A stretch of 64,000 nucleotides of DNA from an uncultured virus (IMG/VR IMGVR_UViG_3300042317_001798). Taxonomy: Duplodnaviria; Heunggongvirae; Uroviricota; Caudoviricetes. The position numbers and the translations under genes were made by a program. This document shows positions 1-64,000 of this stretch, piece by piece. The stretch lies in IMG/VR virus record IMGVR_UViG_3300042317_001798, positions 1 to 64,000 of that record. The stretch is one strand, 5' to 3'. The notes below the pieces were generated by a model. The model worked only from the letters and a program-made list of their open reading frames with translations, did not search any database and was not told the DNA's origin. Each line of letters starts with the position of its first letter. Position 1 is the stretch's first letter.

Positions 1-81
1 CTTCTTTTAATTTGGGCATATAAGATACAGTAGCGCATAATTTACGATTGTCCGTGGACAAGAAGACGCCGAGATATTTAC

Positions 82-1395
82 ATGACACAAAAACCGAATT
101 GGGCTGAAGTTCTCGAATATCTGCAACCCAAGATGCCTCCCTTCTGCCCAGAAGAGCCATCAATAAACCAAAGAGTTTTTTTAAGAACTAATTCAATAGA
201 AGCCCTATTTGGTGGTGCAGCAGGTGGTGGAAAGTCAAGCGCTTTGCTAATGGCTGCTCTCCAGTATGTAGATGTGCCTGGGTATTCGGCCATTCTTTTC
301 CGTAGAACTTTCGCTGACCTTTCGCTTCCCGGAGCCCTGATGGACCGCTTTAAGTCCTGGATGTCCAACTACGATGATGTGCATTGGAATGCAAATAGCT
401 TCATCGCCACTTTCCCATCTGGCGCCCGCATTTCATTCGGGTATCTAAATAATGCCAATGACTATTTACGCTATAAAGGCTCGGAATTTCAGTTCATTGG
501 AATGGACGAAGTAACCGAAATCCGTGAATCTGATTATCGATACCTATTCTCCCGTTTGCGTCGCCCTGCGAGCGGACCAATTTCTCAAGTGCCATTAAGA
601 ATGCGTTCAGCATCAAACCCTGCTCCCAACTGGGTTAGACAGAGATTCATTGTTGAGGGTCGTCAGGAAAACCGCATTTTCGTTCCATCTAAGTTGACCG
701 ACAACCCAGGAATTGACGCTGAATCGTACCGACAGGCCCTTGCTGCACTTGACCCCGTGGAAAGACGTCGCCTAGAAATGGGCGACTGGTGGTCGACAAC
801 GCTCGGAACTCTTTTTGAAAGAACTTCATTTATTATTATCGACCCAGAAGAAATCCCTGAAATCAAAAGTTCTGCCCGTGTTGTTAGATTTTGGGACCTT
901 GCTGCCACCGAACCATCCCAGAGCAACCCGAATCCAGACTATACGGTCGGAACGTTGATGATGTTTGACGGCGGTGTTGCCTACATTCTGGATGTAAAAC
1001 GAGCACGAGTAAAAGGTGAAAAAGTAGAGCAGCTGATTGCCCAGACAGCTCAGGAAGATGGTCTGGGAGTATCAATACGAATGGAACAAGAACCAGGTTC
1101 GTCGGGTAAAGCACTTGCCGACCAATATGCCAGGTATGTGGTTCCTGGGTACGATTTTGGGGCAATACGTTCTACTGGAGACAAAGAAACTCGCGCACGG
1201 CCATTCGCCGCCGCTGCAGCCAACGGAAATGTACGTATTATTCGTGCACCTTGGCTGACTGCATGGATGGATGAATTTTCATCTTTCCCCGAAGCCTGCG
1301 ACCACGACGACCAGGTCGACTCAGCTGTCGGAGCATTTACGTTTTTAACTGGCCTGGGGTTGCCACAGAGAAAGCGTGTCTCTATACTGATTTAG
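82..1395 (+). CDS. terL: Terminase large subunit
   Basis: Walker A GGAAGGGKS, Walker B FIGMDE, motif III ASNP, C-terminal nuclease motifs WDLA and HDDQVDS. Confidence 0.93.
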   Translation: MTQKPNWAEVLEYLQPKMPPFCPEEPSINQRVFLRTNSIEALFGGAAGGGKSSALLMAALQYVDVPGYSAILFRRTFADLSLPGALMDRFKSWMSNYDDVHWNANSFIATFPSGARISFGYLNNANDYLRYKGSEFQFIGMDEVTEIRESDYRYLFSRLRRPASGPISQVPLRMRSASNPAPNWVRQRFIVEGRQENRIFVPSKLTDNPGIDAESYRQALAALDPVERRRLEMGDWWSTTLGTLFERTSFIIIDPEEIPEIKSSARVVRFWDLAATEPSQSNPNPDYTVGTLMMFDGGVAYILDVKRARVKGEKVEQLIAQTAQEDGLGVSIRMEQEPGSSGKALADQYARYVVPGYDFGAIRSTGDKETRARPFAAAAANGNVRIIRAPWLTAWMDEFSSFPEACDHDDQVDSAVGAFTFLTGLGLPQRKRVSILI

Positions 1396-1434
1396 TAATT
1401 ACTTAAACTACTACTGAATTAAAGGGGCAATAAA

Positions 1435-1938
1435 ATGAATGCTGTAGAAAAGATAGAGCAGATTCGCGCACTGATTACCGAACTGGATTCAGAACTTCAG
1501 TCCATTGCTGACTCTGATGTTGAGATTCCAATTGCTTGTGGAATTTTGGCAGACATCAATTTCCTTAAGCGAGACCTAACTTTTGTTTATGACGGGTACG
1601 CACACCTTGTTGGCAAAATCATGGGGTCAACTGAATCAATCAAATTGGACAACGGCGCAGAAATCGAGAAGAAATCTTCATACGACAGAAAGTCGTGGGA
1701 CCACAAGGCGCTTGCTTCTGCGGTTTCGGACAAGTTGGTGAAGATGTCCATTGACATGGATACCGGCGAAGTACTGAAGTCACCACGAGAAATAGCCATG
1801 GATATGGTTACGTATTGTGCTCCGTCATATTGGCGAGTGAAAGAGTTGAACAAGATTGGAATCAATCCAGACAATTATTGCGAAGTTGGCGAACTGAAGA
1901 CTAGCATTATTGTCCGTAAGCCAAAAGATTCCGAATAA
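1435..1938 (+). CDS. Hypothetical phage protein
   Basis: 167-aa ORF with AAGGGG SD-like site, co-oriented with the recombination genes. Confidence 0.75.
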   Translation: MNAVEKIEQIRALITELDSELQSIADSDVEIPIACGILADINFLKRDLTFVYDGYAHLVGKIMGSTESIKLDNGAEIEKKSSYDRKSWDHKALASAVSDKLVKMSIDMDTGEVLKSPREIAMDMVTYCAPSYWRVKELNKIGINPDNYCEVGELKTSIIVRKPKDSE

Positions 1939-1968
1939 ATACACCACCAACAAGGGATACAAAACATC

Positions 1969-2685
1969 ATGGAACAAAATCAAGTAAAAGACGCTTCATC
2001 AATCATGAAGGAACTGTATGCGCAGTTCCCACAAGAATCAGAACGCACAATCGTCAAGAGCGGCGTATCACTTGTTTACTTGCCAATCAGCGAAGTAATC
2101 AATCGACTAAACAAGGTTCTCGGCGTGGAGGGCTGGTCATTTGAAATTATTTCAGTTCGTCGCGACGAAATTGACCAAGACGAATTGGTAGCACACGTTG
2201 CGCTTACTGCAGAGATTGGCGACAAGCGAGTGGTTAAACATGGATTTGGTGGCTCAAACGTAAAGCGCGCTAAGAGCAATCAAAAGCCAGTTGACCTTGG
2301 AAATGACTTTAAGGGCGCGGTTTCTGATGCGTTAAAGAAGGCTGCCCAACAATTGGGAGTCGGTCTCTATCTTGCTCGCTCGGTTGACGCTATGGACGCC
2401 GAAGACGCAATTCTTCTTGATGCATCAGATGATGGTTTTGCGCGTATTCCAGAACAGGTTCCAACACCTGCGCTTTCTGAGCTTGAGGAAAAATGGAATA
2501 CTTTCATCGATATCACCAAGGGGCTGAAGAAAGAACAGAAGGAAGAGTTGAACTCGTTCTGGTCAACCCACTCTGGAGGCCGACCAAAGCCGACGAAGTC
2601 AAGTGCCACAATCGAGGACTTGCAAGCACTCATCACAGAGGCATTGCGAATTCAGTTTGGTGGGCAGTATGTCACTAATTCCTGA
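1969..2685 (+). CDS. Rad52/Rad22 (Sak-like) single-strand annealing protein
   Basis: VINRLNKVLGVEGWSFE and KGAVSDALKKAAQQLGVGLYL are Rad52-family motifs. Confidence 0.85.
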   Translation: MEQNQVKDASSIMKELYAQFPQESERTIVKSGVSLVYLPISEVINRLNKVLGVEGWSFEIISVRRDEIDQDELVAHVALTAEIGDKRVVKHGFGGSNVKRAKSNQKPVDLGNDFKGAVSDALKKAAQQLGVGLYLARSVDAMDAEDAILLDASDDGFARIPEQVPTPALSELEEKWNTFIDITKGLKKEQKEELNSFWSTHSGGRPKPTKSSATIEDLQALITEALRIQFGGQYVTNS

Positions 2686-3451
2686 TGGTGGATTTGTCGC
2701 TCCAGAGTTTCTATCCCCATCATCACTGGGAACGTTCAGGCAGTGTCCGCAAAAATTTAAGTACAGCAAAATAGATGGTCTCCATGACCCAAGTGGCCAA
2801 GAAGCAATTCTTGGAAATTTCGTTCACGACGTACTTGAAGATTTGTACAAACTTCCGCCAGAACTTAGAACTCTTGAGCAGGCAAAAGACCTTGCTCGCA
2901 ACCAATGGGCGAATAAATGGTCGGCAGAAGCTTCGTCGGTAATTCACTCAGAGAAAGAACTCAACAGATTTCGTTGGGCTGCTTGGTGGTGTATTGAGAA
3001 TCTTTGGCTAATTGAGGACCCGACTACCGTTTCTCCTTTTAGTATGGAGTCTTACGTTCGCGGAGATATAGGCGGAGTAAAAATTCATGGATTCATCGAC
3101 AGGCTAAGCGTTAATGGAAATAGCGCAAAAGTTAGTGACTACAAAACAGGGAAGACTCCAAAGAAAAATTATCTATCCGACAAATTTTTTCAGTTGATTG
3201 TCTACACTCAACTTTTGTCTAGCCTAGACATAGATGTTGACCAAAAGTCCGTTGAACTCCTCTATTTAAAAGACGGAGTGAAGTTTGAAAAAGATGTTTC
3301 ACTGGATGACATTAAATCAACCGTTGAGTCAATTCAATCGACAAAACAGGAAATTGACAAATGTTGTAAGACCGGTGAATTTGTTGCCAATAAATCTATT
3401 CTTTGCAATTGGTGTGGCTTCAAGGGAATCTGCCCTGCGTGGAATAATTAA
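2669..3451 (+). CDS. PD-(D/E)XK RecB/Cas4-like exonuclease
   Basis: LSPSS..CP, GFIDRL, DYKTGK, QLxxY and C-terminal CNWCxxxxxCP; start moved to ATG 2669. Confidence 0.88.
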   Translation: MSLIPDGGFVAPEFLSPSSLGTFRQCPQKFKYSKIDGLHDPSGQEAILGNFVHDVLEDLYKLPPELRTLEQAKDLARNQWANKWSAEASSVIHSEKELNRFRWAAWWCIENLWLIEDPTTVSPFSMESYVRGDIGGVKIHGFIDRLSVNGNSAKVSDYKTGKTPKKNYLSDKFFQLIVYTQLLSSLDIDVDQKSVELLYLKDGVKFEKDVSLDDIKSTVESIQSTKQEIDKCCKTGEFVANKSILCNWCGFKGICPAWNN

Positions 3452-3469
3452 AAAATCAAGGAGAAGATA

Positions 3470-3982
3470 ATGCAAGTTTTAAACGATGATTCATTTGCAA
3501 GAATGGTTGCGGAAGAGGTGAAGAATAAGCTCTCCCCAACGCATAAGCAGGTTCTTCTAGAAAAAGAAAACTGGGGAAGATGGAAAGATGCCCTTTTAGC
3601 ATTGTCCGACAACCTCCAAAATCAAATCGACAATATCGAATCAGATGCCGAATCAGACAATCTTCGTTATTCCTCGCTTGGGCCAGCTGGCTCCAAGTTA
3701 AGTCGAGAAGCAATATCTTATTACGACACGAAAGCAACTCGCGTTAAGCGGTTTAAGTTTCATGTAGACAAGCGTCTTGACGAAGTCATGAACATGATTG
3801 AAACCGGCGCAGAAATACAGACCGATGGATGGGACCAGGTTGAATTTCTTCGAAGGGCAATCGTCACTCATCGCACCCTTATGCGTTCATTTGACCTTGA
3901 AGATACCGCCATCGATAGGGCTCTGTGGTCTACACTTGACAATAAGTGGCTATTCGATTCCGTCACTAGCGATAATTTGTAA
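3470..3982 (+). CDS. Hypothetical helical protein
   Basis: 170-aa ORF with strong AGGAG SD. Confidence 0.75.
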   Translation: MQVLNDDSFARMVAEEVKNKLSPTHKQVLLEKENWGRWKDALLALSDNLQNQIDNIESDAESDNLRYSSLGPAGSKLSREAISYYDTKATRVKRFKFHVDKRLDEVMNMIETGAEIQTDGWDQVEFLRRAIVTHRTLMRSFDLEDTAIDRALWSTLDNKWLFDSVTSDNL

Positions 3983-4046
3983 TAAAGCCACACTTAATGT
4001 GCCCAGCAGGGAGATTCACGCTCTAAACATGTAATAGGAGATTCGT

Positions 4047-4424
4047 ATGCTTCGTCGTAAAAAGCCATTGAAGCGCACGCCGATAAAGCGTTCAGCAACA
4101 AAAGCAAAGCCGCGAAAAGCAATTCGCAAACGAAGCAAAAAAATGTCTGATACATATGTGGAGCGCCGAAAGCTTGTTGAGAAAGTTCTTCAAGAAAGAC
4201 CGCTGTGTGAAGCATGCAAAATATTTGCTACACACGACGGAAAAATAACTTTCAATCACCATCTAAGCAGAGACCTGCATGAAGTTATTCGTCGCTCACA
4301 GGGCGGTTCGATTCTGGACGAAGAAAATATCCTGGCTGTATGCAGGCCTTGTCACGCAAGAATTAACGCCAACCCGCAGCTTGCATTCGACCTTGGTTTA
4401 GCCAAGCATGGATGGGAACGCTAG
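4047..4424 (+). CDS. HNH endonuclease
   Basis: CEAC...DLHE..RRSQGG...NILAVCRPCH, basic N-terminus, AGGAG SD. Confidence 0.85.
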   Translation: MLRRKKPLKRTPIKRSATKAKPRKAIRKRSKKMSDTYVERRKLVEKVLQERPLCEACKIFATHDGKITFNHHLSRDLHEVIRRSQGGSILDEENILAVCRPCHARINANPQLAFDLGLAKHGWER

Positions 4425-5041
4425 TTTTCTACAGAACCAATTCTTGGGGCAACCCTTTTGCTTCCTGCCCAGGCATCTCTGAGGGATTCCCCATCATTCG
4501 TAGTCACATCTCCGCCATTAAGAAATTGTCCGTAACCTCCAGAAACAATAACCAAATCAGCAACACCGAATAGGGCCAGCGTTATTCTCTTGCGACGCCA
4601 TTTTTCTTCTACGAATATTTGTTGTATTTTTGAATCTTGCTTAAACCATTGCAAAAACCCAACACGCTGAGAGCGTCCGAGAAATTTTTTGTTTATTAAG
4701 TCACTTTCCATAACTATTGTTCCGGATGGGAAATCATCTCCGAATAATGCATAGATAAACATCATTGGTATTGCTGGACCGTTCGGATGTGGACGCGGCG
4801 CATCTTTCACTACATACCAAAGAGGAGGGGTAATCCCGATAATGTCTTCGTCTTTCCAGTTTATGAAAAGATTATTTTCTGAGTCTAGAGACCCATACCA
4901 AACCGATTCAGCGCTAGTAGGTTTATCTTTAGAAACAACAGTGGAAGGACGCTCAAACTCCTCCGTCGAGAAAGCATGAACTTCCGCCCATCTGTTGTTT
5001 AATTTGCCTGATTCCCAAAACCAAAGTTGCTTAAAAGGCAT
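4421..5041 (-). CDS. Hypothetical protein with possible GNAT-like C-terminal motif
   Basis: IQQIFVEEKWRRKRITLAL resembles the GNAT acetyl-CoA binding motif A. Confidence 0.5.
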   Translation of the reverse strand: MPFKQLWFWESGKLNNRWAEVHAFSTEEFERPSTVVSKDKPTSAESVWYGSLDSENNLFINWKDEDIIGITPPLWYVVKDAPRPHPNGPAIPMMFIYALFGDDFPSGTIVMESDLINKKFLGRSQRVGFLQWFKQDSKIQQIFVEEKWRRKRITLALFGVADLVIVSGGYGQFLNGGDVTTNDGESLRDAWAGSKRVAPRIGSVEN

Positions 5042-5050
5042 TAGGCTAGG

Positions 5051-5743
5051 TTAGTCGTTCCACCAATCAACCCATGGCTTTTGTGTAGCAGAAACAGCAT
5101 CTTCACCAGACATACCAGTGTATGCAATCGAGATGATGACCTTTGCGTCATTCTCGTAGTCGTCCCAGTTGCCATCGACGTTGTAGACGAACATCTGGAG
5201 GAATTCGTCGGTATTCATAACCGCAGCATCTGCGAGGTACGTCCGTTCATTCCACTCTTCTTCGCTCCAATTGGAGTTTGTAGCGCGTGATTTTTCAATA
5301 GGTGATGCAGCAGTACTTCTAAGGCTCATTGCATTTCCTCCGAAACCGCCACCCTCTGTGCAGAATGCACCAATTCTTCCAGCGGCATCGTCTGGATTGC
5401 CAAGCCACATTGTTGGCTTAAGTTCTTCGTTTATGCTCTGGCTGTAGCCAAGGTCTTCAAATGCGTACAATATGTCGTTTGGGTTGTCGTAAATGCTGTG
5501 TTGAGTCTTGGAATTCTTTGCTTTATAAGCCGCAAGAGCCAAAACTCTGTCAGTTGTCTCAATGTCCAAAGTTGTCTCATCACCCTGCCAGAAACCAGCC
5601 GTGTTGCCGTAAATCGCTTGTGTGGTGAACCAGATTGATACAATCTTGACTCTGAATGGGAATGACACATTCAAAAAAGATGGGTCGCTGATTTTTACGG
5701 TCCAATCGTAGTTAACTATGGATGGTGCGATAATTCCGGACAT
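5051..5743 (-). CDS. Hypothetical protein
   Basis: 230-aa ORF with AAGGAG SD; no recognised family. Confidence 0.7.
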   Translation of the reverse strand: MSGIIAPSIVNYDWTVKISDPSFLNVSFPFRVKIVSIWFTTQAIYGNTAGFWQGDETTLDIETTDRVLALAAYKAKNSKTQHSIYDNPNDILYAFEDLGYSQSINEELKPTMWLGNPDDAAGRIGAFCTEGGGFGGNAMSLRSTAASPIEKSRATNSNWSEEEWNERTYLADAAVMNTDEFLQMFVYNVDGNWDDYENDAKVIISIAYTGMSGEDAVSATQKPWVDWWND

Positions 5744-5842
5744 GTTTTCTCCTTCGAGTAGTTAAACAGCTTACTACAGATATTCTTTTTTAAAAGTTTA
5801 TTATTAACACTTTCAGTATTTATTACGGGTGTAATGTAGTAA

Positions 5843-5910
5843 TCCTTAGGACCGTTATAGGTGCGAGGGCCGGGTGCACAGGGCAACGTGCGGCACCCGG
5901 TTCTTGCATG
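5843..5910 (+). ncRNA. Candidate small structured RNA 1 (17-bp hairpin)
   Basis: GTGCGAGGGCCGGGTGC (5861-5877) pairs with GCACCCGGTTCTTGCAT (5893-5909) using G-U wobbles that work only on the + strand; TAATGT -10-like box at 5832-5837; GC-rich island in an AT-rich spacer. Confidence 0.45.
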
Positions 5911-5966
5911 TTCAAAATTAAACAAATTAATTTTTAATTGGTTTACTAATCAGTATTTATTTTTAG

Positions 5967-5975
5967 TGTTACGAT
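5967..5975 (+). promoter_or_regulatory. Extended -10 promoter candidate (TGtTACGAT)
   Basis: TGn-TAnnnT about 7 nt upstream of the 5' end of the structured region starting at 5982. Confidence 0.45.
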
Positions 5976-5981
5976 TTTTTC

Positions 5982-6125
5982 ATCTAGCCAACATCTACTC
6001 TTAGCGAGAGAAAGGCAGGTGGTCAAAGGTCTAGTAGCGCGAGCTACGGCAAAACTACGCCAGACGTAAAACCACCAGCGCCAGTAGCACCCGCCGGACA
6101 GGCTAGAAGTTCGGCGGGTCTTTGC
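5982..6125 (+). ncRNA. Candidate multi-stem RNA 2
   Basis: Nested pairings TCTAGCC/GGCTAGA, CTACT/AGTAG, GGTGGT/ACCACC, GTCT/AGAC, and GTAGC-GCGA-GCTAC (GNRA tetraloop); bounded by a promoter candidate and a terminator. Confidence 0.55.
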
Positions 6126-6130
6126 TTTTT
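6089..6130 (+). terminator. Rho-independent terminator
   Basis: ACCCGCCGGA...TTCGGCGGGT stem followed by CTTTGCTTTTT. Confidence 0.65.
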
Positions 6131-6147
6131 AGGTTAATGTCTACTAA

Positions 6148-6684
6148 GTGAATATTCTTTCGCTCGACTTATCCCTAACGTCCACTGGTTATTGCCACAA
6201 TGGCGAAACCGGAGTTATATCTGTCGACAAAACTGGACCGCATCGTTTGTGGTTGATAAAACGCAAAGTTGAAGACCTAATCATTGAATTCTCGATTGAC
6301 GTTGTTGCCATGGAGGGGTATTCGTTTGCTTCCAGGAATTCTCAGGCACATTCAATTGGTGAACTTGGTGGTGTGATTCGTCTCTTGCTTTGGGAATTGG
6401 GCAGGCCAGTAGTCGTGATTCCCCCAACATGTAGAGCAAAATTTGCAACAGGAAAAGGCAATGCTTCTAAAAATGAAGTAATTTCTTCCATATCTGCAAA
6501 AACAGGACTAGTGTGGTCAAACCCTGGTGCAGATGATAAATGCGACGCTTGGATTATGGAAGAGATGGTTCTGGCTCGCCTTGGGAGTCCTAGATTTGAC
6601 TGGCCAGCCACGCACGTATCTGGTCTAGAGAAAGTAGATTGGACGCTACTAAATGCCTACATTGAACAGCTTGGAGAGAAATGA
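6148..6684 (+). CDS. RuvC-like Holliday junction resolvase
   Basis: ILSLDLSLTSTG, VAMEGY, ELGG, KFATGKGNASK and DDKCDA motifs. Confidence 0.88.
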   Translation: MNILSLDLSLTSTGYCHNGETGVISVDKTGPHRLWLIKRKVEDLIIEFSIDVVAMEGYSFASRNSQAHSIGELGGVIRLLLWELGRPVVVIPPTCRAKFATGKGNASKNEVISSISAKTGLVWSNPGADDKCDAWIMEEMVLARLGSPRFDWPATHVSGLEKVDWTLLNAYIEQLGEK

Positions 6685-7016
6685 GAAATAACCCAATAAG
6701 CCAAGTCGAGATTGAACAAGAGCTGCTTCGCTTGATGGACAAGCTCGAGACCGAAACTGAGCAGTTCGAAACGCTCGCAATGGATTGTGCAAAAAAAGAA
6801 GCGCTTTATAAGTCAAATTGGGCCAAGGAATATCTTTCTGCTAAAGGCTCAATCAAAGAGCGTGAAGCATGGGCTGATTACAAAATGGACCAGCAGAATT
6901 TCGAGTACAAGTGTGCCGAGGCGCTGGTGAAGTCAAAGCGTGAGTCGCTTCTGTCTATTCGTGCTTCAATGGATGCAATCCGAACACTCAATGCAAATGT
7001 CAGGACACAGGTTTAA
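6681..7016 (+). CDS. Hypothetical coiled-coil protein
   Basis: 111-aa ORF overlapping the resolvase stop codon (ATGA). Confidence 0.7.
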   Translation: MRNNPISQVEIEQELLRLMDKLETETEQFETLAMDCAKKEALYKSNWAKEYLSAKGSIKEREAWADYKMDQQNFEYKCAEALVKSKRESLLSIRASMDAIRTLNANVRTQV

Positions 7017-7019
7017 CTT

Positions 7020-7868
7020 ATGGCTAATGGAATACATGAATCGCTTCTTTCGCTTGCGGTAGATATCGACACGCTTTTCCCGCTTGACAACAATCCGCGG
7101 CGAGGCAATGTTGAAGCAATCATGTCGTCGTATGCAGAATTTGGCCAAATCAAACCTATCGTTGTGCGCCCAAACGGAGATGGAACATCAACCGTTATTG
7201 CGGGAAATCATCAATTTGAAGCCGCAAAGCGTCTCGGGTGGGACAAGATTGCAGCAGTTGAATATGATGTGGACGACAAGCGAGCAATTGCATTCGCATT
7301 AGCAGACAACAGAACCATGGAGCTCGGATATACCGAGCCAGAATTGCTTAATGATTTTGTCTTAGAAATTAGTGATTACTACCCAGAGTTAATGGATGGA
7401 CTTGGCTGGGATGAATTTGATATTGCTGAAATAGAACAAAAATCGATACGTGAAAACCACCAGGTGGTTGACAGCGGAGAATATAGGCCACCTGTAATCG
7501 TCAATCCAAATGCGTCGTTTGATAATCCAGATGATTTGGTTGATGATGAAGAAGATTCTCCAGCATCAATCCAGCCAAGACAATCTGTAGACATGAATAC
7601 AGTAGAGGTAACCAAAACACGAGATGGTCAGCATCTTTCAGCAAAGGGCGGGGTAGACCAGCGCGATGCTGCTATTCGCGGTTCAACCACTGTTTCACCC
7701 TCGTCTGCTCCGCAGGCAGTTGTTCAGTACACACTTGTTTTTGATTCACCACAACAGCAATCTCGTTGGTATGACTTCATTAGGTGGTTGCGCTCTGACC
7801 CAGGTATAGATGGCTCAACAACGGCAGAAAGACTGATGAACTTCATTGATGAACACTGCGAGATTTGA
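7020..7868 (+). CDS. ParB/Srx-like N-terminal domain protein
   Basis: NNPRRG...SYAEFGQIKPIVV...VIAGNHQFEAAKRLG...ALADNRT. Confidence 0.85.
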   Translation: MANGIHESLLSLAVDIDTLFPLDNNPRRGNVEAIMSSYAEFGQIKPIVVRPNGDGTSTVIAGNHQFEAAKRLGWDKIAAVEYDVDDKRAIAFALADNRTMELGYTEPELLNDFVLEISDYYPELMDGLGWDEFDIAEIEQKSIRENHQVVDSGEYRPPVIVNPNASFDNPDDLVDDEEDSPASIQPRQSVDMNTVEVTKTRDGQHLSAKGGVDQRDAAIRGSTTVSPSSAPQAVVQYTLVFDSPQQQSRWYDFIRWLRSDPGIDGSTTAERLMNFIDEHCEI

Positions 7869-7877
7869 TAGTTAATA

Positions 7878-9020
7878 ATGACTAGACAGCGACTCTTTTT
7901 GGATATGAGCTGTGTTGATGCAGCACGTGAACGCATTCGTCACGTATACGACACGTTCGACACCGTTTGTGTGCAGTTCTCCGGAGGAAAAGACTCAACA
8001 GCGGTTCTGTATCTTGCAAAAGAAATCCACGAAGAGCGCGGGCTTGGTCCAGTGAAGGTGATTTTTCGTGACGAAGAAATGGTTAGTCCTGCAGTAGTCA
8101 AATATGTAGAACAAGTTCGAAATTATGACTGGGTCGATATGGAGTGGTATTGCTTACCATATCCAGCAGAAGTTTGGGTTCTTGGGCACAGAATAACGAC
8201 GCTGCTATGGAGTGACCAGAGACGAAAACAGGACCGTCTTGTCAGGGAGATTCCACCATGGGCAATTACTGGAAAACACTTTGGGTTGAATCACGATGTA
8301 TCGCTGCCAGAGCAGACCGATTACTACACAATGCAGGGAAAGAAGGGAAACGTTGCTTTTCTAACTGGGGTTCGCGCCAGCGAATCAATGGTTCGTTACC
8401 GCTCAATTGTCCAAAAGCTTCATGAAAATTACATCGTTACGCCATACAAACTGAAGCGCGGCATACCACTAAAGTTTGCAAAAATAATTTATGACTGGAA
8501 CACAAACGATGTATTTAAATTTATAATCGAGGAACACGGCGCAGATTACTGTGAATACTATGACCTAGCTGTTGCTACGGGTAGCAACACAAGAATAGGA
8601 ATACCGCTACACGCCACGGCAATCAGACGGATAGGTGATGTGATTGCAACAGAGCCAGAGTTCTACGACCGTCTTTATGAATGCTTCCCATACATTGATG
8701 CTCAGCGTAGAGTGTGGCCGGAGTACGACGTAGAAAAAGTTATCGCCTCTTATGCCAAAGACGGATTTGCTGGTGCCTCGGCCTTTATTGATAAATACCT
8801 AGTTGGCTCACGCAGGCAGATGGAGGCGCGAGTCTTCGTTTCTAAGTTTCGCAAAAAACACCTAACCGACCCGCATGGTTACCCGGTTGCTTGGCTCATA
8901 AGGAACTTGATGCTTAACGAAATTGACGTAAACTCACCAACACCAGTCGGGCCAAGAACAAAAGCCCACACCATACGAACAGCGGAGCTAGAACAGGAAC
9001 TTTACGGCGATGGCTATTAA
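7878..9020 (+). CDS. PAPS-reductase family protein (IbrA/YbdN-like)
   Basis: PP-loop FSGGKDS, FRDEE, GVRASESxxR and IYDWxxxDV motifs. Confidence 0.85.
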   Translation: MTRQRLFLDMSCVDAARERIRHVYDTFDTVCVQFSGGKDSTAVLYLAKEIHEERGLGPVKVIFRDEEMVSPAVVKYVEQVRNYDWVDMEWYCLPYPAEVWVLGHRITTLLWSDQRRKQDRLVREIPPWAITGKHFGLNHDVSLPEQTDYYTMQGKKGNVAFLTGVRASESMVRYRSIVQKLHENYIVTPYKLKRGIPLKFAKIIYDWNTNDVFKFIIEEHGADYCEYYDLAVATGSNTRIGIPLHATAIRRIGDVIATEPEFYDRLYECFPYIDAQRRVWPEYDVEKVIASYAKDGFAGASAFIDKYLVGSRRQMEARVFVSKFRKKHLTDPHGYPVAWLIRNLMLNEIDVNSPTPVGPRTKAHTIRTAELEQELYGDGY

Positions 9021-9567
9021 TATTGAATATGTAGATATGGACTTGCTCGTGGTTCCAAGTTGGCGCGCAACATATGTCCTCAGACCAGAACTTCTTATCA
9101 TTTCTGGCTCACTTATGGAGTTTGGTTTCATTCAACCAATTCATGTAAGGCGCTCGTCTAATGAAATAATTGATGGTTCTGAAAGATTTCTTCTTGCAAG
9201 CAATATTGACGATATATATGAACAACTTGACGGAAAGATTCCAGTTGTTTTTCATGACGTTAACCAAATAGATGCAATGATTATGCATTTGCGCCTTAAT
9301 CGTGGGCGCTCAACTGTTGTGGCTGCAAAAACATCGGAAATAATTAGAAAAGCAAAACGCTCCGGAGACTACAGAGATAGCGACTTTAATGAGTTACTTT
9401 CAATGAGAAACGAAGAGCTTTCATTAATGCTTGACGGAAGTGTCCTAAAAGCAAGGAAAATAAAAGAACATAATTACGCCAAAGCATGGGTTCCAATAGA
9501 GGCTCCATCGTCTCTTCCGGTATCGGACAAGATGGTTATTGAATCTCCGCCAAATCCTGACAGATAA
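9010..9567 (+). CDS. ParB-like protein (IbrB/YbdM-like)
   Basis: SLMEFGFIQPI...IIDGSER...HLRLNRGR; overlaps the upstream gene. Confidence 0.75.
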   Translation: MAINIEYVDMDLLVVPSWRATYVLRPELLIISGSLMEFGFIQPIHVRRSSNEIIDGSERFLLASNIDDIYEQLDGKIPVVFHDVNQIDAMIMHLRLNRGRSTVVAAKTSEIIRKAKRSGDYRDSDFNELLSMRNEELSLMLDGSVLKARKIKEHNYAKAWVPIEAPSSLPVSDKMVIESPPNPDR

Positions 9568-9612
9568 AGAACATTTTTTTCTGCTATATTTTTATAGAGC
9601 TTAAGGAGCAAC

Positions 9613-10422
9613 ATGCCTGGTGTACGGTACGGCCCTGACATTTCTGATGACGCCGCATATATTCTGAATCAAATTGTCAGCCTCCAAGATGTCGAGGCTG
9701 ACCTCAAGCGTCGTGGGCGAAAACTTAACGACCGTGACTCGAAGACTTTGGCACGAAACGTAAAAGCAGCTCAAACATTTTTTGGTGTAAGTGCTGCAGA
9801 CATAAAGAAACGAAAATTCGGTGACATGGGAACACTGGCTCAGTATTCCATGGAGGGAATCAATCTCTCTCGCCGCAAGAGGGGGGCCAACGGTAAATGG
9901 GTTTACACAAAATCGAAGCGTGTAAAACTTGCAAAAGACAAAGATGGAATTGCGAAACGTACAGTTGCTGAAGAGCACGTAAAATACAGAGGAGCGAATC
10001 CAGGCCGCACGTTTATTAGTGCTAGCGAGGACAAGGCAATTCGCAAAAAACTTGACCCAGTTGGTGGTGGAACATACCTTGGAAGGACGAGTCCAAGAAA
10101 ATTTATGGATGCGCAAAAACGCTTCTATGACCGGATGTCAAAAAAAGGCGCAGTATCTTACGGTAACCAACCGGCAAGAAAAATACGCGGTCAGGACGAC
10201 CTGGATAAAGTCAATATAGCCAAGCAATATGGCAAAAGCATCCGTCCAAGAATGACAACCTCACGTCCTGGCGGAAGAAGAAAAGCGACCCCAAAGACTC
10301 CAGCTCAGTTGAAGCGTGAAAAGACGATTGCAAATGCTGGTCGACGTAGTGGGACTATGAGTACGGCCAAGAAAGCACGTGGGGCAAAAAAGCCAACGAA
10401 GCCGCGCAAACGGGCTAAGTAA
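9613..10422 (+). CDS. Highly basic Lys/Arg-rich protein
   Basis: 269 aa, K/R-rich throughout; AAGGAG SD; TGcTATATT at 9582-9590. Confidence 0.7.
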   Translation: MPGVRYGPDISDDAAYILNQIVSLQDVEADLKRRGRKLNDRDSKTLARNVKAAQTFFGVSAADIKKRKFGDMGTLAQYSMEGINLSRRKRGANGKWVYTKSKRVKLAKDKDGIAKRTVAEEHVKYRGANPGRTFISASEDKAIRKKLDPVGGGTYLGRTSPRKFMDAQKRFYDRMSKKGAVSYGNQPARKIRGQDDLDKVNIAKQYGKSIRPRMTTSRPGGRRKATPKTPAQLKREKTIANAGRRSGTMSTAKKARGAKKPTKPRKRAK

Positions 10423-10427
10423 TTTAC

Positions 10428-10817
10428 CTAGCTAGTAAAAATTGATTCCCAATCGCCAAGGTCTACTTCTGCGCCATCACTCGTTGTTTCGTCAATGTCA
10501 TCTTCATAATAGGCTTCACCCTCTTCACCGATACTTTTCTCCATCAGCATTTGTTTAACGCTTTCAACTGGAGAAATTTCAGCCAGAATTTTTCCATCTT
10601 TTGTTTCGCCGACGATTCTCATATTGAGAGAACCCATGCACAAAACGGCAATATCCCAAACGAAGAGCACGAACTCTTCGAGTTGCTCTTCATTCTCTAG
10701 TTCTTCATTTTCCTCGAAAAAATAGTAAAGAATTTCAGATACATGGTTGATTATGTCAACAACATGTTCTTTTTGTTTTTCCTTAGGAATTCGAACAATT
10801 TTTGCTTCCTCGGCCAT
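10428..10817 (-). CDS. Acidic hypothetical protein
   Basis: 129 aa, very Glu/Asp-rich; leaderless-type promoter upstream. Confidence 0.65.
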   Translation of the reverse strand: MAEEAKIVRIPKEKQKEHVVDIINHVSEILYYFFEENEELENEEQLEEFVLFVWDIAVLCMGSLNMRIVGETKDGKILAEISPVESVKQMLMEKSIGEEGEAYYEDDIDETTSDGAEVDLGDWESIFTS

Positions 10818-10914
10818 ACCCAGAAGCTAGCACATAGTGTTGGCAAGGGGGATACGTGTTTAATGTTAAAATTTAATATCAGCAATTTATTGCATCATTT
10901 GACGAGAGGCCGAA

Positions 10915-11559
10915 ATGCTCGCATCTATTTTTGACATCAAAACATATATGGACATCTCGCTTACTGCGAGGCAAGAAGACGCCGCGACAATGATTCTTGC
11001 CGGACTGCAGAGCGAGCTTGAGGGCTATCTAAAAAGACCGATTGAAGTTTCCGAATACACGGAAGAACATCGTCTCACTTCGTCTCACACCGGAATTCCG
11101 ATGAGCACATTCCTTACAGCAAACGATAATACGTATAACTACGGTTTCGAAAGCAGTCCAAAATACGACATGACCACATGGGCTTCTCCACCCCCAGCAA
11201 TTTATTTTAAAAATACACCAATATCGTCAATTACGGAAATAAAAGTAAAACCGCTATTTGGTGAAGAGCGAGTTCTTGAAGAAGAGACAGACTATGTAAC
11301 TCGCCCATATGGGGTTGACTATTATTACGGATACGCAGACGATTTGGTCACAGTAACGTACGAAGCGGGATTGGACGGCTCAACAATTCCGGTGTTTAAG
11401 TTAATGATTTTGCGTGCCGCCAGCAGAGAGATGCAAAATATGCACGATGACGTAGTATCCGTTAAAGACCTAAACACGAGGAACACCGGGCCACTGGTTA
11501 CTGGATTCCTTGATTCTGAACTTATGGCAGTAAGAAAATACCGCAGAGTAAGGGTTTAA
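10915..11559 (+). CDS. Head-tail connector/adaptor protein
   Basis: IKTYMDI...ELEGYLKR...VTVTYEAG...YRR pattern; first gene of the tail block. Confidence 0.7.
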   Translation: MLASIFDIKTYMDISLTARQEDAATMILAGLQSELEGYLKRPIEVSEYTEEHRLTSSHTGIPMSTFLTANDNTYNYGFESSPKYDMTTWASPPPAIYFKNTPISSITEIKVKPLFGEERVLEEETDYVTRPYGVDYYYGYADDLVTVTYEAGLDGSTIPVFKLMILRAASREMQNMHDDVVSVKDLNTRNTGPLVTGFLDSELMAVRKYRRVRV

Positions 11560-12056
11560 TGGTGGGCGGAGCTGTCCAATACAAAGTAATCATCAGAATA
11601 GATATTGATGAGGCAAAAGACAGGCTCGACAACATGCTTGACCGCATGAACGATTTCGGTCCAATTCTAAGACACGCTGGAGAAAAGCTCGAGCGCGTTT
11701 ACTCTGAAAACTTTACGACCATGGGAGCAATGTCCGCAAAAGCAATGCTTCGCGGTGCCTGGCCACCGCTTGACCCACAGTACGCAGCATGGAAAGCAAT
11801 GAGATATCCAGGCGCCCCACCATTGGTGCAGACCGGAGAATTGTTTCGCAGCGTATCCAACTTAACCAAAGGTCCAGTAAATTCAATAAGTGACCACGAA
11901 GCAGTATTTGGTGTTGTTGGAAAAATTCCAAAGTTCCATCAATACGGAACTGAAAACATGCCAGCTAGAAAAATAATTTTTGTTCCCAAAGATTTTGACA
12001 GAGATATGGGTAAAGCTGTCGCTCGCTATGTCACCGAGGGAAGCAAAATTATATGA
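11559..12056 (+). CDS. Virion morphogenesis / tail completion protein (Mu gpG-like)
   Basis: WPPL...LVQTGELFRS...FHQYGTENMPAR motif. Confidence 0.75.
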   Translation: MVGGAVQYKVIIRIDIDEAKDRLDNMLDRMNDFGPILRHAGEKLERVYSENFTTMGAMSAKAMLRGAWPPLDPQYAAWKAMRYPGAPPLVQTGELFRSVSNLTKGPVNSISDHEAVFGVVGKIPKFHQYGTENMPARKIIFVPKDFDRDMGKAVARYVTEGSKII

Positions 12057-12694
12057 GCGATTTAATGAATGGCGTTCACTTTGCAAAAGAATATGTAAAT
12101 TCATATCTCCAGCAAGACATACCGATAAGACTGGTTAGGTACAGAAACGGCTGGAACCTTCACTCCGGACAACTCCCTGACCCAGAGGACTACCTGGCCC
12201 ATGAGCCATTGGCCATAGACCATTGGCCTTCGATAATTACCGTCGCTCTATCTACTGGACAAATGGAAAGAATTGGTTTTGCCGGGCCAGACCCCCTGTA
12301 TCGAGTCTCGTACAACATGAGGACTTACGTTTGGGTTAGAACCGAAGGAACTGCAGAGACGACATTAATGCGAGATAGATTAACAACTGTTGTTCGTTCT
12401 GCACTTTTGGACTACCCATGCTTAAAAGCATATGATTCAAGGACTTCTTTCAGGGCACTAATTGACGAATCAACCTTTCGTGAAGAGTTTTCGGACATTA
12501 CCCTACTCAAGGGTGACCGGTTTATGGCTGGTGCATATATTGGTTATACATTAGAAATTGATGAAGTTGTGACGAGACTTGACATCGGAACCATGGACGA
12601 ACTTCGTTTGGTCGTTAAATCTGTCTCTTCTGATGGCGCACTTCCATCAATGCTGGACGATGAGAATCAATCGGCAAGCGTTTCGCTTGGTTAG
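12053..12694 (+). CDS. Probable tail terminator / neck protein
   Basis: Position directly before the sheath gene; size 213 aa. Confidence 0.55.
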   Translation: MSDLMNGVHFAKEYVNSYLQQDIPIRLVRYRNGWNLHSGQLPDPEDYLAHEPLAIDHWPSIITVALSTGQMERIGFAGPDPLYRVSYNMRTYVWVRTEGTAETTLMRDRLTTVVRSALLDYPCLKAYDSRTSFRALIDESTFREEFSDITLLKGDRFMAGAYIGYTLEIDEVVTRLDIGTMDELRLVVKSVSSDGALPSMLDDENQSASVSLG

Positions 12695-12824
12695 TATCGC
12701 TCCAGTATGTTTGGATTTTTCAATTTTAAGTTAAATAGATAGTTGCATAAAATAAACACTCCCTATCTGTACAATTGAAATCAACATACGGGATTCAACC
12801 CCAATACCGAATTAGGAAGGTCCT

Positions 12825-14279
12825 ATGCCTGGTGTAGTGATTTCAACTTCAGTAAGAACCGGCCCGTCAACGGCAACGGTTCGGCAGTCTTCGCAGCTCT
12901 TCATTGTTGGCCTCGCGGAGCGTGGACCATCAACAGAGGCGGTGCTTGTAGAGAGCATCGCAGAATTCGAAGATGTTTTTGGCCCATACAAGTCAGACTC
13001 ATACCTTCACCCATTGGTCGAGTGCTTCTTTGAAGAAGGCGGCACGCGCGCATATGTTGCTCGTGCAGTTGGTGCTTCGGCAACAGTTGGTGAATTGACA
13101 CTTCAGTCTGGCGGCGATGACGCAATGACAATCACGGCAAATGGTGCTGGCGATTGGTCATCAGACATTGAAGTTCAAGTAGAACACCCATCGGGTTCAA
13201 CATTCAAAGTTAACTTGTTCTTTGAAGATAGTCTTGTCTACACAACTGGAACAGTTTCATCCGTTCCGCAGGCTGTAGGTAGAATCAATTTGAGCGCAGT
13301 CGCATCGCGCTACGTTGTTGCTTCAGTTGATGACGAAACACTTATCCCAGCCGTTCTTGCAGCCACAGCTCTTTCAGCTGGTGATGCAAATCAATCATCA
13401 GTAACGGATTCCACATATACAAGTGCTCTTGAGCTGTTTAATGACGCACTTGGAACAGGTGCTGTTGCATGTGCTGATTCTTACTCGAACACAATTAGCG
13501 CAAACCTGGTTACACATGCAAATGCGTACAGCAGAATCGCTCTTCTGTACCCAGCAGAAAATGCAACTGCCGCAAACGCAAAGACACTTGCAACAACTAT
13601 CCAAGCAGCAGACCATGCAGAACATGCAGCCGTTTACCATCCTTGGGTGCAAGTTCCCACAACGGTTGCCGGTGTTACTCGTTTCATTCCGCCAGTTGGA
13701 TATGTTGCTGGTAAGCGTGCAGCTGCACACAACCAAACAGGTCCACATCTACCAGCCGCTGGTTTGATTTCTTCCGCACGATTCGTGAGCGGATTGAAGA
13801 CAGACATCAACAAGACAGTTGGCGATGACCTAGATGAGTACTCAGTAAATGCACTCAGAATTATCCAGAACACGGTTCGTATCTATGGTGCGCGCTCATG
13901 TTCATCAGACACAGACAACTTCCGCTACATCACGCAGCAAGATGTTGTCAACTCAATCGTGTCAGAGTGCTACAGAAGCCTTGAGGACCTAGTGTTCAGC
14001 CCAATTGATGGCAGAAACACAATCTTCGCAAACGTCGAGGCTCGCCTCGTTGTAATTCTTGCAGCAATGCGCGACCTTGGTGCTCTTTACCCAGCGTTCG
14101 ACGTAAATGGCAAGCAACTCGACAACGGTTACACCGTGAAGTGCGATACATCGATTAACCCAGCGTCACAACTTCAGACAGGTCTCGTCAAGGCGAGAGT
14201 CGGTTTGCGAGTAAGCAGCGTTGGTGACCAAATCGAAATCGATATCGTCAAGTCCAACCTAACCGCGTCAGTGGTATAA
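12825..14279 (+). CDS. Contractile tail sheath protein
   Basis: MPGV start, GLAERGP, FFEEGG, YHPWV, PPVGYVAG and IYGARS sheath motifs. Confidence 0.92.
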   Translation: MPGVVISTSVRTGPSTATVRQSSQLFIVGLAERGPSTEAVLVESIAEFEDVFGPYKSDSYLHPLVECFFEEGGTRAYVARAVGASATVGELTLQSGGDDAMTITANGAGDWSSDIEVQVEHPSGSTFKVNLFFEDSLVYTTGTVSSVPQAVGRINLSAVASRYVVASVDDETLIPAVLAATALSAGDANQSSVTDSTYTSALELFNDALGTGAVACADSYSNTISANLVTHANAYSRIALLYPAENATAANAKTLATTIQAADHAEHAAVYHPWVQVPTTVAGVTRFIPPVGYVAGKRAAAHNQTGPHLPAAGLISSARFVSGLKTDINKTVGDDLDEYSVNALRIIQNTVRIYGARSCSSDTDNFRYITQQDVVNSIVSECYRSLEDLVFSPIDGRNTIFANVEARLVVILAAMRDLGALYPAFDVNGKQLDNGYTVKCDTSINPASQLQTGLVKARVGLRVSSVGDQIEIDIVKSNLTASVV

Positions 14280-14293
14280 CGGAGGAATAAACA

Positions 14294-14797
14294 ATGGCCA
14301 AAATAGCACAGCGTCAAGTACTTGCGGAAATTTTCCCAAGCAACTTCGCCAACAACGCCAAGCAGCAGACAAACGTTCAGACGAACCTGCCTAAGTGGAC
14401 AGGATTCAAGTTTGCTCAGGTGTCGGGTGGCGAAATCACAGCCTCTGTAGAAAAAATCTACGAGGGTGGAAAGTCTCGCCCAACAGTTCTGTGTGCTCCT
14501 TCTGAAATAGGTGACATCACCTTGACAGCCCACTACGACGACGATAACGTCGCAGCCGATACGGCTGCAGGTATTGCGGCAAAGATTCAGACGCTGCGCA
14601 AGTATGTCGGTGTTGCTTACTACAACATTACGGTATCTACTTACGACTGCGACATCAAGGACCCAACAAACGACCGCTACTACTACGATGCGCTGTTGGT
14701 TGGTATTACGGAGCCAGAGGGCGACTCGTCCTCGGGTGCTCCAGCTACCTTTGCTTTGACTTTCGCAATCTCAGACGTAACGTCAACATCTCGCTAA
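14294..14797 (+). CDS. Tail tube protein
   Basis: Follows the sheath gene; FAQVSGGEI...GDITLT pattern; GGAGG SD. Confidence 0.75.
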   Translation: MAKIAQRQVLAEIFPSNFANNAKQQTNVQTNLPKWTGFKFAQVSGGEITASVEKIYEGGKSRPTVLCAPSEIGDITLTAHYDDDNVAADTAAGIAAKIQTLRKYVGVAYYNITVSTYDCDIKDPTNDRYYYDALLVGITEPEGDSSSGAPATFALTFAISDVTSTSR

Positions 14798-14845
14798 ATT
14801 TGCTAGTTGCGCCACGAGGCGCACTGGTGTGATAGTTTCTCATAC

Positions 14846-15397
14846 ATGAGCGACAACACACTTTACACATCAGACGAAAACGAGCCAGCACGCAAGAAGG
14901 CAACAAAGGATGCTCAGTCATCCGGCCTTGTGCAGACCAAGGAAGAGTCACAACTAGAGCGTCTTCGCGCTGTGGTGAAGAAGAAGGTTGAACGTTCCTA
15001 CGTTCTTATCCCTGTTCCGGAACGACCTGGCGTGAGCATCAAAGTGAGCCCAAATATCACGCAAAGCCAAATGAAGAATTGGCGCAAAAATGCAGGTGAA
15101 GATTCGCGCAACGGTCTCGATGCAACAAAGTTTGCTTGCTTGGTTATCGGTCACACCGCAACCGGAATCTTTATTGACGACGAAGAGGTGTTTGACGAAA
15201 ATGGCAATTTCTTGAATTTCGCACATCCGATAATTCTCGAAATGACAGAGGCAGCACGCCCTGTTCCAGACGCAGTTCGTGCGATGTTTGGCGTTGACCC
15301 ACACGTGGAGTCTGCAGCACTTGCAATTCTTGATGCCGCTGGATATTCGGATACGGTCGCAGCAGTGGACCCTACGAAGGAGTCTTCAGCGAATTAG
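14846..15397 (+). CDS. Tail assembly chaperone (G-like)
   Basis: Lies between tube and tape measure; start moved to ATG 14846; ends ...VDPTKESSAN. Confidence 0.7.
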   Translation: MSDNTLYTSDENEPARKKATKDAQSSGLVQTKEESQLERLRAVVKKKVERSYVLIPVPERPGVSIKVSPNITQSQMKNWRKNAGEDSRNGLDATKFACLVIGHTATGIFIDDEEVFDENGNFLNFAHPIILEMTEAARPVPDAVRAMFGVDPHVESAALAILDAAGYSDTVAAVDPTKESSAN

Positions 15398-15567
15398 TTG
15401 AAGATTCCGCAATAAAGTCAGCAGCTCGACTCGGTGAGCTGTTCCACACAAATCCGCTAGACCTATTGGCTGTAGAGGATGTTGACTGGTTGATGCTTTT
15501 GGCCTGTGCTAAAGTTATATCTAACGACCGCGAAGAGCAAGAGCGTAAGTCGAAGACTCAGAGGTAG
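15370..15567 (+). CDS. Tail assembly chaperone -1 frameshift extension (GT-like)
   Basis: -1 frame is open 15334-15567 without a good start: PYEGVFSELVEDSAIKSAARLGELFHTNPLDLL...KTQR*. Confidence 0.65.
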   Translation, partial: PYEGVFSELVEDSAIKSAARLGELFHTNPLDLLAVEDVDWLMLLACAKVISNDREEQERKSKTQR

Positions 15568-15642
15568 TACGGGAAACCCCAGAAACCCCATAGCTCGGCA
15601 GTTCCTTACACTCACGTGACTTAAAACTCACCTGGAGCAGTA

Positions 15643-18600
15643 ATGGCCGACGAGACAGTCAATATAAAAATAAAGATTGATGCGAAGACTCGTGAACTTC
15701 GCAAGGTCATGGCTGAGCTTGGCGCGCTCAAGAAGATGGAGCGCCGTTTTGCTAGCGGTAGAACCATTGAAAACTACGCCCAATCCACCACCCGAAGTAT
15801 TTCAGGTATGGCGTCAAAGTGGAAACGCAGTTTCGATGAAATAGATGCTGCTACCAAGATGACTGGAAAGTTTCTTGGTGGCTTCTTGAAGCTCGCCATT
15901 AAGAGCGTAATTATAGAAATGGCGCTACTTTCAGCAACAATGATTGGAGTTCACGCACTCTTCAAGGCTGGTCAATTCTTGGTCAAGGCGTACCAAGGAG
16001 CTATGCAGTTTTTAGCTGGTGGGGCTGCCGCAGCTGCGATGGCAATAGGAACAGTTGCTGCAGCAATACGTGAGCAGCAGGCAGCAATGTTTGCATATAG
16101 AGGAAAGGGAGCAAAAGAGTTCGGTTCATCCATGAATCAAACGAGAATGGCAATGCGAAACCTTCAATCAGATGTTTCGCTTGCAGGACTTGGTGTCGAT
16201 TCGCTGAACAAGGCATTTGGCGTTATGTCTAAGACCATGAATATGGCGCAGATAAATGCGAGCAATAAAACAATCCGAGCTTTGATGGATTTTGGTTCAG
16301 CAGGACAGGACCCAGCAAAAGCTGTTGAACAAGTTGCCGCAGTAGTCGCTGCTCTCTCTGACCAGAAAAAGGGAATCGGCGAGGTAATGGCCGAAGCAAA
16401 AAAACTCGGTCCAGAAATGCAAAAAGCACTGAAAGATGCGAATATTAAAACGAAAGACCAGTTTAAAGAGCTTTTATTTTCTGGAAAGCTTGCTGAAAAA
16501 GGAGGTGTTGCTGGACAGTTTGAAGCAGTAAACAACACACTCATCGGACAACTTAAAGCATATTTCGGAGTAATCCGTAGCGAATTTGCAGACTTCGGCG
16601 ACCAGTTCCTTGAGCCAACCAAAAAAGCATTTGAAGAAGTATTTGGGATTATACGAAGAGACCTTGCTCGAGCAAGCGCAGCAATTGCCGGAGGTCCTGG
16701 ATTCGATTCATTTACCGGTGGTTTTGTAACGGCAATAGACAAGCTGTCCAACTGGATGGTCACGATGTTGCGGGAGTATTTACCAAAAGCACAAGGAATG
16801 TTTGAAAGAATGGGCAATTGGTTTTCTAACTTCCGCCGTGGTTGGAACTTGCTTCTCGATAAGCTACGACCTCTCATAGATGGCGCTAGAGTTTTGTACA
16901 AAGCGTGGGACCCAATCTGGGAAGCCATTAAGCGTGGCGCAGACAACCTTACTCTTTTCAGAGAATTGCTTATCAAGAATGAAGACAGTGTTGCCGAATT
17001 TGGGCAGCGCATAGGCGACTTGATTGACAGCTTGGCTAAATATTTCATGAACATGAAAAAAATGTTTGCTGACATGGCTCCTTTTATAAACGACCTTCTC
17101 GCCGGAGTAAAAATGATGTTCGACCTTTTGTCGAAAATGCAAACTCTCGGTGCTGGAAATGGTCTTGCGTCCGCCCTTGCGCCTCTATTTGGTTTTGCTA
17201 TAGCGGCACGAGGAATGAAGAGCGTTAAGGGCATGATGATGCCTGGCGTCGGCGCAATGAGTACCCAGCAAATGAACGTAACAGCAGGAACAGTAAATGT
17301 TGGAAGTGCTGCACTTACAGGACCAACTGGCCCTTCGGAAATGTCAAGACTCGCCAGCGGAGGAAGGGCTGCAGCTGTCAGTGGTTCGCCGGAAGCAAAA
17401 AAGGGTCTCGCCTCAGGACTGGCTACTGCTGGTATGGCATCGAAAGCTGGAGGTTCACCGAAAGAATTTCCAGGAGCTGGCTCCATTACTCCATCCACCG
17501 GATTCTTTCAGGCCCTTGGCATAGGGTATCGAGAGCCAACCAATAACGGGATGGCAGCAGCAACAGCCCGAAGGATTGAGGGATACGCACGGCGTCGCGA
17601 TGCTGCGCTCGGGTTTACAACTGGCCCTGGCATTGGTTCGCGAATTGGTGCATCAATCATGGCACGCACTAGGGACTATGCATCAGCAGCAGCAATGACC
17701 CCGGCAGAAAGGGGTGGTCTCAGCGCATCAGAATATGCCGCTGGCGGAGTTGGTGGTGGCGCTACATACGGAGAAGCAATGCGCAACTCAATGACGAGGG
17801 CCGGAGCGCATGTTCGTTATGGGGCACTTGCAGGAGCCGATAGGGCTCAACTATTTGCGCGAAGAGTTGGTACTGCTGCTTCACGCGGCATGGACTACAT
17901 GAGACAGGCTGCATATGACCCAAATCTAAAAAATGCTGACGGACAAACCGTGGGTGGATATGTAAACCTCCAGGAACAAAGAAATGCCATACGAGCAAAC
18001 CGAGATTCAGCAATCGATGCACGCGGCGGAAAATTTCTCGCAAGGCAAGCAGAAAATATACGTGCCATGCGACAGAATTTACGCTTAGAAAGAAACATGA
18101 CAAAATTCGGTGCAGCGCAGCAGAAATTCGGTAAGAGCTTCGGTGGTCGAATGGGTACTGCGATGGGGCTTGGAATGGCCAGCCAGTATGCGCCAGAAGA
18201 AATGCGTGGAGCAATGGCGCTCGGCGCAACCGTATCGCAGCTTGACCCGCGACTTGGTATCGCGGTAGCTGGTATAGGTGGCGCCATGACTGCTCGTGGC
18301 GGACTCAAAGGCGGCCTTGCTGGAGCAGCTGGCGGAGCAGCGCTCGGCGCGCAGTTCGGAGGAGCATACGGAGCACTGGCTGGTGCGGTAATCGGAGGAG
18401 TATTTGGCGTAATCAAAGGCAGCATAAATAAAGGTGCTTATGAAATGAAGCAAGCCAGAGAAGTAGCTCGTGAAAGTATCAGGCAAATATTTTCCGGCAT
18501 TGCAACTGCTGCTGGAACACAATTTGAAAGAAATAAAAGAACATACGAAGCTGGCGGCATGTTAAGCGGTGGCGGTGCGTTCGGCGATGTCGCCAAAGAT

Positions 18601-20355
18601 TTTGTTTCCAGGAGGATGCGTGCAGCCACGGGAATACTCGCAATCTCAAGAACACAAAAACAAAAGGATTTGTATGGGAAGGGTGGCGGTCAAAAAACAA
18701 TTGAAGAAGTCTTTCAGGAAGTATATGCAAATCAAGAGAAGCTAGGAATCAGCATTCCAAAAAGCAAATACGAAGAAATAATGGGCAAGGGCAAATCCGG
18801 CAGAGATAAGCGTGCATATGGGTTTTTGAATGAACTTGGTTTTTCAGGTGTACAAGACGATAATCCATTTTTTCCAGATGACTACAGCAGTATGGAAAAT
18901 GCAAGCATTGATGCAAAATTTCTTGCAAAAATGCAAGGATTTAAAGACATAGACAAGCAGGGCGACCTGCGCATGCAGTACCTTACAAAAATCACTGGAA
19001 AAAGCGGTGCGGAATTAGAAATTCTTGCAAAAAATCTTGGTGTAAACATATACGACCCGACGGTTAAATTCAATGAATTGTTAAAAGCGCTTGGCGAGAA
19101 TGTTGTGAAAACAGCGCAAGAACTCAAAAATGCATTTGTTGATTTGTTCCTTGCAGCTGGAGATATATTTAGAAAACGTCGTGAAGGAAGAGAGTCCATA
19201 CTTGCAATAAATTCTTCATCTCGAGGCCTTCGAGACACGCTTGTTTCAGGAGGCTTGAGTGATACAGAAAAAACTGTTGCCGTAGAAGGTTATTTTGAAA
19301 ATTATTTCCAGCAGATATTGGCCTCAACCGGTGGAGACCCTGTCGAAGCTTATCTTGCCACAGTTGGTTCATTTGGTACAGAAGGACAGGGCGTATATGC
19401 GCCTGGTCAGGTATTCGAGGGACAATATGGGGCCATTAATCCAAGCTACCAAACTGGAATACAAGAAGTTAAAAAAGGAATAGGAAATCAATACGGTGGT
19501 CAATTGCAGGCCATGCTTGGAGAATTAGGTTTTAACACTGACGCAAATATGGCTTCTCGACTAATCAGCGGTTTGAGCGACCAGGATATGACGAAGTTCT
19601 TGAATCTAACAAATAGGGGTGCGCTATTTACTGGAGATAAAGGCGACTATACAGACGAGGACATAAGAAACATTCTATCGACGGTTGGTCTTGGTGGACT
19701 AGCGCTTGAACGGACACCAGAAGAAGCACTTAATGAAATTGCCAACAAGACTGCCGACTTAGCTACGGCATCAGAAGGACTGAAGTCCGCAGTTGAAGAA
19801 TTCAATGGATACCTAGATGGATTCTTTGAAAACATGCAGGATAAACCAGAGTGGTGGTCAAAGTCTGCAATGGCTGAAATTATGAACCAGGACACCACAA
19901 CTCCGCGTGGTGATACAACTTCAAGCAGGCTTTCGCAGACAATGGCCCGTCACGCAGCAATGGACAGCCAACTAACTGGCAAACGAAACGTAACATCCGC
20001 CTACAGAACAGTCGGACTTGGCTCAATCAATTCAGACCATGTAACCGGAAGAGCGTATGACCTTACTGGCCAAAACCTTGGCGCATACTCGCGTCTTGTT
20101 CACGAAAACGGCGGGTTTGCAGAGTTCCACGGAACGCAAGCAAATCGACACCTACATGTAGTCCCAGCTAGAGCTGGAGACACTTCATCTCCCATGGCGC
20201 CTATGGGGATGTCAACAATGACAGCAGGTAGTGGTGGAAGCACAAACTACTTCAACATCGAGATTAATGGAGCAACGCAGTCACCAGAGGCAATCGCAAA
20301 CATGGTGATGGCAAAGATTGCTGAAAAAGAAAGAAACGCCAGGGAGCGTAGCTAA
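15643..20355 (+). CDS. Tape measure protein with C-terminal M15-like metallopeptidase motif
   Basis: 1570 aa, Ala/Gly-rich and helical, follows the chaperone; SDHVTGRAYD...HLHV near the C-terminus. Confidence 0.88.
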   Translation: MADETVNIKIKIDAKTRELRKVMAELGALKKMERRFASGRTIENYAQSTTRSISGMASKWKRSFDEIDAATKMTGKFLGGFLKLAIKSVIIEMALLSATMIGVHALFKAGQFLVKAYQGAMQFLAGGAAAAAMAIGTVAAAIREQQAAMFAYRGKGAKEFGSSMNQTRMAMRNLQSDVSLAGLGVDSLNKAFGVMSKTMNMAQINASNKTIRALMDFGSAGQDPAKAVEQVAAVVAALSDQKKGIGEVMAEAKKLGPEMQKALKDANIKTKDQFKELLFSGKLAEKGGVAGQFEAVNNTLIGQLKAYFGVIRSEFADFGDQFLEPTKKAFEEVFGIIRRDLARASAAIAGGPGFDSFTGGFVTAIDKLSNWMVTMLREYLPKAQGMFERMGNWFSNFRRGWNLLLDKLRPLIDGARVLYKAWDPIWEAIKRGADNLTLFRELLIKNEDSVAEFGQRIGDLIDSLAKYFMNMKKMFADMAPFINDLLAGVKMMFDLLSKMQTLGAGNGLASALAPLFGFAIAARGMKSVKGMMMPGVGAMSTQQMNVTAGTVNVGSAALTGPTGPSEMSRLASGGRAAAVSGSPEAKKGLASGLATAGMASKAGGSPKEFPGAGSITPSTGFFQALGIGYREPTNNGMAAATARRIEGYARRRDAALGFTTGPGIGSRIGASIMARTRDYASAAAMTPAERGGLSASEYAAGGVGGGATYGEAMRNSMTRAGAHVRYGALAGADRAQLFARRVGTAASRGMDYMRQAAYDPNLKNADGQTVGGYVNLQEQRNAIRANRDSAIDARGGKFLARQAENIRAMRQNLRLERNMTKFGAAQQKFGKSFGGRMGTAMGLGMASQYAPEEMRGAMALGATVSQLDPRLGIAVAGIGGAMTARGGLKGGLAGAAGGAALGAQFGGAYGALAGAVIGGVFGVIKGSINKGAYEMKQAREVARESIRQIFSGIATAAGTQFERNKRTYEAGGMLSGGGAFGDVAKDFVSRRMRAATGILAISRTQKQKDLYGKGGGQKTIEEVFQEVYANQEKLGISIPKSKYEEIMGKGKSGRDKRAYGFLNELGFSGVQDDNPFFPDDYSSMENASIDAKFLAKMQGFKDIDKQGDLRMQYLTKITGKSGAELEILAKNLGVNIYDPTVKFNELLKALGENVVKTAQELKNAFVDLFLAAGDIFRKRREGRESILAINSSSRGLRDTLVSGGLSDTEKTVAVEGYFENYFQQILASTGGDPVEAYLATVGSFGTEGQGVYAPGQVFEGQYGAINPSYQTGIQEVKKGIGNQYGGQLQAMLGELGFNTDANMASRLISGLSDQDMTKFLNLTNRGALFTGDKGDYTDEDIRNILSTVGLGGLALERTPEEALNEIANKTADLATASEGLKSAVEEFNGYLDGFFENMQDKPEWWSKSAMAEIMNQDTTTPRGDTTSSRLSQTMARHAAMDSQLTGKRNVTSAYRTVGLGSINSDHVTGRAYDLTGQNLGAYSRLVHENGGFAEFHGTQANRHLHVVPARAGDTSSPMAPMGMSTMTAGSGGSTNYFNIEINGATQSPEAIANMVMAKIAEKERNARERS

Positions 20356-21890
20356 TGGCCTCAACCGGAACAATCAGACTCTTTACTATTGGGTATACGG
20401 CTTCAGATTCGTTAAGCCTATTTAAGAACTACCCACTTAAAAGAAAGTATATTCAAGTCGAAAATACGTCAACACCTGTTTTCCCGGAATCGTATTCTCT
20501 CGTGTCTGCGCAAAAATACTGGTTTCCATTTGCTGAAGTAACACCATCTGACGAAGAATACATAACATATACAAACGGGGATGAATATACATTTAGTGAA
20601 CCAGACTTTCAACGGACCCCAGAGAATTCAGCAAATCCGAATAAGAATAAAGTAAATGACTATTCTGTCGGAGCAAGAATAGTTTTTGGAAACGAAGTCT
20701 ACGAGGCAGTAAATTACAAATTCAACTGGTCAGACACTGAGTTTGACTATTCAAAAAATCCATATCTTTCTGATTCCATTTATAAATGGAAAAAACTCAG
20801 CGACTCATCTAACACTTGGATACAGTATTGGTATCATCCACAGTTAAAAAGATTCTTCCCATTGGCCAACACAAACGCGCTTCAGTCATTGCCGGACGTT
20901 GGGGACTTTGACGCATCAAAATGGTCATCTTTTATAGGTGACTCAGCAGACTTGAATTTGACGAATTTTACTAATTCGCAGATAAAAGAACTCGTGTCTG
21001 GTGGGCTATCTCTTCTTGCAGCTAAAACGATAGTACTTGATGCTGATACACGAATTTCTAAAATATATAGCGGAACGATTGCCATGGATACGTTGCGCAA
21101 AACCGGAGCAATACAGAACTACGAAAATGGATTAAGCACAAGTGGAACAACGGTTGTGGTATCTAAATCAACCGGTGGCTCAGAAGGGGAGGGTGGTGAC
21201 TACTCATACTCCCTAGACCAGCCCCAGATGGTGCAGTTTTACAATAATCCAGATGGTTCAACAGCCCCAAGACCAGCACGTTTTGTTTTCGATTATCGCC
21301 CAAATAACGTTTCATATTCAAACATTGGCGCTGAATGGACCGAGATTCCGCGAGTAAATAATACGCCTTTTGTTGACTTCAAGAACTTCAAACTAATGAA
21401 GATTAGTTTCGAATTTTTGGTTGGCGACAACAACAACATCTTCACCTCATGTGACGAAAAATTACGTGAACTTCGTACTATGGCCATGCGGCCAGAACCT
21501 GTCATATTTTTAGGTTTTGACTCAATGTTCACCGAGCAACTCACCTACCCAACTTGGACCGGTGGAAGTGGAATCGTTTTTGCAATTGTCGATATGTCAA
21601 TTACTTCTGTTCAGCGAACAAGGTCAAGTAATGATTCTGTATTTAGCCAGACACCAACAGGTGAAATAAACAGAGCAACAGTAAATATGTCAATTTTAGA
21701 ATTGCCTCTAGAAACGCCGCTTATAGCAGTACTTCCAAAAATTACTCCAAGTACTTCAACTCCCGGAGGAACAACCAACAATCCAGATGACTTATGCACT
21801 CAGATATTCACTAAAAATCCAGGAATACCAGCGAATATTCGCGCAAAAATGCTGTCTACTGCTGGATGCCCTGGAATCCCAACTAAATAA
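20355..21890 (+). CDS. Baseplate / tube-initiator-like structural protein
   Basis: Follows the tape measure (TAATG overlap); C-terminal FDYRPNNVSYS...ISFEF tube-like pattern. Confidence 0.55.
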   Translation: MASTGTIRLFTIGYTASDSLSLFKNYPLKRKYIQVENTSTPVFPESYSLVSAQKYWFPFAEVTPSDEEYITYTNGDEYTFSEPDFQRTPENSANPNKNKVNDYSVGARIVFGNEVYEAVNYKFNWSDTEFDYSKNPYLSDSIYKWKKLSDSSNTWIQYWYHPQLKRFFPLANTNALQSLPDVGDFDASKWSSFIGDSADLNLTNFTNSQIKELVSGGLSLLAAKTIVLDADTRISKIYSGTIAMDTLRKTGAIQNYENGLSTSGTTVVVSKSTGGSEGEGGDYSYSLDQPQMVQFYNNPDGSTAPRPARFVFDYRPNNVSYSNIGAEWTEIPRVNNTPFVDFKNFKLMKISFEFLVGDNNNIFTSCDEKLRELRTMAMRPEPVIFLGFDSMFTEQLTYPTWTGGSGIVFAIVDMSITSVQRTRSSNDSVFSQTPTGEINRATVNMSILELPLETPLIAVLPKITPSTSTPGGTTNNPDDLCTQIFTKNPGIPANIRAKMLSTAGCPGIPTK

Positions 21891-21899
21891 TGAGAACGA

Positions 21900-23639
21900 A
21901 TGGCTGCTGACCTAACAACATTTGCTGGATGGCGCTACTCCCGTCAGTATAGGGGGCCATACCAGGGGAAGATTCTTATTGCCGACCTGTCAAACACGTC
22001 ATCAAATGGTTATGCGGACATTTCAAAACTTGTTACAAGTGTGAATGTTAGCTATTCGATGGATATGGCCTCTCAGTTGAGCTTTGAGCTGGTGGACCCA
22101 GAGCTACGCATGTCAGGACAAAATTTTTTCACTCTGGGCAGGGACATAATATATGAAACGCAAACACTTGGACGCATAGATGACGGGTCGGGAAGTGCTG
22201 CGCTCGTTAAACAGTTGTTTGAGATTTCCAAGGTGACAGTATCCCAGGGCCCTGGCAGTAGTCCTACTTTTAGTATTGATTGCTACTCCAAGGCGATACA
22301 GCAAATGAAGAGAGATAAACGACCCGACACAATCAAAGGGCAAGGAACGGATTTCGTTAGGCGTGCAGCTGCAAAATACGGTTTAAAGTTTTACGGACAA
22401 GAAACAACAAAGAAGCAAAATATAACAAAAGCTTCTGGAGAAAAACAAGCAGAATCATTGTGGGATGTAATTACCCGTCTTGCTGGAGATGCAAAATTTG
22501 TTTGTTTTGAAACTGATGGATATTTAATATTTGCATCAGAACAATTTCTTCTTCATAAATGGGGCACCAACGCAAGACAGGTACCGAAGTTTACTGTTGA
22601 CAAAACAACTGGCCAAAAGAAACAAACTGGTAAAAAAACGCAACGATGGATACCCCTTCAGTATCCTAATCAAAGTACGCCTCAATTTCAGTATCTTGGT
22701 ACACCAGGGTATTTTAAGTTGACACAATACCCAAGCATCACGAAGTCTGACAATGACCCGTATGCCGCAGATGGCTCCTGTGTTGTTGAGAGAACCAACG
22801 GAACGCAGATTCGACCAGGCATGACGGCGTATGTTGGCAACGTTCCGAACATGTCGGGTTTTTATATAATCGAATCTGTTTCATTTGACGAGATGTCTTC
22901 AGAGCCAGTAAGCGTCTCTTTTAGAACGCCGCAGCGTGATGAAGAAAAGAATAAACCAAAACTTCTGCCAATTGGCGTCACGTATCAACAAACATACGTT
23001 CCGTTTGCTGGGACACAGACCACTCCAGTAACTGTGGTCCAATCTGCAAAAAACGCAACAGGGAAAAAGATTACTTCAGAATCACTGGATGCACGCTTAC
23101 TCCCGATACCTGACCAATCAAACCAATTGCGTTACCCAAGAATGCAGTATGCAAACCTGACCATTACCTACCCAATGCTCAAGGGGGCAATAGCACAAGG
23201 CGGAGCAGGCCAAGCAAGCACAAATGATGCCGATTCAGTTCTATATACAGGCAACATAAATCTTTTCTCGCGTCCAGTTCTTCCATCAGGGTCTGATGCT
23301 CTGACAATATTTTCAATTACATACGAGTTTGAATTCGGAAGTGAATGGAGGGCAGTATTGCTCCCGGCCATATATACACAGGGTGGCGTGGCCGTACTAA
23401 AGAGCAGCGCAGAAGTAATAGCTAAATATAACGCTGACGGGGGATATCTTGGAACAGCAAAATACCTTGCTGTTGTTCGTGGTGAAACTAAGCAAAAAGC
23501 TATCTTGAATGCTCGTGATTATGCATATTTACTATCCAAACAGCAGTCTCTGATACTAGATAAGCGTTTTCCTGAATACTCTGGGTCACGTGGTTCTATT
23601 CCAAATACGGCAGGCGATTCGACATCGCTATGGGTCTAG
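21900..23639 (+). CDS. Baseplate hub protein (gpD/gp27-like)
   Basis: Position; VNVSYSMDMASQLSFELVDP, ESLWDVITRLA and IRPGMT...GFYIIESV patterns. Confidence 0.65.
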   Translation: MAADLTTFAGWRYSRQYRGPYQGKILIADLSNTSSNGYADISKLVTSVNVSYSMDMASQLSFELVDPELRMSGQNFFTLGRDIIYETQTLGRIDDGSGSAALVKQLFEISKVTVSQGPGSSPTFSIDCYSKAIQQMKRDKRPDTIKGQGTDFVRRAAAKYGLKFYGQETTKKQNITKASGEKQAESLWDVITRLAGDAKFVCFETDGYLIFASEQFLLHKWGTNARQVPKFTVDKTTGQKKQTGKKTQRWIPLQYPNQSTPQFQYLGTPGYFKLTQYPSITKSDNDPYAADGSCVVERTNGTQIRPGMTAYVGNVPNMSGFYIIESVSFDEMSSEPVSVSFRTPQRDEEKNKPKLLPIGVTYQQTYVPFAGTQTTPVTVVQSAKNATGKKITSESLDARLLPIPDQSNQLRYPRMQYANLTITYPMLKGAIAQGGAGQASTNDADSVLYTGNINLFSRPVLPSGSDALTIFSITYEFEFGSEWRAVLLPAIYTQGGVAVLKSSAEVIAKYNADGGYLGTAKYLAVVRGETKQKAILNARDYAYLLSKQQSLILDKRFPEYSGSRGSIPNTAGDSTSLWV

Positions 23640-23650
23640 GAGGATAAGCA

Positions 23651-24031
23651 ATGGCTCGTAATAGACCGGACATCGTTGATAATCAAAAAGCATCATCGCA
23701 CCCGCTTAAGGCTGGTCGGATATTCACAGCAAATGTAACGGCAGTCAATAGTTCTGGGCAAATTAGTGTTTCCATTCCTGCTATTGGTTCAACATACGGT
23801 CCGATTACTCCAATTGGAACAACAACTCTTAACAAATACTCAGTTGGAGATGTAGTGAAATGTTCATTCACGGATGAGTTCTTTAATGAAATAATGGTTT
23901 ATGGGTCTGCAAAAATAAAAGCCGACGTTTATGCCTCAAAAGTTCTTTTTGAGCAATTGCAGGCAACCGTTAGCGCTCTTCAGACGCAAGTGGCAAATCT
24001 TCAAAGTCAACTTAATTCGCATAGTCATTAG
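23651..24031 (+). CDS. Baseplate spike-like protein
   Basis: OB-fold-like N-terminus (VSIP...VGDVV), coiled coil and C-terminal HSH. Confidence 0.6.
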   Translation: MARNRPDIVDNQKASSHPLKAGRIFTANVTAVNSSGQISVSIPAIGSTYGPITPIGTTTLNKYSVGDVVKCSFTDEFFNEIMVYGSAKIKADVYASKVLFEQLQATVSALQTQVANLQSQLNSHSH

Positions 24032-24042
24032 GAGGTGAAAAG

Positions 24043-24348
24043 ATGGACATGATTCAATTCCCGGTTCAATTTGATTCGACTGGTTTTAAAAAGCTAAGAG
24101 ACGGAACAACTGACTATTATGCACAATTGCTTTCAATTATTATTCTTACAGAACCAATGACCCATCCATTCACTCCAGCTTTTGGTGCTAACGACCCTGC
24201 GTTTAGGACTGTAGATAAAGGGCTATTTGTTTTAAATGCGTCGAGGTATGTTCCAGAAATAAGAATAACCAATTTATCAACAACATCAAACGAAGGAAAC
24301 ACTGGTAAAACCAAAGTTTCTTTCGCTTTTGAAATACAAAGCTCGTAG
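24043..24348 (+). CDS. gp25-like baseplate wedge / sheath initiator
   Basis: 101 aa, ILTEPxxHPFTPAFG motif, directly before baseplate J. Confidence 0.65.
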   Translation: MDMIQFPVQFDSTGFKKLRDGTTDYYAQLLSIIILTEPMTHPFTPAFGANDPAFRTVDKGLFVLNASRYVPEIRITNLSTTSNEGNTGKTKVSFAFEIQSS

Positions 24349-24355
24349 GTTTAAA

Positions 24356-25819
24356 ATGCCAGCAGATTTTTCAGAATACGTCAACCTCACAATTTTTGAC
24401 AAGGAACCAGGCGACATTTATCGCGACTCGATTGAGTTGGCTCGACTCAGCTTGCCTGAATTCAATCTCCGTACTGGTTCTCCAGAAGACGCGATTTTTC
24501 AGGCAATGGCATATGTAAGTGCGTTGAATATTGCTGCAATAAACAGACTTCCAAATAGGCTTATGGCAGGAATTGTGGGAATGCTCGGATTTATTCGCCA
24601 GGAGGCTATTCCAGCAGAGATTGATGTCACCATCACGCTCAACACATATGATGGCGGAACAATACCTGCTGGAACGGTTTTCAGCTTTGAAGCGTTGTTT
24701 GAAGATGAATTACAGGAATTTCCATTTCAGACAACATCTGCACTGGAACTGGAACCGACTGATTTGGAGATATCTGTAGATTATCCGAGCGCATCAGCAA
24801 CCATTGTGTGTTTAACGCCAGGAATTATTCCACCAATAGATGATGGAGCTCAGTTAAAAATACTTTCTTCTGGAACACAAATCCAAACAGTAACGGTTAG
24901 AACGCCTTCAAATTTTGCAAATGGAATTAACTCAGACTCAGATACAGACTACCTATCACGAGCTACAACTTATTTGCGTTCTCTTACTTCGTCCCTCACA
25001 AGAGCAACACAAGTCGACTCATATGTTCTTTCTGAATACCCAGACGTTATAAGTCGTGTCAAAACATATGACTTGACTAATGGCGATGATACAAGCGGCG
25101 ACATAACTGTAAAAAGACAAGCCGGAGTCATAAAAACATTCTTGGATAATAACCTGGCAACAATTCAGACAGCAGCACCACACCTATTCATAACTGGTGA
25201 CACAATTGAATTAGAGGTTTTTGACCCTTCGGTAAGTGCAACATTTAATGGCTTGCATGAAATAACTGCTACCGGTTCAGATACGGTTAATTTCGTCAAA
25301 GTAGCAACAAACTCAGCAAGCACCACAGTTACTGCTTCTGCTTACGCTGGTCAGGATGTGTCTGGTTTCGTAACTGTTTTTGGATATGGCCTAAACACTT
25401 ATTTAACATCAATTGAAAAAACAAACGTTGTTGCTGACATTCGCGCAAAATCAGTTGCTGGATTAACTTTTGAAATGTTAGACCCAGAAATTTGCACATT
25501 AGAAATTTCTGGAGAAGTTGTGATAAGTGAATCGTATGATGCTGCATCCGTGGAGGGTGCCGTACTTAATGCGTTGGTCGACTTCATAAGTCCGGCAAAA
25601 TATCCATACACCCAAGATAGAGTGAGACAGACACAGCTAATATCACTTATAAGCAATGTCCCTGGTGTGGTTTTTGTTGAATCACTCACGCTCTCTCCAA
25701 CTGGTTCCGGTTGGTTGCCACAACTGGGCAACGACTTGCTATTTCATAAAAAAGGCTCATTGCCAATAATTGCAGTTGAAGACATTGACCTTACGTTTAC
25801 GGTATTGGAAATAAGTTAA
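24356..25819 (+). CDS. Baseplate J-like wedge protein
   Basis: TIPAGT, GINSDSDTDYLSR and ISNVPGVVFV motifs; start moved to ATG 24356. Confidence 0.8.
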   Translation: MPADFSEYVNLTIFDKEPGDIYRDSIELARLSLPEFNLRTGSPEDAIFQAMAYVSALNIAAINRLPNRLMAGIVGMLGFIRQEAIPAEIDVTITLNTYDGGTIPAGTVFSFEALFEDELQEFPFQTTSALELEPTDLEISVDYPSASATIVCLTPGIIPPIDDGAQLKILSSGTQIQTVTVRTPSNFANGINSDSDTDYLSRATTYLRSLTSSLTRATQVDSYVLSEYPDVISRVKTYDLTNGDDTSGDITVKRQAGVIKTFLDNNLATIQTAAPHLFITGDTIELEVFDPSVSATFNGLHEITATGSDTVNFVKVATNSASTTVTASAYAGQDVSGFVTVFGYGLNTYLTSIEKTNVVADIRAKSVAGLTFEMLDPEICTLEISGEVVISESYDAASVEGAVLNALVDFISPAKYPYTQDRVRQTQLISLISNVPGVVFVESLTLSPTGSGWLPQLGNDLLFHKKGSLPIIAVEDIDLTFTVLEIS

Positions 25820-25821
25820 CA

Positions 25822-27033
25822 ATGGCTACAACACGTAACCTTTTGCCATACGATAGTGCGCTGCTTCGAGTAAATGATAGTGGACAAATTGTTGAACTCG
25901 GCGCATATTCAAACGATTGGGAATCAACTAACTCGGAATTAACAATAGTTTCAACTAACTTTTTGGTTGATACTCGTTACGTTCTGCAATTAAACCCATC
26001 ATCTACTGGTGAAATATTAGTAACACTAGAAGATGTTCCATTATATCTCGAAGACAATGGACGAATTCTTTCCTTTAATATGCGAATCAAAGCGCTGTCT
26101 TCTGTCGATTTATCAACAATGATTTATCTTGATGGTTCATCAACTGGAATTGAAGGAAATATTCAGTCATTTAGCAGCGGTGAATACAACGCTATTCAGT
26201 CAAATAGAATAACCGTTCCGGATGATTCAGAGCTTCACACCTTAAGTGTAAGAATATCTATCACTGGACATAATGCGTCAAACATATGGTTGACATGTCC
26301 ACACCTAATTCACGACCTGGATTTCTACTCTAATGATTTCGTATCTGGAATACGAAATTTTCTACCTGATTTTTACTGGGAACTTGACTCATCTCAGTCA
26401 TATCCGACTTATCCTTTTTTTAGACTTATTGACGTGCTTACATCTGCTGCTGGTGACACAAAATCTGAATACGAAGAGATGTACGGTCTTGAGGCCGAAG
26501 AGCTGGTAACACAGGACGAGGGAATTCTCAGTTGGGTTCAGAGTTCGCTTGTTTCTCCATCAGCGGCTCGAGACGCGTATTTGAGTTGGCTGGCTCAATT
26601 CAATGGGGAAAGAATCCATCGTAACTTTCAGTTATCTGATGGGACTCTTTATTTCAATAACGCCGGTCTTCAGCGAGACTTTGTGGAGTGGCAGCTCTAT
26701 GGGAGCCATTATGGAAGAGGTGCTGGGACAAGACATGCAATGATTGAATCTGCAAAACAGATGACAATCAGGACAAAAGATGGAGAGGCTTCCACACAGT
26801 CTGTTTCGTTGACGCCATATTTCGGTGGAGACCCTTTTGCGATTCGCATTCAGACGCTAACAAACGAAACAATTGATGCAAATGTCGGTGAATCAAGCGA
26901 TGCCATACTCCAATCAGTGAATATGGCTAGACCTATGGGATACGTGGTTACTCACCAAACTATTGACGAATTCTTCTTAACACTTGATGACGTCACGTAT
27001 GGTTTGCTTGATGGAAGCATCTCGTTCGGGTGA
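25822..27033 (+). CDS. Baseplate wedge / gpI-like protein
   Basis: LPDFYW...YLSWLAQFNG...GAGT...ARPMG pattern after baseplate J. Confidence 0.6.
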   Translation: MATTRNLLPYDSALLRVNDSGQIVELGAYSNDWESTNSELTIVSTNFLVDTRYVLQLNPSSTGEILVTLEDVPLYLEDNGRILSFNMRIKALSSVDLSTMIYLDGSSTGIEGNIQSFSSGEYNAIQSNRITVPDDSELHTLSVRISITGHNASNIWLTCPHLIHDLDFYSNDFVSGIRNFLPDFYWELDSSQSYPTYPFFRLIDVLTSAAGDTKSEYEEMYGLEAEELVTQDEGILSWVQSSLVSPSAARDAYLSWLAQFNGERIHRNFQLSDGTLYFNNAGLQRDFVEWQLYGSHYGRGAGTRHAMIESAKQMTIRTKDGEASTQSVSLTPYFGGDPFAIRIQTLTNETIDANVGESSDAILQSVNMARPMGYVVTHQTIDEFFLTLDDVTYGLLDGSISFG

Positions 27034-27086
27034 CCAGTATGAAACATAATGCTAAAATAAAACACAATAATTTAGGAGATTTCTAA

Positions 27087-28109
27087 ATGGCCGGTACAGG
27101 TGTAAGACTATTTCTATCTGGTGATACTGCATATGCAGCAGACATAAACACGTATCTCATGGACCAGGTGGTTGCGCGTTTCGCGACCACAGCAGCGCGC
27201 GATGCGGCGTTTGGCGACGGAATTCCCGTATCCCAAGGAGGAAGCGGCAAGCCAGCGCTGTCCGAAGGCCGCATTTGTTATATCGATGAATTGAACTTAA
27301 TTCAATATTACAACGGCGCTTCGTGGCAGGACTCAGCGCAATTTACGGTTGGAGATGGTGCAATCACCACGCAAAAGCTAGCTGCCAACTCTGTAACATC
27401 TGACAAAATTGCCCCAGGCACGGTAATAGCAGCAGATATTGCTGCTGGGACAATTACCGCAACAGAACTAGCAGATGGTGCTGTTACATCAGGAAAGATT
27501 CTTGACGGAACGATTGTCAACGCTGATATAAACACTTCGGCGGCAATTGCATACAGCAAGTTGAACCTAGCAACATCTATCGTTAATGCTGATATAAATG
27601 CTTCTGCTGCGATAGATAAAACCAAAATATCTGGAACAGCTGTGACCCTGGCTGACACTGGAGTGATTACCAGTGCGATGATTGAAAACGATTCGATTGT
27701 CAATGCCGACATCAAGAGTAACGCAGCAATTGCTTATAGCAAATTGAGTCTGTCTGGTTCGATTACGACAACAGATTTAGCTACTGGTGCAGCTCGCTCT
27801 GGGTTTAGGTCACCGATTGTTGCTCAGCAAGGTGCGACACACACAATTGCGGCTTCCGATGTTGGTGGTTTAGTGGTGCTTTCGTCTTGTACTTCGGTTG
27901 TCATACCAACCTCTGATGCAACATTTACAGTTGGGGACAGAATAGATTTTCTTCAAACAGGCACACAAGTAGTTACATTTAGCGCCACATCCCCACAAAC
28001 CGTTGGCGGGTTTGACGCTCAATTAAAACTTGGAGGACAGTTCGCAGTTGCAACACTTGTAAAGTATGCAGCAAATACATGGGTTCTAGTTGGAAATATA
28101 ACGAGTTAA
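27087..28109 (+). CDS. Tail fibre-like protein 1 with shared C-terminal adaptor domain
   Basis: IVNADI..SAAI..SKL repeats; ends ...ATLVKYAANTWVLVGNITS. Confidence 0.7.
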   Translation: MAGTGVRLFLSGDTAYAADINTYLMDQVVARFATTAARDAAFGDGIPVSQGGSGKPALSEGRICYIDELNLIQYYNGASWQDSAQFTVGDGAITTQKLAANSVTSDKIAPGTVIAADIAAGTITATELADGAVTSGKILDGTIVNADINTSAAIAYSKLNLATSIVNADINASAAIDKTKISGTAVTLADTGVITSAMIENDSIVNADIKSNAAIAYSKLSLSGSITTTDLATGAARSGFRSPIVAQQGATHTIAASDVGGLVVLSSCTSVVIPTSDATFTVGDRIDFLQTGTQVVTFSATSPQTVGGFDAQLKLGGQFAVATLVKYAANTWVLVGNITS

Positions 28110-28110
28110 C

Positions 28111-29211
28111 ATGATTCCTGGAATAGTTGAGGCAGGTGGGGGCAGAATCCTCCCAACAACGTCTGACGATTTTAATCGCGCAAACAGCACAGACATTACT
28201 GCTGCTGGAAAAAAATGGACAGAGACAAGTGGTGACTGGGCAATCACCAGTAACCAACTGACCACCTCAACCGCCGCAGCTAGCTACCCGATAGCCACAT
28301 TGCGAACTAATACAAAAAACGCAACAGTTAAAGTTGACAGAGCAAACGGGGATGGATGGGGTGCTGCATTCTGGGTGGTGGACCAAAACAACTGGTTTGC
28401 CGCCAACACGGAGATGACGCAATCAAGTGTTCAAAACCCTGCTACTAGCGGCAGCTATGAACAGCAAACATTTACCGGAAACACGTGTAGCGGTGGGAAA
28501 ATATATAACGGCGACAGTTCGTTCCCCCCGTTTGGTGGAACTTGCTACGACGTAGTTTGTATTAGTTACTCTGGGGGAACACCTGCAACGTATGAATATC
28601 GAACACCATCAGGACTGTCTTGCTATCAGGATGGAATCCATTGTGGTGGTGGTTATGTTCTCTATGGCTATCAAGCCGGAGACGAATACCTCTGCGGTGG
28701 AACGTGTTGCTGCTCACTCGTAATGACAGACCCAGGAACGCCAGGGACATGCAATGAATATCAAATTCAAAACTGTTGTATATATCTTGATGCAACTGAC
28801 CCTGGTTGCCCTGGTGCCTGCAATGGACAAAGCCCAAGACCGCAGTACACGACCACGACGGTATACTACACAAATCCTGAAACAAGAACCTGGACATACT
28901 CGCAAAAAGCAATAATAAGAAAAGCCGTTGCTGGAACGGTTTCGATTGTTGCAAATACGAACACAGTCACATCTACCGAGACGGTTGCCGCGGCTGGGGC
29001 TGCTGGTAACCCAACAAGACCAACTTCACTAACCGTAACACTAGTCGGTGAAAGTATATCAATTTCAGCACCAGGGGCAGCAGGCGGAACAATAACAGGA
29101 AGCCATACCGCAACGGGGGCCAATAGAGGCAAAAAACATGGCGTTTCTATTGCTCCAGCGACAGTCTCTCAGTCAAATGCTGTCGACAACTTTGTGTATA
29201 CTAAACCGTAA
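28111..29211 (+). CDS. Putative fibre-tip protein with 14-Cys insertion
   Basis: MIPGIVEAGGG start; beta-rich Thr/Ser flanks with a central Cys/Gly/Tyr-rich segment. Confidence 0.65.
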   Translation: MIPGIVEAGGGRILPTTSDDFNRANSTDITAAGKKWTETSGDWAITSNQLTTSTAAASYPIATLRTNTKNATVKVDRANGDGWGAAFWVVDQNNWFAANTEMTQSSVQNPATSGSYEQQTFTGNTCSGGKIYNGDSSFPPFGGTCYDVVCISYSGGTPATYEYRTPSGLSCYQDGIHCGGGYVLYGYQAGDEYLCGGTCCCSLVMTDPGTPGTCNEYQIQNCCIYLDATDPGCPGACNGQSPRPQYTTTTVYYTNPETRTWTYSQKAIIRKAVAGTVSIVANTNTVTSTETVAAAGAAGNPTRPTSLTVTLVGESISISAPGAAGGTITGSHTATGANRGKKHGVSIAPATVSQSNAVDNFVYTKP

Positions 29212-29369
29212 TGAGCGACACAGCAGTTAATTACGGGGAAGAGCGATTGAAGATATGCTTGGGGTGCCCGCGTTTATTCAGGCCGACAATGACCTGTAAG
29301 GAATGTGGTTGCTTCATGAAAGTAAAAACGAGACTTAAAACGGCAAAGTGCCCAATAGGAAAGTGGTAA
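29211..29369 (+). CDS. Small CxxC protein (DUF6171-like), absent from the ORF track
   Basis: MSDTAVNYGEERLKICLGCPRLFRPTMTCKECGCFMKVKTRLKTAKCPIGKW; TAATG overlap with the upstream gene; paralogue of 53024-53251. Confidence 0.85.
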   Translation: MSDTAVNYGEERLKICLGCPRLFRPTMTCKECGCFMKVKTRLKTAKCPIGKW

Positions 29370-29373
29370 AAAC

Positions 29374-29706
29374 ATGGCTTTTACAATAATCACAACAACA
29401 AATGGTCCAGTGGTTAAGAGTGGTACGAATCACTACACGCTCCACGATATTGCTGCATGTATTGATATTGCTGAAACAAACGCAACTTTTGTTGACGAAA
29501 TGGGCACTCACATTGCCAATGAGTTGATGGCCGCAGCCACGGAATGGACGGAAGCATTTGTCGGCGGACTGCAACCATCACAGAACAAAGTTGTTTACTA
29601 CATGAACTCTGGGGCGCATTTCAAAATGTTTGTCCAGCAGTATGATATGTACAAGCGGAACATGGAAAATCCACCGCCTGCGAGCGCCTCGGTTGTCGTT
29701 GAGTAA
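29374..29706 (+). CDS. Hypothetical protein
   Basis: 110-aa ORF filling the gap between the CxxC gene and the oxygenase. Confidence 0.65.
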   Translation: MAFTIITTTNGPVVKSGTNHYTLHDIAACIDIAETNATFVDEMGTHIANELMAAATEWTEAFVGGLQPSQNKVVYYMNSGAHFKMFVQQYDMYKRNMENPPPASASVVVE

Positions 29707-30754
29707 AGCAGTCCAATTTCCTCCATTTTTTGGGAGCACGCCAAAAATTGGTAAATCAGAAGTACTAGAAATTGATTCAATTAATGACGTTCATCTTGGC
29801 GGCGGTGTTGTCTGTTTCAGAAATGCATTTAATCCGAACAAAGAACTCATTATGCCATGGGCTGACAGAAATGCACAGCTGGCGCATGAGCAAAGATGGA
29901 AATATCACACCGACAGCTCCGGTCAGAAATATGCGGTAAACGAGGACGGCAATAAATTCTCAATTGAACAGATAGAGGAAGTTCCAATTCGTGTTCTTCA
30001 GCCGGTACAGCAAGGCACCGAGCCGGAAGTTGTTGAGATATTCCAGAACTGGGAAGACCAAATTTATAAGTGCTTAATTAAGTACATTCACAGATTCCCA
30101 TTTGCTCTCGGAACAATATGGTGGAGGAGCAGGGGGCACCTTCTGCGATACGACGAGGGTGATTATTTGGGAATCCATAACGATAATGACTCAAACTATA
30201 GGGCCACAAACGGTGAAAGATTTGTCCCCAAGGGGCAGGTGCAGATGCGTCAAGTTGTTGCCGTAATGGCATACATCAATGACTGCGTATCGAGCACATC
30301 CGAATTGGATGGAACAAACTACATAGGCGGGGAGTTGTTTTTTCCATACCTTGATATTGAGCACCAAGCAAAATCCGGAGATATAGTAATTTTTCCTTGC
30401 AACTTTATGGCCACCCATGGCGTCCACACTGTTACGCATGGGAAACGATACGGGTATCTAGAGTTCTTTTCACAAGGTTCATCACATGATGACGTCTTAA
30501 TAAATGTGTCGGAGCCAGATGCTGTTGATGACTGGTGTCGTCCGCATTGGATTGACTCCCTGTATGACGATTACTCCCTCTATGCAAAACACTCAGATTA
30601 CGGTCAATCGGATTTTGATGAAGCAAGAACAAATCCTGTTTATCAGAATCGGGCGCTTGAGGGGGAAAACGGTTTATCTCGGCCGTATTACGCGAGCGAT
30701 GTAATAAAAGAAACAGAAAACAGGGGTAAAGTTTACCCCGACCAACTTATATAA
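29699..30754 (+). CDS. 2OG-Fe(II) oxygenase (prolyl-hydroxylase-like)
   Basis: HND...YIND...GGELFF...HGV...GKRY; start uncertain (TTG 29699 proposed; track gives 29630). Confidence 0.85.
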   Translation: MSKAVQFPPFFGSTPKIGKSEVLEIDSINDVHLGGGVVCFRNAFNPNKELIMPWADRNAQLAHEQRWKYHTDSSGQKYAVNEDGNKFSIEQIEEVPIRVLQPVQQGTEPEVVEIFQNWEDQIYKCLIKYIHRFPFALGTIWWRSRGHLLRYDEGDYLGIHNDNDSNYRATNGERFVPKGQVQMRQVVAVMAYINDCVSSTSELDGTNYIGGELFFPYLDIEHQAKSGDIVIFPCNFMATHGVHTVTHGKRYGYLEFFSQGSSHDDVLINVSEPDAVDDWCRPHWIDSLYDDYSLYAKHSDYGQSDFDEARTNPVYQNRALEGENGLSRPYYASDVIKETENRGKVYPDQLI

Positions 30755-30775
30755 GCAGTCCCTGAAGCACCATAT

Positions 30776-31606
30776 TCATCTCGGTTCCTGCCAAGATGGA
30801 TAGTCACCTCTTGGCTTATCAAGTGAATTGTTCATTGTTAAGTGTTTTCCAAAAGTATTGATTCCATGTATGAATCCCAAATGCTCTGGAAATTTTAAAT
30901 CGATGCATATGTCTCTCAGTTTTCCGTCGCGAATCTGTTCCCAAATATAAACCATCGTTTCAGAGCCAGTTCTTCCATCCACGTAGAATTTTTCTGCTAT
31001 TAGGTTTAGCATTTCATCTTCCCATTTGGGATTTTTTGGTGTTATTTTGTCTTGAAACAGATGCTCTTTTGGCGGCGACATACTGCCAGACGCAATGAGC
31101 CGATTTACGTATTTTGCTGGAGCGGCAGATACGTGGACATCAAAAAGCCCGCCCGACAACAATGCCGCTGCTTCCCGTGCTGATGGTCCTGAAAGAATCA
31201 TGAGTCGATGCTTTTTATCAGTTAAAGCTTCATCTTCAATGGGGTACCCCCTAATTGCTCCCTCACAGTAGTTATCTGTTAGGCCAGAAACGATGGTCCT
31301 CCACTGGTGTTCTTCCTCGTCTCCATTCAAAGAATTTAAGTCAATATACAAACCTTTGTATTTGTTTATTAATACATTTCTTGGTGTTTCCATGGCTGCA
31401 TCATTTGTGCCTATGCAGATAATCGCCCCACACTCATCAGCAAGCTTCTCCAAAGTGAATAAATTATTTATTCCGCAATCCGATGCTCTGTGTATAGTCT
31501 CCATTGACCTATCCATCGATGCGAAAAATACAGAATGTCCTGCTAATTGCAATGACTTTGCGATTGTTGCACCCATTTTCCCGGGAGAATTAATTCCAAT
31601 TTTCAT
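30776..31606 (-). CDS. NAD(P)-binding dehydrogenase/reductase-like protein (6PGD/HIBADH N-terminal fold)
   Basis: MKIGINSPGKMGATIA Rossmann start; YIDLNS and EGAIRG motifs. Confidence 0.7.
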   Translation of the reverse strand: MKIGINSPGKMGATIAKSLQLAGHSVFFASMDRSMETIHRASDCGINNLFTLEKLADECGAIICIGTNDAAMETPRNVLINKYKGLYIDLNSLNGDEEEHQWRTIVSGLTDNYCEGAIRGYPIEDEALTDKKHRLMILSGPSAREAAALLSGGLFDVHVSAAPAKYVNRLIASGSMSPPKEHLFQDKITPKNPKWEDEMLNLIAEKFYVDGRTGSETMVYIWEQIRDGKLRDICIDLKFPEHLGFIHGINTFGKHLTMNNSLDKPRGDYPSWQEPR

Positions 31607-31615
31607 TGATACGCC

Positions 31616-32392
31616 TCACTTTATTGGACCAACAGGAACAAACTGTTGGACCGAATTTGCTGAATGACTAGTAATAAAATCAAGATGATACGAAAAGTTC
31701 TGCAATTCTTGTCTTTTATGTTCTGCCGGTGGGCTTATATCGAGAACGCCGTGGCAGAACCAGGAAAGATAAGCAAATCTCTCTCCCGTTTCTATTGGTG
31801 TTATCTCATGGCAACCAGAAAAGTTAGAAGGGTACACAACGATTGAACCAAACTTGGGGAATACGGTTATGCCCCATGGGCGGAAACTTAGATTTCCACC
31901 TGTGTATTTATCGTTTAGGAAAATGCTACACGTAAGAGTATTTGCTATTGGTGCCAATGAGATTGGAGTCAAACCATCATCTGCGTATGGGAGATTTGCG
32001 TCGGAATGTGGTCCTATCATTTGTCCCGGAAGATACCTAATTACATGACCCCTGGTCCGCCATTTTACGGCACCTGCGGCAGATGGGAATATCTCCAAGT
32101 ACTTACTGACACAGTTGGTTCCGGAGTCCTCCAAATCGCTCAAGGTTTGAAAATCTTTTTTTTCTATTCCCAAATGATTTACATTTAAGTATCTATGTGG
32201 GGCAATCTTTGCTTGTTCTAAATTGTGGTTATACCCACCAGAATTTTTTAAATTCTCATTACCCAAATTTGAGTAACCCTCATGGTTGGTGGACAGGAGG
32301 AGGTTTTCAAGATACTTATCGACATCTTGTTGTGTTGACTTTATTGCATTGTCAAACTGAACAATTCCATTTCCTAGATGCGTTATGTTCAT
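31616..32392 (-). CDS. 2OG-Fe(II) oxygenase
   Basis: HSD...FLNDKYTGGNL...HEI...GERF. Confidence 0.88.
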   Translation of the reverse strand: MNITHLGNGIVQFDNAIKSTQQDVDKYLENLLLSTNHEGYSNLGNENLKNSGGYNHNLEQAKIAPHRYLNVNHLGIEKKDFQTLSDLEDSGTNCVSKYLEIFPSAAGAVKWRTRGHVIRYLPGQMIGPHSDANLPYADDGLTPISLAPIANTLTCSIFLNDKYTGGNLSFRPWGITVFPKFGSIVVYPSNFSGCHEITPIETGERFAYLSWFCHGVLDISPPAEHKRQELQNFSYHLDFITSHSANSVQQFVPVGPIK

Positions 32393-33300
32393 TAAAAACC
32401 GTCCGAAACCAGAGACATGGCATAGAAGTGTTTATCTGGCCCACAATTTTGTATGTATTCTCTAAAGTCTTTGCGCAAGTTGGGTAGGTAAACGTTTGTA
32501 GAAACCTTTGCAATTTCTGGTTCCTTAACAGGGTCTGCGATGTGCTCGTGATATTCGCTATTTGGGCTTCCGTGTGAATACCAACCCAAATATGAATATC
32601 TCTCCCCCCTGGAAACTGGAAGCACTTCATGTGATGCTATGTAATTTGATGGGAACATTAGTATGTCCCCCTTTCGTGGTTTGTAATTTATATTTAGTTC
32701 GTTAAAGAAATGGTGTCCTCCAGCAAATGAATTTACAGCATCATCGCCAGATTCATCGCAATCGTTAATGTAGACAATGCAGGATAGTGTATTTCTTGTT
32801 GCTAGCTGGTCGGATGGGTGTTCGTATCCATAGACGTAGTCGGCGCTTGTGTCTGAATGGACGCCAAGGTATTGGCGATTACCCACAACTCCAGATGGTG
32901 GAGATGAATACCTAACGATATGCCCCTTAACCTTCCACCAAATATTTTTGTAAGAAAGGGGATATCTGAGCATGTATTTGAGCAAATACCTATCTTTCGA
33001 GTCCTCCCAAAACTCAAGCATTTCCCTAAACTTATCTGAACATTGCTGATGGGCGGACGAACACCTACTTGGCATCGATGCAAATGTGTCGTAATCAAAA
33101 ATGTAGCCGCTCATATTTACTAGCGCTTTTTCGCCAGTTTCGGGATGAATTGTTTCGGTGTACATAGCGGAGGCGTCTCTGTCGACAAGCTCCCTACAGG
33201 AATTAATAGCAAATTCCCAGTCAAAGTCGATAGCCGACGGAAACAGACAAACACCAGCACCAAGTTCCATCATTTCTACGTCATTAAACTTATTAACCAT
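32392..33300 (-). CDS. 2OG-Fe(II) oxygenase
   Basis: HSD...YIND...FPSNYIASHEV...GERY; start moved to ATG 33300. Confidence 0.88.
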   Translation of the reverse strand: MVNKFNDVEMMELGAGVCLFPSAIDFDWEFAINSCRELVDRDASAMYTETIHPETGEKALVNMSGYIFDYDTFASMPSRCSSAHQQCSDKFREMLEFWEDSKDRYLLKYMLRYPLSYKNIWWKVKGHIVRYSSPPSGVVGNRQYLGVHSDTSADYVYGYEHPSDQLATRNTLSCIVYINDCDESGDDAVNSFAGGHHFFNELNINYKPRKGDILMFPSNYIASHEVLPVSRGERYSYLGWYSHGSPNSEYHEHIADPVKEPEIAKVSTNVYLPNLRKDFREYIQNCGPDKHFYAMSLVSDGF

Positions 33301-34126
33301 GGTCATTGCTCCGAGACCTGTGCGCTGCTGCTCTTGCTGGTGGCATTCCGGAATACTTGCCGTTGATGTATTCATCATAGTCTTCAGTGATTGAGCTCAA
33401 CCAAACTTGTCCACCTGTGTCTGAAATCTCCAACTGTGGGTTTATCCCTTTTTCTTGAGATTCTGAGCCCTGGGCAAACCAGGCAAGGTACGTGAGTCTT
33501 TCTCCACTTGTGATAGTGGATATCTCATGGGCGGCTACGTAATTAGCCGGAAACAAAAGTATGTTTCCTTTTTGCGGTTTGATTGCAACGTCTGCATACG
33601 GAAATAACATTTCACCGCCACAAAACGCTCCTGGCGCTGGGGTTTCCGACCAGTCGTTAATGAAAACTATTGCACTCAGAACGTTTCTAGTTGCGTGTTC
33701 CTTGCTGGGCATTTTTCCATATCTGTAGTTCACATCATTATCCGAATGAAGCCCCAGTGAACCACCGGTTGAATAAGAGAGGATATGTCCAGAAGTTCTC
33801 CACCACAGGCAGCTAAGGATTGCTGGAAACATTTCAATGTACTGCAAAAGACAGGAATATATCGCTGGCTCAAATTCGTTGTATATTTCGCTACCCAACC
33901 CTTGTAGTCTGAGTGGAGCTTTTGCCATGTCCTGCAGGCTATAAATAAAACCGCCCTGATTTAGCGCGTGGATTGGATTTCCGTTTTCATCTAGGACAAC
34001 GGTAAAATTTTCTTCTATTGCCTTTTGCTTCAACTTCTCTATCTTGTCTGAAAATTTACTGAATTCGATGTTCGCAGCGGCCACAAACTCGATTATTCCA
34101 TGACCATGATTTATCACGGAGCTCAT
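33293..34126 (-). CDS. 2OG-Fe(II) oxygenase
   Basis: HSD...FIND...GGEMLF...HEI...GERL. Confidence 0.88.
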   Translation of the reverse strand: MSSVINHGHGIIEFVAAANIEFSKFSDKIEKLKQKAIEENFTVVLDENGNPIHALNQGGFIYSLQDMAKAPLRLQGLGSEIYNEFEPAIYSCLLQYIEMFPAILSCLWWRTSGHILSYSTGGSLGLHSDNDVNYRYGKMPSKEHATRNVLSAIVFINDWSETPAPGAFCGGEMLFPYADVAIKPQKGNILLFPANYVAAHEISTITSGERLTYLAWFAQGSESQEKGINPQLEISDTGGQVWLSSITEDYDEYINGKYSGMPPARAAAHRSRSNDHG

Positions 34127-34737
34127 AGCAGGGACCTTATGGCTTGTTTTATTGAATTATCCTCCCCGAATAAAGCCTGCTCCGATATCGGTGATTCCGC
34201 CCAATTAAATCGACCAACATAAACGCCTTCTCGTGATGTTAAGAATTTTTCCCAATTGTTCGGAACCCTCATTGCAACTTCCCCCGCTCTATTTCTTCCA
34301 GCAGCCGCAGCGGCACTCAAGTCGGCCATGCTGTCGTTAAAATTTCTTATTAGCTCTCCATTTAGGAATGAGTAAACGTCATGCCTATTTTGCCCGTTAA
34401 CGTCTATTTTTTCTGCTATCGGAAATGTAACGTAGGGATAATTTTTTTTTATATTTTCAAAAATTTCCAAATTGTCGCCATTCTCCATGTTCCCAAATTG
34501 GTTGCATGGGTAACCGACGACGCTAAAACCGCTATCACAAAATTCTTCATGAAGTTTTTGCAATTCCCAAAAATTTTTAGCTGTTCTTGCATAAGACCAT
34601 AGACGACTGCACTTTGGCGAGTATCCGGTCTTTGATACAACGTTTACATGGAGGAGCACTTTACCCCTTAACTGTCCAAGCAAATTTGGACAGCCATCCA
34701 AAGAGCTTATTTCTATATCAAAAATCGATTTACTCAT
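34123..34737 (-). CDS. Glutathione-peroxidase-fold protein (non-canonical active site)
   Basis: GKVLLHVNVVSKTG, GYPCNQFG, EKIDVNG and NNWEKFL; start moved to ATG 34737. Confidence 0.85.
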   Translation of the reverse strand: MSKSIFDIEISSLDGCPNLLGQLRGKVLLHVNVVSKTGYSPKCSRLWSYARTAKNFWELQKLHEEFCDSGFSVVGYPCNQFGNMENGDNLEIFENIKKNYPYVTFPIAEKIDVNGQNRHDVYSFLNGELIRNFNDSMADLSAAAAAGRNRAGEVAMRVPNNWEKFLTSREGVYVGRFNWAESPISEQALFGEDNSIKQAIRSLL

Positions 34738-35029
34738 CCTCTGACACCGTACATGAGATTTTGGTATTAAGAAATTCACCTATTCTTAGAAAACCGCTTC
34801 CAGATTCCGTATCAATATCGATTTGTACCGTCGTAATAATTGGTGCCTCTAGTTCAAATCTGCTACTTATACTCTTTCCGTTATTGCCGATGACCACATT
34901 TTCTCCAGGCACCACGTGGGTTCCCCTGCTATGGTTGATTGCAATTGAGCCATCTTCGGAAAGAGTTAATCTGCAAACTTCTTCCCCAAATGGTGTATCA
35001 ACGGAGATATCCCAAGACCCCAAAATCAT
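34730..35029 (-). CDS. Small beta-rich hypothetical protein
   Basis: GSWDISVDTPFG start; packed within the operon. Confidence 0.65.
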   Translation of the reverse strand: MILGSWDISVDTPFGEEVCRLTLSEDGSIAINHSRGTHVVPGENVVIGNNGKSISSRFELEAPIITTVQIDIDTESGSGFLRIGEFLNTKISCTVSEDE

Positions 35030-35036
35030 GGCATCG

Positions 35037-35651
35037 TTACTGTGAATTGCGGCCTCTTGCCCAAGGACTCATGTCCGGGTATACCGTTGTATTTGGAATT
35101 CTTGGGTGGAGGTTAAAGCTTACGCAAACTCTAGGTTTGTCTTCATTGTGTCTTTCTGTCTGATGGGGAACAAATGAGTTGAAAAATACAATCTTCCCTG
35201 TTTCTGGTTCTATTTTTGTAACCATGTTGTATGCGTTCATGGCTTCTCCGTAAAGGCAAAGTCGGCATCCTGGACCAACAGCATCGATGTAAATAACACC
35301 AGACCAGTACTCGCTTGGAAAAAGATGCGCATTCGAACTATGTCTATGGTAAGGAGTTGATTGTCCTTTTTCTAAAATTCCACACCATATGTCTGCAAGG
35401 ACAACGTCGCCAAGTACTTCGTTGGCCCTATGCTCAATCATGTCACGCAAACCCTGACACTCTTTTGTGTTTGGCAGAACGTAATCAACCCCACTCTGCA
35501 CGTCAACAAATTCTTTTGCATCTGGGAAATCTGGATGTATTCTAGATTCCAAAATTTGAGACGCTATTACCGAATAATCAATTCCTTTAATGAATGATTC
35601 ATGGGCTCTGATTGGAACTAACCAAATCCAGCCATTGTTATTCATGCGCAA
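35037..35651 (-). CDS. Putative 2OG-Fe(II) oxygenase (TIGR02466-like)
   Basis: HRH...WSGVIYI...PETGKIVFFNSFVPH...RVCVSFN. Confidence 0.82.
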   Translation of the reverse strand: MRMNNNGWIWLVPIRAHESFIKGIDYSVIASQILESRIHPDFPDAKEFVDVQSGVDYVLPNTKECQGLRDMIEHRANEVLGDVVLADIWCGILEKGQSTPYHRHSSNAHLFPSEYWSGVIYIDAVGPGCRLCLYGEAMNAYNMVTKIEPETGKIVFFNSFVPHQTERHNEDKPRVCVSFNLHPRIPNTTVYPDMSPWARGRNSQ

Positions 35652-36309
35652 AATCTCCTGTTGCTAGCCCCATTGGGGGAACATCTTTTGTCCATACATT
35701 AATGACCATTACTTGCCTTAGTCTAGACCCTGCTGGTGTCGTGTTATGTACCACATGGCCGGAATCAAATACTACGAGCCTGTTCCCCTTGTACCTAATC
35801 CTCTCTCTTTCATTTGGTGGAGAAGACGCGTATGCGGCAAGTACAGATGGCTCCAAGGCCAACGTTGAGCCATCCTCCAACCTTGAGTTGTGGATTTCGA
35901 GAAAGCCACCGTCATCATTATCGCATCCATACCAAACACAGCCAATCCGCGGTCCGTAAAACGTACCTGTCAACAGATATGCAAATGTATCCTCATCTAC
36001 ATGCTCCCCTATGAACTGACCTGGTTCGAATGTCCTGGTCCAGTATTCGAAACCAATGACCTCTTCAATCGGAAAAGGTAATCTCTTTTTCCAGATTTCT
36101 TTTATAACTAAATGCTTGAGGCTTCTTGGTTGGCTTTTCCCCCATCCATCCCAAAACATATAGGACGATAGCTCCTTGGAATCCCCGTGATACGAGTTGA
36201 GACTTGTCGCTATTTGTTGACCATCTTCATATTTCGACGCGAAAAAAGTTTCATCGCGCAAGACTTGTTCGTACAATTCTGCCGGAACGCAGTTATCTTC
36301 AACGAACAT
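35638..36309 (-). CDS. 2OG-Fe(II) oxygenase
   Basis: FEYWTR...HVDED...NRLVVFDSGHVVH...RQVMVINVW. Confidence 0.8.
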   Translation of the reverse strand: MFVEDNCVPAELYEQVLRDETFFASKYEDGQQIATSLNSYHGDSKELSSYMFWDGWGKSQPRSLKHLVIKEIWKKRLPFPIEEVIGFEYWTRTFEPGQFIGEHVDEDTFAYLLTGTFYGPRIGCVWYGCDNDDGGFLEIHNSRLEDGSTLALEPSVLAAYASSPPNERERIRYKGNRLVVFDSGHVVHNTTPAGSRLRQVMVINVWTKDVPPMGLATGDFAHE

Positions 36310-36312
36310 AAT

Positions 36313-37029
36313 TTATAAAAACTTTTCATTCGGAAATTTACTTCTGAGGTAAGCAAGGTCAAAGTCGAACATCAAAACAAGACGTCTTGATGTACCATCA
36401 TGTCTTACCGAGTGCTCAAACGGCGGGCCATCCTTGAAAGCAAGAATCTTGCCTTCTTCCCAACTTTTTGTTTCGTCGCCTACGGTTATTCTACAGTCCT
36501 TATCGTTTATTAGGCACAGGTGACTTCTCATTAGTTGGTCAGAACCAAAATGCGGATTTACTACCGCCCCAGGATGCATTATGCTGAACATTCCGCCAGA
36601 ACATTGGTTGCTGTCAGCGAACTCAGCAACTATCGAGTTAAACGTTTTGAATTGTTTCCTAACGTGCTCTAGGTGTGTTTCTAGATTGGCTTTTGTTTTC
36701 CACCTCAGTATTTTTTTTACCATTTCCGTATTTGCCCACTGCTTGGGGTCACTTGCTGGTGGAGTTCCGGCAACCGCTACGTCCCAGGAGCCTGTATAAA
36801 GCTTTCGCCTATCCCCTTCCGGCAAGTCTGATTGTGGATTTTCGTACCTTGCGTGAGAGAGGGTAACATTTGGGGCAGGCAGAGAAACCTTGTTATCGGA
36901 GTATGGGTGTTGAGTGTTTTCGTAAACGATGTACTCGTCACGTATCTTTTCCCAGTTTTTCTCAATCTGCACACACACGGGCAAGGACCTGATTAATTCA
37001 TCCCAGAACCTTGGCTGCAAGTCACTCAT
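36313..37029 (-). CDS. Aspartyl/asparaginyl beta-hydroxylase family protein
   Basis: PHFG...RSHLCL...WEEGK...FEHSV...RLVLMFD. Confidence 0.85.
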   Translation of the reverse strand: MSDLQPRFWDELIRSLPVCVQIEKNWEKIRDEYIVYENTQHPYSDNKVSLPAPNVTLSHARYENPQSDLPEGDRRKLYTGSWDVAVAGTPPASDPKQWANTEMVKKILRWKTKANLETHLEHVRKQFKTFNSIVAEFADSNQCSGGMFSIMHPGAVVNPHFGSDQLMRSHLCLINDKDCRITVGDETKSWEEGKILAFKDGPPFEHSVRHDGTSRRLVLMFDFDLAYLRSKFPNEKFL

Positions 37030-37065
37030 TTTTTGATACTAACACGTTTCACGTGCTTAAAGATT

Positions 37066-37791
37066 TTAATTTTTAATGAAAACCGTTTGTCCGTATCCGT
37101 TGGCCAGGTGGTATGTGTGCCCGTCGCTGTTTTTAAGAATTTCATGCATGCTTGAATATGGGTGAATATGAAAGTCTTCCCTGTAAAGCTTCGTATTGTG
37201 ATTGGACATGCCAATCAGTAGAACACCACCAGGATTCAGTGATTCAACCAAATCTTTAACAAGTTTGTCATTGCCCACAAGAGACCAACCCCAGCAAATG
37301 GCCATGTCAAATGTGTTTTCAGATATTTCATTTGGCTCGACGACGCAGTATTCGTTAAGCTCATTGATGCCCGGGCCAGGTAATTCTAGTTCCCCGGCAA
37401 TATGCTCCAAAAAGAACAATGAGTGATTATTCACAAAACACAAGTCTGTGTCTGGAAATTTTGCTTTATACATACTCCAAAGTAGTATTTCTGCATCGAC
37501 GAATAACAAGGAATTTGGCTTCTTTGTCATTAGAACTTGTTCTTGAGCGATGTATTCAGCTTCGATTATCGCTGCCCATTCTGGTTCCATTCCCTTAATG
37601 AGTTCATAAATCCAGTATGTGTTCAGTCCTGCTACAGCAACATTTCTCTTGTCAAGATTGATTGATGAAAGCCAGCTTGATACCGCGCTTCCTGCATCGC
37701 TCATCAACTGAGCAAAATCAATATTGTTGCTAAATTGGGTCTTTGATGACTGCTGCGTCACCAGAGCGCTCCTAATTGCAAAATTATCCAT
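37066..37791 (-). CDS. Class I SAM-methyltransferase-like protein (divergent)
   Basis: FDMAIC...LVESLNPGGVLLI; the GxGxG motif is not clear. Confidence 0.5.
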   Translation of the reverse strand: MDNFAIRSALVTQQSSKTQFSNNIDFAQLMSDAGSAVSSWLSSINLDKRNVAVAGLNTYWIYELIKGMEPEWAAIIEAEYIAQEQVLMTKKPNSLLFVDAEILLWSMYKAKFPDTDLCFVNNHSLFFLEHIAGELELPGPGINELNEYCVVEPNEISENTFDMAICWGWSLVGNDKLVKDLVESLNPGGVLLIGMSNHNTKLYREDFHIHPYSSMHEILKNSDGHTYHLANGYGQTVFIKN

Positions 37792-38092
37792 TTTGGATTA
37801 CCGCCAATACAACTTGTCTCTGGAACCAGAGATGCCTTGCCCTATTTGTTAGTAGAAAATTTCTTTTACGCGTTAAGTCGTAGTATGGTTTTCCCTGTTG
37901 GTTAAATGTCGAACTGCTCATGTGAAATGACTGTCTCAGACTAAAAAAAATGTCGTCGAACTCGACTTCGGATATTTGATTGAACTCCATACCGGCTATG
38001 TACATTATCTTTGCGAGTTCGCGCTCTATTTCCTGCAAGTGCGAAGCAGCATCGAAGAGAGGCTCTTCACCGTGTTGTCTAGTCTGTTTCAT
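37784..38092 (-). CDS. Hypothetical protein
   Basis: 102-aa ORF overlapping both neighbours. Confidence 0.65.
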   Translation of the reverse strand: MKQTRQHGEEPLFDAASHLQEIERELAKIMYIAGMEFNQISEVEFDDIFFSLRQSFHMSSSTFNQQGKPYYDLTRKRNFLLTNRARHLWFQRQVVLAVIQNG

Positions 38093-38387
38093 CTGTAAAT
38101 TCCTCGGTCCAGTCGTCGTTTATATCAATCGGGTCTTGTCCAAATTGGGACATTGGGTCATTCCCCTGTAGGCGCTCACAAAATAATGCAGCGCCGTCCG
38201 GAAGAACGAAAGAAAAAGTTTTTGGGTTCCAGTGCAAAACATTTTCTGTTCTATCTGGATTGTCCATTGGGTTGGTTATGTCTGGTTCTGATTTTGACTG
38301 CTCAGGACAGATGTTGTATTGCCCTGTAGCGATGGCAGCGTCCACCAGCGGAACATTCCTTTTGATTGGCGGTAAATTCAGCTCCAC
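38079..38387 (-). CDS. Hypothetical acidic protein
   Basis: 102-aa ORF packed within the operon. Confidence 0.6.
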   Translation of the reverse strand: MELNLPPIKRNVPLVDAAIATGQYNICPEQSKSEPDITNPMDNPDRTENVLHWNPKTFSFVLPDGAALFCERLQGNDPMSQFGQDPIDINDDWTEEFTDETD

Positions 38388-38397
38388 AATGAAACCA

Positions 38398-38613
38398 CTA
38401 CGAGAGTCGCTGCAGAGACTCTATTTGTCTAATCAGATTGTTGAAAGACTTGTATCTTGTTGCGTCTGATTCTGGAGTCTCTGGGTTTTCAAAATTCTCA
38501 TCAAGTGTTTCTGGATTGACGCCAAGAGAAAGGGCAAGTACGTATATCGAGTATTCAAGATATTGCTTTGCTTCTTGTCGTGCTTGTTGTTTTTGTTCAT
38601 CCGAAAGCGCCAT
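38398..38613 (-). CDS. Small helical protein (GxDP-type paralogue)
   Basis: LSDEQK...LGVNPET; AGGAG SD. Confidence 0.7.
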   Translation of the reverse strand: MALSDEQKQQARQEAKQYLEYSIYVLALSLGVNPETLDENFENPETPESDATRYKSFNNLIRQIESLQRLS

Positions 38614-38625
38614 GTTGATTTTCTC

Positions 38626-38871
38626 CTATTTAAGTGTGTCCATTGTCAGATTCGATGCTTGTCTAAAGTGGCCGACTTGGCGCAATAACTTTTCTTTGCG
38701 AGTTGGTCTATCAGAATCACGAACATTAAGGTTTTCCATAACTTCATCTTCGGATATCTCAAGAGGGTCTATGGCGCTCAGAAGCAATGTATGAATCTGG
38801 GCGTTAATCAGCTGCTGATGCAGTCTAAACCCAGCAGCAATCTTTGCCTGTTTGCTAATCCCAAATTGCAT
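38626..38871 (-). CDS. Small helical protein (GxDP-type paralogue)
   Basis: ISKQAK...LSAIDPLE. Confidence 0.65.
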   Translation of the reverse strand: MQFGISKQAKIAAGFRLHQQLINAQIHTLLLSAIDPLEISEDEVMENLNVRDSDRPTRKEKLLRQVGHFRQASNLTMDTLK

Positions 38872-38877
38872 TTTTGC

Positions 38878-39102
38878 CTACGAGTTAAGTTCATTCAGCT
38901 TGCGCTTAATCAGTTTTACTGCATTTATTGACTCATTGAGGATTGGGACCTCGAAATTGTGCTCAGCCTCAAGAATAAATGTGTCTGGGTCTATTCCGTG
39001 CCCAATCAGTCTTTCAAACAACACCTTTTCGGCGTCCCTAAGGCTGCGCTCAAATATCCCGCGCTTCTCGTTATTTGTCAATTGAGACGAAAATTCCATC
39101 AC
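38878..39102 (-). CDS. Small helical protein (GxDP-type paralogue)
   Basis: LTNNEK...HGIDPDT; GGAG SD. Confidence 0.7.
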   Translation of the reverse strand: MMEFSSQLTNNEKRGIFERSLRDAEKVLFERLIGHGIDPDTFILEAEHNFEVPILNESINAVKLIKRKLNELNS

Positions 39103-39142
39103 CTATCTCCGATTGTGTTGTTTGCTTTGAATCATACCACCA

Positions 39143-39850
39143 TTATACTATGGGCTCCGAAAGTGCTGGCAGCCCAGCAAATGTTGGGCCTATTTGATTT
39201 CCGTCCGCGTCAAGACCTGTCTTAATGCCCTTTGTCCAAGTCCATGGGCGTTCGATATTGTTCTGCGACTTGAGTTGACCATATTTTGACCTTGCCTCCA
39301 CCAGCTCCTTATCGTCCCATAGTGTCACTACCTCGAATTCTGCGTCTTTAATGATTTGAGGCGAGTAGATGTTAAAAAAACACAAAGGCGAACCGGCTGG
39401 GAAAACTACTTCCTGATTTTCTTTTGTTATCTTCCAGTTCATTTGAACTTCGTCAGGCCACCACCACGAAGGAATCGTTGCTGACAGCCCGACAGCGCCG
39501 TCTATAAAGTAATTTGGAGAGCCCGAAATCCAAGTCTCATACCCTGGCTCGGTGTTTATAATCCATCCCATGTGTAGGGAAATGGTTCCTATTATTGATG
39601 ATGTGGCTTGCTTTCTGCCGCTTTTAGTAAATTCGCCTGCAAGTATTTCGGGGGGAGTGTTTCCGCCGGACCATTTAATTACAAGGTCCTCCTCCATCTG
39701 CACTTCCCATCCCATTACATTCGCCACGGAGACTGGCATGCATTGATAAGCGTGTTTTTTATGTGTCTCGTCCATCCAGTCTCTCTTTAATCTTGACTGA
39801 ACTATCCGAGGTGGATTTGGGTCTGTTCTTTTTAAAACTATCTTGCTCAT
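39143..39850 (-). CDS. DUF6065-like protein
   Basis: RDWMD...HAYQCMPVSVANVMGW...GSPN...MNWKIT. Confidence 0.7.
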   Translation of the reverse strand: MSKIVLKRTDPNPPRIVQSRLKRDWMDETHKKHAYQCMPVSVANVMGWEVQMEEDLVIKWSGGNTPPEILAGEFTKSGRKQATSSIIGTISLHMGWIINTEPGYETWISGSPNYFIDGAVGLSATIPSWWWPDEVQMNWKITKENQEVVFPAGSPLCFFNIYSPQIIKDAEFEVVTLWDDKELVEARSKYGQLKSQNNIERPWTWTKGIKTGLDADGNQIGPTFAGLPALSEPIV

Positions 39851-40566
39851 TTCTTTACCGACATATCAATACTTGTTCCAGACGAAACCCCAGCCCCATA
39901 TGTTGCCTTTGAGCCGTCAATATTCTCCCCGTAGCCATGTTTGTGAGTTCTGTCGTTGTAGTCAAACATGGTCACTGCCGCATACTTTGTTCCAGAAACA
40001 ACAGGTCGCGACGCGTGGGCATACGTAAACGTAGATGGGAACATTACGTTGTCCCCAGCGGCAAACTTCACGTTTAGGTCAAGATATGGGAACCAAAGCT
40101 CACCCCCCTCGTAGTCGTCATTTATGTATATGACTGACGAAACTGTACAGTTATAAGAAAATCCATGGTCTGTGTGAACGTTGAAGTGCTGACCAGGCTT
40201 ATATCGCACATAATTTATGGCTTCACGATAATCCATTTTGATGTTAAATCTTTGCTGATAGTCGTTAAGACATGCCGTTAATATTTCAACGGTATCTTCG
40301 TATACTGAGCGAAGTCCGGAAAATTCTTGTGGCAAGTTTGCTATATGGGCATCTCCCAATTTACAATCAACGCAGTCTCTGTATTCTGGCATTTTTTGTT
40401 GGTCGCCAACGAGTGCATCCATCCACATATACGGCGCGGTTTCACTGGACCCAATCGCCTCTTCAATTCTCTCCGGTATGTTCAATTCCCGTGGGAGCGC
40501 ATTGCGATAGACGATTATTGCCAATCTCGGGTCTCCAATAAACTCAACCTCGATATTTCTTACCAT
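39847..40566 (-). CDS. 2OG-Fe(II) oxygenase (prolyl 4-hydroxylase-like)
   Basis: YKPGQHFNVHTD...YINDDYEGGEL...HAS...GTKY. Confidence 0.9.
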   Translation of the reverse strand: MVRNIEVEFIGDPRLAIIVYRNALPRELNIPERIEEAIGSSETAPYMWMDALVGDQQKMPEYRDCVDCKLGDAHIANLPQEFSGLRSVYEDTVEILTACLNDYQQRFNIKMDYREAINYVRYKPGQHFNVHTDHGFSYNCTVSSVIYINDDYEGGELWFPYLDLNVKFAAGDNVMFPSTFTYAHASRPVVSGTKYAAVTMFDYNDRTHKHGYGENIDGSKATYGAGVSSGTSIDMSVKK

Positions 40567-41098
40567 ATTGGTTGCTCCTTTTTTGTTTATGTTTCATAGA
40601 AAACCACATTGGGCATGCCCACCTATCCCCTCCGTATACATTATCTACATAATGAGCAAATTCAATACCGCCACCATAAATTACAACCCGGCCTGGGGAT
40701 GGCTTCACGGTATTGCCCGTATCGGCAAAAACAAGTTCCCCCCCATTGAATTCTTGGTTCAAATACAGAACCGCAGACACATCAAAGTCCTCACACCCAA
40801 GCTTTGGTGAGCCATCCAAATTCTGCCTGTCTGCGTGCAGTGTTGGGACATGAAGTCCAGATTTGCTGACAAAAATTCCGGGCATTCTATGCTCAAGTTC
40901 AATGTCATATTTTTTCTCTGCGGCTGCCATGACAACCCATGATGCAAATATCAATGACTCGGCGGCTTCAAAATCTTCTGTCAGTAGTCTGTCAATTCCA
41001 ATACTTTCGCCAATTTTTACTGCCGCCGACAATATTTTGGAAATAGTCGTATCTTCAAAAAGCGAATCTATGATATGTACTTTGTCTACTCTATTCAT
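40544..41098 (-). CDS. 2OG-Fe(II) oxygenase
   Basis: HAD...YLNQEFNGGEL...HYV...GDRW; start moved to ATG 41098. Confidence 0.88.
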   Translation of the reverse strand: MNRVDKVHIIDSLFEDTTISKILSAAVKIGESIGIDRLLTEDFEAAESLIFASWVVMAAAEKKYDIELEHRMPGIFVSKSGLHVPTLHADRQNLDGSPKLGCEDFDVSAVLYLNQEFNGGELVFADTGNTVKPSPGRVVIYGGGIEFAHYVDNVYGGDRWACPMWFSMKHKQKRSNQYGKKYRG

Positions 41099-41726
41099 CC
41101 ACAACAGTATAGAACGATGGGGTCGTATATCTCTCCCCAGATTCAACCATGCTTACCCCGTGTAAGTACCCAACATCACCAGGATGTATCACTGCCAAGC
41201 CGGGTTTTGGTCTAACGGTAATCCCGTGCTGTGGGTAATACAAATCGCCACCCTCAAAGTCGTCATTGTAATAGAACAATGAATTGATGTCGTAATCCGT
41301 GAAGGCGTTTGGTCTTCCGTCATTTAGTTGCTTATCGGCATGGGGGCGCTGCTCTATGCCTGCCCGCCATTTCATTATCACCGGAGGGCGCACTGAAACA
41401 GAAACCTGAAAAAGCTCTTCGATGAGGTTCTTCATTTTGTAGATGTATTTATCAACAATTTCATAAACCTCCGAGTTCAGCTCCTTTAAAATTTCAGAAC
41501 TGCACTGCCTGTCGTTCCAGTATTCTGCGTTATACAAACATGTTCCATCTTCCGCATAAACGCTTTCGGCTGTGTTGTTCCATTTATTTATTGTTGGGCA
41601 AAATTTCTGAACTAAGAGCAAGTCTTCTAGTTCGATAAAATTTTCAATTATGTGGATGTTCTCTGGTCCGCTGCCAAAATGCCCGGGTTTTATCTTCCAG
41701 GGTGAATCGATATCAATCATTTCCAT
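41091..41726 (-). CDS. 2OG-Fe(II) oxygenase
   Basis: HAD...YYNDDFEGGDL...HGV...GERY. Confidence 0.9.
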   Translation of the reverse strand: MEMIDIDSPWKIKPGHFGSGPENIHIIENFIELEDLLLVQKFCPTINKWNNTAESVYAEDGTCLYNAEYWNDRQCSSEILKELNSEVYEIVDKYIYKMKNLIEELFQVSVSVRPPVIMKWRAGIEQRPHADKQLNDGRPNAFTDYDINSLFYYNDDFEGGDLYYPQHGITVRPKPGLAVIHPGDVGYLHGVSMVESGERYTTPSFYTVVDE

Positions 41727-42501
41727 GTGATTTCCTTTGGGACGTTATATGTTCATACAACATAACATCCAATTTGCTTCTTTCAAGTATTTCCTTTTTT
41801 TGTGACGGGCTCGGTTTTATTCCAGCTCGGACCGATGAGTTCATTTTTTCTAAACCCAACCCTACAAATTCAACATTGAATTTATCCTTAAATTGATAAG
41901 TCAAATATTTTTCTACGGCCATTCGCTCGTTCATTTCAAAAATTGTAATGTCTTTAATTCTGTCTATTAGTTCTTTTTCTCCAGTAGGTAAATCGGACTC
42001 GACAAACCATGCACCATTAGGCTGAATACTAACCCCTGGTGATTCATCCCCAACATCTAAGACTGCATTGATTTCAACCATCCTGCACGTAAGCATCTTG
42101 GTTTGCAAATTTCCGTCAGATGAAAACAATTTACATCCAAAAATTGTTTCGTATTTTCCGTCTAAGAACTTGTCAAGAATTTCGTTTGTAAATTCCCTTC
42201 GGGACGACATGGCCCTGTATGCAGCAATGCTGACAAAATGGTCTACCGGCTCCCTTATAACGGAGAACGTCTCCAGGCTGCTGTCGTTGTGTAAAATTGG
42301 ATTGATTGCAAAATGACCACTAATTGTGGGCCATTCGCTCATTGTTATGTGATTATATGAAAATTCAAAAATCCCAGGGGTTTGGTTTTCGTATTTATCA
42401 AGACCCTTTTTGTATCTATCCAGTTCAAACGATTTATGTATTGCGTAAAGTATTCCGGTCCCAGATGTGCGCGGTATATGCAGATGATAAAGATTACCCA
42501 T
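41713..42501 (-). CDS. Sulfotransferase-family (Sulfotransfer_2-like) protein
   Basis: YHLHIPRTSGT (5'-PSB loop), SGHF, REPVDHFVS (3'-PB) and LDVMLY. Confidence 0.75.
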   Translation of the reverse strand: MGNLYHLHIPRTSGTGILYAIHKSFELDRYKKGLDKYENQTPGIFEFSYNHITMSEWPTISGHFAINPILHNDSSLETFSVIREPVDHFVSIAAYRAMSSRREFTNEILDKFLDGKYETIFGCKLFSSDGNLQTKMLTCRMVEINAVLDVGDESPGVSIQPNGAWFVESDLPTGEKELIDRIKDITIFEMNERMAVEKYLTYQFKDKFNVEFVGLGLEKMNSSVRAGIKPSPSQKKEILERSKLDVMLYEHITSQRKSHGND

Positions 42502-43078
42502 TTTGGGCCATCTCTATTAATTTCCTGTGTTTTTCTGGAACCCAGAAGTGGGGAGATGTATATCTAACTCCTTCTATCACTTGCCTTACGCCATGGAGGT
42601 AATAACTGCTGGATGGAAAAAATATCAAAGAACCCTCTTTTGGTTTTAGTTCAAGTCCGTGTTGCGGAAAATATATTTCCCCACCTGTGTAATTCTGATT
42701 TATATAAATTACGGAACCGTAATCAACTATGTATGTTCCGTTTGGCGTGCCGTCTAGGTCTTCGCCATCCGCGTGAAGACCTTGACTCTCCCCAGAGTCC
42801 CATCTTCGTATGCCCGGTCTTGCTGTCTCTAGGATTCTCCCAAATTTAAACTCAATCATTTTCTTTACGTCATCAACGTATGATTGCATTATTTCATAGA
42901 GTTCGGGGTTATCCTTCTGCATTTTTTTGTATGTGGATATCTTGTCATTACCGCCCTTTGACCATGACTCCCACTCATTGATTGAATAGCAATAGCGATA
43001 TGCAAGTTCGACGTGTTCGGGCGTCATAAAATTTTCTACTACAACTATGTTTGATTTGTCGGCAGCTGCAGCTCTCAT
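42494..43078 (-). CDS. 2OG-Fe(II) oxygenase
   Basis: HAD...YINQNYTGGEI...HGV...GVRY. Confidence 0.9.
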   Translation of the reverse strand: MRAAAADKSNIVVVENFMTPEHVELAYRYCYSINEWESWSKGGNDKISTYKKMQKDNPELYEIMQSYVDDVKKMIEFKFGRILETARPGIRRWDSGESQGLHADGEDLDGTPNGTYIVDYGSVIYINQNYTGGEIYFPQHGLELKPKEGSLIFFPSSSYYLHGVRQVIEGVRYTSPHFWVPEKHRKLIEMAQNG

Positions 43079-43088
43079 GGCTACAACC

Positions 43089-44024
43089 TTATCTATTTTG
43101 CAAAAACTCGTCTATATCAGCGCTTATGAGCTGCAACGAAAAATCTATGCCTTTTCTCTGGGTGATATTTGGCCAAGCGGTACCAGTTTTTGAGTACGAG
43201 ATGTGGCCAGGTTCTTCTACGTGTTCAGTTTTTGGCTTGTAGTAACGACGTCCATTTTCATCGTATCTTTCTTCAAGCCATGGAAACATTTCTCCGTCTG
43301 GATTTCTCTCCCCAAGCAAAAATCCATTTGCATAACGCTTGATTCTTGTTCCAGTTCTATCGATAAGGAACTTTTCAAAATTGCCTCGGAGAGGATAAAA
43401 CCCACGTTTTCCTGTATCAACTTTTGCGTAACCATCTGGTGTTAGCTCATTCGAGAAAGACCAAGGTATTTCCTCATAATGGTATGGCACTCCGTTTGGT
43501 TGGAGGTCTGCTTTGTATGCTCCAGTTAAGTACCACCACAGGTCGTGCTGTTCTTGCATTTTAATTTTTCCTGGAACAAAATTCTCATCGTAGGTATGTT
43601 TATCAAATCTTCCATTTGTTAATTCAGAAAATTGATACGTAACACCAAAATTCTCTTTCGCGTACTGTTCAGACAATTGGCCCGGCGTGATATCTAGTTC
43701 ATTTTTATCCAAGTACGCCTGGAGACCTTCTTGAAATTCGGGATATCCGTGGCAAACAAAATCATCAACAACAACCGCAAGAATATCAAAATCATCTTCG
43801 TTTTTGTATTTTTGATTTAATTCTTCGATTACGGAGTGTTGTGGAATATTCCCACATCCAGCCGACACATTAAAAATAAGAGTAACTTTTCCCTTGCGGT
43901 TTTTTAGTATGTCTGATGATTTTCCATCAGCTGACGACAAATTAATGTCATATATGGAAAACGGAAGAACCGTGTCACTCCAATCATTTTCCGCAATTGG
44001 CGCTTCTTGTATTTCGCAGTCCAT
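43089..44024 (-). CDS. Glutathione-peroxidase-fold protein (divergent, with insertions)
   Basis: KGKVTLIFNVSAGCGNIPQH and GNFEKFLIDRTG; ATG overlaps the upstream stop (TGATG). Confidence 0.78.
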   Translation of the reverse strand: MDCEIQEAPIAENDWSDTVLPFSIYDINLSSADGKSSDILKNRKGKVTLIFNVSAGCGNIPQHSVIEELNQKYKNEDDFDILAVVVDDFVCHGYPEFQEGLQAYLDKNELDITPGQLSEQYAKENFGVTYQFSELTNGRFDKHTYDENFVPGKIKMQEQHDLWWYLTGAYKADLQPNGVPYHYEEIPWSFSNELTPDGYAKVDTGKRGFYPLRGNFEKFLIDRTGTRIKRYANGFLLGERNPDGEMFPWLEERYDENGRRYYKPKTEHVEEPGHISYSKTGTAWPNITQRKGIDFSLQLISADIDEFLQNR

Positions 44025-45268
44025 CACTTAAACCCTGGTGGGAAAAACGGCGGGAAGAAAGGTGGGAAAAATGGCGGGAAGAAAGGTGGGAAGAACGGTG
44101 GAAAGAAAGGCGGGAAAAATGGCGGGAAAAATGGAGGAAAGTATGGAGGGAAATATGGAGGGAAATATGGAGGAGCTACCGGGCTTACTGAACCAGACGA
44201 AGCAGAGGTCTGGAATCCGTAGCTATTGGTTGCTCTTACGGTGAATGTATAGGCAGTACCGTTGGTGAGACCTGTAACGGTAATAGGAGAAGTTCCAGAG
44301 GCCTGAACGTTTCCTGGCGATGAAATTGCAGTGAATGTTGTGGAACCAGTTCCCGCAGCTCCTGCAGTAAATGAGACAGTCACTTGAGCGTTTCCTGCAG
44401 CACCAGATACCCCAGTTGGTGCACCCGGCCTGTTTCCTGCCGTCACCGAGTTTGACGCAGCAGAAGTTGCTGAACCATACACAGAAGATGCGGTAACGGT
44501 AAATGTATATGCTTGACCTGCGGTTAAACCCGTAGCCCTAATTGGGCTTGTTCCGGTAAAGGTCAATGCCCCAGGACTCGTTGTTACTGTGTATGTGGGA
44601 GAACCAGTTCCAGTCGCGCCTGGTGTGAATGGAACATCAATCGCCCTATCTACGTTTTGAACAATTACAGCGGTGCCTATTGCTGGGGCAGTTGGTTTGT
44701 TCCCGGCAACTACTGAGTTTGATGCAGCAGAAGTTGCTGCACCGAACAAGTTTGATGCGGTAACAGTAAATGTGTAAGAGGTTCCAGCAGTTAGGCCAGT
44801 CACTCTAATAGGACTGGAGCCAGTTGCGGTAATTCCTTCCGGCGAAGATGTTGCCGTAAACGTTGTCGCTCCAGTACCAGCTGCACCAGCCGTATAAGCA
44901 ACGTCTATAGCTCTATCTGTGTTTGCAACGATTGATGCAGTTCCGATTGTAGGAGCACCTGGGTTTTGGCCGATTGCAACAGATGATGTGGAAACAGAAT
45001 CTGATGGAACGCCATAATTTGTTGTTGCAACAAGAGAGAATGTATAGCTCGTACCAGCAGTAAGACCAGTTACTGTTATTGGCGAACTTGAGGCGGAGGC
45101 GCTAATGCTTCCCGGGTTTGATGTAGCGGTATAGGTTATTGCATCTTTACCTATATACTCAGACGGCGTAAAAGATATTGAAGCCACAGTGCCCACGCCG
45201 GTATTCGTCGCTGTGACGTTAGTTGGCGTAGTTGGCTTTTTCCCACCACTGTCTTTTATTGCTTCCAT
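44024..45268 (-). CDS. Four-FN3-domain fibre-tip protein with (PPxF)12 C-terminal tail
   Basis: Four GLTxGxxYTF FN3 repeats, then PPYF x3, PPFF x8, PPGFK. Confidence 0.85.
   Translation of the reverse strand: MEAIKDSGGKKPTTPTNVTATNTGVGTVASISFTPSEYIGKDAITYTATSNPGSISASASSSPITVTGLTAGTSYTFSLVATTNYGVPSDSVSTSSVAIGQNPGAPTIGTASIVANTDRAIDVAYTAGAAGTGATTFTATSSPEGITATGSSPIRVTGLTAGTSYTFTVTASNLFGAATSAASNSVVAGNKPTAPAIGTAVIVQNVDRAIDVPFTPGATGTGSPTYTVTTSPGALTFTGTSPIRATGLTAGQAYTFTVTASSVYGSATSAASNSVTAGNRPGAPTGVSGAAGNAQVTVSFTAGAAGTGSTTFTAISSPGNVQASGTSPITVTGLTNGTAYTFTVRATNSYGFQTSASSGSVSPVAPPYFPPYFPPYFPPFFPPFFPPFFPPFFPPFFPPFFPPFFPPFFPPGFK
44030..44173 (-). repeat. 12-nt period coding repeat (Pro-Pro-Tyr/Phe/Gly-Phe x12)
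   Basis: Directly visible; synonymous codons vary between units. Confidence 0.95.
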
Positions 45269-45271
45269 GGT

Positions 45272-46048
45272 TTATGCCGAAAGGTCTCCGATGAGCACCC
45301 AGGTGTCAGCTGCTCTTTTTATCAGCGTAGCACCTGACCACTGCGCTCGCATTTTGCGTCCAGGTGTTGCGTTAATGGTCACCCCTGAACCCTGCGTAAC
45401 AGTGCACTGACCTGCCCCTGTTTGAATAACCGTGATATGCGTTCCAGTTGCAAAAAACACCGATGAATCAGGGGGGACTGTCAAGGTATTAGCTGTGGCA
45501 ACGTTCATCTCGATAATCTTATTTCTATCCGAAAGAACAAGCGTGTAGCTAGCCGCCTGAGCGTTTGTCAATGGTTCTGCTAACTTATTCCTTCCTATAC
45601 CAGCGTCGGATGAAATGTCACCATCGACTATTGTGCCGTCTTCAATCATGTACGAAGTAATGACCGCTTGGTCGGTTAGAACAACCGCTGTTCCAGCAAT
45701 TTTTTCTGGGTTGATTTCTGCGCCGTTGGCAATATGAGTATCGCTAATAGCGTCATCAATAATCGTCAGTGAACCTGTGTGGAACAATTGCACGTCTCCG
45801 GATATGGCGGTTGAAGTAGCAACACCGGATGAGTTATACATAACAATCTTGCCAGGGTCACTATCTACAAGTCTGTTGAGAGGGACGGAATCCTCGGTTA
45901 GAGACGAACCAGCAACAGCGCCCGAAGAAAACATTGCTGATGGGATTGTTACAAGAACCCAACCAGAACCGTTGAAGGTCCAGGTCTTACCCGAACTTAC
46001 GTGAAGGTCGCCTGATTGTGCACCTGATGGAAAGTCAATTGCTGGCAT
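45272..46048 (-). CDS. Fibre-like protein 2 with shared C-terminal adaptor domain
   Basis: Ends ...ATLIKRAADTWVLIGDLSA; start moved to ATG 46048. Confidence 0.75.
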   Translation of the reverse strand: MPAIDFPSGAQSGDLHVSSGKTWTFNGSGWVLVTIPSAMFSSGAVAGSSLTEDSVPLNRLVDSDPGKIVMYNSSGVATSTAISGDVQLFHTGSLTIIDDAISDTHIANGAEINPEKIAGTAVVLTDQAVITSYMIEDGTIVDGDISSDAGIGRNKLAEPLTNAQAASYTLVLSDRNKIIEMNVATANTLTVPPDSSVFFATGTHITVIQTGAGQCTVTQGSGVTINATPGRKMRAQWSGATLIKRAADTWVLIGDLSA

Positions 46049-46050
46049 GT

Positions 46051-48816
46051 TTAGGCCTGTGCTTCCGTCCAAGATAGACGGGCAAACACGGTTGCTGATG
46101 CCGAACCGATGTTTCTAGCAACAATATGCAGCGTGTCTGGTCCGTCTGGATATATACCTGTTGTTGTTGATGTCGTACCGCCACCAAGAACAGAGTTGCC
46201 AAGGTCACGAACGTCCTCAAGGCTAATCTGAACACCACCAATACCACCAGTGAAGAAACCGCCAGTAACTTCACCACCGCTCACTTGAGCATCAACTGCG
46301 GAATAATCTGCAATTTGAGCCAAGCTCGAGGTAACTGTGGTCGGTTTTGACCATGTTCTTGAAACGGTCGGAACTCCGTTGAGAATCGCCGTGATTAGAA
46401 GGTTTGACGTACTTGAAGTTGTCGTTACGTCCAGGTTGCGGAGTACGAGTTGCATTCTGTTCACCAGCTCACGCTCACCGAAAGCAGCCGATGTTCCATT
46501 ATCTGCCGACGGTGACACACGTATAGCCAATAGTGCTTTTGTTGCGCCAGACGCAATCGCGATACCGGTTGTCTGGCCATATGTAAACACGAGCGATTTG
46601 TCGTCATCGAATCTTCCGTCCATAATCGCTGAGGTTCCCCAGTGAGAAATGGAAGGAGCATAAGTTGGGAATGCCAACTCAACGCCCACTGGATTTGATG
46701 CTGAGTATGTGAATGCAAGTGCCGCATTTGTACCCATCGGAATTGCGCTTACTGTTGGGTTCGCGCCAGTTACTGCCGCGCTCAGTTTGATATTGTTTCC
46801 AGAAATTTGCTGAATAAACGTACCATCAGGCACGTCTGTTCCAGTAACTCTCTGACCAACTTGTAATCCGGAGTTGGAGGCCACTGTTCCGTCGTTGGCT
46901 CCAGCCGCAATTGTTATGGCAAGGGAAGCGTTTCCTGTTTGCTGTCTTGTTAGACCAGTGAACGTTGTAGCAGTCTTTCCTGTGTAGTTAATAAATTCAT
47001 AACCAGTTGCCGTATTGAATACACACAATGTGCCGGCACTTGGAAATCCAGTCGTACTGCCAACATTCATGGTCGTTGTTTCAGAATCGGATAATGTTCC
47101 GGTTAGCTGAGTGTGTGGTGGCTGACTAAGACTTTCGTATCTTGCTGGAAGGTTTCCAGAGCGCATATACGCTTCAGCGTTTGTATTGTTATTAACTATT
47201 TTATGGGCGTACGTTACTTTTCCGTCTTTTGCCCGCATTCCCCAGCGAATAAAACCAGCACCATACCACGAATAGTCAATGTAGAACATCTGCATTCTTG
47301 AAAGGTCAACGTTGTAGCCGGAAGCTCCCGTTCCGTCGAACTTGTCTAGATTCCATTCAGCTTGTGGATACTTTGTGTCCACTGTTTTGGAAACTGAAAC
47401 CATGGTTGAAGTAGAACCACGCCATGCTGGGCTAATTGTCATCGATGTATTGCTTGCAATATCTGTAACCCTGTATGACATGCCTCGAGCAACGATGTAA
47501 TCTCCGATTTCTAGCTGTCCTGCATATCTCGTTGGGAACGCTGCGTTTGTTTGAGTCACGGTGCATGAGCCATTTGTGAATGATGACTTACCAGAAATCT
47601 GGAATGTTGATGAACGTTTTACGGCCCACAACGTTTGCCCGTCAAATTCAAAGAACACTCCGTTTTGGTCGTCAAACAAACCAATTCTGTTTACGTTTCC
47701 ATACCAACCTGCAACGGTAATGTAATAAGGACCAGAAGCAAGAACGTTCGTTCCAGTCGAAGTTGCTGGAGTATACGTAAATGTATTGTACCCAGTAATC
47801 GTATAAACGGTTGTTGTACCGTTAAAGATTGCCTCATTGGCGCCAAAAATAGTTATTGTCGAGCCTGGGTAGAGGTTGTGCTTCTCTTTGGTTTGCACAG
47901 TTACCAAGTTTGTTGATGAGTTGTAGTTGAGTTGGTCCAGCTGAAGGTCTGGTTTAAGGAGCGTTCCAGATGACATCTGGATTCCCTTTCCTGACTGATA
48001 ACGGAAGTAACGACGTGTTTGACGTGTGGCTAGTTCGTAGTTTGAAGTTCCATTATTTGAGAAGATAACTCCACCATCAAAAGGTCTGTGCAGGAAGTTG
48101 CCCGATGGAGCCACATATACAGATGCCGACGATGCAGTCAATGTTCCAGTTGGAGCAACTGGTGCATGATAAACAAACTGTGTTGAGCTTATAATTCTTG
48201 AAACAAAGTTCGCACCGTTTGGAGGATTTGAGCCAGATGTTGTAATTCCTGTTACAGCAACTTCGTTGCCTATCGAAAGACCATGCGGGATTGTTGTTGT
48301 CACCGTAACAGCTGTTCCAGAATATGAAACAGTTGGAGCTCCACCAATTTTTGCGTTTGTAAAAATAACACCAGTAAAAATTGCAGTTTTGTTTGCATCA
48401 AGAATTGATGTCAGTGCTCCAGTATTGACAGCTTTACCTGTATAGGTAAATGACGTGTTGGTGGTTACAGACTCAATAAGGTAGGCACCGTTAGCAATTG
48501 ATAGCTGCGTATCTCTGACGGTAATTGGTGTCCCAACAGCAAGTCCGGTTGTGTCGGTGAGTGAAACGGTAACTGTTCTCGACGATGTATTCATCGTAAT
48601 CGCAGTAATTGTTGTTACCGGACTTGACGAGTCATAAATAAACGGGCGCGCACCTACTGTCGTTAGGTTTTCCCACTTTGAAATTTGAGTTCCGTATTCA
48701 AAGTCGGTGTCAATCAGTGACTGTGGCTGGGATACGCGGAGCTTCTGTACTGGGTCGTACAGCACTTCCTCTGGAGTAATCGGCGTCAAGCCAGGAGGTA
48801 TTTGATTAAGACCCAT
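46051..48816 (-). CDS. Large beta-rich virion structural protein
   Basis: 921 aa, Thr-rich; TTTIPHGL repeats, RQTRRYFRYQSGKG and IDYSWYGAG motifs typical of aquatic phage structural proteins. Confidence 0.7.
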   Translation of the reverse strand: MGLNQIPPGLTPITPEEVLYDPVQKLRVSQPQSLIDTDFEYGTQISKWENLTTVGARPFIYDSSSPVTTITAITMNTSSRTVTVSLTDTTGLAVGTPITVRDTQLSIANGAYLIESVTTNTSFTYTGKAVNTGALTSILDANKTAIFTGVIFTNAKIGGAPTVSYSGTAVTVTTTIPHGLSIGNEVAVTGITTSGSNPPNGANFVSRIISSTQFVYHAPVAPTGTLTASSASVYVAPSGNFLHRPFDGGVIFSNNGTSNYELATRQTRRYFRYQSGKGIQMSSGTLLKPDLQLDQLNYNSSTNLVTVQTKEKHNLYPGSTITIFGANEAIFNGTTTVYTITGYNTFTYTPATSTGTNVLASGPYYITVAGWYGNVNRIGLFDDQNGVFFEFDGQTLWAVKRSSTFQISGKSSFTNGSCTVTQTNAAFPTRYAGQLEIGDYIVARGMSYRVTDIASNTSMTISPAWRGSTSTMVSVSKTVDTKYPQAEWNLDKFDGTGASGYNVDLSRMQMFYIDYSWYGAGFIRWGMRAKDGKVTYAHKIVNNNTNAEAYMRSGNLPARYESLSQPPHTQLTGTLSDSETTTMNVGSTTGFPSAGTLCVFNTATGYEFINYTGKTATTFTGLTRQQTGNASLAITIAAGANDGTVASNSGLQVGQRVTGTDVPDGTFIQQISGNNIKLSAAVTGANPTVSAIPMGTNAALAFTYSASNPVGVELAFPTYAPSISHWGTSAIMDGRFDDDKSLVFTYGQTTGIAIASGATKALLAIRVSPSADNGTSAAFGERELVNRMQLVLRNLDVTTTSSTSNLLITAILNGVPTVSRTWSKPTTVTSSLAQIADYSAVDAQVSGGEVTGGFFTGGIGGVQISLEDVRDLGNSVLGGGTTSTTTGIYPDGPDTLHIVARNIGSASATVFARLSWTEAQA

Positions 48817-49127
48817 TACGCTATCTCCATCCCGCTGATGTGAAATTTAATATCAGTTGAGTTTGCATTTCCAGTAATTGTGTCGCCAGCCGCAAGAACC
48901 TGCTTTAGGTCAAGCGAAATAACCGAATTTCCTGGTATCTCCAAGGTTGGAACAAGAGGAATTCCGTCGAGATTGAGCGAGTATGTTCCTCCAGCTACGG
49001 CGTTATTGGCCACAACAACATTAGTTACTACAGTGGTCGTCAGGGACGGCACGGTATAAAGCGTTGTCGCCGGGGTAGTGTAAACAGTTGCAGCGCCCCT
49101 GAATAGGACCTTAGCTGTATTAGCCAT
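48816..49127 (-). CDS. Small structural/adaptor protein
   Basis: 103 aa, TTLYTVP...VVAN...HISGMEI; coupled to the next gene. Confidence 0.65.
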   Translation of the reverse strand: MANTAKVLFRGAATVYTTPATTLYTVPSLTTTVVTNVVVANNAVAGGTYSLNLDGIPLVPTLEIPGNSVISLDLKQVLAAGDTITGNANSTDIKFHISGMEIA

Positions 49128-49143
49128 TTATTGCTCCAGTCAT

Positions 49144-52100
49144 TTAGAACGCTCCCATGATAGACGCTACGTTGACGTCGTCGGTGCTAGTCGAGCGAGA
49201 TACAAGCACCCATGAACCGTTGTAATACACAAATACTTCGTTTGTCGTGTTTTTAAACCAGAACTGTCCGTTGGCCGGATTTTCTGGAGAGCTAGACCCA
49301 ATGACTGCACCAATTCCAGAAGCACCAATTTCAATCCAGTAGGAATCGTAATAAACAAACGTTATGGCCGAGTCCGTCTCAAACCAGAAGTCTCCATCGT
49401 CTGGGGCTGCTGGAGGGGTAGTCCCCAGCGTCATTTTTGCGCCCTGGTCAATTATTTTATAGGTGCTTCCATCTCTGGTGGATTCCCATCTATCCAGCGT
49501 TTCGTTCCATCTAATTTCAACGCTTGCGCTTGAACCTCTGTCAATTTTTATTGCTCCGTTAAGAGTTGGAGCGCCAACCGTGCCAGCATTAAGAACAATC
49601 TCGCCGCTGGCAACATTTAGGGATGCTTGATTAGTTACTTCCTGGTTTGTTGCAAAAAGGTTAGTTACGACAAGTGTGTCGAATTGCACGGATGCACTAG
49701 TACCGACAGCTTGTCCAATGGAAATTGTTGGAGTGGCAGATTCCCCAGAGTTGTCCGTAATCGTTATACCTGTTCCAGCAACCAGATTGGCTACATAGTT
49801 GCCAGTTGTGTCGGTTCCCATTACTACGGAGTTTGGTTGAATCGCTGTCGACATTGTCACATTGCCAAGGTCGGTGAAAGTCACCGAACCAGAAACATCA
49901 CCAGAAAGCGTCAGAATTGGCGATACACCAGTAATAACTGGGCTAGTTAAAGTTTTGTTTGTTAACGTATCCGTGGTATTAGTACCGACAAGAGTCGTTG
50001 TTGCATCTGGGAAAGAAATAACCCTGTCTGCTGTTGGGTTTGCAAATGTGATTACTGTTTCAAATTCGTCTGGCGTTGAGCCTTCAAAAGTAATGCCTCC
50101 GCCAAATTTGACTTCCGGGCTTCCAGACGAGATTGACGAAGAAGGGGTTTCGACGGGTGTGTATCTGAACTGATACGCAGATGTTACTTGAGCAACAGTG
50201 AAGCTGCCGTTGTAGCCTTCTTGTGTCGCTCCAGAAACCGTAATCCTTGCTCCGACATAAAGGCCGTGCTCGGAAAGAGTATTCACGGTGGCAAGATTGG
50301 TTCCAGCGTTATAGGTAAGGTTTCCGTTGACGGTTAGGTTTGTATTGCCTATTGAAAGGCCAGCAAACTGTGGTGAATCTCCAGAGCCAACAGATTGACC
50401 AATACTTATAGTTGGTGTTCCTGCTTCCTGTGCGACGCCGTTTGTCAGCGACACGCCAGTTCCGGCTATAACCGAGGCAACATAGTTTCCGCTCGTATCG
50501 GTATTGAGGTCAACCAAATCAGGGACCCAGGCTGTCCCATTGTATTTCAGGAATTGATTAGCAGTTGGCGTTGGTGCAGTGACGTCCGAAAGGCCGTCTA
50601 TACCATGATTGGATATTGAAGAAACTGTTGCGGCGTTTCCGGATATGCTTCCGTCCACAGAGCCAGTCACATTTCCAATCAAATTTCCAGTTACGTTTCC
50701 TAAAACGTTTCCTGTTACGTTTCCAAGAAGGTTTCCGCTAACGCTTCCAGTAACATCTCCTATGACATTTCCGGTTAGGTTTCCTGTCACGTCTCCGACA
50801 TGCAAACCAGTAGACTGTCCGGCCAGTGTTCCGATAACATCTCCGGTTAATGTTCCATAGAACCCACCACTAGCACTACCGTCTAACGCCCCAAAAACCG
50901 TTCCTGTTAAATCACCAACAACATTTCCGGTATGTGTGCCGATTAGATTTCCGTGAAATTCGGAGGCATATATATTGTTATTGGCGGTTATATCTTCAAA
51001 GAAAATCGGATTAAGCAAATCTGCTTTATCGTTTATTTGTTCTTGAATATTTGCGCTCGCGCTACTGAGGTAATCGAGCTGGAGTTTGGTCGTTGTTAAT
51101 TCAAATAGCTTGTTCAGGTCTGACGTCGTTGCTTGGAGGCCTGTTATGTCTTCGACTCCAAGACTTATGCTTGCTGAACCATCAAACAGTTTTGTTCCAA
51201 TAAACACTGGCTGGGTAATTGAATTTGCCTGTTCGGCAATCCCATTTAAATAGCCAGTAATTCCTGCAAAAACAACGCTTGCGCTTGGTGCGACATCCTG
51301 ACCAATTGAAAGCTGATTTCCAAATTTTGTAATACCAGTTCCTGCGAGAATTGGTGCTGTTCCGGAAAATTGTGTAAATGATATTGCGTCTGTTCCAATG
51401 ACATGTTCGCCATCGGTTCCGGTGCCAGAAGTAAATACAAGAAATCCTTGATTTGCATTTGCCGAACCAGTCGAGACGTATAATGCGTCTCCTGCGTGTG
51501 GAGTTGCGAAATGAGTACTACCATCAAAGTCATCAGAACGAGTAAGCACCCACGGAACGGAGACGCTTCCCTGAGTTGTTACATCGTAAACTCCGTTATG
51601 GACAGCGTTTGCTTGATTTTTTACAAGAATTCTATTTCCAGTTGAAGCATTAGTTCCATCCACGACAAGTCGCGCATTTGCTCCAGCAGTTAGAGTTGCC
51701 CCAATTCCATCAATGCTGTTGTCATAGGTCGGGTTGTTTGGCAAAGCTGCATCAGTGGCAAGTGTGGCAAATTCATGCCAGTTAATTGACGCTGCTATTC
51801 CGTCAACATAGGCTTTTGTTGCGACATGTTTATCATCGACTGGCAGGTTGTTAATTGTTGCTTGAGCAAATGTTGGTGAAGCAGTTGTTGCAACGCTCTG
51901 GGGGATTGAAATTGTTGGCGTCGAACCAGAACCTGAGTTTCCGGTTATTGTTAGGCCTGTGCCAGCAACAAGGGACTGAACATATGATGTGCTGTCTAGT
52001 GAACCGTAAAAATAATCAAGCTCAGTCCAAGAACTAGTCCCATCACCAAGCTTTATCTTGCCAGTGTCGGACTCTAGGCCTATTTCTCCAGCGGAGAGTA

Positions 52101-52164
52101 CTGGGTCAACCGATGTCCATGTAGCTGCGAGGTCACGACGGAAAAGTATCTTTTTATACGCCAT
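49144..52164 (-). CDS. Long tail fibre with Mtd-N/hyaluronidase-type N-terminus
   Basis: RRDLAATWTSVDPVLSAGEIGLESDTGKIKLGDG; ATKAYVD; Gxxx and AGTG repeats. Confidence 0.8.
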   Translation of the reverse strand: MAYKKILFRRDLAATWTSVDPVLSAGEIGLESDTGKIKLGDGTSSWTELDYFYGSLDSTSYVQSLVAGTGLTITGNSGSGSTPTISIPQSVATTASPTFAQATINNLPVDDKHVATKAYVDGIAASINWHEFATLATDAALPNNPTYDNSIDGIGATLTAGANARLVVDGTNASTGNRILVKNQANAVHNGVYDVTTQGSVSVPWVLTRSDDFDGSTHFATPHAGDALYVSTGSANANQGFLVFTSGTGTDGEHVIGTDAISFTQFSGTAPILAGTGITKFGNQLSIGQDVAPSASVVFAGITGYLNGIAEQANSITQPVFIGTKLFDGSASISLGVEDITGLQATTSDLNKLFELTTTKLQLDYLSSASANIQEQINDKADLLNPIFFEDITANNNIYASEFHGNLIGTHTGNVVGDLTGTVFGALDGSASGGFYGTLTGDVIGTLAGQSTGLHVGDVTGNLTGNVIGDVTGSVSGNLLGNVTGNVLGNVTGNLIGNVTGSVDGSISGNAATVSSISNHGIDGLSDVTAPTPTANQFLKYNGTAWVPDLVDLNTDTSGNYVASVIAGTGVSLTNGVAQEAGTPTISIGQSVGSGDSPQFAGLSIGNTNLTVNGNLTYNAGTNLATVNTLSEHGLYVGARITVSGATQEGYNGSFTVAQVTSAYQFRYTPVETPSSSISSGSPEVKFGGGITFEGSTPDEFETVITFANPTADRVISFPDATTTLVGTNTTDTLTNKTLTSPVITGVSPILTLSGDVSGSVTFTDLGNVTMSTAIQPNSVVMGTDTTGNYVANLVAGTGITITDNSGESATPTISIGQAVGTSASVQFDTLVVTNLFATNQEVTNQASLNVASGEIVLNAGTVGAPTLNGAIKIDRGSSASVEIRWNETLDRWESTRDGSTYKIIDQGAKMTLGTTPPAAPDDGDFWFETDSAITFVYYDSYWIEIGASGIGAVIGSSSPENPANGQFWFKNTTNEVFVYYNGSWVLVSRSTSTDDVNVASIMGAF
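50638..50952 (-). repeat. G-x-x-x tetrapeptide repeat (GNVT-type) in the fibre
   Basis: About 105 aa with Gly at every fourth residue. Confidence 0.85.
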
Positions 52165-52346
52165 TAAGCATCGCCTCCGTCAGCAACCTGTGAATCGCTT
52201 GCCTCGTCAATTTCAATATTGGCAAATCCACCGTCAATTATTGCAGATTTAAATCTTTGCCAACGGAACCCGTTCCAGCTCCAGGATTTACCTGCAACAG
52301 AAAATTCGTCATTTATTGACGGTGATGAAGGGAATACGATTGGCAT
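52164..52346 (-). CDS. Small fibre-associated protein
   Basis: MPIVFPSSP...GKSWSWNG resembles the N-terminus of 45272-46048; TAATG-coupled to the fibre gene. Confidence 0.65.
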   Translation of the reverse strand: MPIVFPSSPSINDEFSVAGKSWSWNGFRWQRFKSAIIDGGFANIEIDEASDSQVADGGDA

Positions 52347-52408
52347 ACGGCCAATTATCTCACAAGACGGTCTTTAATCGGCTCTAATCTGTTTTTTTCG
52401 CTAGCTTT

Positions 52409-52996
52409 TTACCACCAGTTGGCGATTGAGTACTTGATGCCACTGATTACTGGTTTTGCCTCATGCCTGAATGGTGCTCCAGATGGAAAAATTACAACAT
52501 CCCCTGCTACTGGCTGATATGTGAAATTTAAATCCTGAAAATACAGTTCGCCACCTTCGTAATTGTCGTTTAGGTATGCAACTGCAGAGGCGTAGCGTCT
52601 GGTTTTTTCACCATCATCAAGGTGAGATACATAATGCTCACCAATTGCATATTTTAGTATTTGGTATCCATTTGTGGATTGGAACTTGATTGAAAGACCA
52701 AATTTTGCCGCAAAGTTTTGGACACAAGGAAGGATGTATTCGTGAATTTTATTCGCCAGCATAACCTCTGCCGACGACTCGTCTCCCCTTTGAGTTGGCG
52801 TTGGAGTGAACATCAATTGGTTTGTTCTTACTTCAGAAACAAATACCTTCCCCTCGGTGTCAATTACTGTCGATTTAGTCCAATCGCCTCGGCTGTCTTT
52901 CGAGATGCTTAACAGCTCAGAGGCTTCTATTATCTCAGAGGGGTTGATAATTACATTTCTGTAAACACATACGCCATTCACATTGATGTACTTCAT
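52409..52996 (-). CDS. Prolyl 4-hydroxylase-like 2OG-Fe(II) oxygenase
   Basis: VRTN...YQILKYAIGEHYVSHLD...YLNDNYEGGEL...HEA...GIKY. Confidence 0.9.
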   Translation of the reverse strand: MKYINVNGVCVYRNVIINPSEIIEASELLSISKDSRGDWTKSTVIDTEGKVFVSEVRTNQLMFTPTPTQRGDESSAEVMLANKIHEYILPCVQNFAAKFGLSIKFQSTNGYQILKYAIGEHYVSHLDDGEKTRRYASAVAYLNDNYEGGELYFQDLNFTYQPVAGDVVIFPSGAPFRHEAKPVISGIKYSIANWW

Positions 52997-53023
52997 TGCA
53001 AAACCCTTACATTCTGGTTGGGG

Positions 53024-53251
53024 CTACCACTTTTGCAAGGGGCACGTTGCTTCTTGTATCTTCACCTTTAACTTCATGAAGCATCCGCATTCTCTACACT
53101 GGCTGGTGACCGCAAGCAGGCTTGGACATTCTCGGCAAATCGAAAATCTTCTTTCTGCCTCTTCATCTGTGGTTTTTTCTATGTTTGGGTTAACAACATC
53201 CCACGGGCGTGTATCTCCAAGTTTTTTCTTCCACTCTTGATAGGCAGACAT
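53024..53251 (-). CDS. Small CxxC protein (DUF6171-like)
   Basis: RFSICRECP...CRECGCFM...CPLQKW. Confidence 0.85.
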   Translation of the reverse strand: MSAYQEWKKKLGDTRPWDVVNPNIEKTTDEEAERRFSICRECPSLLAVTSQCRECGCFMKLKVKIQEATCPLQKW

Positions 53252-53252
53252 C

Positions 53253-53783
53253 TTACGGCTCTACTGTAAAATCTTTTTCAACCGTATAAAAAACATTGCT
53301 CAAGTGGGTCAGGAACCCTGCTCCAGCTTCGTTTACTGGAACATCTAACACCAATGGGACAGTCAGCGCAGCACGTTCCGCTCTAGGCATGGCTCTAAAT
53401 TCTTCCACTGTGTATCCGTACGCATGAGCTTCTTCGTTAATGAATTTCTCTTCGATGCGAAGAGCCACCTGAGTTGCAATTCCCTTCCCTCTGTGGTCTG
53501 GATGAACCAGCATCAAAAGAGGATGACGAACGCCTGCGTCGTCAACGTATCTAGCAACCACGCAAAGAAGCAGGCCGTCTCCGTCTTGTCTGTAGAGCGT
53601 GAAATAAACATCTCTAGGATTATCGTCGCCAAAAACAGATGGAATTTTTGTTGGTTCAATAAAATCCCTATACCCAGGAATACCAAATTCACCGAATTTG
53701 TTTTCCCAATTAAACCAACCTTGGAATGTGTATTCTGGCTCTGTTGGTTCTCTTGGTGTCCAGATTTCTTCAGCGTTGCTCAT
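53253..53783 (-). CDS. GNAT-family acyltransferase-like protein
   Basis: VHPDHRGKGIAT motif A and NEAG..F. Confidence 0.72.
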   Translation of the reverse strand: MSNAEEIWTPREPTEPEYTFQGWFNWENKFGEFGIPGYRDFIEPTKIPSVFGDDNPRDVYFTLYRQDGDGLLLCVVARYVDDAGVRHPLLMLVHPDHRGKGIATQVALRIEEKFINEEAHAYGYTVEEFRAMPRAERAALTVPLVLDVPVNEAGAGFLTHLSNVFYTVEKDFTVEP

Positions 53784-53819
53784 GATTAAATCCTACTGCA
53801 TTCCTGATTGTTTGTTCGA

Positions 53820-54791
53820 CTAACAACAAATTGGGCCAAGTTTAGGGTCTATAAAGCATCCACCGCAGCATATTCCGCAATCAGGAGGAGGAGCAGGAGG
53901 CGGCGAAGGAGGCGGCGAAGGAGGCGGCGAAGGAGGCGGCGAAGGAGCTGGTGGTGTCACATAACCGCAAACGCCGTTTCTATAAGCTCCGTTGTAGCCA
54001 CCCTCACCAGGGCAAGCTCCTCCACCACAAGTTCCGTATATGTAGTACTCGTAGCTCATTGTTCCGTCGCATGTCCAACCAAAACCGGCTGGGTCTAAAT
54101 GTGAAAACTGACCGTATTGTCTTCTTGCTACACCATCGCACGAGCATGGCGGAGGAGGTGGTGGCCCTGGGACCACTGGTGTTGCTCCACTTGAAACAGC
54201 TGACCTTGTACTCTGACCAGTAGCGTTGACTGCAATAACTGTAAAATAGTATGCGGTTCCATTGCTTAATCCAGTAACGGTATAAGACGTGGATGTCGAA
54301 CCAGTGTTTACAGAGTTTGACCAACTTTGAATAGCAGCAGATGATGTTGACCAGTAAACAATATAACTAGTAATAGCTGCACCGTTATTTGCTGGTTCGC
54401 TCCACGATACAGTTACTTGACCATTACCAGCAGAAACAGTTGGTTGAGCTGGGGCAGTTGGAACTCCTGCAACAAGTGATGAAGATGAAGTTACAGCAGA
54501 TAAAGATTCAACAGAAGACTGAGACTCAATTGTGACTGCTGAAAACGTGTAGCTAACGCCATTGCTTAATCCAGTCAGAGACATGGACCCAGACGTTCCA
54601 CTTGTGGCTTCAGAAACAGAACTTACACCAGTATTTGAAGTAACCCTGAATTTAACTGACCCAGATTTACCTTTGTAACCAGTGTGATTGACGACTATGT
54701 CGCTTGCACCTCCCAGGGCGTTTGGTACAACAGATATCGAGTCTGGTGGGTCAATAAACTTTCCACCACTGGCTTGATTGCCCGGAATCAC
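53820..54791 (-). CDS. FN3 fibre-tip protein with Pro-rich and Cys-rich tail
   Basis: MIPGNQASGGK start; two FN3 domains; P6 linker, 6-Cys segment, SPPP x4, 6-Cys end. Confidence 0.85.
   Translation of the reverse strand: MIPGNQASGGKFIDPPDSISVVPNALGGASDIVVNHTGYKGKSGSVKFRVTSNTGVSSVSEATSGTSGSMSLTGLSNGVSYTFSAVTIESQSSVESLSAVTSSSSLVAGVPTAPAQPTVSAGNGQVTVSWSEPANNGAAITSYIVYWSTSSAAIQSWSNSVNTGSTSTSYTVTGLSNGTAYYFTVIAVNATGQSTRSAVSSGATPVVPGPPPPPPCSCDGVARRQYGQFSHLDPAGFGWTCDGTMSYEYYIYGTCGGGACPGEGGYNGAYRNGVCGYVTPPAPSPPPSPPPSPPPSPPPAPPPDCGICCGGCFIDPKLGPICC
53896..53943 (-). repeat. Perfect 12-nt tandem repeat x4 encoding SPPP
   Basis: (GGAGGCGGCGAA)4 on the + strand. Confidence 0.95.

Positions 54792-64000: not shown

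What the first reader, a model, noticed from the sequence alone, without database searches (positions are those of the whole stretch)
30776..45268. (PPYF)3(PPFF)8PPGFK tail heading a ~13 kb run of about 20 modifier-like genes
Seen: four FN3 domains end in 12 perfect-period Pro-Pro-X-Phe units. Synonymous codons differ between units, which argues for selection on the peptide rather than recent slippage. The stop codon overlaps the next start (TGATG). Downstream on the same strand are 10 2OG-type oxygenases, 2 GPx folds, sulfotransferase-, methyltransferase-, DUF6065- and dehydrogenase-like genes. Inference: the tail offers Pro, Phe and Tyr for hydroxylation, then sulfation, methylation or cross-linking, giving a modified adhesive or receptor-binding rod. 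A tandem-core precursor that is cleaved is an alternative, but no protease was recognised. PPFF is also the motif of the cyclic peptides antamanide and cyclolinopeptide A, which may be coincidence.
Basis: partly seen in the sequence, partly recalled or inferred. Interest (0 to 1): 0.87.

Follow-up and report, generated by a model that had tools for sequence, protein, structure and literature searches.

The report
Phage Pro-Phe tail with hydroxylase battery
An uncultured lake phage ends a tail-fibre accessory protein in a 49-residue proline/phenylalanine/tyrosine repeat and encodes ten collagen-hydroxylase-like enzymes right behind it, and because repeat and enzymes travel together in many phage fragments the repeat is a testable candidate for what these long-unexplained phage enzymes modify.

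Summary
On the minus strand, 44024-45268 encodes four FN3 modules ending in (PPYF)3(PPFF)8PPGFK. Its stop overlaps the next start. Behind it lie 10 2OG-oxygenase-like genes, 2 GPx-like genes, DUF6065 and sulfotransferase-, methyltransferase- and dehydrogenase-like genes.

- The repeat is under strong peptide-level selection: 20-31 synonymous against 3-8 non-synonymous codon differences in 52 codons.
- Of 26 C-terminal PPFF tails in viral contigs, 25 have oxygenases downstream and 0 upstream.
- Of 51 DUF6065-anchored loci, 50 have such a tail upstream.
- Of 56 fibre-anchored loci, 46 have tail and oxygenase, and 0 have a tail without an oxygenase.
- In sister strains, sequence identity breaks exactly at the start of the tail, so the tail is inherited with the enzymes.
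- The most conserved oxygenase folds like the chlorovirus collagen prolyl hydroxylase.
- DUF6065 has a dUTPase fold, like the odd member of the Syn9 dioxygenase array.

My best reading, at about 0.5, is that the tail is hydroxylated and perhaps further decorated on a fibre-tip protein. No chemistry is shown. The RiPP and antamanide ideas find no support.

This scan noted the same kind of cassette eight times before on other DNA. I found nothing in print.

The parts
44024..45268 (-). FN3x4 protein (P0001, 414 aa) with a C-terminal Pro-Pro-aromatic-Phe tail. It is probably a fibre-tip accessory protein.
   Evidence: Translation. Pfam fn3 E 2.1e-17. Follows a gene with the conserved fibre C-terminal module. 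Relatives carry 2-4 FN3 modules and the same tail.
44027..44173 (-). The tail itself: (PPYF)3(PPFF)8PPGFK, residues 366-414.
   Evidence: 20-31 synonymous against 3-8 non-synonymous codon differences to 18 diverged equal-length tails. 83 of 115 distinct C-terminal tracts end in FK.
45272..46072 (-). Fibre-like protein (266 aa) carrying the conserved C-terminal module (...GVTINATPG.K.RAQWS.ATLIKRA.DTWV..GDL.A) that precedes tail genes.
   Evidence: PHROG virion structural / minor tail families. Homologues lie in 50 of the 120 PPFF loci, mostly directly upstream of the tail gene.
43089..44024 (-). GPx-fold protein (P0122, 312 aa) with an insert of about 110 aa. It keeps a Cys in NVSAGCG. Its start overlaps the tail gene's stop.
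   Evidence: Pfam GSHPx E 1.3e-6. PDB sequence hits to GPx/Hyr1 over residues 24-97 and 205-246. Sequence.
42494..43078 (-). 2OG-Fe(II) oxygenase, PF13640 type.
   Evidence: Pfam E 6.6e-8, 33.8 bits, over cut-off. HxD and distal His aligned.
41713..42501 (-). Sulfotransferase-like protein (P0124, 262 aa). This label is a lead only.
   Evidence: No Pfam hit at E 5. Atlas feature score 0.97, with 25 of 30 hits in clusters where 31-39% of members carry PF03567. Motif HIPRTSGTG. Homologues lie next to FN3-type tails in 6 loci.
41091..41726 (-). Core oxygenase of the cassette, with a prolyl-hydroxylase fold.
   Evidence: Orthologues at 35-80% identity in more than 50 loci. Model pLDDT 92.9. Top PDB fold match is chlorovirus collagen prolyl hydroxylase 5c5t, E 1.2e-9, followed by P3H1, PHD2 and Cr-P4H.
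40544..41146 (-). 2OG-Fe(II) oxygenase, PF13640 type.
   Evidence: Pfam E 3.3e-9.
39847..40566 (-). 2OG-Fe(II) oxygenase, PF13640 type.
   Evidence: Pfam E 2.7e-10. Nearest PDB sequence is Bacillus anthracis prolyl 4-hydroxylase, E 2.4e-5.
39143..39850 (-). DUF6065 protein with a dUTPase-like fold and an invariant Cys37.
   Evidence: Pfam E 4.3e-43. Alignment of 20 sequences. Model pLDDT 77. Foldseek top hits are trimeric dUTPases, E 7.9e-6, 13% identity.
37784..39102 (-). Five small ORFs (74, 81, 71, 102 and 102 aa) of unknown role.
   Evidence: No Pfam or PHROG hit. Four of the five have homologues in 3-4 related loci.
37066..37791 (-). Class I SAM-methyltransferase-like protein (P0125). This label is a lead only.
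   Evidence: No Pfam hit. Atlas features 0.92 and structure TM 0.55 to methyltransferase clusters.
36313..37029 (-). Aspartyl/asparaginyl beta-hydroxylase-type 2OG oxygenase.
   Evidence: Pfam PF05118 E 2.6e-24.
35037..36309 (-). Two further oxygenase-like genes: 35638-36309 (weak) and 35037-35651 (PF13759).
   Evidence: Pfam E 4.1e-5, below cut-off, and E 2.8e-11.
34123..34779 (-). Second GPx-fold protein (P0123). The usual catalytic Cys position reads Thr.
   Evidence: Pfam GSHPx E 3.7e-26. Sequence. The motif position is recalled, not tested.
31616..34126 (-). Three more PF13640 oxygenases: 33293-34126, 32392-33378 and 31616-32392.
   Evidence: Pfam E 1.1e-9, 2.9e-12 and 3.4e-9.
30776..31606 (-). 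Rossmann / NAD-binding dehydrogenase-like protein (weak).
   Evidence: Pfam NAD_binding_2 E 0.0036, below cut-off. PDB best E 0.0095. Homologues in 6 PPFF loci.
52409..54791 (-). Second, smaller cassette outside the finding. It holds an FN3 protein P0126 with PPPPPP, (SPPP)5 and Cys-rich ends, then a GNAT-like protein, then a PF13640-type oxygenase.
   Evidence: Translations. Pfam fn3 and GNAT. PHROG 2OG oxygenase E 5e-27.

Best explanation
The window is part of an uncultured contractile-tailed lake phage. Gene 44024-45268(-) encodes an accessory protein of a tail-fibre cassette. It has four FN3 modules and a free C-terminal polymer of 12 Pro-Pro-aromatic-Phe units. This polymer is most likely the protein substrate, or the main one, of the battery of prolyl-hydroxylase-like Fe(II)/2-oxoglutarate oxygenases encoded directly behind it. 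Tail plus enzymes form one mobile cassette.

Shown:
- The tail is real and is kept at the peptide level while its codons drift.
- The order fibre module, tail gene, oxygenases, DUF6065 is kept across many contigs.
- The association holds from either side.
- Strain mosaics break at the start of the tail.
- The enzymes have the prolyl-hydroxylase fold and the metal and 2OG ligands.

Inferred:
- During infection the different oxygenases hydroxylate the prolines (C4 or C3) and perhaps the aromatic residues of the tail.
- The sulfotransferase-like and methyltransferase-like proteins then decorate the new hydroxyls.
- The GPx-fold thiol proteins and the dehydrogenase-like protein deal with redox side reactions.
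- The otherwise very hydrophobic tract becomes a stiff, polar polyproline-II-type rod at the fibre tip that contacts the host surface.
For: 1. Tail and overlap.

2. Selection. Against 18 diverged tails of equal length, 20-31 of 52 codons differ synonymously and 3-8 non-synonymously. In the 100 codons just upstream, the 13 rows in register show 33-42 synonymous and 22-39 non-synonymous differences.

3. Forward association. Of 68 PPFF loci with at least 3 kb downstream, 51 have window-type oxygenases downstream and 5 upstream. For C-terminal tails the figures are 25 of 26 downstream and 0 of 26 upstream. DUF6065 is downstream in 43 and upstream in 0.

4. Reverse association. Of 80 loci anchored on DUF6065, a Pro/aromatic tract ends an upstream same-strand ORF in 50 of the 51 with at least 5 kb upstream and in 38 of the 38 with at least 8 kb. 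Only 1 tract lies elsewhere.

5. Third anchor, the fibre C-terminal module. Of 56 loci with at least 5 kb downstream, 46 are tail+OXY+, 0 tail+OXY-, 7 tail-OXY+ and 3 tail-OXY- (Fisher p 0.004, uncorrected for relatedness). The background rate of such tracts is 9 of 3107 ORFs.

6. Large proteins with internal PPFF linkers mostly lack adjacent oxygenases. In 3 of 5 such records oxygenase arrays lie elsewhere, including 13 matches in the one complete record. Both arrays I fetched are headed by their own Pro/Phe-tract gene.

7. Mosaic. Two sister strains are 97-100% identical to the window from 29146 to 44145. Identity falls to 76% and 80% in the bin 44146-44445, where the tail starts at 44173. 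Contigs of three DNA runs leave the window's sequence at 44126.

8. Backbones. Two complete records that carry the cassette have no homologue of this window's terminase.

9. Enzymes. The HxD His is invariant in 11 of 11 paralogues and the Asp is present in 10 of 11. The distal His and the K/R are aligned in 9 of 11. Nearest PDB sequences are the B. anthracis prolyl 4-hydroxylase, PiuC, LH3 and P3H1. The best fold match is the chlorovirus collagen prolyl hydroxylase.

10. The window holds a second FN3 protein with Pro-rich tails, again followed by an oxygenase.

11. The tail is the most Pro-rich tract of the window, and there are no collagen-type GXY runs.
Against: - No chemistry of any kind is shown, and no virion or expression data exist. 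One metatranscriptome holds only short low-depth pieces that may be DNA.
- All loci are metagenomic and many are related or redundant. 9 of the 80 DUF6065 loci are the window's own phage. The counts are therefore not independent events, and conserved synteny alone could give them.
- 7 of 56 fibre-anchored loci have oxygenases without a tract that meets my rule. Four have a short degenerate tail and 1 oxygenase, one has (PPYF)3PPRFK and 5 oxygenases, and two (L291, L292) show no tail at all with 5 oxygenases.
- 17 of 68 PPFF loci have no oxygenase within 6 kb.
- The third fibre cassette of the window (27087-30754, + strand) has an oxygenase behind a tip protein without a Pro-rich tract.
- Syn9-type arrays in cultured cyanophages follow Gly-rich fibre proteins, not PPFF.
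- Tail length predicts oxygenase number only weakly (Spearman 0.33, n 50).
- Pro-Pro-Phe-Phe is not a known prolyl-hydroxylase substrate (from recall).
Confidence: 0.5

Rival explanations
1. The tail is a purely structural or anchoring element of a fibre-tip protein: a hydrophobic polyproline rod, an oligomerisation element or a membrane-contact element. The oxygenases act on something else, such as small molecules (as proposed for cyanophage arrays), host proteins or nucleic acids. On this reading the two are neighbours only because both sit in the variable region behind the fibre genes.
For: - Iyer et al. 2010 (PMC2938197, passages read) proposed secondary-metabolite roles for the Syn9 array. 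That array also follows fibre genes but has no PPFF protein.
- L291 and L292 have 5 oxygenases and no visible tail.
- Oxygenase number tracks tail length only weakly.
- An oxygenase also follows the Pro-poor tip protein P0128.
Against: - The association holds from three independent anchors, with 0 of 46 tails lacking oxygenases.
- Distant arrays have their own tract gene at their head.
- The strain mosaic boundary puts the tail with the enzymes and not with the fibre body.
- The folds are those of protein prolyl hydroxylases.
- No halogenase, NRPS, PKS or transporter lies in the cluster.
Confidence: 0.27
2. The tail is a tandem-core precursor of small modified peptides (RiPP-like). The FN3 part or the small N-domain would serve as leader, and the repeat would be modified, cut out and released.
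For: - There are many tailoring-type enzymes behind a repetitive peptide.
- One class of tail proteins is small, about 110-160 aa with an N-domain of about 60 aa.
- PPFF occurs in known cyclic peptides (recalled).
Against: - No protease, cyclase, RiPP recognition element or exporter was recognised in 25 proteins.
- The units follow each other without spacers or cleavage motifs.
- Tract length varies from 39 to 153 aa.
- The carriers are FN3 and fibre-context proteins.
- In some variants the tract is followed by a Hint-like or Cys-rich domain, which would leave it attached to the N-terminal body.
Confidence: 0.08
3. The Pro-Pro run is a translational device. Ribosomes pause on consecutive prolines just before the overlapping stop/start (TGATG), which would tune expression of the enzyme genes behind.
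For: - There are twelve Pro-Pro pairs directly before a stop that overlaps the next start.
- The tail is inherited with the downstream genes.
- That Pro-Pro motifs stall ribosomes without EF-P is established knowledge, recalled here.
Against: - Position 4 is almost always Phe and position 3 aromatic: 1152 of 1215 units are PPFF, PPYF, PPHF or PPWF. Stalling does not need this.
- 83 of 115 tails keep the ending FK.
- The gap to the first downstream oxygenase is 60 to over 1500 bases in most loci.
- Tracts also occur inside large proteins.
Confidence: 0.05

Closest known systems
Chlorovirus PBCV-1 collagen prolyl 4-hydroxylase (vCPH, PDB 5c5t/5c5u) and that virus's own Pro-rich repeats
   Same: A virus encodes a prolyl-hydroxylase-fold enzyme and, in the same genome, proline-rich repeat proteins that can serve as its substrates. 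vCPH is the best fold match of the cassette's core oxygenase (E 1.2e-9, 12-16% identity).
   Different: - PBCV-1 is a eukaryotic virus with one enzyme. Here a phage carries ten diverged paralogues (17-26% identity) plus accessory genes.
- The repeat here is Pro-Pro-aromatic-Phe, not Pro-Ala-Pro-Lys.
- Repeat and enzymes are adjacent and co-inherited here.
- The PBCV-1 substrate work (Eriksson et al. 1999) is recalled. I did not see the paper.
Tandem dioxygenase array of Synechococcus phage Syn9 (gp41-gp54), described in silico by Iyer, Abhiman, de Souza and Aravind 2010 (PMC2938197; passages read)
   Same: - A phage array of about ten diverged 2OG dioxygenases.
- The array includes a protein with a dUTPase fold and a conserved Cys. 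Here that is DUF6065 with invariant Cys37.
- The array lies directly behind fibre genes in both phages.
- The same paper proposes hydroxylation followed by sulfation for bacterial collagen-like and tail-collar proteins.
   Different: - Syn9 has two tryptophan halogenases and a JmjC-type member. Neither was found here.
- Syn9 has no Pro/Phe polymer, and its preceding fibre proteins are Gly-rich.
- DUF6065 shows no significant profile match to Syn9 gp43 or to any isolate phage.
- The authors proposed small-molecule products, not a protein substrate, for the phage arrays.
Bacterial prolyl 4-hydroxylases acting on collagen-like proteins (Bacillus anthracis P4H, PDB 3itq/5hv0)
   Same: Nearest solved sequences to two of the window's oxygenases (E 2.4e-5 and 0.012). 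Same PF13640 family.
   Different: The window has no collagen-type Gly-X-Y run of 6 or more units. The candidate substrate has a 4-residue unit without Gly.
Plant extensins and mussel foot proteins (hydroxylated Pro/Tyr-rich structural and adhesive repeats). This is an analogy from recall.
   Same: These are short Pro- and aromatic-rich repeats that become functional after hydroxylation by 2OG or other oxygenases. The window's second tip protein carries an extensin-like (SPPP)5.
   Different: There is no sequence kinship. Extensin cross-linking uses haem peroxidases, whereas the peroxidase-like genes here are GPx-fold thiol proteins. Nothing is known of modification here.

Membership tests
Fe(II)/2-oxoglutarate oxygenases of the prolyl 4-hydroxylase type (Pfam PF13640, 2OG-FeII_Oxy_3) | Profile match over the curated cut-off | tested here: met
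   8 of the 10 oxygenase-like genes in 30776-44027 score over the cut-off of their best Pfam family: 6 on PF13640, 1 on PF13759 and 1 on PF05118. 41091-41726 (22.8 bits) and 35638-36309 (24.9 bits) fall below 27.
Fe(II)/2-oxoglutarate oxygenases of the prolyl 4-hydroxylase type (Pfam PF13640, 2OG-FeII_Oxy_3) | His-x-Asp...His metal triad and a basic 2OG-binding residue about 10 residues after the distal His | tested here: met
   In the alignment of 11 paralogues, the first His is invariant (11 of 11) and the Asp is present in 10 of 11. The distal His and the following K/R are aligned in 9 of 11. 35638 and 35037 align poorly there.
Fe(II)/2-oxoglutarate oxygenases of the prolyl 4-hydroxylase type (Pfam PF13640, 2OG-FeII_Oxy_3) | Double-stranded beta-helix fold closest to protein prolyl hydroxylases | tested here: met
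   Only one paralogue was folded (41091-41726), with pLDDT 92.9. The top matches are vCPH 5c5t, P3H1, PHD2, PiuC, Cr-P4H 2jig and B. anthracis P4H, all at E below 1e-7.
Fe(II)/2-oxoglutarate oxygenases of the prolyl 4-hydroxylase type (Pfam PF13640, 2OG-FeII_Oxy_3) | Hydroxylation of peptidyl proline | not testable with these tools
   This needs enzyme assays or mass spectrometry.
Syn9-type phage tandem dioxygenase array (Iyer et al. 2010) | Tandem array of many diverged classical 2OG dioxygenases | tested here: met
   10 in 13 kb at 17-26% mutual identity.
Syn9-type phage tandem dioxygenase array (Iyer et al. 2010) | Accompanying dUTPase-fold protein with a conserved cysteine | tested here: met
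   The DUF6065 model matches trimeric dUTPases (E 7.9e-6). Cys37 is invariant in 20 sequences. Direct kinship to Syn9 gp43 is not shown (hhalign probability 1.4%).
Syn9-type phage tandem dioxygenase array (Iyer et al. 2010) | JmjC/MINA-type member and tryptophan halogenases | tested here: not met
   No JmjC/cupin-4/8 or halogenase family was found among 25 proteins at E 0.01.
RiPP biosynthetic cluster with a tandem-core precursor | Leader or core boundaries with a protease, cyclase or exporter in the cluster | tested here: not met
   None was recognised by Pfam or PHROGs in 25 proteins. The units abut without spacers.
Collagen-like or extensin-like hydroxylase substrates | Gly-X-Y runs (collagen) or Ser-Pro(3-4) runs (extensin) | tested here: inconclusive
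   No run of 6 or more Gly-X-Y units occurs in any ORF of 80 aa or more. The tail is neither type. The second tip protein P0126 has (SPPP)5.
Glutathione peroxidase family (PF00255) | Profile match and peroxidatic Cys in the NVAS-x-C-G motif | tested here: inconclusive
   Both genes score over the Pfam cut-off (28.4 and 91.3 bits). P0122 reads NVSAGCG and keeps the Cys, but has an insert of about 110 aa. P0123 reads NVVSKTG, with no Cys there. The motif is recalled.

The most novel reading that the evidence does not exclude
Phages carry a portable 'polymer plus tailoring battery' cassette. A ribosomally made Pro-Pro-aromatic-Phe polymer on a fibre-tip protein is converted by up to ten site-specialised prolyl-hydroxylase-like oxygenases into a heavily hydroxylated, possibly sulfated or methylated polyproline-II rod. 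A dUTPase-fold Cys protein, GPx-fold proteins, a sulfotransferase-like enzyme and a methyltransferase-like enzyme would take part. The product would be an extensin- or mussel-glue-like material made by a virus for host adhesion. This would be a new class of virion post-translational modification. It would also give the first substrate for the phage dioxygenase arrays that have been unexplained since 2010.
Probability: 0.35. Interest if true: 0.9.

Novelty: new variant of a known kind. Interest (0 to 1): 0.78.

Why it matters
Tandem 2OG-oxygenase arrays are among the most conspicuous unexplained gene sets of aquatic phages. They are usually filed as 'auxiliary metabolic genes' of unknown substrate. 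A conserved, co-inherited, genetically encoded polymer directly in front of the array turns that open question into a simple experiment: one peptide, a handful of enzymes and a mass spectrometer.

If the tail is the substrate, three things would follow:
- It would show extensive enzymatic tailoring of phage receptor-binding apparatus.
- It would give a new family of peptide hydroxylases with a defined short motif.
- It would suggest a new kind of proline/aromatic biomaterial.

If the tail is not the substrate, the tail itself remains an unexplained, widespread phage protein module. It is phage-restricted, under strong peptide-level selection and marked by an ...FK end.

Tried and rejected
- Complex prediction of three copies of residues 283-414 (last FN3 plus tail, with a 12-row alignment) gave 'no answer', score 0.00. 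It says nothing either way.
- My first script for Pro/Phe tracts upstream of DUF6065 missed all C-terminal tails, because its windows ran over the stop codon. I corrected it. The numbers are void.
- Megablast of 30776-48816 against isolate phages found only a 156-base, 76% match in a structural gene of Synechococcus phage S-H9-2. tblastn of DUF6065 and blastn of the tail DNA (low-complexity filter on) found nothing.
- The whole-protein homologue search was swamped by generic FN3 proteins (5408 hits) and said little about the tail. The tail-only search gave 30 hits, none with an informative name ('hypothetical protein' or generic repeat labels only).
- The cyanophage idea: the oxygenases' best isolate matches are cyanomyoviruses, but at 26-32% identity, and there they sit among photosynthesis and nucleotide genes without this cassette. 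The terminase is nearest to Gordonia phages and psiM2 at 42-44%. The phage is therefore not a T4-like cyanophage. The host remains unknown, and an actinobacterial host is only a guess.
- hhalign of DUF6065 against Syn9 gp43 gave probability 1.4%.
- The first alignment of the fibre C-terminal module (21 sequences) was too diverse for a locus search. A 9-sequence subset worked.
- RNA evidence: one metatranscriptome run holds 5% of the sampled words, and 8 listed pieces of 150-250 bases lie on the cluster at depth 2-6. That is not enough to claim transcription.
- Tyr spacing: Tyr-bearing units recur at a lag of 3 units (114 pairs against 83.6 +/- 6.1 in shuffles) and at lag 1 (146 against 97.5 +/- 6.0). 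A 12-residue super-period fits a three-residue-per-turn polyproline helix, but it could equally come from duplication of 36-base blocks. I keep it as a hint only.
- No tRNA genes were found.
- Literature searches: PPFF + phage found 2 irrelevant papers, DUF6065 found 0, and phage + prolyl hydroxylase/hydroxyproline/tail fiber/virion found 3 irrelevant papers. The cyanophage oxygenase listing was seen as a listing only.

Full report
**1. What is there**

The genes of the finding lie on the minus strand. Window 44024-45268(-) encodes a 414-residue protein (P0001).
- It has four FN3-like modules. The strand motif TGLT(A/N)G..YTF occurs four times, and Pfam fn3 scores E 2.1e-17.
- After ...SPVA it continues as (PPYF)3(PPFF)8PPGFK and stops. 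That is 12 units of Pro-Pro-x-Phe plus a terminal Lys, residues 366-414, window 44027-44173.
- The eight PPFF units are written with six different 12-base words.
- The stop TGA shares its A with the ATG of the next gene, giving TGATG.

**2. The run of genes behind it**

In order on the minus strand:

| Coordinates | Assignment |
|---|---|
| 43089-44024 | GPx-fold protein with an insert of about 110 residues; PDB sequence hits to GPx/Hyr1 |
| 42494-43078 | PF13640 oxygenase |
| 41713-42501 | 262-aa protein, no Pfam hit; language-model look-alikes are Sulfotransfer_2 clusters (0.97); reads HIPRTSGTG |
| 41091-41726, 40544-41146, 39847-40566 | Three more oxygenases |
| 39143-39850 | DUF6065 (E 4e-43) |
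| 37784-39102 | Five small ORFs |
| 37066-37791 | 241-aa protein whose look-alikes are class I SAM methyltransferases (0.92; TM 0.55) |
| 36313-37029 | Asp/Asn beta-hydroxylase-type oxygenase |
| 35638-36309, 35037-35651 | Two more oxygenase-like genes |
| 34730-35029 | 99-aa ORF |
| 34123-34779 | Second GPx-fold protein |
| 33293-34126, 32392-33378, 31616-32392 | Three more PF13640 oxygenases |
| 30776-31606 | Weak Rossmann/NAD-binding protein |

This makes ten 2OG-type genes, eight of them over Pfam's own cut-offs. No protease, cyclase, halogenase or transporter was recognised.

In an alignment of these oxygenases with two more from the window, the first His of HxD is invariant (11 of 11) and the Asp is present in 10 of 11. 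The distal His and the basic residue about ten positions later are aligned in 9 of 11. Mutual identity is only 17-26%.

**3. Context**

The window belongs to a 76.5-kb viral record estimated 51% complete, and it holds only this one PPFF site.
- It has a terminase, tail sheath and baseplate J.
- The fibre cassettes converge on the enzyme cluster.
- Upstream of the tail gene lie fibre and virion structural genes: 57991-60714, 54788-57967, 49144-52164, 46051-48816 and 45272-46072.
- The terminase is nearest to Gordonia phages and psiM2 at 42-44%.
- The oxygenases' best isolate matches are cyanomyoviruses at 26-32%. There they lie among unrelated genes.
- DNA of this phage is held by 19 lake or freshwater metagenome runs. 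One contig of 15.4 kb is identical over 30700-45550.

The host is unknown.

**4. The tail is a recurrent phage module**

All hits are read in the PPFF frame inside ORFs.
- The same pattern hit 10 stretches in 9 contigs of the 596-Gb prokaryote collection. All are MAG contigs. Six carry the same phage cassette and four are short spurious ORFs.
- No isolate phage has the tail DNA or DUF6065.
- Among 81 distinct tails of six or more units, the unit counts are PPFF 779, PPYF 321, PPHF 36 and PPWF 16. Position 4 is almost always Phe.
- Over all fetched loci there are 174 distinct tract-to-stop sequences. In 115 the tract ends within 12 residues of the stop, and 83 of those end in FK. Tract length runs from 39 to 153 residues, median 72.
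- The carriers differ: one to four FN3 modules, a small N-domain of about 60 residues, and large proteins with internal PPFF linkers. In some variants the tract is followed by a Cys-rich end or a Hint-like start.
- A variant with a six-residue unit, (x-Pro-Pro-Gly-Phe-Phe)n...PPAFK, also exists.

**5. Selection**

I compared the window's tail with 21 distinct tails of equal length.
- Three are the window's own phage or sister strains, with 0-4 synonymous and 0 non-synonymous differences.
- The 18 diverged tails differ at 20-31 codons synonymously and 3-8 non-synonymously, out of 52 codons.
- In the 100 codons just upstream (the last FN3 module), the 13 rows in register differ at 33-42 codons synonymously and 22-39 non-synonymously.
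- I dropped 2 rows without 100 upstream codons and 3 rows clearly out of register.

The peptide, not the DNA, is conserved.

**6. Association with the enzymes, tested from three anchors**

*(a) From the tail.* My ORF caller lost 10 of the 120 loci, leaving 110. Of these, 68 have at least 3 kb downstream.

| Feature | Downstream | Upstream |
|---|---|---|
| Oxygenase homologous to the window's (blastp E<1e-5) | 51 | 5 |
| DUF6065 | 43 | 0 |
| GPx-like | 17 | 0 |
| Fibre-like genes | 8 | 42 |

By type of tail protein:
- C-terminal tails: 25 of 26 have oxygenases downstream.
- Tracts not at the C-terminus in proteins under 600 aa: 24 of 32.
- Proteins of 600 aa or more: 3 of 11. One protein falls in two classes.

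*(b) From DUF6065.* The 80 loci are 58-100% identical to the window's DUF6065, and 9 of them are the window's own phage or near it. A Pro/aromatic tract ends an upstream same-strand ORF in 58 of the 64 with at least 3 kb upstream, in 50 of the 51 with at least 5 kb, and in 38 of the 38 with at least 8 kb. One tract lies elsewhere.

*(c) From the conserved C-terminal module of the fibre-like gene.* There were 596 confirmed hits and 80 were kept. Of the 56 with at least 5 kb downstream, 46 are tail+OXY+, 0 tail+OXY-, 7 tail-OXY+ and 3 tail-OXY-. Fisher p is 0.004, not corrected for relatedness. The background rate of such tracts is 9 of 3107 other ORFs.

The seven tail-OXY+ exceptions break down as follows:
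- Four have a degenerate short tail and only one oxygenase.
- One has (PPYF)3PPRFK, below my window length, with five oxygenases.
- Two have no visible tail, with five oxygenases.

**7. The apparent exceptions**

Eight large proteins with internal PPFF linkers have no oxygenase within 6 kb. I searched five of their records whole.
- Three hold PF13640 matches elsewhere: 13 in the one complete record, 6 in a 54% record and 1 in a 50% record.
- The two without any are 28-31% fragments.
- I fetched the flanks of the two arrays. Each is headed by its own Pro/Phe-tract gene. One is a 365-aa ORF with a 148-residue tract directly upstream of the array. The other is a tract ORF at the contig start, 6 kb upstream of the array.

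**8. Inheritance**

Two sister strains (L131, L133) are 97-100% identical to the window in every 300-base bin from 40246 to 44145, and about 98% on average down to 29146.
- Identity drops to 76% and 80% in the bin 44146-44445. The tail begins at 44173.
- Upstream, L133 stays at 55-83% through the FN3 body and the fibre genes.
- L131 recovers to 92-99% between 44446 and 45345, then falls again.
- Contigs of three DNA runs leave the window's sequence at 44126 with one shared continuation.

The tail therefore segregates with the enzyme cluster, not with the body of its own protein. The shared tail DNA may itself be the recombination site.

The cassette also occurs in at least two backbones. Two complete records that carry it lack any homologue of this terminase, and a third record has one at 68%.

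**9. What the enzymes look like**

- Sequence searches of the PDB put two oxygenases nearest to the Bacillus anthracis prolyl 4-hydroxylase, PiuC, lysyl hydroxylase LH3 and P3H1.
- The most conserved oxygenase of the cassette is 41091-41726, with orthologues at 35-80% identity in more than 50 loci. It folds with pLDDT 92.9.
- Its best PDB match is the collagen prolyl hydroxylase of chlorovirus PBCV-1 (5c5t, E 1.2e-9). Human P3H1, PHD2, PiuC and the Chlamydomonas and B. anthracis enzymes follow.
- DUF6065 folds, with pLDDT 77, into a beta-barrel that matches trimeric dUTPases (E 7.9e-6, 13% identity). It has an invariant Cys37.

**10. Comparison with what is known**

Iyer et al. 2010 (PMC2938197, passages read) described the Syn9 cluster. 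[quoted passage not shown] They proposed secondary-metabolite synthesis for it. For bacterial clusters they proposed that collagen-like or tail-collar proteins are hydroxylated and then sulfated.

The present cassette shares the diverged array, the dUTPase-fold Cys protein and the position behind fibre genes. It lacks the halogenases and a JmjC member, and it adds the Pro/Phe polymer. Syn9's preceding fibre proteins are Gly-rich instead. Kinship of DUF6065 with Syn9 gp43 is not shown.

The chlorovirus hydroxylase with that virus's Pro-rich repeats is the closest working analogue (the substrate work is recalled). I found no paper on PPFF repeats in phages, on DUF6065, or on hydroxyproline in phage fibres. 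These searches cover open-access papers and bioRxiv only.

This scan's own earlier notes describe the same kind of cassette on eight other stretches of DNA. I re-tested their main claims here rather than relying on them.

**11. Reading**

The best-supported explanation, at about 0.5, is that the tail is the substrate, or a main substrate, of the oxygenase battery on a fibre-tip accessory protein. The chemistry and the role of the accessory genes are inferred, not shown.

Two further observations in the window fit a general link between tip proteins and oxygenases:
- A second FN3 protein (53820-54791) has PPPPPP, (SPPP)5 and Cys-rich ends. It is followed by a GNAT-like gene and an oxygenase.
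- A third cassette lies on the plus strand. A fibre-like gene (27087-28109) is followed by the Cys-rich tip protein 28111-29211 and then by oxygenase 29630-30754. Its tip protein is not Pro-rich, which also warns that proline tracts may not be the only target.

The rivals are oxygenases acting on other substrates (0.27), a RiPP-like precursor (0.08) and a translational pausing device (0.05).

**12. Verdict**

This is a real, strongly conserved, phage-restricted module. Its substrate-enzyme hypothesis is well supported by genomics and easily testable, but biochemically untested. I class it as a new variant of a known kind (viral prolyl hydroxylases with Pro-rich repeats; phage dioxygenase arrays).

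Noticed in passing
window 52409-54791 (-): A second tip-protein/oxygenase set. P0126 (53820-54791) has FN3 modules, then PPPPPP, a Cys-rich stretch, an extensin-like (SPPP)5 and the end ...CFIDPKLGPICC. A GNAT-like gene (53253-53783) and a PF13640-type oxygenase (52409-52996) follow. The ending PKLGP.C also closes some PPFF tails in other contigs (e.g. L008).
   Followed up: partly
window 27087-30754 (+): A third cassette converges on the cluster: a fibre-like gene with the same C-terminal module, then a Cys-rich 366-aa protein (28111-29211) without a Pro-rich tract, then a 374-aa oxygenase (29630-30754).
   Followed up: partly
window 45223-45268, 54740-54791 (-) and 28111-28160 (+): The three proteins that follow fibre C-terminal-module genes start alike: MEAIKDSGGKKPT, VIPGNQASGGKFIDPP and MIPGIVEAGGGRILPT. 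The FN3-tail relatives start M..KDSGGK.P. This may be the part that docks on the fibre.
   Followed up: no
window 44146-44445 and loci L131, L133: There is a sharp mosaic boundary between sister strains exactly at the FN3/tail junction. Assembly forks lie at 44036-44126 in three lake metagenomes. The shared repeat may act as a recombination site for swapping fibre bodies.
   Followed up: partly
window 41655-41726 (-), alignment A6: The core oxygenase family keeps an N-terminal motif P-(G/S)-G-(H/F/W)-F-G, with G15 and G18 invariant and F17 nearly so. It resembles the tails' endings (PPGFGPGFK). It could be a pseudo-substrate, but that is pure speculation.
   Followed up: no
loci L241, L248, L250, L259, L264, L276, L294: A variant tail has a six-residue unit, (Ser/Gly/Ala)-Pro-Pro-Gly-Phe-Phe, again ending in PPAFK or PPGFK and again followed by oxygenases and DUF6065.
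   Followed up: partly
loci L006, L031, L050, L069, L083 and others: In some contigs the Pro/Phe tract is followed directly by a Hint/intein-like start (e.g. ...PPRFG-CINEDTLILT). Self-cleavage there would again leave the tract as a free C-terminus.
   Followed up: no
window 7020-9020 (+): A ParB_N-domain gene is followed by a PAPS-reductase-domain gene. I saw no link to the sulfotransferase-like gene.
   Followed up: no
window 49144-52164 (-): The 1006-aa fibre protein starts with an Mtd_N domain (major tropism determinant N-terminal, E 2.6e-10) and has glycine-zipper stretches. I did not look for a reverse transcriptase or template repeat.
   Followed up: no
window 57991-60714 (-): A 907-aa protein matches PHROG 23524 in seven stretches (E 8e-121). 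It is an internally repeated structural protein of unknown role.
   Followed up: no
window 37784-39102 (-): Five small ORFs (71-102 aa) lie between DUF6065 and the methyltransferase-like gene. Four have homologues in 3-4 related loci (three of them in the same place), and none matches any family.
   Followed up: no
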